Shown: positions 1-64,000 of the stretch, piece after piece
Numbering within the stretch: the first letter of the stretch is position 1
How the letters are laid out: every line of letters begins with the position of its first letter
Source of the DNA: Macrostomum lignano
Lineage: Eukaryota
Length of the DNA: 64,000 nt
Reading direction: 5' to 3'
Assembly: GCA_002269645.1 (NCBI GenBank)
Contig: NIVC01000140.1
Coordinates: forward strand, 558,001-622,000
The notes under the pieces: model-generated
Databases searched by the model: none
Told to the model about the DNA's origin: nothing
Seen by the model: the letters and a program-made list of their open reading frames with translations, nothing else
Made by a program: the position numbers and the translations under genes

Positions 1-883
1 ACTTATTTTTCAACTCAGAGCTGTCTGTCGAAAGGAAAGAAGCAAATCCCTTGCGGTGTCTGCAAAAAGGTTGCATACTAATAGTTAAATCAAACTTTTG
101 TCCTCAGGTGAGGTCCTGGCTCAGCGGTTGAGACCAGCTGACACCGAGTAAGAACTCGGGAATCGGTCCTGGCTTATCGCGAGAACCTTCAAATTAATTT
201 TGGTAACCAAAGAAACTCGCAGTTGCGGTTCGTGGCAGAATTAAATTTTGTGCTTGCTAGATAATACCAAATATAGTGAGTCAGGTGTCCAGTCCGCAAC
301 TATCTTATGCTTACATGATAGACCGTGGTAGATTTTGCATATATGGTTTTGGAGGTAGACAGAATATGTATAAATAATCATGATTCATTCTCTCGTGACT
401 AAAATTAACCATTGTTTCATGGATGCATTTTTAGTAGCCTTAATGATTTCGAAGTGTTGAGTAATGGGCGTACAGCATGGGACAGTGATAGCTTACAGAC
501 AGGCCTCTAAAGGCCGGCCGTATTATGAGTGAGGCTCATAGCTCAAACTCGCCATACCGTATTCAAGACTATTTCATAGTCAACGAGAACGTATAATGCA
601 TAATTCAAAACAATTAATGGTTTGGGTTGGGTTAGCGCCCACGCAGTTTCTCTTTGTACCGTTGTTTAAATAACTATCAACCCCCCAAAACATTTGCTGC
701 GAGTCTTCTGGTTTACGCGTTCGCAGGCTGCTGGCTTGGCCCTCAAACCTCAGCTTCTTTATTTTCCTTTGGGCATTGAGATCGGCTAGTCTAGAGCTGG
801 TCTGTCTGGATAGCTGCGGTCGAGACGAGTAAAGGTCATTGTTTTTTACGCTCCGATGTAAGCACTTTTCCACTGCTTACATT

Positions 884-996
884 TCTCCTCTTCTCTCCTC
901 TCCTCTGCTCTCCTCTTTCCTCTCCTCTCCTCTCCTCTCCTCTCCTCTCCTCTCCTCTCCTATTCTCTCCTCTCCTCTGCTCTCCTCTCCCCTCTC
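884..996. repeat. (CTCCT)n pentanucleotide microsatellite, degenerate
   Basis: Run of ctcct units; explains the LLSSP / EERRG spurious ORFs. Confidence 0.95.
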
Positions 997-1713
997 ACCA
1001 GATCGAGCGTATTTCATCATTACTGTTGCTGCCCGGCCTCTATAAAATTGGTAACAAATGCCCAGCGCCATTTTCCGGTATTACTTTTGAAAGACCGGCT
1101 AGATCTTGGCTAGAACAGTCAAAGAGCTCCATTCATAACTGTGAAATAAAATAATGTATTAAATTTTACTGGAAATTGCTGAATTATGATTATAATCTAT
1201 ATTTCGCAGGGAGATACAGATTTGTACACACAAACATGCAAAGTTCTAATTGTGTTCTTAACGCCACTATACTACTGTTAGTGGGATTAGGAAAATTCTT
1301 AGAATTAAAGGAAAGTTTGAAATGGATCTTTGCATTAGCTTTCACAGAAATAGGTGCGTTATTAGGTAAATAAAAAACAAACCACTCTGAAGCATCGATG
1401 AACAAATAGCGAGTAGACGATAGAATAGCACATAGCGTGTGCTCAATACAGAACTAGGTTAGTGAAGACAACCATTTTTTTATTTAGCATGCACAACATG
1501 TTACTCTGCTGTATTTTATATAGTTATGCAGTAAAAGTTTCATTTCCTATTTTTTCTTTTTATAAGCCTAAAGTTGTACAATAAATACAAAACTGGCATT
1601 AGCTAACATTTTTATACTGCTAGTGGAAAGATTTATTTTTCAATGAGTAATTGGATTAATCCAGTTCTTAGTCTGTTGCGATCTTACTAAGGATTTCCTC
1701 GTTTGCACGGCGT

Positions 1714-2484
1714 TTACGAGTATTTGTCGAATAGTAGTAAAGCGAATCGCCGAGCCGTTTTGGGCACCTTGTTCATCAACTCAACCCTAGCGATCGCCGC
1801 ACTCGCGTTCTGCATGATTGGCTTCGCCGCCTCCGCAGCCAGTTGAGCAACTTGCGACTTCGTTGCCTCTTTTGCAGTGTCGGCCAGAGCTTCCTCCAGA
1901 ATATAAGTTGCAGACTTCTGGCCAAAAGTTTCCATCGCTTCTTTGGCTCCGTCAGCAGCCATGGACATGGCTGTGTCCTTCAGTACATCACTAGCACTCG
2001 TCTTAAACACCTCCTTCATAGTTGACTTGACCGATGAATCGATCACTCCCTTGCCGAGCTCCTTGCCGAGCTCGCGCCCTATCTGCTTCTTCATGGCCTT
2101 CGATGCTTGTTTGGCGCTCGCGACAGCCGCGTTCTTGGCGGCTCCCTCCAACCCCTCCTGCGCGATCTTCTTGCCCGCTTCCTCTCCGATCTTCTTGGTG
2201 CCCTGCTTGGCTGCCTTTTTTGCTGCATCAACCACCGTATTCTTGCCAGCCTCCGTCGCACCGGAAAACGCCGACGAAAGGGAGCCCATACTATAAAAGT
2301 CTACAATGCATGAGCCTGCATCAAATGCAGCTTCAAGCAGGTTTCCATTGCATACATTGAAGACCAAGCTGGTTCCGTTGAATGCCAAGCTGACTGCAGC
2401 TCCACCAATGGGGCCGCCAACAGCAGTCACCGCTGTACACGCACTGATCTTCGCTAGCGTGGAGCTGTATGTCCTCCAGGACAT
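1714..2484 (-). CDS. 256-aa hypothetical protein: N-terminal Gly-rich hydrophobic segment followed by a long Ala/Lys/Glu amphipathic helical region
   Basis: ATG-initiated, non-repetitive, GC-rich ORF in AT-rich flanks; TAVTAVGGPIGGAAVSLAF hydrophobic stretch, then AAKKAAKQGTKKIGEEAGKKIAQEGLEGAAK-type helices. Confidence 0.7.
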   Translation of the reverse strand: MSWRTYSSTLAKISACTAVTAVGGPIGGAAVSLAFNGTSLVFNVCNGNLLEAAFDAGSCIVDFYSMGSLSSAFSGATEAGKNTVVDAAKKAAKQGTKKIGEEAGKKIAQEGLEGAAKNAAVASAKQASKAMKKQIGRELGKELGKGVIDSSVKSTMKEVFKTSASDVLKDTAMSMAADGAKEAMETFGQKSATYILEEALADTAKEATKSQVAQLAAEAAKPIMQNASAAIARVELMNKVPKTARRFALLLFDKYS

Positions 2485-3049
2485 TTCTCGGCAGAATTAC
2501 AAGCTGCTATCTAGAATGCTAGCAGCTCCACCAGTGCACGCATTCTTATTCTCGTAGAAGATATCTTGCATCAGAGCCAAAATTAGAAACCACTGAGGTT
2601 AGGAGAAAGCCGGGTACTACCAAGTTTATTTTTCATTGTGGCTTTGGCGACTCTCGAATGTCTTATTCTCGTACGAGTATTAGAGTGACGGTTTAATTAA
2701 GCAGCGAGGAAGAAAATCTCACTGAATTTAGCAATTGCGTCGCCATGGATTTTATGGTGGGGGACAAAGCCGAGAATTGTTTCAGCTTACTGTGGGGTGC
2801 GCACCTGTCAGGTGTGCGTTCAAGATGCTCGCAGATTGTGCAGGCAAAACTGAAGTTCTTTTTCTAGTGTGCAGCTGTGGTAGCTGCAGGGGTCTAAATA
2901 TAAAAATAACTCAAGCTCACTACAGGGTTTGAGAAATTCTAACTGACAAGCAATTTCATTTGAATTCAAAAATATTTTTGATATAAGTTTTGCTGTGTAA
3001 GCTGAATTAGCCAAGCAGTGTCTGGTGGCGTGATCTGATGGTTATCTTT

Positions 3050-3191
3050 TCTCTCCTCTCCTCTCCTCTCCTCTCCTCTCCTCTCCTCTCCTCTCCTCTC
3101 CTCTCCTCTCCTCTCCTCTCCTCTCCTCTCCTCTCCTCTCCTCTCCTCTCCTCTCCTCTCCTCTCCTCTCCTCTCCTCTCCTCTCCTCTCC
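3050..3191. repeat. (CTCCT)n microsatellite
   Basis: About 28 near-perfect units; paralogous tract at 27644-27775. Confidence 0.95.
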
Positions 3192-4420
3192 TTGCCTCTT
3201 TAGTATACATTCAATACGCATTTAGGGTCAGCCAGTCGTACTCAAAGTTTTTCCTCCTGAGCGTTCACAAGAATGCAGCAGTGCAGTTTACTCAATGGGC
3301 AGGTGCAGTTCGGAGAAGTTCGAACTGAGCAGTGCAGTCCGAATCTTCCTGCGTACATTTGAGTTGCTTTTTTGCGCACGGGATTGTGCTGTGAGAATGC
3401 AAGTTTGAACGACTAAACGATGAAATTGAGTCACAGCATGACGCACAAGACAGCAGCTTCTTTCTTCTTTTCGATTAAAATTGTCATGGCTGCAGTTGAA
3501 AGTGCCATAAAAATAATTGCGGAATTCTTCCATCTCTTCGCCTCCAGTTTCTAAACCTTTTGGTTCTCATCTGCTACCTGACTCTCATCTCCAGCCATCA
3601 GCTGCCCCACCAGACCCTGAGTAGCCAATTATCCTCATCTGCTCATCTGACAGTTCATTGGAAACCGCACCTCGCACAGAAGTTGTGTTCTCATAGTCCA
3701 ATGAGAACGCAGGAGCTGAAAAAGTCCTAAATAAGAGTTCTCTGAGCCCTTGTATTTCAAGGGTTCACCGCAATGTTAAATGAAAGTAAGCAAGCAGTTT
3801 GTGAGGAGAGACGTCTGGCCTCACAATGCAGTGCTCGAACTGCTCACAGAGATTTAATTTCTATTTTTGTCTCTTTGCCAAGATGGAAGTTCAGTCATTA
3901 ATGTGCGCAGCTGCAGAAAAAGCGGTTACAGAGGCCGTTGTCACCTGATCTGAGCAGCTGAGGCCATGAAAATTAAACAATTCTAGTAGAAAGGAAGCTG
4001 CAAGGTGACTGGCATGCTACTCTCAGTAGTTACTAACATAATTATTGATTATTTATTTATCATCTCAAGTCCCTTGCGATGATACAGCTACAAAGGAGAG
4101 AACTTTAAAAAAGTTTAGACTGAACTTGGCAGCCCCTAGGCAGTCTGCGTTCTTTGTAACTACCTGTAACAGACTGCACAGGTACGCTTTGGTTGGATTG
4201 TGCGCCTCTGGTAACTGCAACGCGCCATGGCCAATCATCAGCCCAGACCGATTTACGTGCGATTCGGGATTTGAGAAGATGAAACTGGTTTGAGACGGCT
4301 TAGTCTAAAACTTTTTGTAGTTTTTTCCGTGAAAGAACAGAAGCATTGAAATATGCCTTGGATTGATCTTTGTATTCCCATCTTCATGTCACTCTCTTCT
4401 CTTCCTCTCTTCTCCTCTCC

Positions 4421-4727
4421 CAGCTGCTTCTGTTCCCAATGCGATAATCAGCTGTCCTTGTCTCCCAGCTCCTTCTGTTCCCGATGCGATAATCAGCTGT
4501 CCTTGTCTCCCAACTGCTTCTGTTCCCGATGCGATAATCAGCTGTCCTTGTCTCCCAGCTGCTTCTGTTCCCAATGCGATAATCAGCTGTCCTTGTCTCC
4601 CAGCTGCTTCTGTTCCCAATGCGATAATCAGCTGTCCTTGTCTCCCAGCTGCTTCTGTTCCCGATGCGATAATCAGCTGTCCTTGTCTCCCAGCTGCTTC
4701 TGTTCCCGATGCGATAATCAGCTGTCT
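4421..4727. repeat. 45-bp minisatellite, about 7 copies
   Basis: Unit cagctgcttctgttcccaatgcgataatcagctgtccttgtctcc. Confidence 0.95.
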
Positions 4728-4736
4728 AGCTGTCTG

Positions 4737-5010
4737 CAGCTCAGGCAGTCAATGTGCTGAAGGAAGTGTCCGGAGTACCGGCCTGGATTTGTTCCATCGA
4801 TGTGTTCTGGAGCGGCTGACTGAGGCCGACAGAGCCGCGTTCACAGGGCGCTGAGAGACTGACTGGTCGTCTCGCTAAAGGGTCCGCAGAGTTGGAAGTA
4901 AGGTTGCCAGTCTTACTGAGTCAGTCTATCGCGTCGGAGCCTTCAGGACGCACGCTGGGGGCTGGGCGTCTTAAATGGGAACCTGCACATCACCTGCTCG
5001 CTGTTTCACA
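4737..5010 (+). pseudogene. Deletion-riddled relic of the 3' part of the VWA-C1A protease gene
   Basis: gtgtccggagtaccgg, catcgatgtgttctgga, gctgactgaggccgacagagccgc and acctgcacatcacctgctcgctg align in order with 25260-25870; translation LTEADRAAF versus LTEAERAAF. Confidence 0.8.
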
Positions 5011-5280
5011 TATCGATCACAAACTGCGATCTTTTAATAGCAGCAAGATGCTGGCTGCTTGTTGACAGATTTGGAGAATTTTCAATAACTTCGGATTTCT
5101 CTTTTTGTAAACTTATCAATTTTGGCTTGCTGAAATAAATTTATATCTACGAGTGTATTTCTTTTGCTTATTTCTCAGTACCTGAAGCCGAGAAGAATCG
5201 CGCTATTGTATTGTAAGTAGTAATTTTTGCACTGTTTTTCGTGCGAATCACAGTGTGTTGTGTCCCAAGTCTATCAATTA

Positions 5281-6434
5281 GCACTGACTGGCACTGACTG
5301 GCTCTGACTGACACTGACTGGCTCTGACTGGCACTGACTGGCACTGACTGGCTCTAACTGGCACTGACTGGCTCTGACTGGCTCTGACTGGCTCTGACTG
5401 ACACTGACTGGCTCTGACTGGCACTGACTGGCACTGACTGGCTCTAACTGGCACTGACTGGCTCTGACTGGCTCTGACTGGCTCTGACTGACACTGACTG
5501 GCTCTGACTGGCACTGACTGGCACTGACTGGCTCTAACTGGCACTGACTGGCTCTGACTGGCTCTGACTGGCTCTGACTGACACTGACTGGCTCTGACTG
5601 GCACTGACTGGCACTGACTGGCTCTAACTGGCACTGACTGGCTCTGACTGGCTCTGACTGGCTCTGACTGACACTGACTGGCTCTGACTGGCACTGACTG
5701 GCACTGACTGGCTCTAACTGGCACTGACTGGCTCTGACTGGCTCTGACTGGCTCTGACTGACACTGACTGGCTCTGACTGGCACTGACTGGCTCTGACTG
5801 GCACTGACTGGCACTGACTGGCTCTAACTGGCTCTGACTGGCACTGACTGGCTCTAACTGGCTCTGACTGGCTCTGACTGGCTCTAACTGGCACTGACTG
5901 GCTCTAACTGGCTCTGACTGGCTCTAACTGGCACTGACTGGCTCTAACTGGCACTGACTGGCTCTAACTGGCACTGACTGGCTCTAACTGGCTCTGACTG
6001 GCTCTAACTGGCACTGACTGGCTCTAACTGGCTCTGACTGGCTCTAACTGGCACTGACTGGCTCTAACTGGCTCTGACTGGCTCTGACTGACACTGACTG
6101 GCTCTGACTGGCACTGACTGGCTCTGACTGGCACTGACTGGCTCTGACTGGCACTGACTGGCTCTGACTGGCTCTGACTGGCTCTGACTGGCTCTGACTG
6201 GCTCTGACTGGCTCTGACTGGCTCTGACTGGCTCTGACTGGCTCTGACTGGCTCTGACTGGCACTGACTGGCACTGACTGGCACTGACTGGCACTGACTG
6301 GCACTGACTGGCTCTGACTGGCTCTGACTGGCACTGACTGGCACTGACTGGCACTGACTGGCACTGACTGGCACTGACTGGCACTGACTGGCACTGACTG
6401 GCACTAACTGGCACTGACTGGCACTGACTGGCAC
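5281..6434. repeat. 10-bp satellite (gcactgactg/gctctgactg) with a 90-bp higher-order repeat in its left part
   Basis: Variant unit acactgactg recurs at 5311, 5401, 5491, 5581, 5671 and 5761. Confidence 0.95.
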
Positions 6435-7639
6435 TTTCCAGTATCCGAGAGATAATCAAACATTCACTGGATTTAAAGAAAATAAATGAGAAAAGAAAAG
6501 TACAGATTTCGACAATGTATTCCTACTTTACCGGCCTTCCACTTTTCTGAGGAACAAAGTATACTATCTGCTTCTATCATTTAGATTTTTGGATTTTGTT
6601 GTGGAATGAAAACATGGTAAAACGGAGACAGGGTCCCTGACGTATTTCTCTATGCATTTCGGACGTTTCAGATGCTGCAAAGACCATCAGTAGCAGCGGC
6701 AGCGCAATGCAATTTCTGACGGGTATCTTCTGCTGGGAAAACACAGTTTGCTGGTGTTGTGACACGGCCGTTGAACCGATCGTGTGCTTCCCAGTTATTC
6801 CCAAGAAATTCAGAGCAGTGAGCACTTGATGGAGTCAGTCGCCCTGGCCGGACTGACTTCGGAATCTGATCGTTCGTCTCTATGACTTTAGAGACGTGGT
6901 CAGTCCGTCCCTATGACTGTCCCGTACAATATGCAGGGTCACCCTCGAAGCAAACAAGGCTGCATGGCCATTGCCACTGTTGTATCCTCGTACTCGTAGA
7001 ATTGATGGGCGAGGTCGCCGCAAAATGGCACGCAAACTGAAAGCCAATTTTCAGGTTAGGAGCGAAGGCACTTTCTCTGCCCGCTGCCCACATACGAGCT
7101 CGTATCTCCTTATATTTGAGTCCACTCACTTTTAGCCCTAGGGTCTGAAGATCCACGAGCTCAAGCCAGGTCGAAAATTACACTAAAACCAGCAGCCAAT
7201 GAGAAGGCAGAAGAGAGCACAGGCAGCTGGGTGTTGACAGCTGGGGGCCGGGTCAGCCAATCACAGCAGAATGGGGGAGTGGGGTGGTCGCAGGTCTGGT
7301 GTGTAAACAACTTAGAGGGGCAGAGAAAATGGGGTGGGGCACAATCAAGTTAGCAGCTTAGGGGGCGCAGAGAGAAAGAAACGTGTTGCAGTGCAGTGCC
7401 GGGCAACCTTGACTCAGAGCCAGAGGTTGCTCATCAGTGCACCCGGGCACAGCGCTGCAAAAAAGACTTGCTTTGATTTATTTCGGTATTAAAACTTGAA
7501 AATTATAAGCTGAACTTTATCGGCTATCAAGAAGACTCCAGACCTAAAAACTCGAATGTACATACAGAATTGTTTATCAAAGCGCAAAAAGCTAAAAGCT
7601 TAACAGAAGCTTTATCAAATGCAATTTTCAAGGCGCTGA

Positions 7640-7745
7640 AGGCGAGTGATGCAATGCTGCATTAGTGAGGTGAAGGCGAATGATGCAATGCTGCATAGTG
7701 AGGTTGAGGCGAATGATGCAATGTACACTGCAGAGGTGAAGGCGC
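7640..7745. repeat. 32-33-bp minisatellite (gatgcaatgctgcattagtgaggtgaaggc), about 3 copies
   Basis: Same family as the arrays at 21770, 32146, 45745 and 49700. Confidence 0.85.
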
Positions 7746-8232
7746 ACCCGGTCAGCACTCACTCAATCTCGCACAACCAGTGCATGATACTGTTTTAAAT
7801 TCTAAATAATTTTTCCGGATATTTTAACTTATTAAAACAAACGTTAATTTCACTGGAAGGAAATTAACGTTTGAATGCTATTTGTTAAAGCAAATTATAA
7901 ATATTTTCCATTTACCTTATTTATTGGGCCTAATTGAATATTCCCAATTTCTATCTGCTGCGATATTTATTTTATTCATAAATTAAATTATTCCAGTCAG
8001 TGCTGCCAGTTTTCCTTAAGTAAAGCCACAACTTGAGCCAAAAAATTGAAAGGATTCTCAATGGTAAGCTGCACGAAATTTCTGCTTTCCGAAATTCAGA
8101 AAAAATGAAACAGAATGAACTGGTTGTTCTTCCTGTCTTGAACAGAATGAAAGATTTTTTCATTATCATAATTTCTATATCTTAAATTCACTAAGTACAC
8201 ATATTTTATAATAAAGTTATTTATGTATCAAA

Positions 8233-8905
8233 TCTCTACATATAAAAATCAAAACTCTGTCTGTCTGTCTGTCTGTCTGTGGACAAATTACTTCGCTATG
8301 GACTCCCAAACCGCTTAACCAAATTACAGCAAACTTTACACCCACCCTAAACTCACTACGAAGAATGTCTTAGGCTACCTTTTAATTTCCTAGACTCAAG
8401 TCTTCCTACCTAAAAGTACAAAAAACTGCTCAAAATGCGCGATTTTTTCACTAAATTCTCCATAGCGCCGCTTCACTTTTACCGATTCTTTTCAAATTTG
8501 ACACAGACAATCTTCAACTATTTTGGCACAATCATGTAAAATTTCGAGTCTCAAAGTTAATCCTGAGCGGTGCTGTGCACTTTTAAAATTAGGCTGTTTT
8601 TTTCAGCGTAGCAACCACCCCAACCTCCGCCCGCCTGCTTCTCTTTCCCGATCTGGGCCGATGTGTAAAAGGGTTTCAAAATTGACTAACTTTCAGCTGC
8701 CATAAGTTTGCTCCACGTAAAGCGATTAACTTCAAATTTAACACAATTCTTCTTTGACTCATTCTCTGTCTAAATGTAAAGTCTCAACTCTGTATCTCAA
8801 TCAGGACAGAAACTGTAAGCATGTGAAGTTTGTCTGCTTTTTCTGTTGTTTGTGCCACTCACTCACTCATTCCCCCAGAGCCAGACGAAGGGTCAGGCGA
8901 TAGGA
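8233..8905 (+). mobile_element. Non-autonomous Helitron-like element; 5' end clear, 3' end uncertain
   Basis: Begins TCTCTACATATAAAAATCAAAAC(TCTG)n right after an A. Paralogous empty sites (23270-23285, 33540-33555) read tatcaga|tgct, consistent with A|T insertion. Imperfect GAA-loop hairpin at 8880-8898 but no clean CTRR. Confidence 0.5.
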
Positions 8906-10619
8906 CTGAATGTACATAGCAAATGTACAGTGTTTTGGAATAACTTTATTTATAGCCTTCTCTGCACCCTGAGAGTGGAGAGGCTACGTTTAGCCATAAC
9001 AGTTTAGTGAGAAATTCTAACCACTGCTCTCCCCTCTGTATAGGCAAACTCTGCAGCAGTTTAACAGTGGATGGCAATTGGCAAATCGAGGGAATCCAGC
9101 ATGGTTTGTAAAAGCGAAAGATTTATGAAAAGGCGATGCGATGCAATGCAATACAACCCTACTAAATTAGGCACATCATGGAAATTTTAGGTTTCTTTTA
9201 AAGGTACTGTGTAAATATTAAATGGCCTCCTAAGAAATGCGTATTTCCTTGGTTGTTAGACTGATGCAGACTGCAGTGGAGCTGAAGATACACAAATTCC
9301 TTTCAGGGCTGCAAATTGGCAAGAAAGATGACGTGATCAAAGCATGAGAACAACCATGAGAGTACTACGTCCCACAAACTGGCTTTCCAAGCAGGGATGG
9401 ACAGACTTTTACCTCAAAGGCCAGTGTGATAAATAGGCAATTAGATAATAGCATGCACGGTAAGCAATTATTTAGGCCCTAGACAAACCTACTTGGAGCG
9501 TTTGGAGATTTTAAAGCTATTAATCCTAATCGCCTATCGCCGGTCGGCGAGTCCTACCAGTCTTTCTCCAATAGCCGCAGGTACAGTACAAGAAAAGAAA
9601 GAACACGAGGGAAAACAAACCGAAAGATTTAGAGAGTGATAATCCTATATGATACAACTGATAATTGGCTAGACGGTTTAATTTGATTACTTAAGTTATA
9701 AGATTCAAGCAAATTTGCGACGCAGATAATTAGACTGATGATAACGAATAGTAACGATTAATAATAATGATTATATTACGCACTGACAAGCGGATCTCAG
9801 CTTGAAGAAGAAGAAGAAGAACCGAACACGACCACGGAGAAGACTCCTAACCCCTGGCCTAAGCCAGAACCTACACTCAAACGAGAGCCCTGCCGAACCG
9901 ACCGTTCAACGGAGTACCGACTAAATTCTATCGGCACTGCCCTTCAGTGTAACACTGAGGCCCTCGGGGTCGAGGCCGCGTACTTGATCAGATCCGACAG
10001 TCTCTATCTAACCGCGCTTGATAGCGACGACTTCAGACAGAAATTTGCCGTAGACGTTACGCCACAAGACTACTGCGGTTGAGCGGGAACAAAAAAATAT
10101 GGACCGGGGTGATGAATTCAGGCGCCTCAAAGCGCGAACCAACAAGAGGAGAAAATCGGGCCACCGGCCGGGAAGCAAAACAAAACCGGGGAAAGAGAGG
10201 GAAAAAGGCGAGATCCGATTGCCAAATACACTTTCATTTATAGTCAGAGTCACAACCCCTCAAAACCCCCTCAAGCCGGGTGGTGGTCGTCTGGCCGGCC
10301 GCTCGCTTAAGCCGAATTGCACTGTGCCCGCGGCGCCGGGTAAAATTGAAACTTGCCGCGTGCCAGGGTCCAGGCCGGTTCTGATTGGCTGGCCGCGCAA
10401 AGCTGGGGTTCGCAGACAAACTCAACCCTCCGCTGAGTCACAAACGGCGTCTAACTCTAACCTGTTTACGCAAAATTGATTCCAACTAACAAGGAAAAAG
10501 TACACCAAAAACGTATGACTAAACTAAAGCAAAATAACAATTCAATAACAATATAGAAACTAATGCAGTCAATTTACAACAAAATATACGCAAAGATGCT
10601 CACACTACACCAGATAAAG

Positions 10620-11376
10620 AATCCAGCTCATAGCTGAGGGGCAGATGAAAGTGGAAAGAAGAAGGAATAGACGATTCGAAGAGAGGAGAGGCGACAGAGG
10701 GGATAAAAGAAAAGATAAAAGATATTAGGAGAGATGAGGGGGTGAGGACGATGAGAGAGAGGGGGAGAAGAGGGGAGAGAGGAAAAGCGAGAGGAGAGAG
10801 TAGAGATGAGAGAGCAGAGAGCTGCAGATGAGAGGAGAGAGGAGACAGCAGAGAGGAGAGCAGAGAGGAAACAGGTGAAAGAAGAGATGAGAGAGTAAAG
10901 GGAAGAGAGAAGAGATAAAGATACATCTCTACATCTCTAAGGTTGTAGAGATGAGAGAGGTGGAAGGAGAGATGAGAGAGGTGGAAGGAGAGATGAGAAA
11001 TGAGAGATGAGAGATAACGGAGAGAGGAGAGTGGAGTGAGAGAAGAGAGGGAGACAGAGTATAGAAAAGGTAAGAGAAGAGAAAAGAAGAAAGGAGAAAG
11101 GAAAGTGAGGAGTCAAAAGAGGGGAAAGAAAAGAGTACAGAGGAGAGAGGTGAGAGAGCATATAAGACAGAGATGCCAGATTAAAGAGGGGGGATGAGAG
11201 AGCAGAGACGAGAGTGAACAGATAAAAGATGGGAGAGTAGAGAGAACAGAGGAGAGGTTACAGAGACGAGAGGAGAGAGGAGAGACAAAGGTAGAGAAGT
11301 GAGTGAGGAGAGAGGAGAGGAAAGGGGAGAATGGAGAGGGTAGAGAGTAAAGAGAGGAGAGATAAGAGAGAAAGAC

Positions 11377-11461
<85 letters not shown>

Positions 11462-11480
11462 TAAGAGAGAAAGACAGAGA

Positions 11481-11545
<65 letters not shown>

Positions 11546-11790
11546 CAGAGAGAAATGAGAAGAGATAAGAGAGAAAAGATAAAAGAAGAGAAAGGAAAGA
11601 TAAGAGAGCAAAGACGAGAGAGAAAAGAGGTGAGGGAAGAGACGAGAGAAGAGGGGAGAGATGAGAGAGTAGAGGAGAGAGTTAAGAGAAGAGAGAAAAG
11701 AATAGAAAGGAGAAGGAAGATAAGAGAGAAGAGGGGTGAGAGGAGAGAGGAGAGACAAGGGACGAGAGAGATGAGAGGAAACAAAGAGAC
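10620..11790. repeat. Purine-rich (GA)n / low-complexity tract
   Basis: Almost only A and G on the + strand, with pure (GA)n runs near 11380-11540. Confidence 0.95.
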
Positions 11791-13031
11791 GATAGAAATT
11801 TTAAAGGATCCAAGGGACATAGGTAGAGTCAGGGAGAGACCAGAGTTTAGCTATATATGTTTTAGAGTCAGACAGACATTGCCTAACATTCTGCGCAGTA
11901 CCCCAGCCAACAATGTCTCAAACCCTAATTTTACACGTATGTGCTCCATTTTATGTCTACCTCTATCCTACTAACTATTAACAAGTTTTTGTTTGTGTAT
12001 GGCCTTAGATTTCAGAATACATGCAAAAGTAGTTCCGGGTATTGGAATTCCCCGGGTTCAAAATCCGCGGGTTTCAACAGCTTGTACCGTATAAGAAAAA
12101 ATCTGTAAACAATTTAACTTGAGAACAATAAAAGGTTCATAAATAGAAAGAATAGATTACACTTCTGCGGCGCTTAAGTAAACAAATTCAAAAATTAGAA
12201 CAATTTTACGTAAGAAAAACAAAATTCATCTTTCAAAACAACAGCAAAAGCAGTTTTTAAAATAAATTTCCTCAACATAAATTGCCTGTTCTTAACTGGG
12301 ATTCAACTGCCTCTTCCATTTGTGTTCGTTTGCCTTTCCCAGAAGATCAGCTCGAAACAATCGGCGAGCCCAGTCTTCGCACCTGAAAGATGCAAGAGCG
12401 TTTGAACACTAAAGTGATTCTAAAATCAAATAAGAAAACTCATACCACAGGAGTCAACTATGTGTTCTCTGAAATACATGCCTTGCACTGTCTCCAGAAG
12501 GAAATGCATGAAATTGCGTCAAATGCGGGCACCTGTAGGCATAGGAATTGCAGCCATAAGCTGCGCACTGGGCTCGAGATTTTGTCATGATAACACTGCA
12601 CTGCTTTCACCGCAGAACGCAGAATGTTTGTTGACCTACAACGCATGGTTACTAAAAAACACAAGACAAAAATCACAAGCCCATGCGAGTGATATCGTCT
12701 ATGGTGATTCTTCTCCATACTACTTTCCCACAGCTTCACAGGAAGAATAGCACAAAGCGAAAATAATTTTGCATTGAGATTTTTTCTTCGGGGTGGCTGA
12801 ATGAGCATTCTGTGGTATTCTGTGCTCCCACCCCACTCCGCTATACGAGTTTAGGAGTTTAGGTATAGAATGAAATGATGCTGCTGCTTATCGATTTCTC
12901 GCTAGAGCAGTTTTGTACGCGAACTTTTGTAACACCTCTCGTATTAATAGCTTGCTAACTGGAAAAAGAATATATTGACAGTAATACTGCATATTTGCAG
13001 CAATCTGCTTTAAACTTTGCTAAAATAAATC

Positions 13032-13873
13032 ATGGTATTTAATTGCTGTGCTCCATTCTGTGTCACCAATCTGCCTCGATATGGGAAGAATCCGGCGGCA
13101 GTCTCCATGCACAAATTTCTTCCATATACACAGCCGGAGCTTCTGTAAAAATTGATATTTGCAATTCCCCGAAAGTGGACAGCAGCAGAGTTGGAGAAGT
13201 TGCGCAGCGATCCAAAGCACAACTACCGGATCTGGTCGCTGCATTTTTCGAAAAGGCTATTTTTAACAAACTCTCAGGACTCCAACTCCAGCCGTGCGCG
13301 TTCCGCATTTGCAAATGCAGATGGACAAACAAAGAAGCTGAAAAATTGACGGTTGACTTCTGATGCCGTACCCAGCATCTTCCAAACGCGCCATCCTACT
13401 TGAGCAAAACTGTTCCTGTGGAGCGACCTACCACAATGACACCTGCTCGGACTCGGCGAGAGAGTGCCATGCGTCGCTGCGAGGATGAGGCAGAAGCATT
13501 CCTCGAAAGCGATGTCATTGACTCATTGGGGGCTTCCCTGATCTACTGGCGTTCGAGCTGCCCGATCATTTGCCTGTTTTTTAAGCACGCACCCGAGTCT
13601 CAGGTAACGTTGTTCACCACCCGAGTGTCCTCTGCTGATAGCTCGTAGGATCGCAAGATCGCAACACCAGTGACAGTAGATGAAACTTTTGACTTTGAGG
13701 TCAGTATTGATGGATCGATGCAGATTGGCTTTGCCAATGATCGGGTGCCCGAAAGAAAGTCGAGCACATTTTCTCATCTTGATAATGTACACGCTCGGCT
13801 GAAAAATTGCGTTGCGGCAGAGGAGTCTGATGCCTACCAGCAGCATCTGCTACTGGCTAAGAAGGAAATTTAG
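13032..13873 (+). pseudogene. THAP-domain relic, probably the N-terminus of a P-element/THAP transposase
   Basis: Frame from ATG 13032 reads MVFNCCAPFC...SMHKF...(stop)KLIFAIPR...NYRIWSLHF...(stop)RLTSDAVPSIF, matching the THAP C2CH and AVPxIF signature with stops and Cys/Trp substitutions. Confidence 0.7.
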
Positions 13874-15500
13874 TCAATGTGAGGAATGACAACTGGAACA
13901 GCGATGAAGCACTGAAGTGCAAGAAGTCAAAACTATCTGAGAAATGAGCTGTAGCTCTAATGTATACTCGTAGTAGACTTAGCTTTTGTTTTATAGTCAT
14001 ATAAAGTGCTATTTTTATACAGCATGTCTCAGCACTTTTCTGCTCTGTAGGTAGGTTAATTTCACTCTCTTTTGCTAAAGTATCACCTAAGGGTAATAAT
14101 TTCATTTTTTGTTTCATTATGTTTGCATGGTCCGACGGGTTGTGAAGTATTTTTCTCGCACAAAAACAAGTTTTTTGAATAATACAACTTAACCTTGGAG
14201 ACCTAAAGTTTTGAATGTTTTGCGTTGAATAGTGCAAACCGCATCTTTCTATGACTTTTAGTTAAGTCATAGAAAAGTCAAGTTAAGTCATCAGTTAGTT
14301 AAGTCATCAGTCATAGAAAAAAACGTTGCATTTTCCTATTCATTCACTGCTTTTCAATTAGGCTTTTACCCCTAAACTTGCATGCTGCCTAAACTAGTGT
14401 CCCTTCGGAGCGCAGTGACCATGGAGGCTTCCCTGATTGACCCCTTCAGCTTCTTAGAATACTGCAAATATTCATTCACATCCAGCTCTATCTATCTGTC
14501 CACTTGACCTGCCTGCTGTCAATGAAAGCGCTTTGCAGCTTTGCAAGCAAAACAATAAAACAATATTAAATATTTATTTACTCAGCTGTTAGCCTATCGA
14601 ACTGAAGACAAAAGCAAAACCTGCCAAGCCTGATCGAATTGTTTAGCGATAGACAAATTGACATTTTTCATCTTTTTGCTCCTCAAAAGGGCACGGCTGC
14701 ATTTGTACGCTCAGCCTAAAACACGTACATTTTGGCATCCAGAATTCCGCTCAAAAACGTACATTAAAAGGATTGTAAAGCACAGAGATGCGGAACTTCT
14801 CCAACCCCGAGCCACATCACTGGTTACAGGGAATGGCTCTGCACTCGGCTTCATGGCTGAAAAACTTGCTTTACGTTCAAAATTAGCACTGACGAAGTTC
14901 CCTTTTGCATGACAAGCAATGTCAGGCAGCAAGCAGAAAAAGTAAAACTGCTTTGCACAGAAATTAGTGTTTTGCAGGCTGTACGGCTACTCAGCAGAGA
15001 CACGTGATGTGAGAGCTGGATTTCTATCCTGCTGATGGGGCGACGGGCAGTCGGAATGCTTTTATTTTTAGTCCTGACGAAGGTTCCGTCTTGCTTGGCA
15101 ATGTCCTTTGGGCTCTTGGCAGGTCTCATACACCGCAGATGAGTTTTACCTGCTTGTAGAGGAATATTTACTCATTTAAAAGCACTAAATGAGTAAAATA
15201 AGTCCGGTAACAACCAGCGTATTCTCGACAAGTATCGCAACGAATTATTTACTGTTTGTTTCGTGGGTCACACAGTGAAATAACTGACACGCATTGTACT
15301 TTGTATTTGCTCGTACATTGTTTGCACGATGTAGTATTATAAAAATCAACAGCATTTTAGCAATATCGAAGCAATTCAAATGCGGTCACTTTACACTACT
15401 TGTAAGTAGGCAATCGAATGCGAGCTGTAAAAGGCTTTAACTTACACCTCTATCCGTTCAAACAGTCATTGAAATTATCGAATTCTGAGTAGAGTGCCAC

Positions 15501-15715
15501 CACGTGAGGTCGGTGCTCACCGGAGCTCTGCTGGACGTGCCCGGCTCCATGCAGCGAAGCTTCGACTGCCAGCAGATACGTATCGACGAACAAGTGGGTC
15601 CGCTCCATCTTCCAGGTGGCCAACCAGCTGGTCGAGCACGACGTGTCACCGAAAAACTAACGATATCGTTCGACATCCTGGCCTCTCTGGGAGCTCGGCA
15701 GGGAAAACGGAGCTC
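15501..15715 (+). pseudogene. Relic of the 5' (DxSxS) part of the VWA-C1A gene
   Basis: cacgtgaggtcggtgctcaccggagctctgctggacgtg..ggctccatgcagcg matches 23486 onward; internal deletions and DVPGSM in place of DVSGSM. Confidence 0.85.
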
Positions 15716-16069
15716 AAGAGCAGGGTGTAGCCATTGAAAAGGCAAGGCGCCCTTCAAACGATACGGTGCACCAGCAAAGACGCCCACTGAAAAATTCTGA
15801 CTGGATGCTCTAAAAGCAAGGGCTGGATGCTGAGGCCAAAACACTAATTAACCATAATATCTATAATCTGGAGGGTCTGAGTTCGAGACTGGCTACTGCC
15901 ACGACCGGTACTGACGCTGGCGCTAGCTGTCTCCACGGCTAATGCCAGCGGAGCAAATTCATTTCCATTGTTGTCATTAAGGGATCTTTTAGTACGCTCG
16001 TACGTACGTCCAGTCGCGCACGTCCGAAGCATCAAGGGCAATGCTCAGATGGATCGCCTTGTAAAACGG

Positions 16070-17303
16070 TGTTAGGCTTTCTGTTCACCGGGGTCTTAAT
16101 TTGTCCGGGGGACATCGCAAAGCAAAATTATTGTCGCTTTGCGATAACCTACCCTGGATAATCCAAGGCACAACAAAATCGGGCTTTGAAATATCCTGGG
16201 TCTTAAATTGTCCGGGGTGAGTAAAGATTGGGTGGCAAGTTAGTCAAATTACAAGATAAGGCGCATGTGAATATGTGGGGCAGAAGGACATCATTAAGCT
16301 GCTTGGAGGGGCAGATGAGATGCAGTCTAAAAATAAATCGATAATAGACTGTTGTTAAAAGTACCGTACAAGCGTACATGTCATGAATATCAGTGTACGA
16401 GCTAATAACCCTCAAAGTAATGTGTTGCGCAAATTATAATACACCTATTCTTTCAGATAGTTGGAATATACTTCTTGTCCACGTCCTACGTTTTGGAAAA
16501 AAAATTCATTCGATGGCTAAAGTAACGCTAAATCAAGTTTTTTCTGTTTTTAGCGACGAGCAGGTTAAGCTGCCGGAACATTCCAGTACAAAAGAGTGAG
16601 ATACGAATCTGCAGAAGAGGTGGAGTTCGCGGGTCTACCAAATCATCAAATGTCTCGGCAAAAATAGCTCGTACTTATCAGCTGGTTGGTTTCTCAAAAT
16701 GTGAAAACGGAAGGCATCCCAATCAAAGCATCGGAAGAAGGCCGTGACTCATCAAGCTTCATTCAGCGGATCGCCAGTTTTTTATTTATCGAATTAGATT
16801 GGTAAATGGAGTAACAAACTGTTTTTCGGTTGACAAATAGTAGCTTTAATTTATTTCTTTTTGGAGTGGGAAATGCGAAATAGTGATTTAAAATATACTC
16901 GGTTAAAGAAGCATGACGCAGATGTTTGCCAATTGAAAAAGTAGCAAATTTTTTCTACTTTGTGAAAATTGATTTCGACATTTTGCTATTCCAAACCCCG
17001 GATATCAGTAGCCGGATGTCCTAAAGCAAACCTTAAGCAAACAGACCCCTCTCTCTCAACATACAGTCGGATGTCCTAAGACAACTTCCCTTCTTGTGAT
17101 CTCCGGGTCGGATAGCAGAGTCAGTGCCGTAGGATGTCCGGGAGAGACATCTCAAAGTGCCCGGACAATGCAAAGCAGCTCAAGATATCCGGGAAGGAGA
17201 AAACAAAGCAGGTTTTTTGCTTGGCAGGATCCGGGCGGATATCGTAAGTGCGTTCGGATATACGGGCCAGACAAAAAAACCCCGGATAGTCTAAAGTGTA
17301 ACA
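16070..17303. mobile_element. 1234-bp non-coding insertion with TGTTA...TAACA termini and 4-bp TSD (ACGG); Ginger-like TIR element or solo LTR
   Basis: ACGG at 16066-16069 and 17304-17307; the empty site ttgtaaaacggcgctg is present at about 40801-40816; imperfect terminal inverted similarity over about 35 bp. Confidence 0.8.
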
Positions 17304-18295
17304 ACGGCGCTGTTTGTTTTGGCCATGGATCGGCAAGATGGGTGAAACATGACCAGTAAATCTGGTCTTGTATGCGTTTACGTGCAAAATGCCTTGGCCC
17401 TTAGCATGGCGTTTAGATTGTTGCCATTCAAGAACTTCACTAGTGGTTCTGAAATATTCATGCTTACTGATAATAAATGGTGCTATCAACTGCATTTTAA
17501 CCCGAACAATGTGCCTTACTGTACATGGAAATCATCTATAAAATATGTGCTGTGAATTTCTGTTGTGTACGCTGTCTTCCGCCACCCAGCAGTGCACGCA
17601 GCCTGCTAAATTCTAGCTCATAATTGGCTGAGGGCTGTTTGTCTGCCCCACCCCAAGCATTCTCTTTGGTATTTTGACATCGAATATTTTCCTCAGCAGT
17701 GGAGAAAGTTCGCTCAAGCGACAATATGCTCTGCTGAAAGTAGCGGTGAAGACATTTTTACATGGACGAGTTGAGTTTATAATAAAAAATTGCCGTCAAA
17801 AGCAGTGATTCAGCACCACTTGGTCTCATTCTCTTACTGAAACGTGTGTGTATTTAGCTGAAGTGATCAATAACTAAGATCAGATGAGCACGAAAAAGCT
17901 CCCCGTTGACAACAAGGGTTAATATAGGGATTCTATATAACTAATAGCCTGAAGATTGATTAACGTAATTTTAGGTAAATGAACGCTACTTGACGTTACT
18001 TAATGTTACTTTAATTTACTTAATTTAAGTAAGGGTAAATTTACGTTGATTTATCAGTAATTGTTTACCGAAATTAAGCTACAAAGTGCATGTGGTTAAT
18101 TAACTTAAATTCGCTGTCGAAAGTTAAACTGCGGTAAACTAACCGACCAGAAGTTACTTTTTATTTATTTACTTTCAAGATTAACCCTAGTTTTCAACGG
18201 ATTGCATATTCGCGTTCAAAGATTGAGAGTAGTGAAAACTGGTATCTTGACTTTCAGGGTAAACATCCGTCACTCTAACCGCGTCAAAGTTCGCT

Positions 18296-19606
18296 TCACG
18301 ACGAGAAGGTAAATTTGTCGTTGCCATTGGAAAATACGGCTACTCCAAGGGCTTTGTTCAAGCAAGTCACTAAGCTTCTGACCATTGCGTAGCACTCGCC
18401 TAGAAATCGATTCTCGAACTCCAACTCATTGCGTGACGTTTTTTCACTTGATCGATTTCTGATTATTTTCAACTCGAAATTTTCCTTCTCCAGCTGAGCG
18501 ATGCGTTCCTCCTTCTCAACGCCTTCCTTCTCCAGCTGAGCGATGCGTTCCTCCTTCTCAACGCCTTCCGTCTCCAGCTGAGCGATGCGGTCGTCCTTCT
18601 CAACGCCTTCCGTCTCCAGCTGAGCGATGCGGTCGTCCTTCTCAACGCCTTCCGTCTCCAGCTGAGCGATGCGGTCGTCCTTCTCAACGCCTTCCGTCTC
18701 CAGCTGAGCGATGCGGTCGTCCTTCTCAACGCCTTCCGTCTCCAGCTGAGCGATGCGGTCGTCCTTCTCCACGTCTCGAGTGAAAAACTGCAGAGCTGTC
18801 CGCAACGCATTGATGGCTGCCTCGTCCACCTGGATGGTCCTGGCAGTGTCGCAGCCGATCCGCAGCATTCTGTGGACCGAGTCCAGCTTCCTGCGGCAGG
18901 CACCAGCGCACCTAGCTCGCTCTCGCCGCTCCTTCAAATCCGTCGCTGTTTTCACGGCCGCGCTGCCCAGCAAAATGCCAGTGGCAAAGCTGGCGATAAA
19001 AGCAGCTCCGCCATCGAAGAAGTGAAGTGCCGCGAGACCGAGAGCTCCGACTGTTGCGCAAGCAATCAGCCCGAGCAGCTGTGCTTGGCCTGCCTGCCTG
19101 CTCGAACCCGCCTGTCTCTGCCTCAGCCCGTCAGACAAAGTTTTGGCGAGCTCCTGCGACTTGCTCAGCTGACCGGTGAAGGTCGCGAGCGATTCCGAGA
19201 AATCACAGGCCATTGTGTGCAGCTGGTCCAGCTTTTCACAGAGCTGTTTGAGCAAATCTGGCTCAATATTGGCCTGGATCCTGACCTTCCAGAATGTCTC
19301 AAACTCATCGATCTGCCTTTCAAAACTGTTTATCCAAACCTCTAGGTGAGATCCCGTAACCTGCGCTCTCTTGAGCTCTTGCTTCAGTTTCTTGAGAAAG
19401 AGACTCAGTCCGTCAAGTTGTGGCTGCAGTTCCTCCCGATGAGGCTCCTTGGCCAGCTTCAGCTGCTCCACCTCGCTGGCTTGAGCCTTGGTGAGCTCAG
19501 TAACCTTCAGCAGCTCATCACTCTTACCTCCGATAGACCTCAGCGTCTGGACGGCATCTCAAATTCCCGCCAGAACGTCGCTGATCTCTGCAAGCTTCTC
19601 CGTCAT
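18296..19606 (-). pseudogene. Coiled-coil/hydrophobic-hairpin protein, copy A, with a CGA>TGA nonsense at codon 16
   Basis: Orthologous ATG (MTEKLAEISDVLAGI) at 19606; TGA at 19561-19559 where copy B has CGA; the rest is open, with seven 14-aa EKDDRIAQLETEGV-type repeats. Confidence 0.75.
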
Positions 19607-20687
19607 TTTTACTTCTGCTTTTAACTGCCTACAGAGCCGGAGCAACTCTAACTGAAATTTGAGTTCCACAGCCTTTATGCAGATCCAATGCGCAGAGCCA
19701 GTGAGGCAGCTCAATGTACGTTCGTTTCACGTTTGAAGTTCCGAAGTCCGAAATTCCGTCTGGTCCCTCACTGTGCCGCGTGTGCCGCTCGTATCAGAAA
19801 AGTCAGTCGCAAAATGAAAACAGAGCAGCCAAGACGCCAGTGAATGTTTTGTGGAAACCGTTTCTTTTGGTTGCCCTTGTAAACTCATAGTTGGTTGCCA
19901 TGCCCACCTGCACTGCCCCTCTCTTACTTTTCTCTTGGCGGGCTTTTCACTACCGCTGCACACAGGGTTATCGCAGTCCCTGTCTGACCGCAGATCATGG
20001 AGTCAGTCAGATAAGCCGATCTGAGCAGCAGTGCAGCAGGGAGACATTCAGGGTGTCAAAACTTCTGCATTTGCTGCTATGCGGTCTCACTGCTATGCTC
20101 ATGACAGACTTTGGACGCTGCGAAGCTGAAGCTTCTCCCCCAATGCATCAGCCGATGCAGGTGCTACTGATAATTGCTTCCAAAATTTCACGTAATCGAG
20201 AAAAAGCTCGGTGTGATTGGCAAATCCGATGGGGCGTCAGTCAGAGGCGAGCTGCTGACTGCTGAGGGCTTCAAAGACTGCATTCGACCTTCTATATGAA
20301 TTTAAGTTTCTAGTCGTCAGCAAAACAAGAGCTTACATGTGAATAACAATTATTAACCCTCTCAGCTTTCGCTGATCAACATTCATAACTAAGAAAATCA
20401 TTAAGCAAACAGATTTTGAATAAATGAGAGGTAGCTCTGTATAAATATATTGGATGGTTCCGTCTTAGTACGTGCTACAACTAATAACAATAAAATGCCA
20501 ATTTATACTACTTTTGATCGATTGTATCCCTATTGTATCTATGTAGCTGGGTTGGAGACCCTTAAACATTATACGAGGCTCGTAAATCAATAAGTCAAGG
20601 TAGTTAGCAATTTTAGGATGAATTCGAGAAAATAACACGAGAAGTTGTTAAATCATCGCCAACTTTCCAATCAGATTTCTCGATTGT

Positions 20688-21355
20688 CAGATTTCCAATT
20701 AGAGTCTCAGATTTCCAACCAGAGTCGCAGATTTCCAATCAGAGTCGCAGATTTCCAATCAGAGTCGCAGATTTCCAATCAGAGTCGCAGATTTCCAACC
20801 AGAGTCGCAGATTTCCAATCAGAGTAGCAGATTTCCAATCAGAGTAGCAGATTTCCAATCAGAGTAGCAGATTTCCAATCAGAGTCGCAGATTTCCAATC
20901 AGAGTCGCAGATTTCCAATCAGAGTCGCAGATTTCCAATCAGAGTCTCAGATTTCCAATCAGAGTAGCAGATTTCCAATCAGAGTAGCAGATTTCCAACC
21001 CAGAGCCGCAGATTTCCAATCAGAGTCGCAGATTTCCAACCAGAGTCGCAGATTTCCAACCAGAGTCGCAGATTTCCAATCAGAGTCGCAGATTTCCAAT
21101 CAGAGTCGCAGATTTCCAACCAGAGTCGCAGATTTCTAACCAGAGTCGCAGATTTCCAACCAGAGTCGCAGATTTCTAACCAGAGTCGCAGGTTTCCAAC
21201 CAGAGTCGCAGATTTCCAACCAGAGTCGCAGATTTCCAACCAGAGTCGCAGATTTCTAACCAGAGTCGCAGATTTCCAACCAGAGTCGCAGATTTCTAAC
21301 CAGAGTCGCAGATTTCCAACCAGAGTCGCAGGTTTCCAATCAGAGTCGCAGATTT
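20688..21355. repeat. 20-bp satellite (cagagtcgcagatttccaat)
   Basis: About 33 tandem units; paralog at 44130-44892. Confidence 0.95.
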
Positions 21356-21769
21356 TTAGCCAAGTCACTTGCAGCGGCGCCGCTTCCACAGCTGGCTGGG
21401 CCCGGTTGACCTGATGCTCCAGGATGAAGCGGAGCTGCTGGATAGCATTAAGCCGCGCCGAGTGGAGACCTGGCGCCTGAGGCGCAGAGGCAGAAGTCTG
21501 CGCCTCCACTGCCGAGCTGCGCGATTACTTTGTAGGTGCGCGCCGGCTCCGCTGCCAGATGAGCGGCCTGCACTTTTATAGTGAGTGTACTTTTACACTG
21601 CAATGTACTTTCTTTTCCCTAAGGCATCTCTGTGATTCGCAGTTATTTATCGAATTTGATTAATGTTATTTTAATGTTTACTGACTTGTAATTTTTTTAA
21701 TGCAATGTGCTGTGAATAGAATCTGCCATGACTGCAAGTGGTTAACCATTAGTTTATTAGCTGCATTAG

Positions 21770-22800
21770 TGTTGTGAAGGCGACTGATGTAATGCTGCAT
21801 TAGTGAGGTAAAGGCGACTGATGCAATGCTGCATTAGTGTTGTGAATGCGACTGATGTGATGCTGCATTAGTGTTGTGAATGCGACTGATGTGATGCTGC
21901 ATTAGTGAGGTGAATGCGACTGATGTGATGCTGCATTAGTGTTGTGAATGCGACTGATGTGATGCTGCATTAGTGAGGTGAATGCGACTGATGTGATGCT
22001 GCATTAGTGTTGTGAATGCGACTGATGTGATGCTGCATTAGTGAGGTGAATGCGACTGATGTGATGCTGCATTAGTGTTGTGAAGGTGAATGATGTAAAG
22101 CTGCATTAGTGTTGTGAAGGTAAATGATGTAAAGCTGCATTAGTGTTGTGAAGGTAAATGATGTAAAGCTGCATTAGTGTTGTGAAGGCGACTGATGTGA
22201 TGCTGCATTAGTGAGGTAAAGGCGACTGATGTGATGCTGCATTAGTGAGGTGAAGGCGACTGATGTGAAGCTGCATTAGTGAGGTGAAGGCGACTGATGT
22301 GATGCTGCATTAGTGAGGTGAAGGCGACTGATGTGATGCTGCATTAGTGAGGTGAATGCGACTGATGTGATGCTGCATTAGTGAGGTGAAGGTGAATGAT
22401 GTGATGCTGCATTAGTGAGGTGAAGGTGAATGATGTGATGCTGCATTAGTGAGGTGAAGGTGAATGATGTGATGCTGCATAGTGAGGTGAAGGTGAATGA
22501 TGTGATGCTGCATTAGTGAGGTGGGGTGAATGATGTGATGCTGCATTAGTGAGGTGAATGCGACTGATGTGATGCTGCATTAGTGAGGTGAAGGTGAATG
22601 ATGTGATGCTGCATAGTGAGGTGAAGGTGAATGATGTGATGCTGCATTAGTGAGGTGGGGTGAATGATGTGATGCTGCATTAGTGAGGTGGGGTGAATGA
22701 TGTGATGCTGCATTAGTGAGGTGGGGTGAATGATGTGATGCTGCATTAGTGAGGTGGGGTGAATGATGTGATGCTGCACTGCAGAGGTGAAGGCGCACCC
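21770..22800. repeat. 32-33-bp minisatellite, about 31 copies, upstream of VWA-C1A copy 1
   Basis: Unit gatgtgatgctgcattagtgaggtgaaggcga(ct). Confidence 0.95.
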
Positions 22801-23443
22801 GGTCAGCACTCACTCAATCTCGCACGCCCAGTGCATGATACTGTTTTAAATTCTAAATAATTTTCCGGATATTTTAACTCAATAAAACAAACGTTAATTT
22901 CACTGGAAGGAAATAAACGTTTGAATGCTATTTGTTAAAGCAAATTAGAAATATTTTCCATTTACCTTAACTATTGGGCCTAATTGAATATTCCTATTTT
23001 CTATTTGCTGCGATAATTATTTTATACAAAATTTGAATTATTCCAGTCAGTGCTGCCAGTTCTCCTTCAGTTAAGCCACAACTTGAGCCAAAAATTGAAA
23101 GGATTCTCAATGGTAAGCTGCACGAATTTTCTGTTTTCCGAAATTTAGGAAAAATTAAACAGAATGAACTGGTTGATCTTCCTCTCTTGAACAGAGTGAA
23201 ATATTTTTTCATTATCATAATTTCTATATCTTAAATTCACTAAGTACAAATATTTTATAATAAAGTTATTTATGTATCAGATGCTAAAATAGAATTAAAA
23301 GTACAAGAATACAAGAAATAATTAATGGGTTCAGAAGCACCTTTATAGAATTTATGAATTGAAATCATATCATTATACAATGAACCACATAAATGAGCAC
23401 TACTTCATGATCTACAAATTTTAAACACACATTTTTAGCTACA

Positions 23444-33712: not shown

Positions 33713-36070
33713 ATGTTGTGCATGTCAGGCTTTTCACCGCAACTGCAGGAGCGTCACGTGAGGTCGGTGCTCACCGGAGCTTTGCTGGACGTCTCCGGCT
33801 CCATGCAGCGCAGCTTCGACAGCCAGCAGGCAGCGGGCGCGGCCAGCTACGCATCGAAGAACAAGTGGGTCCGCTCCATCTTCAAGGTGGCCGACCAACT
33901 GGTCAAGCACGACGTGTCACCGACCAACCCGGTGTTCCTGGGCGGTGTGGGAGCTGAGTCACAGCCCACAGTGTTCGACATCCTGGCCTCACTGGAGGCT
34001 GGGCAGAGAAAAAGGGAAGAGCTGGAGAGGAGAAAACCAGAGCTGGACCGTAAAAAGCAAGAGCTGGAGAGGGGAAAGCAAGAACTGGACAGGAAAAAGC
34101 AGGAGCTGGAAGATGAGGCCAGAAGAAAGAAGCAGGAGTATGAAGACCGAATAAAGAGGTTAGAATCTTCTTCAAAGCAATACATCATTGACCGAGCTCT
34201 CTCCATCCTTGAGTCCAGTGGAGCGCCGAGAGTTCGGAGTTGGGCCACAGCGAACATGGTGGACAGGAATATAAGCGACAAGCGAACTGCCTGCGTCATT
34301 CTGGACGCTCTGCAAACCGACTCGGAATTCAAACGAAAAGTTGTTGATGATTATCTGCCTGAGCAGTGCCGAAATTTTCACTGGGCGAGCGAAGCCGCGA
34401 GAGTCACTTCTGGATTTCTTGGTTCGTTTGTGGGGTCTGAAGACCCGTTGTTGGGGACGGACTCCGAAGTTGAAGCTGTTGTGAGAAAGTGTGACAACTT
34501 CCTTAACGACGAATTTCGACGTAAAGAAGAGGCAGAGAGAAGGAGAGCGGAGAATGAGCTGAGGCCATTGAGTCTAAAACTCACTGCACTGGCTGAAGAT
34601 CTCAGAGCACTGACTGCAGATCTGACTGCAAATCTCACTGCACTGACTCCTTCGTCCGTCTTTGCCCCAGATGAAGCTCAGAGAATCCTGCGCTCCTGTA
34701 ACGAAGACGCTGAGCTGACTGACGAGCGAATCACGGAGCTCCTGGACACCATCGAGCCCTTCATCTACGGAGGCACCCCGCTGATGGAGGCTCTCGAGAC
34801 ATCGAAAAATATTTTTTGTAGCGAGGAACACAAAACTGAGTTCAAGCTGCTCTTCATCCTTTCCGATGGAGAGCCGTCGGACAGCAGCGGCAGCAGTGAC
34901 ACTGAGATGCGACAGGAACTGCACAACCTCGGGGTGACGGTCGTGTCCTGCTTCATCACGGACACAGACATCTCTGACCCGCGACGGCTCTACAGCACTA
35001 TCGACAGCGGCTGGGATCGACCTGCTGAATTTATGTTCCACATGGCCTCGACAGTCTCCACCCAGAAGATCCCCAGAACCCTGTTCATCCGAAAGGGCTG
35101 GACAATCGACACCGACAACAATGAGACCCGACTGTTCTTCCAGATCAATCACCCCGACCTCATCGATGAGGTCTGCGACATCGCCAAGAGCTGCGTGTGC
35201 TCGCAGGACGCGCTGTCGGACGTGCTGGCCGACGTGGACCTCGACCTGTACATCAACAGGGCCAACGAGGGCTTCGAGCCGCAGCGACAGTCGGAGCTCA
35301 CCTGCTATGCAGTCGCGTCGGCGACCGTCATGCACCTGAGCATGCTCAGGGTTGTGGGTCGGGACGGCGGATATCCGGACTTCTTCCAGCTCAGAGACAA
35401 GATCGTCGCTCAGTTCGGACGGCGCAGAGCCCGCACAGTCGAGGTGCTGCGGACAGTGTGTCCGGAGTACCGGCTGCAGTGCAAGGAGGTCGATGAGAGA
35501 GCCGCGCTGGACGCCGTCATCGCCAAGCGGGCAGTCGTGGCGAGGTTCCACCTCACTAAGCGTGAGTGGGACAACTTCAGGCAGTTCTTTAAGCAGAATC
35601 CCGGAGGCATTCTCACCCAGGCCGACCTCACCGGTGGAGACTCTGAAGCAAAGCTGCTCGGACACGCGGTGGTGCTGATGAGCTTCGACAGACACAGCCT
35701 GAGGCTGATGAACTCGTGGGGCTCCGGCTGGGGCGACGGCGGCTTCTTCAGAGTGCAGAGCGCAGCCGCGCTCAGAATAAAGTTCATCGATGTGTTCTGG
35801 ACCGAGGAGCAGCTGACTGAGGCTGAGAGAGCCGCCTTCAGAGAGCGCGGACTGGGCGTTGCAGAGAGACTGTTTAAATCTCTGAAGGGTCTGCAGACAT
35901 GCAAGTACAGATGCTCGCTGTGTGGCGTTGAGTCTCTGGTGTCGGAGTTCTCGGGACACACGCTGGAGGCCAGGTGTCCCAGGTGTTTGGGCAGCTTCGA
36001 TGCGAACCTGGCGGGCAGCGACCTTGCGCTGAACCTGTACCTCACCTCGCTGCTGCACAAAAAGGACTAA
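33713..36070 (+). CDS. Split-VWA + papain-like protease + Zn-ribbon protein, copy 2 (785 aa)
   Basis: Same motifs as copy 1 (DVSGSM, GGTPL, ILSDG, TCYA, GHAV, NSWG, CSLC..CPRC), all intact. Confidence 0.9.
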   Translation: MLCMSGFSPQLQERHVRSVLTGALLDVSGSMQRSFDSQQAAGAASYASKNKWVRSIFKVADQLVKHDVSPTNPVFLGGVGAESQPTVFDILASLEAGQRKREELERRKPELDRKKQELERGKQELDRKKQELEDEARRKKQEYEDRIKRLESSSKQYIIDRALSILESSGAPRVRSWATANMVDRNISDKRTACVILDALQTDSEFKRKVVDDYLPEQCRNFHWASEAARVTSGFLGSFVGSEDPLLGTDSEVEAVVRKCDNFLNDEFRRKEEAERRRAENELRPLSLKLTALAEDLRALTADLTANLTALTPSSVFAPDEAQRILRSCNEDAELTDERITELLDTIEPFIYGGTPLMEALETSKNIFCSEEHKTEFKLLFILSDGEPSDSSGSSDTEMRQELHNLGVTVVSCFITDTDISDPRRLYSTIDSGWDRPAEFMFHMASTVSTQKIPRTLFIRKGWTIDTDNNETRLFFQINHPDLIDEVCDIAKSCVCSQDALSDVLADVDLDLYINRANEGFEPQRQSELTCYAVASATVMHLSMLRVVGRDGGYPDFFQLRDKIVAQFGRRRARTVEVLRTVCPEYRLQCKEVDERAALDAVIAKRAVVARFHLTKREWDNFRQFFKQNPGGILTQADLTGGDSEAKLLGHAVVLMSFDRHSLRLMNSWGSGWGDGGFFRVQSAAALRIKFIDVFWTEEQLTEAERAAFRERGLGVAERLFKSLKGLQTCKYRCSLCGVESLVSEFSGHTLEARCPRCLGSFDANLAGSDLALNLYLTSLLHKKD

Positions 36071-36245
36071 GACTTATCTGCCAAGCTTTTTTCTGACTTG
36101 CTATTATCATTATTTTTGTGTCTCTTATGTTTAAGCTAAGACAGCTCTTTTAGTTAGAACTTCTTACTCATCTAGCGTTTAAAGGGGATGTTCTTTTACT
36201 AAATCGCTGTTTTCAGTTGTTTGCTACATAACAGAAATTCTTTCA

Positions 36246-36480
36246 CGAATCGGGAACAAAGCGTTTATGACCAAATAGGGAATCAAGATCTATGACCGAA
36301 TCGGGAACCATGTGTCTATGACCGAATTGAAAACCAAGTGTCTATGACCGAATTGAAAACCAAGTGTCTATGACCGAATTGAAAACCAAGTGTCTATGAC
36401 CGAATCGGGAACCAGAGTGTCTATGACCGAATCGGGAACCAGAGTGTCTATGACCGAATCTGGAATCAAGATCTATGACC
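36246..36480. repeat. 27-bp degenerate tandem repeat
   Basis: tctatgaccgaat(cggg/tgaa)aacca..gtg units, about 8 copies. Confidence 0.85.
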
Positions 36481-37772
36481 ACGCAGCAGCAGCAGATGTT
36501 TCTATTTTTAGGCTTCGATGTGTTGACCCAGGGAAGCCTCTATGGTCGCTGCGCTCCCCAGAAAGGGACACACCCACCCACAGAATACCACAGAATGCTC
36601 AATCGACTAGTAGAATGCGTCTCGAATTAAAACACCATAGATGCTACTCTTCCTGTGAAGATTTATAAGTAGCTGTAACTAATTGATAGCATTAAAGTAG
36701 TAGTTTACTGCTTGGGCGAGCTCCTAGAGCAGTCGATGTATTTGAAATTATGCGATTGTTATAAAACTTAAGTGGCAAGATCTTATGGTGGTTAACAATC
36801 ACTCAACCAGGTAATGGATTCCATACCGTATAAGAAAAAATCTGTAAACAATTTAACTTAAGAACAATAAAAGGTTCATAAATAGAAAGAATAGATTACA
36901 CTTCTGCGGCGCTTAAGTAAACAAATTCAAAACTTAGAGCAATTTTACGTAAGAAAAACAAAATTCGTCTTTCAAAACAACATCAAAAGCAGTTTTTTAA
37001 ATAAATTTCCTCAACATAAATTGCCTGTTCTTAACTGGGATTCAACTGCCTCTTCCATTTGTGTTCGTTTGCCTTTCCCAGAAGATCAGCTCGAAACAAT
37101 CGGCGAGCCCAGTCTTCGCACCTGAAAGATGCAAGAGAGTTTGAACACTAAAGAGATTCTAAAATCAAATAAGAAAACTCATACCACAGGAGTCAACTAT
37201 GTGTTCTCTGAAATACATGCCTTGCACTGTCTCCAGAAGGAAATGCATGAAATCGCGTCAAATGCGGGCACCTGTAGGCATAGGAATTGCAGCCATAAGC
37301 TGCGCACTGGGCTCGAGATTTTGTCATGATAGCACTGCACTGCTTTTCACCGCAGAACGCAGAATGTTTGTTGACCTACAACGCATGGTTACTAAAAAAC
37401 ACAAGACAAAAATCACAAGCCCATGCGAGTGATATCGTCTATGGTGATTCTTCTCCATACTACTTTCCCACAGCTTCACAGGAAGAGTAGCACAAAGCGA
37501 AAATAATTTTGCATTGAGATTTTTTCTTCGGGGTGGCTGAATGAGCATTCTGTGGTATTCTGTGCTCCCACCCCACTCCGCTATACGAGTTTAGGAGTTT
37601 AGGTATAGAATGAAATGATGCTGCTGCTTATCGATTTCTCGCTAGAGCAGTTTTGTACGCGAACTTTTGTAACACCTCTCGTATTTAATAGCTTGCTAAC
37701 TGGAAAAAGAATATATTGACAGTAATACTGCATATTTGCAGCAATCTGCTTTAAACTTTGCTAAAATAAATC

Positions 37773-38614
37773 ATGGTATTTAATTGCTGTGCTCCATTCT
37801 GTGTCACCAATCTGCCTCGATATGGGAAGAATCCGGCGGCAGTCTCCATGCACAAATTTCTTCCATATACACAGCCGGAGCTTCTGTAAAAATTGATATT
37901 TGCAATTCCCCGAAAGTGGACAGCAGCAGAGTTGGAGAAGTTGCGCAGCGATCCAAAGCACAACTACCGGATCTGGTCGCTGCATTTTTCGAAAAGGCTA
38001 TTTTTAACAAACTCTCAGGACTCCAACTCCAGCCGTGCGCGTTCAGCATTTGCAAATGCAGATGGACAAACAAAGAAGCTGAAAAATTGACGGTTGACTT
38101 CTGATGCCGTACCCAGCATCTTCCAAACGCGCCATCCTACTTGAGCAAAACTGTTCCTGTGGAGCGACCTACCACAATGACATCTGCTCGGACTCGGCGA
38201 GAGAGTGCCATGCGTCGCTGCGAGGATGAGGCAGAAGCATTCCTCGAAAGCGATGTCATTGACTCATTGGGGGCTTCCCTGATCTACTGGCGTTCGAGCT
38301 GCCCGATCATTTGCCTGTTTTTTAAGCACGCACCCGAGTCTCAGGTAACGTTGTTCACCACCCGAGTGTCCTCTGCTGATAGCTCGTAGGATCGCAAGAT
38401 CGCAACACCAGTGACAGTAGATGAAACTTTTGACTTTGAGGTCAGTATTGATGGATCGATGCAGATTGGCTTTGCCAATGATCGGGTGCCCGAAAGAAAG
38501 TCGAGCACATTTTCTCATCTTGATAATGTACACGCTCGACTGAAAAATTGCGTTGCGGCAGAGGAGTCTGATGCCTACCAGCAGCATCTGCTACTGGCTA
38601 AGAAGGAAATTTAG
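37773..38614 (+). pseudogene. THAP-domain relic, duplicate of 13032-13873
   Basis: Near-identical sequence with the same lesions. Confidence 0.7.
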
Positions 38615-40241
38615 TCAATGTGAGGAATGACAACTGGAACAGCGATGAAGCACTGAAGTGCAAGAAGTCAAAACTATCTGAGAAATGAGCTGTAGCTCTA
38701 ATGTATACTCGTAGTAGACTTAGCTTTTGTTTTATAGTCATATAAAGTGCTATTTTTATACAGCATGTCTAAGCACTTTTCTGCTCTGTAGGTAGGTTAA
38801 TTTCACTCTCTTTTGCTAAAGTATCATCTAAGGGTAATAATTTCATTTTTTGTTTCATTATGTTTGCATGGTCCGACGGGTTGTGAAGTATTTTTCTCGC
38901 ACAAAAACAAGTTTTTTGAATAATACAACTTAACCTTGGAGACCTAAAGTTTTGAATGTTTTGCGTTGAATAGTGCAAACCGCATCTTTCTATGACTTTT
39001 AGTTAAGTCATAGAAAAGTCAAGTTAAGTCATCAGTTAGTTAAGTCATCAGTCATAGAAAAAAACGTTGCATTTTCCTATTCATTCACTGCTTTTCAATT
39101 AGGCTTTTACCCCTAAACTTGCATGCTGCCTAAACTAGTGTCCCTTCGGAGCGCAGTGACCATGGAGGCTTCCCTGATTGACCCCTTCAGCTTCTTAGAA
39201 TACTGCAAATATTCATTCACATCCAGCTCTATCTATCTGTCCACTTGACCTGCCTGCTGTCAATGAAAGCGCTTTGCAGCTTTGCAAGCAAAACAATAAA
39301 ACAATATTAAATATTTATTTACTCAGCTGTTAGCCTATCGAACTGAAGACAAAAGCAAAACCTGCCAAGCCTGATCGAATTGTTTAGCGATAGACAAATT
39401 GACATTTTTCATCTTTTTGCTCCTCAAAAGGGCACGGCTGCATTTGTACGCTCAGCCTAAAACACGTACATTTTGGCATCCAGAATTCCGCTCAAAAACG
39501 TACATTTAAAGGATTGTAAAGCACAGAGATGCGGAACTTCTCCAACCCCGAGCCACATCACTGGTTACAGGGAATGGCTCTGCACTCGGCTTCATGGCTG
39601 AAAAACTTGCTTTACGTTCAAAATTAGCACTGACGAAGTTCCCTTTTGCATGACAAGCAATGTCAGGCAGCAAGCAGAAAAAGTAAAACTGCTTTGCACA
39701 GAAATTAGTGTTTTGCAGGCTGTACGGCTACTCAGCAGAGACACGTGATGTGAGAGCTGGATTTCTATCCTGCTGATGGGGCGACGGGCAGTCGGAATGC
39801 TTTTATTTTTAGTCCTGACGAAAGTTCCGTCTTGCTTGGCAATGTCCTTTGGGCTCTTGGCAGGTCTCATACACCGCAGACGAGTTTTACCTGCTTGTAG
39901 AGGAATATTTACTCATTTAAAAGCACTAAATGAGTAAAATAAGTCCGGTAACAACCAGCGTATTCTCGACAAGTATCGCAACGAATTATTTACTGTTTGT
40001 TTCGTGGGTCACACAGTGAAATAACTGACACGCATTGTACTTTGTATTTGCTCGTACATTGTTTGCAGGATGTAGTATTATAAAAATCAACAGCATTTTA
40101 GCAATATCGAAGCAATTCAAATGCGGTCACTTTACACTACTTGTAAGTAGGCAATCGAATGCGAGCTGTAAAAGGCTTTAACTTACACCTCTATCCGTTC
40201 AAACAGTCATTGAAATTATCGAATTCTGAGTAGAGTGCCAC

Positions 40242-40456
40242 CACGTGAGGTCGGTGCTCACCGGAGCTCTGCTGGACGTGCCCGGCTCCATGCAGCGAAG
40301 CTTCGACTGCCAGCAGATACGTATCGACGAACAAGTGGGTCCGCTCCATCTTCCAGGTGGCCAACCAGCTGGTCGAGCACGACGTGTCACGGACAAACTA
40401 ACGATGGCGTTCGACATCCTGGCCTCTCTGGGAGCTCGGCAGGGAAAATATAGCTC
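40242..40456 (+). pseudogene. Relic of the VWA-C1A 5' part, duplicate of 15501-15715
   Basis: Matches the DxSxS region with the same deletions. Confidence 0.85.
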
Positions 40457-41795
40457 AAGAGCCGGGTGTAGCCATTGAAAAGGCAAGGCGCCCTTCAAAC
40501 GATACGGTGCACCAGCAAAGACGCCCACTGAAAAATTCTGACTGGATGCTCTAAAAGCAAGGGCTGGTTGCTGAGGCAAAAACACTAATTAACCATAATC
40601 TCTATAATCTGGGGGGTCTGAGTTCGAGACTGGCTAACTGCCACGACCGGTACTGACGCTGGCGCTAGCTGTCTCCACGGCTAATGCCAGCGGAGCAAAT
40701 TCATTTCCATTGTTGTCATTAAGGTATCTTTTAGTACGCTCGTACGTACGTCCAGTCGCGCACGTCCGAAGCATCAAGGGCAATGCTCAGATGGATCGCC
40801 TTGTAAAACGGCGCTGTTTGTTTTGGCCATGGATCGGCAAGATGGGTGCAACATGGCCAGTAAATCTGGTCTTGTATGCGTTTACTTGCAAAATGTCTTT
40901 GCCCTTAGCATGGCGTTTAGATTGTTGCCATTCCAGAACTTCACTAGTGGTTCTGACATATTCATGCTTACTGATAATAAATGGTGCTATCAACTGCATT
41001 TTAACCCGAACAATGTGCCTTACTGTACATGGAAATCATCTATAAAATATGTGCTGTGAATTTCTGTTGTGTACGCTGTCTTCCGCCACCCAGCAGTGCA
41101 CGCAGCCTGCTAAATTCTAGCTCATAATTGGCTGAGGGCTGTTTGTCTGCCCCACCCCAAGCATTCTCTTTGGTATTTTGACATCGAATATTTTCCTCAG
41201 CAGTGGAGAAAGTTCGCTCAAGCGACAATGCGCTCTGCTGAAAGTAGCGGTGAAGACATTTCTACATGTACGAGTTGAGTTTATACAAAAAAATTGCCGT
41301 CAAAAACAGTGATTCAGCACCACTTGGTCTCATTCTCTTACTGACCCGTGAATTTAGCTGAAGTGATCAATAACTAAGATGAGATGAGCACGAAAAGCTC
41401 CCCGTTGAAAACAAGGGTTAATATAGGGGATTCTATATAACTAATAGCCTGAAGGTTGATTAACGTAATTTTAGATAAATGAACGTTACTTGACGTTACT
41501 TAATGTTACTTTAATTTACTTAATTTAATTAAGGGTAAATTTACGTTGATTTATCAGTAATTGTTTACCGAAATTAAGCTACAAAGTGCATGTGGTTAAT
41601 TAACGTAAATTCGCTGTCGAAAGTTAAACTGCGGTAAACTAACCGACCAGAAGTTACTTTTTATTTATTTACTTTCAAGATTAACCCTAGTTTTCAACGG
41701 ATTGCATATTCGCGTTCAAAGATTGAGAGTAGTGAAAACTGGTATCTTGACTTTCAGGGTAAACATCCGTCACTCTAACCGCGTCAAAGTTCGCT

Positions 41796-43064
41796 TCACG
41801 ACGAGAAGGTAAATTTGTCGTTGGCATTGGAAAATACGGCTACTCCAAGGGCTTTGTTCAAGCGAGTCACTAAGCTTCTGACCATTGCGTAGCATTCGCC
41901 TAGAAATTGATTCTCGAACTCCAGCTCATTGCGTGACGTCTTTTCACTTGATCGGTTGATCATTATTTTCAACTCGGCATTTTCCTTCTCCAGCTGAGCG
42001 ATGCGGTCATCCTTCTCAACGCCTTCCGTCTCCAGCTGAGCGATGCGGTCGTCCTTCTCAAGGCCTTCCGTCTCCAGCTGAGCGATGCGGTCGTCCTTCT
42101 CAAGGCCTTCCGTCTCCAGCTGAGCGATGCGGTCGTCCTTCTCAAGGCCTTCCGTCTCCAGCTGAGCAATGCGGTCGTCCTTCTCAACGCCTTCCGTCTC
42201 CAGCTGAGCGATGCGGTCGTCCCTCTCCACGTCTCGAGTGAAAAACTGCAGAGCAGTCCGCAACGCCTTGATGGCTGCCTCGTCCACCTGGATGGTCCTG
42301 GCAGTGTCGCAGCCGATCCGCAGCATTCTGTGGACAGAGTCCAGCTTCCTGCGGCAGGCACCAGCGCACCTGGCTCGCTCTCGCCGCTCCTTCAAATCCG
42401 TCGCTGTTTTCACGGCCGCGCTGCCCAGCAAAATGCCTGTGGCAAAGCTGGCGATATAAGCAGCTCCGCCATCGAAGAAGTGAAGTGCCGCGATGCCGAG
42501 GGCTCCGACTGTTGCGCAAGCAATCAGCCCGAGCAGCTGTGCTTGGCCTGCCTGCCTGCTCGAACCCTTCTGTATCTGACTCAGCCCGTCAGACAGAGTT
42601 TTGGTGAGCTCCTGCGACTTGCTCAGCTGACCGGTGAAGGTCGCGAGCGATTCCGAGAAATCACAGGCCATTGTGTGCAGCTGGTCCAGCTTTTCGCAGA
42701 GCTGTTTGAGCAAATCTGGCTCAATATTGGCCTGGATCCTGATCTTCCAGAATGTCTCAAACTCATCGATCTGCCTTTCAAAACTGTTTATCCAAACCTC
42801 TAGGTGAGATCCCGTTACCTGCACTCTCTTGAGCTCTTGCTTCAGTTTCTTGAGAAAGAGACTCAGTCCGTCAAGTTGTGGCTGCAGTTCCTCCCGATGA
42901 GGCTCCTTGGCCAGCTTCAGCTGCTCCACCTCGCTGGCTTGAGCCTTGGTGAGCTCAGTAACCTTCAGCAGCTCATCACTCTTACCTCCGATAGACCTCA
43001 GCGTCTGGACGGCATCTCGAATTCCCGCCAGAACGTCGCTGATCTCTGCAAGCTTCTCCGTCAT
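41796..43064 (-). CDS. Coiled-coil/hydrophobic-hairpin protein, copy B (422 aa from MTEKL), alpha-pore-forming-toxin-like
   Basis: Intact ORF; about 170 aa of amphipathic helices, an approximately 40-aa hydrophobic hairpin (LLGLIACATVGALGIAALHFFDGGAAYIASFATGILLGSAAV), further helices, then six 14-aa repeats. Start assigned by alignment to copy C (MAEKLGEIGDVLSGI). Confidence 0.8.
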   Translation of the reverse strand: MTEKLAEISDVLAGIRDAVQTLRSIGGKSDELLKVTELTKAQASEVEQLKLAKEPHREELQPQLDGLSLFLKKLKQELKRVQVTGSHLEVWINSFERQIDEFETFWKIRIQANIEPDLLKQLCEKLDQLHTMACDFSESLATFTGQLSKSQELTKTLSDGLSQIQKGSSRQAGQAQLLGLIACATVGALGIAALHFFDGGAAYIASFATGILLGSAAVKTATDLKERRERARCAGACRRKLDSVHRMLRIGCDTARTIQVDEAAIKALRTALQFFTRDVERDDRIAQLETEGVEKDDRIAQLETEGLEKDDRIAQLETEGLEKDDRIAQLETEGLEKDDRIAQLETEGVEKDDRIAQLEKENAELKIMINRSSEKTSRNELEFENQFLGECYAMVRSLVTRLNKALGVAVFSNANDKFTFSS

Positions 43065-44129
43065 TTTTACTTCTGCTTTTAACTGCCTACAGAGCCGGAG
43101 CAACTTTAACTGAAATTTGAGTTCCACAGCCTTTATGCAGATCCAATGCGCAGAGCCAGTGAGGCAGCTCAATGTACGTTCGTTTCACGTTTGAAGTTCC
43201 GAAGTCCGAAATTCCGTCTGGTCCCTCACTGTGCCGCCTGGGCCGCTCGTATCAGAAAAGTCTGTCGCAAAATGAAAACAGCAGCCAAGACGCCAGTGAA
43301 TGTTTTGTGGAGACGCCTGCTATCGGTTGCCCTCGTAAACTCATAGTTGGTTGTCATGCCCACCTGCACTGCCCCTCTCTTACTTTTCTCTTGGCGGGCT
43401 TTTCACTACCGCTGCACACAGGGTTATCGCAGTCCCTGTCTGACCGCAGATCATGGAGTCAGTCAGATAAGCCCATCTGAGCAGCAGTGCAGCAGGGAGA
43501 CATTCAGGGTGTCAAAACTTCTGCATTTGCTGCTATGCGGTGTCACTGAGGTCTCACTCACTCACTGCTCATGACAGATTTTGGACGCTGTGAAGCTGAA
43601 GCCTTTGCCCCACTGCATCAGCCTATGCAGGTGCTCATAATTGCTTCCAAAATTTCACGTACACTAGAAAAAGATCAGAGGCGAGCTGCTGACTGCTGCC
43701 GCTTCAAAGACTGTGCATTTGATCTTCTATATGAATAAAAGTTTTTAGTCGGCAGCAAAGCAAGAACTTGCATGTGGATAATACAGTAAATATTAACCCT
43801 CTCAGCCTTCCCTAATCATCGTACTTTACTCTATCATCGTACTAAGAAAATCATTAGGTAATCAAAATTTAAATAAATGAGAGGTAGCTTTGTACAAATA
43901 TATTTGGTTGTGCCGTCTTAGTGCGAGCTACAACTAATAACTAATGCCAATTTATTGCTGCTATTGATCTGTTGTATCCCTAGCTTATACATAGCTAGGT
44001 TGGACCCTTAAACGTTGTAAATCATAAACTTTATAGTCATGGTAGTTAGCAATTTTAAAATGAAGTCAAGAAAATAGCAATTTAAGTTGTTAAATCATTG
44101 CCAACTTTCCAAATAGATTTCCCGATTGT

Positions 44130-44892
44130 CAGATTTCCAATCAGAGTCGCAGATTTCCAATCAGAGTCGCAGATTTCCAATCAGAGTCGCAGATTTCCAA
44201 TCAGAGTCGCAGATTTCCAATCAGAGTCGCAGATTTCCAATTAAAGTCGCAGATTTCCAATCAGAGTCGCAGATTTCCAATTAGAGTCGCAGATTTCCAA
44301 TCAGAGTCGCAGATTTCCAATTAGAGTCGCAGATTTCCAATCAGAGTCGCAGATTTCCAATCAGAGTCGCAGATTTCCAATCAGAGTCGCAGATTTCCAA
44401 TCAGAGTCGCAGATTTCCAATCAGAGTCGCAGATTTCCAATCAGAGTCGCAGATTTCCAATCAGAGTCGCAGATTTCCAATCAGAGTCGCAGATTTCCAA
44501 TCAGAGTCGCAGATTTCCAATCAGAGTCGCAGATTTCCAATCAGAGTCGCAGATTTCCAATTAGAGTCGCAGATTTCCAATCAGAGTCGCAGATTTCCAA
44601 CCAGAGTCGCAGATTTCTAACCAGAGTCGCAGATTCTTAACCAGAGTCGCAGATTTCTAATCAGAGTCGCAGATTTCCAATCAGAGTCGCAGATTTCCAA
44701 TCAGAGTCGCAGATTCTTAACCAGAGTCGCAGATTTCCAATTAGAGTCGCAGATTTCCAATCAGAGTCGCAGATTTCCAATCAGAGTCGCAGATTTCCAA
44801 TCAGAGTCGCAGATTTCCAATCAGAGTCGCAGATTTCCAATCAGAGTCGCAGATTTCCAATCAGAGTCGCAGATTTCCAATCAGAGTCGCAG
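44130..44892. repeat. 20-bp satellite, about 38 copies
   Basis: cagagtcgcagatttccaat units. Confidence 0.95.
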
Positions 44893-45744
44893 ACAATGCA
44901 ATATGCTTTTTTCCTCGAAAGCATTTCCGTGGATCGCAGTTGTATTGTACGTTTAATATTCTTTAATGTTCACTGTCTTGTTTGTAAAGCACCGTACAGT
45001 GAATGGAACCTGCCATGACTGCAAGTGGTTTACCCTGTGTATTCGGATTACATGTACGTTTATTTGCAGTGGATGAAAATAGCATTGCGTATTGACTTCT
45101 GCTGAAATTTATTTTGAATGCACTGAAAGTTCTTTCGTTTGTGTTGGCCGTGATCAAAACTTTCTGCTTGATAGCGGCTGGAAACAGCGCCCCAGTACAG
45201 CTGTGCCTTTGTCAGCCAACAGGTTCCTCCGCTCTGACACCTAGACTCAGCACTATATATCATTTTCGCATGGGAGACTTTTTTGTACATAGCTGCTCCG
45301 TATTGGCTGAGACCAGGGTCGAATCCTCAGCTTTTGCTGGTTCGACCAGTTGCATTGGTTGGAAATGAGTTCAAAGCAGGCCGATAACTGATCACCTCAC
45401 GCGGCCACTCAGTGTTGGCAAGCAGATTTGCTGCATATTTTAGCGCTCTTTGCGAATGTCTGTGCAGAGGCTCTGCGACACGGGCATGAGTCGAACGAAG
45501 CCTTGAAGCCGCTCTTACAGTTGATTTTACTGTCAGTTGATGTTCTTGTCAGCACTTCGAGCTTCAAGTTGCCAGCTGCAACAGCCATTGTTCAACAAGA
45601 CTTGTGTGCGATTTTCTCATTAGAAAGTGCGTCAAGTTTTCTGCAGAAATGAGTTTTATTTGTTCGGAAATCTTCTGGTCAAACTCAAGTACCACTAGGA
45701 ACACTTAGCATGCCAGCGTGAATGATGTAATGATGAATTGATGA

Positions 45745-46325
45745 GATGAAGGCGAATGATGCAATGCTGCATTAGTGAGGTGAATGCGAATGATGCAATG
45801 CTGCATTAGTGAGGTGAATGCGAATGATGCAATGCTGCATTAGTGAGGTGAATGCGAATGATGCAATGCTGCATTAGTGAGGTGAATGCGAATGATGCAA
45901 TGCTGCATTAGTGAGGTGAAGGCGAGTGATGCAATGCTGCATTAGTGAGGTGGAGGCGAGTGATGCAATGCTGCATTAGTGAGGTGAAGGCGAGTGATGC
46001 AATGCTGCATTAGTGAGGTGAAGGCGAGTGATGCAATGCTGCATTAGTGAGGTGGAGGCAGTGATGCAATGCTGCATTAGTGAGGTGGAGGCAGTGATGC
46101 AATGCTGCATTAGTGAGGTGAAGGCAGTGATGCAATGCTGCATTAGTGAGGTGAAGGCGAGTGATGCAATGCTGCATTAGTGAGGTGGAGGCAGTGATGC
46201 AATGCTGCATTAGTGAGGTGGAGGCAGTGATGCAATGCTGCATTAGTGAGGTGAAGGCAGTGATGCAATGCTGCATTAGTGAGGTGAAGGCGAGTGATGC
46301 AATGCTGCATAGTGAGGTGAAGGTC
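45745..46325. repeat. 32-33-bp minisatellite, about 18 copies
   Basis: Followed by a diverged copy of the VWA-C1A upstream module (46330-46931). Confidence 0.9.
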
Positions 46326-47127
46326 ATTCGTCAGCGCTCGCTCAGGCTCGGACAACCAGTACATTGTATAGTTTTAAATTCTGAATAATTTTTCCGGATA
46401 TTTTAACTTAAAAACAACAAAACAAATGGTTTGCTAAAAGAAGTATACTACGAGCATTAAATATTTTCTGCCAGAAGCAGAATGGAAATGTTTTTTTCTA
46501 TTTTTACGATATGTCGCTTTCTTGAATATTGATTTTTTCATCAGTTGCGATAAAAAATTAATACACAATTTAAATTAATTTAGTTGTCTTCTTCAAGGGC
46601 AGCCACAACTCGAGAAAAAGCAGAACTGGATTCTCAATGGTAAGCTGCTGGAAATTTCTGCTTTCCAAAAAATGCTGTGTCCAGAATTCTCTCGCTGTTC
46701 TTCCTCTCTGGAAAAGGATAAATTATTTTTCATTATCATAACTCCTATATATTCCAAATTCATTAAGTGTATTTATATTGCAACAAAAATAATTTGTGTC
46801 AGATATTTAAACGAGATAATAAATATAACATTATAAGAAATAGGAAATGGGTTGAGAAGCACCTTTTTCGAGTTTATGAATTGCAATCATATAGTTATAC
46901 AACGAGCGAATCGATTTTTCATATTCTAAACCATTCTTATTTGATTCTGCGTGCAGGATTGCTGATCTGGCACGCCCAAGCGTGCAGAATTGATGTTGTC
47001 TATGGCAAAATATCCTTTAGGTCTAATGCATCTTACGTGCAGGATTGCACTTTATTTTTAGACAACAAGAAAACAACGAGTGAAAATTGGTTAATATCAT
47101 TACTATTTTTTCGCTTGCGATCAGATG

Positions 47128-48097
47128 CTACTCAAATACAAATTCAATGACGTTGGTGTCACCATTGGCTCGAATCTTCAAATTCTTCCGATTTTCCGGA
47201 ATAACTCGCACACAGCGCACCGAGCCCGACGTAGGATCGTTGATAACGTCAACTAGGTCACTTGCCTCAGTGCCTACAACTTGAGGGTCGGCCGTAGTAG
47301 CCACCTCCACGGCAGCCGTTAGTTGATGGCTCATAGCACAGATCGCTTGCTCTCGTTTATTCCCTCGTCGAATGTAGCGCTCAACGGATGCACCTCGCTT
47401 GTGGCCAGTCACTTTAGCGATAGTTTCGACATTAAATCCAGCGTCGTGAAGTTCTGTGATTACAGTTGCACGCACACAATGCGCAGTGTATGGCTTGGAC
47501 AATCCGGCGGACGTAGAAATTTTCTTCATCAGAGGCCCAAGGGTGTTGACTCCTACTGCACTCTTGCTGTACGAGCTCGTACCACTTACCAGATGAACGA
47601 AAGTTAGCGTTTGGTCGCAGAAAGAAGTCCACTCCGTTCCATCCTTCAACTTCGGTGACCTTTTGCTTGTACAGTCTGAACGCCTCAACTGGGCATTTGG
47701 CAGAATCTCCCTTTGACACCATCAACGCTTGCTTGTTGTCAACCATGACGGCGACGCTGGTAGAACCATGTAGATTCTTTGAATCTCCCTGAACAAGCTC
47801 AATCGCGTAGAGTCCATTGGCGAGCCGCTTCTCACAAAACCGATCAAACCTCAAACCACGCAACCATTCACGGCCTCTATTCCCATAGTAATAAATGACG
47901 TTAAAGTATACTTCCTCTTGAAGACGCACCGGATTCGACCGATCGAAGTATTTACCGAGCTTCTTCAGGTCGTCACTCTCAATAGCATCGTAGTGCTTCA
48001 CTCTTCCTCCAGATCGAAGGAAAGCGTTGCAAATGTTTTTATAGTGGCAACTAGCTTTCAATTGTAATCTCCTTTCGTTACCCCCTCCCCTCTTCAT
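47128..48097 (-). pseudogene. DUF3504/Crypton-type tyrosine recombinase, left copy, frameshifted
   Basis: Joining the two overlapping ORFs gives YYGNRGRE..SKN..CPV..FFLRP..KWY/VGVNTLG..YTAHCVRAT..VTGHK..VERY, with catalytic R, K, HxxR, H and Y present; 10-bp insertion within 47569-47582. Confidence 0.85.
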
Positions 48098-48537
48098 CTC
48101 CAGCGTGCAAGATTGATTTTGTCTATGGTTAAAATGTGGGGGCTTCGCCCCCACGCCCCCAGCGGGGGCTCTGCCCCCGCACCCCCGCTAGCAGCGGGTA
48201 ATGTCTATAGTAATATCAATTATAACCTCCTTTTTTGGGCAGAATTTAAAATGGAAGAATCAAATAAGAATGAGATTCATGCACGCCAACTCGTGCGTCT
48301 ATGGCAAAGAGCACTCGTGCGCTTCTCGTGCCATAGACGCACGAGTTGGCGTGCATGAATCTCATTCTTATTTGATTCTTCCATTTTAAATTCTGCCCAA
48401 AAAAGGAGGTTATAATTGATATTACTATAGACATTACCCGCTGCTAGCGGGGGTGCGGGGGCAGAGCCCCCGCTGGGGGCGTGGGGGCTTCGCCCCCACA
48501 TTTTAACCATAGACAAAATCAATCTTGCACGCTGGAG

Positions 48538-49507
48538 ATGAAGAGGGGAGGGGGTAACGAAAGGAGATTACAATTGAAAGCTAGTTGCCACTATAAAAAC
48601 ATTTGCAACGCTTTCCTTCGATCTGGAGGAAGAGTGAAGCACTACGATGCTATTGAGAGTGACGACCTGAAGAAGCTCGGTAAATACTTCGATCGGTCGA
48701 ATCCGGTGCGTCTTCAAGAGGAAGTATACTTTAACGTCATTTATTACTATGGGAATAGAGGCCGTGAATGGTTGCGTGGTTTGAGGTTTGATCGGTTTTG
48801 TGAGAAGCGGCTCGCCAATGGACTCTACGCGATTGAGCTTGTTCAGGGAGATTCAAAGAATCTACATGGTTCTACCAGCGTCGCCGTCATGGTTGACAAC
48901 AAGCAAGCGTTGATGGTGTCAAAGGGAGATTCTGCCAAATGCCCAGTTGAGGCGTTCAGACTGTACAAGCAAAAGGTCACCGAAGTTGAAGGATGGAACG
49001 GAGTGGACTTCTTTCTGCGACCAAACGCTAACTTTCGTTCATCTGGTAAGTGGTACGAGCTCGTACAGCAAGAGTGCAGTAGGAGTCAACACCCTTGGGC
49101 CTCTGATGAAGAAAATTTCTACGTCCGCCGGATTGTCCAAGCCATACACTGCGCATTGTGTGCGTGCAACTGTAATCACAGAACTTCACGACGCTGGATT
49201 TAATGTCGAAACTATCGCTAAAGTGACTGGCCACAAGCGAGGTGCATCCGTTGAGCGCTACATTCGACGAGGGAATAAACGAGAGCAAGCGATCTGTGCT
49301 ATGAGCCATCAACTAACGGCTGCCGTGGAGGTGGCTACTACGGCCGACCCTCAAGTTGTAGGCACTGAGGCAAGTGACCTAGTTGACGTTATCAACGATC
49401 CTACGTCGGGCTCGGTGCGCTGTGTGCGAGTTATTCCGGAAAATCGGAAGAATTTGAAGATTCGAGCCAATGGTGACACCAACGTCATTGAATTTGTATT
49501 TGAGTAG
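48538..49507 (+). pseudogene. DUF3504/Crypton-type tyrosine recombinase, right copy, frameshifted
   Basis: Mirror of the left copy with the same 10-bp insertion at 49057-49066; removing it gives an open frame of about 319 aa from ATG 48538. Confidence 0.85.
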
Positions 49508-49699
49508 CATCTGATCGCAAGCGAAAAAATAGTAATGATATTAACCAATTTTCACTCGTTGTTTTCTTGTTGTCTAAAAATAAAGTGCAATCCTGCACGT
49601 AAGATGCATTAGACCTAAAGGATATTTTGCCATAGACAACATCAATTCTGCACGCTTGGGCGTGCCAGATCAGCAATCCTGCACGCAGAATCAAATAAG

Positions 49700-49862
49700 A
49701 ATGATGTGATGCTGCATTAGTGAGGTGGGGTGAATGATGTGATGCTGCATTAGTGAGGTGGGGTGAATGATGTGATGCTGCATTAGTGAGGTGGGGTGAA
49801 TGATGTGATGCTGCATTAGTGAGGTGGGGTGAATGATGTGATGCTGCACTGCAGAGGTGAAG
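49700..49862. repeat. 33-bp minisatellite, about 5 copies, truncated by the palindrome
   Basis: Begins mid-unit at gaatg|atgtgatgctgc. Confidence 0.9.
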
Positions 49863-50519
49863 GCGCACCCGGTCAGCACTCACTCAATCTCGCACGCCCA
49901 GTGCATGATACTGTTTTAAATTCTAAATCATTTTCCGGATATTTTAACTCAATAAAACAAACGTTAATTTCACTGGAAGGAAATAAACGCTTGAATGCTA
50001 TTTGTTAAAGCATATTAGAAATATTTTCCATTTACCTTAACTATTGGGCCTAATTGAATATTCCCATTTTCTATCTGCTGCGATAATTCATTTTATACAA
50101 AATTTGAATTACTCCAGTCAGTGCTGCCAGTTCTCTTTCAGTTAAGCCACAACTTGAGAAAAAAATTGAAAGGATTCTCAATGGTAAGCTGCACGAATTT
50201 TCTGTTTTCCGAAATTTAGAAAAAATTAAACAGAATGAACTGGTTGATCTTCCTCTCTTGAACAGAATGAAATATTTTTTCATTATCATAATTTCTATAT
50301 CTTAAATTCACTAAGTACAAATATTTTATAATAAAGTTATCTATGTATCAGATGCTAAAATAGAATTAAAAGTACAAGAATACAAGAAATAATTAATGGG
50401 TTCAGAAGCACCTTTATAGAATTTATGAATTGAAATCATATCATTATACAATGAACCACATAAATGAGCACTACTTTATGTTCTACAAATTTTAAACACA
50501 CATTTTTAGCTACAATGTT

Positions 50520-52835
50520 GTGCATGTCAAGCTGAACTTTCCACCGCAACTGCAGGAGCGTCACGTGAGGTCGGTGCTCACCGGAGCTCTGCTGGACGTC
50601 TCCGGCTCCATGCAGCGCAGCTTCGACCGTCAGCAGGCAGCGGGCGCAGCCAGCTACGCATCGAAGAACAGGTGGGTCCGCTCCATCTTCCAGGTGGCCG
50701 ACCAGCTGGTCGAGCACGACGTGTCACCGACCAACCAGGTGTTCCTGGGCGGTGTGGGAGCTGAGTCACAGCCCACAGTGTTCGACATCTTGGCCTCACT
50801 GGAGGCTGGGCAGAGAAAAAAGCCAGAGCTGGAGAGGAAAAAGAAAGAACTGGAGAGGAGAAAGCAAGAGCTGGAAGATGAGGCCAGAAGAAAGAAGCAG
50901 GAGTATGAAGACCGAATAAAGAGGTTAGAATCTTCTTCAAAGCAATACATCATTGACCGAGCTCTCTCCATCCTTGAGTCCAGTGGAGCGCCGAGAGTTC
51001 GGAGTTGGGCCACAGCGAACATGGTGGACAGGAATATAAGAGACAAGCGAACTGCCTGCGTCATTCTGGACGCTCTGCAAACCGACTCGGAATTCAAACG
51101 AAAAGTTGTTGATGATTATCTGCCTGAGCAGTGCCGAAATTTTCACTGGGCGAGCGAAGCCGCGAGAGTCACTTCTGGATTTCTTGGTTCGTTTGTGGGG
51201 TCAGAAGACCCGTTGTTGGGGACGGACTCCGAAGTTAGAGCTGTTGTGAACAAATGTGAAAACTTCCTTAACGCCAAAAAGAAGCAGAAAGAAACAGAAG
51301 TAAAAGCAGAAGTAGAAGCAGAAGCAGAAGCTGAAAGAAGGAGAGCGGAGAATGAGTTGAGGGCATTGAGTCCTTTGACTCAGTTGACTCCTTTGTCCGT
51401 CTTTGCCCCAGATGAAGCTCAGAAAATCCTGCACTCCTGCAACGAAGACGCTGAGCTGACTGACGAGCGAATCACGGAGCTCCTGGACACCATCGAGCCC
51501 TTCATCTACGGAGGCACCCCGCTGATGGAGGCTCTCGAGACATCGAAAAATATTTTTTGTAGCGAGAAACGCAAAACTGAGTTCAAGCTGCTCTTCATCC
51601 TTTCTGATGGAGAGCCGGCGGACAGCAGCGGCAGCCGAGACACTGAGATGCGACAGAAACTGCACAATCTCGGGGTGACGGTCGTGTCCTGCTTCATCAC
51701 GGACACTGACATCTCTGACCCGCGACGGCTCTACAGCACACTCGACAGCGGCTGGGATCGACCTGCTGAATTTATGTTCCACATGGCCTCGACAGTCTCC
51801 ACCCAGAAGGTCCCCAGAACCCTGTTCATCCGAAAAGGCTGGACAATCGACACCGACAACAATGAGACCCGACTGTTCTTCCAGATCAATCACCCCGACC
51901 TCATCGATGAGGTCTGCGACATCGCCAAGAGCTGCGTGTGCTCGCAGGACGCGCTGTCGGACGTGCTGGCCGACGTGGACCTCGACCTGTACATCAACAG
52001 GGCCAACGAGGGCTTCGAGCCGCAGCGACAGTCGGAGCTCACCTGCTATGCAGTCGCGTCGGCGACCGTCATGCACCTGAGCATGCTCAGGGTTGTGGGT
52101 CGGGACGGCGGATATCCGGACTTCTTCCAGCTCAGAGACGAGATCGTCACTCAGTTCGGACAGCGCAGAGCCCGCACAGTCGAGGTGCTGCGGACAGTGT
52201 GCCCGGAGTACCGGCTGCAGTGCAAGGAGGTCGATGAGAGAGCCGCGCTGGACGCCGTCATCGCCAAGCGGCCAGTCGTGGCCACATTCGGCCTCACTAA
52301 GAGCGAGTGGGGCAGCTTCAAGCAGTTCTTCAAGCAGAATCCCGAAGGCATTCTCACTCAGTCCGACCTCACCGGTGGACTCGGAGCTCGGGGAGACTCT
52401 GAGCTGTTCGGACACGCGGTGGTGCTGATGAGCTTCGACAGACACAGCCTGAGGCTGATGAACTCGTGGGGCTCCGGCTGGGGCGACGGCGGCTTCTTCA
52501 GAGTGCAGAGCGCAGCCGTGCTCAGGATGAAGTTCATCGATGTGTTCTGGACCGAGGAGCAGCTGACTGAGGCCGAGAGAGCCGCCTTCAGAGAGCGCGG
52601 ACCGGGCGTCGCTGAAAAGCTGTTCGCCTCACTGAAGGGTCTGCAGACATGCATGTACAGGTGCCCGCTGTGCGGTGAGGAGTCTCTGGTGTCGGAGTTC
52701 TCGGGACACACGCTGGAGGCCAGGTGTCCCAAATGCAGGCGCAGCTTCGATGCGAACCTTGCGGGCAGCGACCTGGCGCTGAACCTGTACCTCACCTCGC
52801 TGCTGCACAAAGGGAATAAGAAGACACAGCAGTAG
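50520..52835 (+). CDS. Split-VWA + papain-like protease + Zn-ribbon protein, copy 3 (about 760-770 aa)
   Basis: All motifs intact. The ATGs used in copies 1 and 2 are out of frame here (5-bp indel), so the coding exon probably starts at the acceptor ctgcag|GAG at 50556. Confidence 0.85.
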   Translation: MHVKLNFPPQLQERHVRSVLTGALLDVSGSMQRSFDRQQAAGAASYASKNRWVRSIFQVADQLVEHDVSPTNQVFLGGVGAESQPTVFDILASLEAGQRKKPELERKKKELERRKQELEDEARRKKQEYEDRIKRLESSSKQYIIDRALSILESSGAPRVRSWATANMVDRNIRDKRTACVILDALQTDSEFKRKVVDDYLPEQCRNFHWASEAARVTSGFLGSFVGSEDPLLGTDSEVRAVVNKCENFLNAKKKQKETEVKAEVEAEAEAERRRAENELRALSPLTQLTPLSVFAPDEAQKILHSCNEDAELTDERITELLDTIEPFIYGGTPLMEALETSKNIFCSEKRKTEFKLLFILSDGEPADSSGSRDTEMRQKLHNLGVTVVSCFITDTDISDPRRLYSTLDSGWDRPAEFMFHMASTVSTQKVPRTLFIRKGWTIDTDNNETRLFFQINHPDLIDEVCDIAKSCVCSQDALSDVLADVDLDLYINRANEGFEPQRQSELTCYAVASATVMHLSMLRVVGRDGGYPDFFQLRDEIVTQFGQRRARTVEVLRTVCPEYRLQCKEVDERAALDAVIAKRPVVATFGLTKSEWGSFKQFFKQNPEGILTQSDLTGGLGARGDSELFGHAVVLMSFDRHSLRLMNSWGSGWGDGGFFRVQSAAVLRMKFIDVFWTEEQLTEAERAAFRERGPGVAEKLFASLKGLQTCMYRCPLCGEESLVSEFSGHTLEARCPKCRRSFDANLAGSDLALNLYLTSLLHKGNKKTQQ

Positions 52836-53632
52836 CGCAGTGGCATTTTATATTGAAAGCTTCCATTTGGAAAATCGCATCGGAGCTTTGAGCTGTGCCC
52901 AATTGTGACAAACTTTATTCAGTTTTGTGTCTACCATTTGGGGTCTAATAAGAGAAGCTGTCGGAGAGAGGACATCGAATTATCGATTGATTTGCATGCT
53001 GGCGATTGCACGATAACCAATCATTTTCCAGTAAATCACAATTATATTCACGTTTTTTATTCTAATATCAACCTGAATTGATTTAAAACTTGCGATTTTC
53101 TCCCACCGAGATGACTACTTTTGATACCTGTGATTGTAATTTTATAACTTTGCTAAAATTCAAACATTTCTCTTGATAATTTTCGCTTTCGAAATCTATT
53201 CCTGCCAGTTTAACAATAACAAATCATGAAATGCTTTGCCAATATGCAGCAGAGGCCGGAAGCTGAGATGGAAGTTCCACTCCTTGCTTCTGGCGAAAGG
53301 CTTTGATGCTGGCTGATAGCAAATCTTTATGACTGTTTCTTTAGAAAACCTGCGCCTATTTCTGCGCATCCAGCTGGCAATGGCTGGGTGGCTATCATAG
53401 CGATCTCAGTGCTGCAGAACCGCAGTGCTTTTACTGCCGTTGCAGTGTCTGAACGGAAAGTTTGCCTGATTTTCACACACTAATAAAATTCGTTCGATAT
53501 ACACTTGCTGCTCACTCTGTTAACAGTAGTCTCGTTGGGTCTTTTTTGTTGTCTCTTGTCTAAATGTAAAAGTGAGCATTCTGAGAACATGTTCATAGAT
53601 ATGGACATAGAGAAGCGGAACTTCCCTGGCTA

Positions 53633-53700
53633 CAGCCATGTTGTACAGCCATGTTGTACAGCCATGTTGTACTGCCATGTTGTACAGCCATGTTGTACTA
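53633..53700. repeat. 13-bp tandem repeat (cagccatgttgta), about 5 copies
   Basis: Directly visible repeat units. Confidence 0.85.
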
Positions 53701-53879
53701 CTGCGAGCCAATTAACGCAGATGCGAGAAGCGATTGCAGGGTAGAAAAGTCACAGAGGCTTGGAAGGCTGGTGCGCACATGCATTTATAGTTTAAAGATA
53801 ACTGGCATGATTTAACAAACATTCAAAACCACTGCGCAGCCTAGGCCGTAGGTGTATCGGTAGATGCAGGCCTACCGGT

Positions 53880-54095
53880 AGATAGCCAGCTGTCGCTTGA
53901 GCTCGGCGAAGGCAGAGTCGCACTCGCTCTTCCAGAGGAAGGCGGTGTCCTACAGCTCTCGCAGTGATATCGCTGTCTTTGCAAAGTCAGGGATGAAATG
54001 ACGCATTAATCCCCATTGCGCTGGGATGCGGATCACCTCTTTGACGGTCGAACTCCACCAGCTGAAATCCCGTAGGGCCCAGGAACTCGGCCTGG
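53880..54095 (-). mobile_element. Gypsy-type LTR retrotransposon RT thumb/connection fragment
   Basis: Minus frame reads GLMRHFIPDFAKTAISLREL(stop)DTAFLWKSECDSAFAELKRQL, typical of the Gypsy pol segment xxFIPxFAxIAxPL...FxWxxECxxAFxxLK. Confidence 0.65.
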
Positions 54096-55196
54096 CATTA
54101 CTCCTGGTGCACTGTCAGCCTCTTTTCGCTGAGTCCTTCTGAGTCCTCCTGAAGGACTCAGACCGCCTGAAGCTGCTTGCTGTGCTCATCCGAGTTGACA
54201 GCAGGTGTTCAAGGGTTAGCAGTAATGCAAAACATTTCATAACAAAAATAGAATAACATTAAAACTGAACCATTGGGTCACTGATTAATATGCTCCTGCC
54301 ATTGGGTGCTAAACTTCCATGTATACCCAGGACAAAGAGCATCTGGTAAATCTGGGGACTGTGCACGAAATTTTCACTGCAATCTACACCCACAATCTAC
54401 ACCCATCCACTTCTTTTGTAATTGTTATTTTTCAATATTCTCTGTACCTGAATATTCTACTAATAATCCAGCGCACTTTTGATAATAATAATAGCGGTAG
54501 CCATTCAGGCAGCTCTGGTAGGTGTTTTTGAAAGCCTACTTTAAGTAGTGCTAGAACGAATCAGTACCGAACCTTCAAATTGTGAAATATAGTTTGTTTT
54601 TTGGCCTTTTATCGTCGGCAACTTTAAGCTAGCTGAAAATTTGAACCTAAAATTTCGAATTGGCTGCTTACAGAGTGCAGTCTAACATAGCTCAAGGACG
54701 AATTAAGGAGTCCTTGAACAACAGAAAAGCATAGGAAATTCAGTCCCATACTTTGTGCGAATTTAGAAACAAAGAACTGTGCGGACTCTGCAGTTGTTCC
54801 TACTTGTTAGCTTTCCTGGAAAACTGTCTACTGGCTGATCTTCAGCTGTCTTCAGTCCAAACCGAAACACGGAACTAAATGAACAGTCATTTTTTGCTCT
54901 ACTGGTGCAGTGTCTCTGAGCGTCTCAAAAAGGGAACTTTGAATGTACATTTAAACCGGGAGGAACTCGAACAGTGGCAAAATAAGCTGAGCCAATGAGG
55001 GTAGCGCCAGTCATACGAGTAGCTGCACTTTGATCATCTTTTTTACATTCCCAATTAAGTCTGCTTCCTCTTGGTACCTGCTGGAAAACCATTGTCTCAG
55101 ATATACCTGTTTAAACTTCTGAGAAGACTTGCTAAGGCTATAGGTAGAGCTGTTTCCATAGAATACGGTGGACCACAAGCAGTAGACATCGGAGTC

Positions 55197-56108
55197 ATGG
55201 CTGAGAAGCTGGGAGAGATCGGCGACGTCCTGAGCGGCATCAGCAAGGCTGTCACGACGATGAAGTCGCTCCGAGACGATAGAACCGAGCTGTACAGAGT
55301 TATCGAGCAAACGAAGAAGCACGCCGGCGTGGTGGAGCAACTCGACCTGCCCAATGAGCCGCAGCTGAAGGAACTGAAGCTGCAGCTGGTAGAAGTGCGG
55401 AGCTCCGGATCCAAGCTGGAAGTCTGGCTCCAGAGCTTCGGGAAAGAAATCCAAGTGTTCGAGAGATTCGTAACAACAAAAATCAAGAGCAGCATCCCTC
55501 CAGAAGTAGTCAGAGAGTTCTGTGAGATGCTCATCTCTACTCATAGAATGGCGAGCGACTTCTCAGCCGCATTCGATGACTTCATCGGCCACTTGCTCAA
55601 AGCACAGAAAATCGCCACGCAACTCACTGATAAGCTGAAGCAGAAAGCGGATGAGCAGGAGAAGAAAGCGAACAGCACGAGAAACAGGGGAGCGGCAGCG
55701 ACTACCGGCCTGGCGATCGGAGCGATCGGTCTCGCGGCTCTCGGCTTCTTCACCGGCGGACTCGCCTGGATTGCCGCTGGCGCCGCTGCTGGTTGTGTGG
55801 TTGGGGCCGGTGTGGCGGCCAGGAAAACTGTGGTCGACGTGAAGGCGATGCGTGAGCTGGCCAGAGGCTTCAGAGACGACTCAAACCAACTGGAAGTCAT
55901 CGCCAAGCAGCTGGAGAGCAGCGGAGACAAAGCCGAAACCATCCAGCTGGACAAGAAGGCGATCGAAGCGCTGCAGACCGCACTGGAATTCTTTCGCAAA
56001 GACCTGGAGAAGGACGACCGCATCGCTCTGCAGCAGGAGCAGCTCGATGAGCAGAGGGCAGAGATCGCCGAGTTGAAGAACAAGATGAGGATTCAAGGCA
56101 TCAAATAG
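55197..56108 (+). CDS. Coiled-coil/hydrophobic-hairpin protein, copy C (303 aa), divergent paralog of copies A and B
   Basis: ATG in good context (gtcATGG); aligns with copy B along its length (EVWLQSF/EVWINSF, MASDFS/MACDFS, TIQLDKKAIEALQTALEFF/TIQVDEAAIKALRTALQFF); hairpin GLAIGAIGLAALGFFTGGLAWIAAGAAAGCVVGAGVAA; a single EKDDRIA unit. Confidence 0.85.
   Translation: MAEKLGEIGDVLSGISKAVTTMKSLRDDRTELYRVIEQTKKHAGVVEQLDLPNEPQLKELKLQLVEVRSSGSKLEVWLQSFGKEIQVFERFVTTKIKSSIPPEVVREFCEMLISTHRMASDFSAAFDDFIGHLLKAQKIATQLTDKLKQKADEQEKKANSTRNRGAAATTGLAIGAIGLAALGFFTGGLAWIAAGAAAGCVVGAGVAARKTVVDVKAMRELARGFRDDSNQLEVIAKQLESSGDKAETIQLDKKAIEALQTALEFFRKDLEKDDRIALQQEQLDEQRAEIAELKNKMRIQGIK

Positions 56109-64000: not shown

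Follow-up and report, generated by a model that had tools for sequence, protein, structure and literature searches.

The window, a 64,000-nucleotide stretch of the Macrostomum lignano genome (contig NIVC01000140.1, positions 558,001 to 622,000), is repeat-rich and recently duplicated. ORF calls reproduced the ORF positions and gene order given in the first-pass annotation of this DNA, and yielded the following features (positions within the window).

1714..2484, minus strand: lone hairpin ORF, 256 aa, hydrophobic and Gly-rich near the N-terminus (residues 13-35), then A/K/E-rich and helical
7641..8230, plus strand: empty protease slot, the ~590-bp block that lies upstream of every protease, here with no protease after it
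15501..15719, plus strand: N-terminal protease relic in copy 1 (40% identity to residues 15-104 of protease 1 by tblastn)
18296..19606, minus strand: hairpin A, start ATG at 19606 (called ORF 18296-19471), 7.0 copies of a 42-bp repeat
20688..22795, no strand: satellite arrays in the gap between hairpin A and protease 1 (20-mer x33 at 20688-21355, 34-mer x31 at 21760-22795)
23444..25897, plus strand: protease 1, intact ATG ORF of 817 aa
33713..36070, plus strand: protease 2, intact ATG ORF of 785 aa, sharing the motifs of protease 1, without the hydrophobic insert
40242..40460, plus strand: N-terminal protease relic in copy 2 (tblastn)
41796..43064, minus strand: hairpin B, 422 aa with the start ATG at 43064 (called ORF 41796-43172), 6.0 copies of the 42-bp repeat
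46932..49703, no strand: perfect inverted repeat between hairpin B and protease 3, 1375 nt per arm, 22-nt spacer
50520..52835, plus strand: protease 3, 771 codons, with catalytic, MIDAS and Zn motifs all intact
55197..56108, plus strand: hairpin C, 303 aa with the start ATG at 55197 (called ORF 55071-56108)

A tandemly duplicated locus

A unit of ~24.6 kb has been copied in tandem (2778..27358 versus 27358..52842), with blocks that are 87-99% identical. The alternation of two gene families, on which the first-pass annotation had laid stress, is thus correct as an order but not as a repeated pattern, since it stems mostly from this one segmental duplication and therefore counts as one arrangement rather than as independent evidence. 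Similarly, the statement that only these two families and the lone hairpin ORF persist as long ORFs stands for the families but not for their exclusivity, the range containing further long ORFs; these derive from satellites, run antisense to the GC-rich protease genes, or are pieces of a Crypton-like recombinase. Birth-and-death evolution of both families, also proposed at that stage, is borne out by a nonsense allele, relics and variable counts of the 42-bp repeat.

The two units are structurally unlike: protease 2 is kept in one and replaced in the other, and they differ in the palindrome insertion and in repeat numbers. They must therefore be separate loci and not one read that was collapsed or duplicated. 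After the empty slot, positions 8231-12084 hold unrelated sequence with sharp breakpoints in place of the protease-2 segment, and the ~590-bp pre-protease block is also found at 22692-23279, 32958-33548 and 49762-50350. The pair of 20-mer and 34-mer satellites recurs in the gap between hairpin B and protease 3, which also harbours the inverted repeat; both 1375-nt arms of the latter carry frameshifted tyrosine-recombinase (Crypton-like) ORFs, and it is either an insertion or an assembly foldback. A syntenic paralogous M. lignano locus (L002), 84-94% identical, keeps the order protease, hairpin B, relic and lone ORF, the relic being that of copy 1 and the lone ORF an intact copy (83.6% identical; dN/dS 1.09). 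One gene model (P0127) is a read-through spanning protease 3, hairpin C and a retroelement.

A vWA-papain-zinc-ribbon protease family

The landmarks of protease 1, all on the plus strand, are as follows.

23519-23536: MIDAS motif (DVSGSM)
from 24137: Gly/Ala hydrophobic insert
25103-25114: catalytic Cys (TCYA)
25472-25486: His (GHAVV)
25523-25534: Asn (NSWG)
25724-25798: Zn ribbon

Reading these genes as a vWA domain, a papain-like cysteine peptidase and a zinc ribbon holds up well. The N-terminal vWA domain, which has a complete metal-binding MIDAS site, is interrupted by a large helical insert (with a hydrophobic Gly-rich hairpin in some family members), and is followed by the papain-fold cysteine peptidase, the four-cysteine zinc ribbon and a conserved C-terminal helix; Macrostomum proteases also have a lineage-specific coiled-coil insert. 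MIDAS residues D26/S28/S30, the Cys...His...Asn triad C509/H632/N648 (in TCYA, GHAVV and NSWG contexts, across 28 sequences) and zinc-ribbon residues C715/C718/C736/C739 (pattern CxxC...CxxC) are invariant, and all three window proteases keep every catalytic and metal-binding residue. The AF2 model, built on protease 3 (pLDDT 75), was matched by Foldseek to papain and cathepsins (best E 1.7e-5, papain), while profile matches were to the vWA domains of TRAP and collagen VI and to xylellain and DPP1. Pfam Peptidase_C1 scores 17.6-18.2 bits on the window proteins versus a gathering cut-off of 20.7, and covers the His/Asn half only.

The window proteases differ among themselves in a 42-bp repeat, with dN/dS of ~0.5. 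A 5-nt indel, seen on comparison with proteases 1 and 2, leaves protease 3 without an in-frame ATG 5' of the MIDAS motif; the M. lignano SL RNA ends in ATG (PMC8629364), which could provide the start codon. Judged by that dN/dS and by 171 full-length homologues (~40-45% identity), the window proteases are true genes rather than chance ORFs. The family, which has had no name so far, extends over corals, an annelid, a nemertean and Macrostomum, and pattern-limited scans returned no bacterial or viral relatives. Its genes are mostly single-exon (examples are found in Owenia and Tubulanus) and commonly form tandem arrays, of which those at L006 and L011 are free of hairpins. Neither a signal peptide nor a propeptide is present, and the product is predicted to be cytosolic. 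Two Acropora gene models carry the protease module in fusion with GT4-conflict and TRADD-N domains; this is a hint of a role in immunity and makes the immune flavour originally ascribed to the protease plausible (for context, see PMC8195603). The vWA-papain-zinc-ribbon proteases are an uncharacterised yet widely conserved animal family, and we did not find the combination of a C1 papain-fold peptidase and a Zn ribbon as vWA effector described in the literature.

The hairpin proteins

Hairpin proteins (~300-420 aa) have a helical hairpin rich in Gly/Ala at their centre and end in a coiled coil. At high confidence they were found only in M. lignano, the source of all homologues at E <= 1e-30 whose origin was traced. 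Hairpin B consists of an N-terminal helical region, a Gly/Ala-rich two-helix hydrophobic hairpin, a helix, six 14-aa acidic EKDDRIAQLETEGV repeats and a C-terminal tail; with 94% identity to an M. lignano protein and dN/dS of 0.31 versus its paralogue, it is a true gene, not a chance ORF. Hairpin A, the copy-1 allele of hairpin B, is probably null, owing to a nonsense codon (CGA>TGA at 19559-19561) at codon 16 from the actual ATG. The acidic coiled-coil repeat of these two is lineage-specific. Hairpin C (41% identical to hairpin B) lies 2.4 kb 3' of protease 3, beyond the duplicated unit. Longer hairpin ORFs with TTG or GTG starts are artefacts of bacterial start rules. The lone hairpin ORF, which has no BLASTP match to hairpin C, is unrelated to hairpins A-C.

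The likeness to alpha-pore-forming toxins suggested in the first-pass annotation is weakly borne out by the AF2 model, which is all-helical (pLDDT 72, and <50 in the hairpin segment itself): the ClyA family (ClyA/HlyE, AhlB/C, SmhB, MakA, Hbl/Nhe) makes up about two thirds of its top 50 Foldseek matches, but none is significant (E 0.04-0.3, TM 0.2-0.4, rmsd 11-19 A). Common to both are elongated all-helical bundles of ~300-340 aa, in which a hydrophobic element lies ~55-70% along the chain. ClyA proteins, however, are bacterial, secreted toxins, and sequence similarity is limited to an Hbl-L1 match at chance level (E 3.2). Profile searches also brought up fish ApoL-like proteins at E~1e-4 (hhalign probability 95% over a 55-column hairpin), whose 'LAFFTGGLA' and 'AAPFTGGLS' motifs parallel 'ALGFFTGGLA' in the window family. 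ApoL is an innate-immunity channel-former family with the same layout: the N-terminal region is helical, a helical hairpin spans the membrane, and the C-terminus forms a coiled coil or leucine zipper, the zipper governing pore activity (PMC7891394). This likeness is confined to ~55 Gly/Ala-rich columns: the N- and C-terminal regions of the hairpin proteins have no detectable similarity to ApoL, and the Pfam ApoL model matches no hairpin protein even at E<=10.

Linkage, interpretation and known systems

Hairpins B and C adjoin proteases in the window and in paralogous copies, and the protease-hairpin arrangement is retained in L002. Both B and C flank proteases, the unrelated hydrophobic-hairpin ORF is near too, and there are more hairpin genes near proteases than a naive expectation would give. 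Protease 3 and hairpin C, on the same strand, may be co-transcribed, operons and SL trans-splicing being known in M. lignano (PMC8629364). The deposited annotation of this species does not call the protease copies, and further protease-hairpin pairs may exist in it. Yet no protease lies within 10 kb of five of the six hairpin loci sampled in M. lignano (L001, L003, L004, L009, L010), and neither a hairpin-family ORF nor any recurrent neighbour gene was found at 79 protease loci from other animals and metagenomes. The families are therefore largely unlinked in relatives, a finding that the first-pass annotation had itself named as evidence against its main proposal, a functional protease-gated pore system, which is left unsupported.

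The reading that we favour, and consider probable, is that two unrelated families with fast turnover came together by chance and were block-copied by the recent tandem duplication. In the protease, the vWA/MIDAS module would bind a partner or assemble a complex, which would position or activate the C-terminal peptidase as effector, probably in innate immunity or cell death, following the 'vWA + C-terminal effector' logic of prokaryotic conflict systems. The hairpin proteins would be soluble or peripheral helical bundles with the hairpin buried, from where it could insert into membranes in ApoL- or ClyA-type fashion. There is no evidence that either family needs the other; the history of duplication at this locus best accounts for their adjacency, and the two would act uncoupled.

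That the hairpin proteins are instead ordinary monotopic or hairpin-anchored coiled coils forming no pore, and the protease a regulatory or housekeeping cytosolic peptidase outside immunity, strikes us as unlikely. It would explain why no hairpin protein exceeds any Pfam threshold, why PDB profile searches gave weak matches to coiled-coil and syntaxin Habc domains only, and why all Foldseek matches have E >0.03 and TM <= 0.4 (long helical bundles cross-match easily); lineage-specificity is also typical for structural or reproductive novelties. However, the Gly/Ala-zipper helix-turn-helix, with long amphipathic helices on either side, is placed where the membrane-insertion element of ClyA-family and ApoL proteins sits, the best fold matches are not a random mix, and the patchy range, tandem expansions and Acropora fusions of the protease fit conflict genes better than housekeeping ones. 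Example roles for such anchors are ER, lipid-droplet or secretory-granule scaffolds and fast-evolving reproductive proteins.

We regard as improbable an animal analogue of protease-gasdermin, in which the vWA-papain protein, as sensor/activator, cleaves the adjoining hairpin protein (taking off, for example, the repeat-rich C-terminal coiled coil) to yield an alpha-helical pore. A peptidase that appears catalytically competent with its MIDAS intact, hairpin proteins that are ClyA-like in topology and ApoL-like in motif, the leucine-zipper control of ApoL pores (PMC7891394), the positions of hairpins B and C and the coral fusions are all consistent with it, and the coiled-coil insert of Macrostomum proteases could pair with the acidic repeat of hairpins A and B. 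Against it stand the single, segmentally duplicated arrangement, the protease-free hairpin loci, the presence of the protease in four phyla with no detectable hairpin partner or recurrent neighbour, the intact protease 1 beside a nonsense allele, and fold and ApoL similarities that are sub-threshold or limited to a low-complexity hairpin. Moreover, that two genes are neighbours says little about functional coupling in an animal genome.

Finally, it is very unlikely that the pattern is largely non-functional or artefactual (a satellite-rich region of pseudogenes in decay, or duplication and palindrome as hidden-polyploid assembly artefacts): the nonsense allele, the relics, protease 3 without ATG (which the SL RNA could supply; PMC8629364), the 100% perfect inverted repeat, the lone ORF's dN/dS of 1.09 and the known redundancy of M. 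lignano assemblies (PMC10468722, PMC8629364) are offset by intact proteases 1 and 2 and hairpins B and C (dN/dS 0.3-0.6), by active-site and metal-ligand conservation and by structurally unlike units.

Bacterial and fungal protease-gasdermin modules resemble the locus in that a protease gene adjoins one whose product is putatively membrane-active and extended at its C-terminus. They differ in that the window's membrane protein is all-alpha rather than of gasdermin fold, its protease is vWA-papain rather than caspase-like or subtilase, and its adjacency is not conserved at paralogous or orthologous loci; the analogy is further weakened because it comes from bacteria and fungi, adjacency in an animal genome counting much less functionally. 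With the papain family (MEROPS C1; papain, cathepsins, xylellain), the peptidase shares fold and triad, but it sits behind a vWA domain and before a Zn ribbon, free of signal peptide and propeptide. As for prokaryotic vWA conflict systems (2020, PMC7159879; 2021, PMC8195603), the window family is animal and single-gene, with neither a MoxR AAA+ ATPase nor a third component nearby, and its effector is a peptidase (C1 papain fold, then Zn ribbon); what it shares with them is one polypeptide comprising vWA, helical region and C-terminal effector, a patchy distribution, lineage-specific expansion and, in the Acropora models, association with domains of conflict type, namely GT4-conflict and TRADD-N.

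Layout and turnover of the locus

All of the protease and hairpin ORFs proposed in the first-pass annotation were confirmed, in position and in order, by ORF calls in the window. With few long ORFs, abundant satellites and a retroelement RNase H close to its end, the window has a eukaryotic appearance, and its hairpin matches mark it as flatworm DNA, either of M. lignano itself or of a very close relative, and as a paralogous or alternative copy of loci in assembly GCA_002269645.1. Comparison of the window with itself shows a tandem segmental duplication of ~24.6 kb, in which the blocks at 2778-~27358 and 27358-~52842 share 87-99% identity. The alternation of protease and hairpin genes is thus a real arrangement but a single one, copied by the duplication, and not a series of independent pairings. 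This calls for caution, as segmental duplication alone can make genes in a eukaryotic window seem to alternate in an 'operon-like' manner. The duplicated unit does not include hairpin C, which follows protease 3 at a distance of 2.4 kb.

Features of the window (nt; strand where it applies)
1714-2484, minus, lone ORF
4416-6435, large satellite array
7641-8230, ~590-bp slot block (window self-comparison)
15501-15719, protease N-terminal relic
18296-19471, minus, hairpin A ORF
19559-19561, minus, nonsense codon of hairpin A (CGA>TGA), codon 16 from the real ATG
20688-22795, large satellite array
22692-23279, ~590-bp slot block (window self-comparison)
23444-25897, plus, protease 1
23894-26008, minus, antisense ORF in protease gene (704 aa)
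24137-24232, Gly/Ala-rich hydrophobic insert of protease 1 (residues 232-263)
26168-26917, large satellite array
29373-31042, large satellite array
32143-33063, large satellite array
32958-33548, ~590-bp slot block (window self-comparison)
33713-36070, plus, protease 2
34574-36058, minus, antisense ORF in protease gene (494 aa)
40242-40460, protease N-terminal relic
41796-43172, minus, hairpin B ORF
44130-46323, large satellite array
46932-49703, inverted repeat (1375 nt, 100% complementary, 22-nt spacer) between hairpin B and protease 3
49762-50350, ~590-bp slot block (window self-comparison)
50520-52835, plus, protease 3
51201-52445, minus, antisense ORF in protease gene (414 aa)
55071-56108, plus, hairpin C ORF
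61977-63373, retroelement remnant with RNase H ORF (Pfam E 1.6e-12), in a GC-rich stretch (0.65) at the window end

Protease slots are marked by a ~590-bp block, which occurs four times in the window. The first slot (7641-8230) is empty, with unrelated sequence (8231-12084) in place of the protease-2 segment (33549-36823) and sharp breakpoints. This replacement sequence in copy 1 measures 3.85 kb and includes an AG-rich low-complexity tract (11197-11779). In three of the four slots, the promoter-proximal block is directly preceded by a 34-mer array, while in the fourth just 3-5 copies of the 34-mer abut the block and the main array is 3.4 kb off. The large satellite arrays have periods of 20, 34, 45 and 49 bp, and several of them give rise to spurious ORFs of 250-570 aa in multiple frames. 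Together, the nonsense allele of hairpin A, the protease relics, the empty slot and the variable numbers of 42-bp repeats bear out the earlier description of this locus as one of birth-and-death evolution.

Two further kinds of ORF deserve comment. Each arm of the inverted repeat carries frameshifted tyrosine-recombinase ORFs (Phage_integrase, E 1.7e-7; weak DUF3504) and is Crypton-like, and the repeat as a whole is either an inserted palindromic transposon or an artefact of foldback assembly. Because of this repeat, the spacer between hairpin B and protease 3 (7.5 kb) is twice as long as that between hairpin A and protease 1 (3.8 kb). A QRICH1-domain ORF that neighbours coral proteases on a long ENA contig (L011) was considered as a relative of the DUF3504/recombinase ORFs by protease 3 and showed no similarity to them. 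The antisense ORFs, each contained within one of the protease genes, are best explained not as genes but as a by-product of high protease-gene GC content (0.56 versus ~0.44 in the flanks) and codon bias.

An invertebrate family of vWA-papain-Zn-ribbon proteases

The reading of the proteases as papain-type peptidases with a vWA domain and a Zn ribbon is well founded, on invariant residues, on a papain fold found by Foldseek and on profile matches to vWA domains. In an alignment of 28 family members, the consensus opens at the vWA beta-1 strand and MIDAS (MSxLTGILxDVSGSM), of which D26, S28 and S30 never vary, while at least 90% of the sequences keep T333 and D363. Likewise invariant are (i) the papain triad C509 (TCYA; C555 in protease 1), H632 (GHAVV) and N648 (NSWG), which is present in all three window copies, (ii) the Zn-ribbon cysteines C715, C718, C736 and C739 and (iii) much of the C-terminal LALNLYLTSL helix. 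Since neither a secretory signal peptide nor a propeptide ahead of the peptidase domain was found in the consensus of these 28 members, the family is presumably cytosolic. The AlphaFold2 model of protease 3 (pLDDT 75) has a ~200-aa helical insert splitting the vWA domain, and yields 54 Foldseek matches in the PDB at E<=0.001 (best E 1.7e-5); the 50 matches listed are all papain, cathepsins, xylellain or other papain-family peptidases, each with a probability of 1.00. Searched against the PDB, the protease profile finds the vWA domains of TRAP and collagen VI (E 2e-4 to 5e-3), as well as xylellain and DPP1. Pfam scores of the window proteases are below the cut-offs, both for Peptidase_C1 (17.6-18.2 bits versus a gathering cut-off of 20.7, over the C-terminal half of the model only) and for VWA_2/VWA_3 (13.8-17.3 bits versus 27). 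The Acropora relative P0036 reaches 21.4 bits for Peptidase_C1 (cut-off 20.7), and precomputed PF00092/PF13519 matches exist for many homologues.

Protease 1 has 171 homologues, of which the best 120 all have E < 1e-155 and mostly 38-45% identity over ~97% of the length. Named examples are from Acropora, Montipora, Owenia (an annelid) and Tubulanus (a nemertean), and every named entry is labelled 'uncharacterized'; many others lie on coral-associated or marine metagenome contigs. The gene is single-exon in Owenia and Tubulanus, and tandem arrays are found on two long ENA contigs (three genes on L006, two on L011). The deposited M. lignano annotation leaves the protease of L002, a second M. lignano locus, uncalled. 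Two metagenome loci share a conserved ORF some 2 kb before the protease (L036, 323-733; L042, 4273-4734); it encodes 136-153 aa, has no Pfam match and could be an upstream exon or a domain of a fused protein. A prokaryotic or viral origin was considered, and family patterns gave no confirmed relative in 185,579 bacterial/archaeal genomes or in IMG/VR, scans that rest on short patterns which distant relatives could escape. PADLOC defence models did not match the window proteases.

A hint of function comes from two Acropora gene models (P0034 and P0036), in which a GT4-conflict glycosyltransferase is N-terminal to the vWA-papain module, P0036 also having a TRADD-like N domain. GT4 and TRADD-N combinations have been described as hubs of lineage-specifically expanded invertebrate immune proteins (Kaur et al., 2021; PMC8195603), a paper in which the vWA-papain-Zn-ribbon architecture was not found described; a literature search on this combination and on the M. 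lignano gene identifiers likewise found nothing specific. Provided that these fusions are genuine and do not stem from merged gene models, the protease family is tied to the proposed immune hubs and becomes a concrete candidate for an immune or cell-death protease of invertebrates, as yet uncharacterised. Judged by its architecture, the MIDAS-bearing vWA module might bind a partner or nucleate an assembly, and the C-terminal papain-fold peptidase, as the effector, would thereby be brought into position or activated, with immunity or cell death as the probable setting.

Among the window paralogues, dN/dS is ~0.5 overall, with 0.4-0.5 in the vWA core, papain domain and Zn ribbon and 0.82 in the variable insert. 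Within this insert, protease 1 has the hydrophobic segment KFAAVGAGVLGGLLTGGLPPLVMGAAAATTAF, which is absent from proteases 2 and 3. The TGGL turn of this segment is similar to the FFTGGLA turn seen in hairpin proteins and in ApoL-like proteins of fish. A hydrophobic segment occurs in the same insert in 16 of 110 homologues from other phyla, and in ~12 of these 16 it forms a helix-Pro/Gly-helix directly after an LPxECR motif, so that some family members may be membrane-associated by themselves. Protease 3 carries a 5-nt indel (GCTGA; 50515-50560), by which the ATGs where proteases 1 and 2 start are no longer in frame; the L002 protease has the same indel (L002 6380-6530), and neither has an in-frame start before the MIDAS. 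With ~30% of M. lignano genes trans-spliced and a spliced leader whose last three bases are ATG (PMC8629364), it is conceivable that the start codon of protease 3 is supplied by trans-splicing, possibly at the in-frame acceptor CTGCAG|GAGCGT near 50554.

A Macrostomum family of helical hairpin proteins

The hairpin family has a far narrower distribution. When 1.8 billion representatives were searched exhaustively with the hairpin profile in HMMER, eight proteins were returned at E <= 1e-30: six with M. lignano names, one without recorded source and P0127, a read-through chimeric model that contains protease 3 (97%), hairpin C (92%) and downstream retroelement ORFs as in the window, and hence represents the same type of locus. 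Weak matches (E 1e-5 to 1e-3) are three ~300-aa proteins with the hairpin-family layout, on short transcript-like contigs, and a 1171-aa model (P0135) matched over the same region. No relatives were found in JGI metagenomes, and the exact window proteins are absent from the protein collection searched, in which hairpin B is 94% identical to the M. lignano protein BOX15_Mlig020299g1. A bacterial OmpA-like protein (P0123) was excluded as a relative of hairpin B, which it matches through the repeat only.

The true ATG starts (19606 in hairpin A, 43064 in B and 55197 in C) align with the MxEKLxEI starts of paralogues. Hairpin A, which represents the copy-1 allele of hairpin B (92% protein identity), has 7.0 copies of the 42-bp repeat encoding EKDDRIAQLETEGV, against 6.0 in B. 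A 42-bp repeat is variable in the proteases as well. With a dN/dS of 0.31 versus its L002 paralogue, hairpin B is by this measure under purifying selection, while the nonsense allele, hairpin A, looks relaxed (dN/dS 0.5-0.7). The lone ORF, which the first-pass annotation had counted as a hairpin ORF, proved unrelated to hairpins A-C and has no detected relatives and no Pfam match. It is intact in L002 too (14402-15160; 83.6% identity, dN/dS 1.09), and is either evolving very fast or without protein-level constraint.

The AlphaFold2 model of hairpin C is all-helical (pLDDT 72, below 50 for the hairpin itself). Its Foldseek matches are led by ClyA-family alpha-pore-forming toxins, roughly two-thirds of the top 50 (AhlB, AhlC, ClyA, SmhB, MakA, MakB), and these are weak (best E 0.037, TM 0.23-0.41, rmsd >11 A), the hairpin region being of low confidence in the model. 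In ClyA, the membrane-insertion element is at the position that corresponds to the hairpin. ApoL, too, shares the general layout, with helices at the N-terminus, a hydrophobic hairpin at the centre and a coiled coil at the C-terminus; its transmembrane hairpin and C-terminal leucine zipper are both required for activity (PMC7891394). The profile matches two fish proteins (E 9e-5 and 2.5e-4 in 1.8 billion sequences), which score 26.1 bits (P0134, Mugil) and 23.8 bits (P0132, Lates) for Pfam ApoL, the cut-off being 25.9. The hairpin motif ALGFFTGGLA is comparable to LAFFTGGLA and AAPFTGGLS in fish, and hhalign gives the two proteins a probability of 95.5%, over just 55 Gly/Ala-rich, compositionally biased columns. 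None of 11 hairpin-family members matches Pfam ApoL (PF05461) at E<=10, and membership in the ApoL or ClyA family is putative at most. Other candidates were dismissed: (i) PADLOC matches (LmuB, LeoBC, JetC, PDC-M46B), which fall on coiled-coil stretches, (ii) sub-threshold Pfam matches to 2TM/holin-like (Holin-X, SLATT_1, Rv2743c, SesA) and coiled-coil families and (iii) among PDB sequences, a mitoribosomal protein as top match of the profile (coiled-coil bias) and Hbl-L1 (E 3.2, chance level).

Since their layout matches those of ApoL and ClyA, the hairpin proteins are most likely membrane-inserting helical proteins. Set beside this layout and the weak fold matches, the more modest reading, in which they are plain structural proteins anchored by the hairpin and do not form pores, seems rather unlikely. 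If they are indeed membrane-inserting proteins, their architecture suggests that a glycine-zipper hairpin could be released from the helical bundle into the membrane upon a trigger.

Linkage of the two families and comparison with known systems

The co-occurrence expected if the two families functioned together was not borne out. Among the loci examined, linkage is found only in the window, in the P0127 model and in L002 (NIVC01002635.1), a compact locus with the same order (protease, hairpin B, N-terminal relic, lone ORF) and 84-94% identity, which repeats the window arrangement as a paralogue or homeologue and is not an independent case. It is absent at five other hairpin loci of the same M. 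lignano assembly, where no protease lies within 10 kb on either side, and at 79 protease loci elsewhere.

Hairpin genes at the protease-free M. lignano loci
L001, 3
L003, 2 and fragments
L004, 1
L009, 1
L010, 2

The 79 protease loci are from Owenia (L005), Tubulanus (L008), a Tara metagenome contig (L007), long ENA contigs (L006 and L011) and 74 metagenome contigs (L012-L085). Together with the six M. lignano hairpin loci they make 85 loci and 608 kb, in which two hairpin HMMs matched hairpin-family ORFs at the M. lignano loci only, and clustering of flanking ORFs revealed no recurrent neighbour of the proteases at the other loci; such ORF-based scans miss genes with many introns, and the metagenome contigs are short. 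What we probably have here, therefore, is two independent fast-turnover families, an invertebrate vWA-papain-Zn-ribbon protease and a Macrostomum-specific membrane-hairpin protein, which sit side by side and were co-amplified by segmental duplication.

The original proposal was that the protease cleaves the hairpin protein to release a membrane pore. In a fuller version, the cytosolic Macrostomum protease would bind the neighbouring hairpin protein, through MIDAS or coiled-coil contacts, and cleave it to form an alpha-helical pore, in a two-component cell-death or immune module. The proteases are flanked by both hairpins B and C, Macrostomum-specific coiled-coil repeats in both families could interact, and co-transcription of protease 3 and hairpin C from the same strand is conceivable in a species that has operons. 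However, gene adjacency is weak evidence in an animal genome and the comparative evidence is opposed, which makes this proposal improbable. If true, it would be an animal, all-alpha counterpart of caspase-gasdermin, and immune effector proteases would gain a new class in the vWA-papain family, which is widespread among invertebrates. That the region is largely decaying or mis-assembled is very hard to sustain, considering that ORFs are intact, dN/dS is below 1 and the two duplicated units are structurally different.

Regarded as independent neighbours, the two families are each of interest. The vWA(MIDAS)-papain-Zn-ribbon architecture defines an animal family, present in corals, annelids, nemerteans and flatworms, mostly single-exon and often tandemly expanded, while Macrostomum has a private multi-locus helical family whose glycine-zipper hairpin resembles the ApoL membrane-insertion element. 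M. lignano is tractable (RNAi, transgenesis, in situ hybridisation), and both families, as well as their putative coupling, are therefore directly testable.

As for known systems, the pair departs from protease-gasdermin modules in that the hairpin protein is modelled as all alpha-helical, with no gasdermin among its fold matches, and in that the genomic linkage is not conserved; a protease-hairpin 'system' is hypothetical. Similarly, the window differs from the vWA-MoxR ternary conflict system in having no AAA+ or other partner ORF, nor does one recur at the other protease loci. There is a likeness in the layout of the proteases, which mirrors that of bacterial vWA-plus-effector proteins, 'vWA with C-terminal effector' being the core of bacterial ternary conflict systems (PMC8195603). 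The protease family is a vWA-plus-effector protein with a papain/Zn-ribbon effector, and the hairpin family an ApoL/ClyA-like helical hairpin protein.

Follow-up and report, generated by a model that had tools for sequence, protein, structure and literature searches.

CryptonA transposons of animals, including those that encode DUF3504, have been reported to lack terminal repeats (Kojima & Jurka 2011, PMC3212892; PMC13465315). Here we describe a head-to-head palindrome of two related units within a 64,000-nucleotide stretch of a Macrostomum lignano contig (NIVC01000140.1; hereafter the window, to which all positions refer unless another contig is named). The family to which these units belong resembles CryptonA in having a single YR gene with Phage_integrase/DUF3504 similarity, no reverse transcriptase and a length of ~1.9 kb. 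It is likewise multicopy with different flanks, includes non-autonomous deletion derivatives, and has short (4–6 bp) boundary direct repeats that correspond to crossover or target microhomology, not to target-site duplication. Unlike the described CryptonA, the flatworm elements possess a ~100-nt end hairpin, a 17–19-nt inverted repeat and subterminal direct motifs, and the head-to-head dimer form found in the window does not appear in either report (PMC3212892, PMC13465315). DIRS-like YR retrotransposons share with the present elements a YR and inverted terminal repeats, but the latter have no RT/RNase H or methyltransferase, and their repeats are far shorter.

The Tetrahymena rDNA palindrome is one example of a palindrome nucleated by an inverted repeat. 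Those studied in E. coli (PMC3315005) and in yeast, where fold-back priming operates (PMC10622511; reviewed in PMC7999016), have in common with our locus a native inverted repeat at the axis, a non-palindromic spacer at the centre and a microhomology of a few bases; they duplicate the chromosome outward and thereby invert the flanks, whereas here each arm stops at a transposon end and the two flanks are targets unrelated to each other. The telomere resolvases ResT, TelK and TelN are YR-fold enzymes whose substrate and product are a palindromic junction and hairpin ends. Our element differs from these systems in showing no sequence match, in having as its site an imperfect palindrome with conserved mismatches, and in occurring as monomers with direct-repeat boundaries typical of circle integration. 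It differs from rolling-hairpin (parvovirus-like) replicons in having no HUH Rep and no flip/flop forms among four family-1 monomers. Integron attC and CTX-phage attP sites are imperfect palindromes whose sequence varies while the fold and its unpaired features are conserved, marking one strand (PMC2727003, PMC5027507). The flatworm hairpin is similar, since five lineages have a 6-bp tip stem with a GA/GA 2x2 internal loop next to it; the attC and attP sites are bacterial and recombine inside the folded site, whereas the AATG crossover described here is located at the foot of the hairpin, on its outer side.

Geometry and gene content of the palindrome

As assembled, the palindrome is confirmed as a real feature, chance is excluded, and the window contains no Ns. 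An inverted-repeat search of the window returned two arms of 1375 nt each (46932–48306 and 48329–49703) separated by 22 nt (AAGAGCACTCGTGCGCTTCTCG), and direct comparison showed that complementarity ends precisely at 46932 and 49703, in agreement with the arm length given in the earlier note. The positions of the 17-mer (Table 1) bear out its further description of two 1341-bp units with perfect 17-bp inverted repeats (46932–48272 and 48363–49703). Folding of the 90-nt middle between the units reproduced the 34-bp stem and the 22-nt loop containing a GCAC-TC-GTGC mini-hairpin that it had described (−50.8 kcal/mol, z = −17). The arms differ at three adjacent positions only (48144–48146 versus 48489–48491), which form the loop of a local hairpin, GTGGGGGC-TTC-GCCCCCAC. 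Since the + strand reading of this loop is identical in both arms, the difference amounts to one loop inversion, and the single-codon discrepancy noted previously is real and corresponds to this 3-nt flip. The ancestral loop, GAA, is retained by the left arm (48136–48154, − strand reading) and by three other copies of the family (L003, L004 and L005).

Table 1 Features of the palindromic locus and its flanks, in window coordinates.
Feature	Position	Strand	Match or remark
Left flank ('A_div'), 5' region of X-type VWA/peptidase gene unit	46324..46931	+	96.9% to L006 6547-7771
Left copy, non-autonomous CryptonA (family 1)	46932..48328	-	98.3% to L001 10609-11702; 95-98% to L001 9839-10064
17-mer CATTCTTATTTGATTCT, right-end repeat of left copy, at its outer end	46932..46948	+	further copies 48256-48272 (-), 48363-48379 (+), 49687-49703 (-)
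Subterminal 32-nt motif CCATAGAC..ATCAAT.CTGCACGCT	46979..47010	.	direct within each unit; others 48102-48133, 48502-48533, 49625-49656
YR pseudogene, left copy	47128..48097	-	N-terminal ~180 aa missing; 10-bp insertion at 47569-47582 (palindrome GTACGAGCTCGTAC)
Middle (the '90-bp spacer' of the earlier note), two native-hairpin R-arms, perfectly complementary	48273..48362	.	fold; monomer left ends compared
22-nt non-palindromic centre	48307..48328	.	matches L001 9839-9857
Right copy, same derivative	48329..49703	+	begins within R-arm (TGCCATAGAC...), canonical right end ...AGAATCAAATAAGAATG
GC-rich mini-hairpin, 3-nt loop flipped to TTC in right arm	48481..48499	+	
YR pseudogene, right copy	48538..49507	+	deletion junction ~48600/48601; 10-bp insertion within 49053-49066
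Right flank, last ~4.5 repeats of 33-bp minisatellite, B-type gene unit	49699..49848	+	

Each unit contains a single YR reading frame, which is split by a frameshift into ORFs of 240 and 186 aa. Pfam analysis identified PF00589 (Phage_integrase) above the cut-off (2.8e-7) and PF12012 (DUF3504) slightly below it (3.2e-6; 27.7 bits against a cut-off of 29.7 bits), and relatives of the protein carry both domains. No telomere-resolvase family was matched in Pfam, and an extra sub-threshold match to GCHY-1 looks like chance. The YR is 97% identical to the M. lignano protein BOX15_Mlig018289g4, and the arms are 98% identical at the nucleotide level to annotated M. lignano copies (L001). With these domain and protein matches, the earlier description of the locus as Crypton-type YR units placed head-to-head around a hairpin-forming joint stands. 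HCVR and GH..ERY motifs, candidates for the R-H-R-Y tetrad, were spotted by eye in P0001 and in the truncated, frameshifted frames of the window. A neighbouring ORF in the window shares 94% identity with a protein of M. lignano, in keeping with this species or a very close relative as the host.

The full-length YR of the family, represented by P0001 and P0019, measures 501–502 aa, and the element spans ~1.9 kb between its defined ends with one ORF. Within these 1.9 kb we detected no reverse transcriptase, RNase H, methyltransferase or other transposition enzyme, and no HUH Rep or second ORF; assignment to a DIRS, Ngaro or parvovirus-like class was rejected for want of an RT and a Rep. Both arms share a ~544-bp deletion, which removes ~180 N-terminal aa, and a 10-bp frameshift insertion, and both lesions are missing from L001, L003 and L004. 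As the intact copies are without the 10 bp (GAGCTCGTAC), this stretch is an insertion and not an intron; the GT...AG stretch spanning it (49047–49069) is, in addition, 23 nt long and in the wrong phase. Because the N-terminal ~180 residues are deleted, a repaired YR of the kind suggested in the earlier note would still be without its N-terminal domain. The dimer is unable to produce recombinase, and the normal life cycle does not include such a form. Judged from sequence, the subterminal 32-nt motifs are candidate arm-binding sites for the recombinase, and family 2 carries analogous CCATAGAC...TTCCTGCACG motifs. No further element copies or solo hairpins were found elsewhere in the window.

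Native end architecture and the central join

The comparison of copies covered four family-1 loci beyond the window, three family-2 loci and copies of four related lineages. All four other family-1 copies (L001, L003, L004 and L005) are monomers with identical termini and different flanks, and the copies of the four related lineages are all monomers of the same architecture; dimers sharing the centre of the window's palindrome, for which the earlier note had suggested a search, were not seen among them. Each monomer reads, in order, flank-A(A/T)TG, L-arm, GCGAAGC tip, R-arm (~100 nt), 17-mer, YR gene, 17-mer' ending in AATG, and flank. The 17-mer pair is present in every family-1 monomer (in L001 at 9892/11686, and in L003, L004 and L005), and across the clade the inverted repeat measures 17–19 nt, one copy being terminal and the other lying just inside the hairpin. 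The boundary direct repeats are (G)AATG in L003, L004 and L005, ATTG/AATG in L001, CAATG/CATTG in family 2 and CAATG in the remaining lineages. Unrelated flanks at the four loci and in the window, together with a public contig without the insertion (L006), are signs of mobility. A second dimer was not found among the four family-1 and three family-2 loci, nor was a monomer of the window's particular deletion derivative among the copies reached.

The native left end forms a hairpin, a ~100-nt imperfect palindrome present in every monomer. It is 88% conserved in family 2, although the family-2 protein is only 54% identical, and it folds in five lineages with z values of −7.8 to −14. All five lineages share the 6-bp tip stem, a 3–4-nt loop and the adjoining GA/GA 2x2 internal loop. 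The hairpin has one and the same orientation in the four family-1 monomers, and the flip and flop forms contemplated in the earlier note were not seen among them. Structural variants do occur: L005 has a deletion at the hairpin tip, and L007 and L008 (family 2) carry a hairpin of the L/L' type whose tip contains an 86-nt insert. Together with the dimer, these cases point to a hotspot of structural change at the hairpin in flatworm genomes.

Seen against these monomers, the 90-bp spacer is not the dimer-specific junction for which it had been taken; it is the surviving half of the ~100-nt palindrome at every monomer's left end. On the − strand, the left copy runs from its right end (...AGAATCAAATAAGAATG) through the body, 17-mer, R-arm and hairpin tip into ~7 nt of the L-arm, and in the alignment it tracks the monomer through ...GAAGCGCACGAGTGCTCTTTGCCATAGAC. 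The 22-nt centre consists of the end of R-arm', the hairpin tip minus 6 nt and the initial bases of L-arm', all of it native element sequence, which rules out foreign or adapter DNA at this position. The palindrome axis lies ~5 nt from the native hairpin tip, and the L-arm halves of both hairpins are missing. Specifically, the left copy crosses the tip to ...CTCGTGC and continues with CATAGAC..., the outcome expected if the terminal TGC had paired with the GCA of ...TATGGCA (a 3-nt microhomology). It is possible that fold-back at the native hairpin with this microhomology made the central join. Such fold-back would be an ordinary hairpin-nucleated rearrangement, and it provides no evidence for a hairpin-capped intermediate or for telomere-resolvase-like chemistry.

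Flanks and origin of the palindrome

The left flank breaks off ~60 bp short of the expected gene start and is only 77–80% identical to the A regions found in the window's other units. The empty site for the left junction is found in L006 (...ttctaaac|CAATCtcagatact, continuing into the gene), which at 96.9% identity is a paralogue or homeologue and not a proven allele; its target reads CAATC (GATTG). Homeologous loci were reached through the coiled-coil ORF at 41796–43172. The right flank is B-like (94.5% to 22629–24120), with its junction at the GAATG of the minisatellite repeat unit, and an intact counterpart at 22641–22795 has the same four terminal repeats, with the same A region after them. 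Both outer ends of the palindrome are canonical right-end/target junctions, at two different targets, and the DNA expected between these targets, an expectation that comes from paralogous units, is absent. Since the targets differ and the flanks are non-contiguous in the empty site, the palindrome did not enter a single target in one piece. A simple dimer insertion was further rejected because one flank is a paralogous 5' region and the other a minisatellite, from different types of unit, and because the empty site runs into the gene. Chromosome-scale fold-back was also discarded, since neither flank is an inverted copy of the other. The locus sits in a tandem, minisatellite-rich gene array, and an 817-aa ORF is present at 23444–25897. 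The 771-aa VWA/papain-like protein has no close M. lignano entry, its best matches being 42–59% in corals, Owenia and fish.

We favour, with about even confidence, a head-to-head fusion of two dead non-autonomous M. lignano CryptonA copies, joined within the native left-end hairpin. In all likelihood it represents a one-off rearrangement, as opposed to a new replication mode. In this scenario the same derivative would have inserted twice, in opposite orientations and at a distance of about one gene unit, the later event probably being a recent, local re-insertion. Breaks, fold-back priming and inverted duplications can start at palindromes and short inverted repeats (PMC3315005, PMC10622511, PMC7999016), and the hairpins would have been fragile, cruciform-prone sites. 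A palindrome equals its own reverse complement, which makes the hairpins also the sole stretch in which the inverted copies align in parallel. They may have broken and then been fused, through either a template switch or microhomology-mediated end joining, which would have deleted the intervening DNA, and a long palindrome formed in this way would gain stability from the asymmetric 22-nt centre with its 6-nt deletion at the tip. Two old insertions are disfavoured, as the arms differ by a single event in 1375 nt versus ~1% between independent copies of the family. This near-identity better fits the duplication of a single copy, a very recent daughter insertion or gene conversion from arm to arm.

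Duplication of a single copy is possible, if on the unlikely side. One element, in situ or as an excised circle, would have turned into an inverted dimer when fold-back priming or an inverted-repeat strand switch took place at its own end hairpin, and a recombinase supplied in trans would have joined its right ends to two A(A/T)TG sites. For example, a head-to-head dimer circle might have integrated, and a site-specific deletion to a pseudo-site might have come next. The almost identical arms, a central join exactly as predicted for TGC:GCA fold-back priming, and precise right ends at target-like motifs on both sides are consistent with this route. The left flank read outward, GTTTAGAAT, also resembles the start of the L-arm, GTTAGGATT, as a pseudo-site would. 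A head-to-tail tandem of a related element, with a right-end|hairpin junction, is consistent with circle integration, and the L/L'-type hairpin of family 2 is the reciprocal kind of junction. The circle junction expected from joining the right end to the L-arm is ...AAGAATG|GTTAGGATTC. Against this route, it requires several steps of which none was observed, the surveyed family-1 and family-2 loci contain no other dimer, and plain fold-back synthesis would have inverted the flanks too, which is not seen.

Palindromic chimeras are a known artefact of long reads and of MDA, and a tandem minisatellite-rich array is difficult to assemble, so the palindrome might in principle stem from a chimeric palindromic long read, from fold-back during MDA or from a mis-join between two copy-bearing loci. 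We consider this very unlikely. The centre is element sequence with no adapter, the arms end exactly at right ends on both sides against different target-like flanks, and a mis-join would require an overlap over ~100 nt at ~80% identity. Moreover, a real loop inversion distinguishes the arms, which are therefore not two reads of one molecule. The model put forward in the earlier note is highly improbable: there, the palindromic dimer was a regular replicative form, the opened and integrated state of a hairpin-capped linear intermediate produced by telomere-resolvase-like YR chemistry and fold-back replication. A conserved terminal hairpin in the family, a palindrome axis located at that hairpin and outer ends that are both element ends would all suit it. 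However, every other copy is a monomer with short direct A(A/T)TG repeats, as for circle-mediated Crypton integration, an outcome that the earlier note had itself counted against its proposal. In addition, the native hairpin is imperfect with conserved mismatches, whereas replication of a cap would perfect it or yield flip/flop forms, and all four family-1 monomers show a single orientation. The non-contiguous flanks, the dead state of both arms and a protein matching Phage_integrase and DUF3504 only further disagree with the idea of a Crypton replicating by fold-back, which our data do not support.

Significance of the conserved hairpin

The palindrome itself is of little importance, being a dead-end rearrangement of two defective copies in a tandem gene array, and its formation would have removed or replaced one gene unit. 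The conserved hairpin with its GA/GA mismatches is the more interesting result. By analogy with attC and attP, it is conceivable, though doubtful, that this CryptonA clade uses the left-end hairpin as a structure-specific site for recombination or replication, as a cruciform or a folded single strand, with the tandem GA/GA mismatches marking the strand; the palindrome might then be a fossil by-product of hairpin extrusion and processing in vivo. If true, eukaryotic transposons would thereby have their first structure-specific YR site, and one that would offer a handle on the Crypton mechanism. The conserved end architecture, comprising the GA/GA hairpin, the 17–19-nt inverted repeat and the AATG crossover repeat, provides precise boundaries for annotation and concrete substrates for testing how Crypton recombinases act.

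Inverted arms and the element they carry

Searching the window for inverted repeats returned two arms of 1375 nt each around a 22-nt gap, and their base-by-base comparison revealed only three adjacent differences, with complementarity ending sharply at both outer boundaries, which bears out exactly the inverted-repeat description in the earlier note. The 90-nt middle is predicted to fold into a 34-bp stem bearing the 22-nt loop. A local hairpin (GTGGGGGC-TTC-GCCCCCAC) has the three differing bases as its loop; since the left arm and the intact relatives carry GAA here (element orientation), the loop flip in the right arm is derived.

In each arm, the tyrosine recombinase (YR) reading frame is broken into ORFs of 240 and 186 aa. 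Taking out a 10-bp insertion (GAGCTCGTAC), present in both arms and absent from L001, L003 and L004, other copies of the same family (family 1), restores a 319-aa frame with a Pfam match to Phage_integrase and a weaker one to DUF3504, the signature of CryptonA (PMC3212892, PMC13465315). The insertion resembles a footprint of repair or excision, with GTAC doubled around GAGCTC. The closest relative of the 319-aa frame is a 501-aa Macrostomum lignano protein (97% identity). Compared with the full-length copy L001 (NIVC01004419.1), each arm lacks ~544 bp, removing ~180 N-terminal residues. Sharing this deletion and the insertion, the two arms represent a single dead derivative, non-autonomous like some Cryptons described previously (PMC3212892). 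The element is a CryptonA member with an end architecture not described before.

Coordinates of features in the window and in related loci (window positions unless a locus is named)
Feature	Position	Strand	Detail
Inverted-repeat arms	46932-48306 / 48329-49703		
Differing bases between arms	48144-48146 vs 48489-48491		
17-mer CATTCTTATTTGATTCT, four copies	46932, 48363	+	
	48256, 49687	-	
10-bp frameshifting insertion GAGCTCGTAC	47569-47582 and 49053-49066		..TGGTAC/AGC.. becomes 14-bp palindrome GTACGAGCTCGTAC
33/34-bp minisatellite (GCTGCATTAGTGAGGTG...)	7637-7744, 21760-22795, 32143-33063, 45720-46323, 49699-49848		before each gene unit
Intronless 770-820-aa genes, tandem family	23444-25897, 33713-36070, 50520-52835; L006 ~4120-6460		
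Left-end hairpins, five Crypton lineages	L001 9789-9908; L002 5789-5905; L009 177-300; L014 7-124; L020 80-221		37-54% protein identity

Native ends and the centre of the palindrome

Four other family-1 loci were obtained from the public assembly (L001, L003, L004 and L005), and all four are monomers with one hairpin orientation. Their aligned ends give the layout flank-(G)AATG / GTTAGGATTCTTGAACGCT-AACGAGTGCGTCATTGGCAAAAGCACGAGTGCG-CGAAG-CGCACGAGTGCTCTTTGCCATAGACGCACGAGTT-GGCGTGCATGAATCT / CATTCTTATTTGATTCT ... gene ... AGAATCAAATAAGAATG / flank, in which the left ~100 nt form an imperfect palindrome (predicted fold, -39.4 kcal/mol, z = -7.8). The unit bounded by terminal inverted repeats in the earlier note is thus real, but the true element reaches one hairpin further left. 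Short direct repeats at the boundaries (AATG in three copies, ATTG/AATG in L001) are what Crypton integration would give. L005 is another deletion derivative; at 5245-5312 it has lost the 39-nt tip of the end-hairpin (...CATTGGCA/TAGACGC...), another hairpin-centred deletion. Separately, L001 contains a probable MITE of ~217 bp (11704-11920), which has perfect 21-bp terminal inverted repeats (ATTCCCTAGATGGGCCACTCT) and lies 1 nt beyond the Crypton copy's right end.

Aligned in left-copy orientation, the window tracks the monomer along the R-arm, one half of the native hairpin, and across its tip. The 22-nt loop is native element sequence (matching L001 9839-9857), and the palindrome axis (48317.5) lies ~5 nt off the native tip. 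Where the divergent L-arm would be, there is instead a perfect complement of R-arm, 17-mer and body. The + strand end of the left copy, ...GCGCTTC-TCGTGC, is native except for 6 nt lost from the tip, and it extends into the initial L-arm' bases. Pairing of its terminal TGC with GCA of ...TATGGCA would yield the bases that follow, CATAGAC..., indicating a 3-nt microhomology at the join, which is compatible with end joining of two separate copies as well as with fold-back priming inside a single one.

Flanks and origin of the dimer

In the window, VWA/papain-like genes are arrayed in tandem, every one of them with a 33/34-bp minisatellite and an 'A' region of ~600 bp in front of it. The right-hand junction of the palindrome falls at GAATG of a minisatellite repeat; beyond it come the last ~4.5 repeats, an A region and a gene, parts of a B-type unit with 94.5% identity to 22629-24120. 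On its left side the palindrome is flanked by a full minisatellite and an A region of divergent sequence, which shares only 77-80% identity with its counterparts elsewhere in the window but 96.9% with L006, a public-assembly contig with an empty site, where it continues directly into a gene (...ttctaaac/CAATCtcagatact versus ...ttctaaac/CATTCttatttg in the window). From these comparisons, both outer junctions are of the canonical right-end/target type, at A(A/T)TG motifs, and the two targets are not neighbours of each other. The palindrome takes the place expected for a gene unit and the sequence around it.

Insertion of the dimer as one unit is ruled out because the flanks are non-contiguous, and chromosome fold-back because they are not inverted. 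We favour, at about even confidence, two inverted insertions of one derivative, broken and joined at their hairpins: the copies would have lain about one unit apart, both would have been broken and then joined at the hairpins, and the DNA between them would have been lost. Hairpins and short inverted repeats are hotspots of breakage and rearrangement (PMC3315005, PMC10622511, PMC7999016), and the quasi-palindrome is the only place with parallel alignment of inverted copies. It is rather unlikely, by our estimate, that a single copy was converted at its own hairpin into an inverted dimer, perhaps as an excised circle, and that its two right ends then recombined into two sites; the main point for such an origin is that the arms are almost identical, differing by one event over 1375 nt, while other copies differ from each other by ~1%.

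The earlier note suggested that the palindrome may be the opened, integrated form of a hairpin-capped linear intermediate. Its description was right; fold-back replication as a regular life cycle is unsupported and highly improbable, given monomers with a single hairpin orientation elsewhere, an imperfect native hairpin with conserved mismatches, and dead arms. That the palindrome is an artefact is very doubtful as well, with a centre made of element sequence and arms that stop where the element itself truly ends and are distinguished by a genuine inversion. The dimer is an unusual and probably incidental variant.

The host locus has further features. A second M. lignano protein shares 94% identity with an ORF at 41796-43172 (- strand); together with the 97% recombinase match, this assigns the window to M. 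lignano or a very close relative. The tandem 770-820-aa genes resemble VWA, papain-like and zinc-ribbon domains weakly; among annotated M. lignano proteins none is close to them, and their best relatives (42-59% identical) are patchily distributed among corals (Montipora, Acropora), Owenia, a fish and many metagenome contigs. The array forms a higher-order repeat of about 24.7 kb with two unit types and includes other minisatellites of 20-, 42-, 45- and 49-bp units. An ORF with an RNase H domain (61977-62873; Pfam E = 1.6e-12) is presumably part of a retroelement.

The end-hairpin across Crypton lineages

The proteins of family 1 and of M. lignano family 2 are 54% identical, yet the family-2 hairpin retains 88% nucleotide identity over ~104 nt; its outer-stem sequences are unlike those of family 1 but still complementary to each other, and family 2 carries a 17-mer pair of its own and CAATG at its boundaries. 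Three further lineages (37-44% protein identity), from TARA marine scaffolds (L009-L012), Logan contigs (L013-L016) and ENA metagenome contigs (L017-L022), share this organisation: an imperfect palindrome of 96-137 nt is followed by a perfect inverted repeat (17-19 nt in the Logan and ENA lineages, about 10 nt in that from TARA), and the partner of this repeat at the 3' end closes in (C)AATG or TAAT. In all five lineages the hairpin is predicted to have a 6-bp GC-rich tip stem capped by a 3-4-nt loop, with a 2x2 GA/GA internal loop immediately beneath (gene-sense strand); the tip in families 1 and 2 is the very stable GCGAAGC motif.

Two family-2 copies (L007 and L008, 2490-2900) have a rearranged left end, in which the first hairpin comprises two L-type arms (95% complementary, GA mismatches lost, 86-nt insert at the tip) and further degenerate hairpin-plus-CATTG modules precede the body. 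The TARA scaffold L009 (177-4243) has a head-to-tail pair of 2030-bp units that differ by 4 mismatches and meet at a right-end/hairpin junction; L010-L012 hold a single unit each, with the same left 176 nt as L009 and three different right flanks. This pattern is compatible with circle integration beside a resident copy, or with the left part belonging to the element.

Animal Cryptons have been described without terminal repeats (PMC3212892, PMC13465315), whereas the present clade has an end-hairpin and an inverted repeat. The conserved hairpin merits follow-up more than the palindrome.
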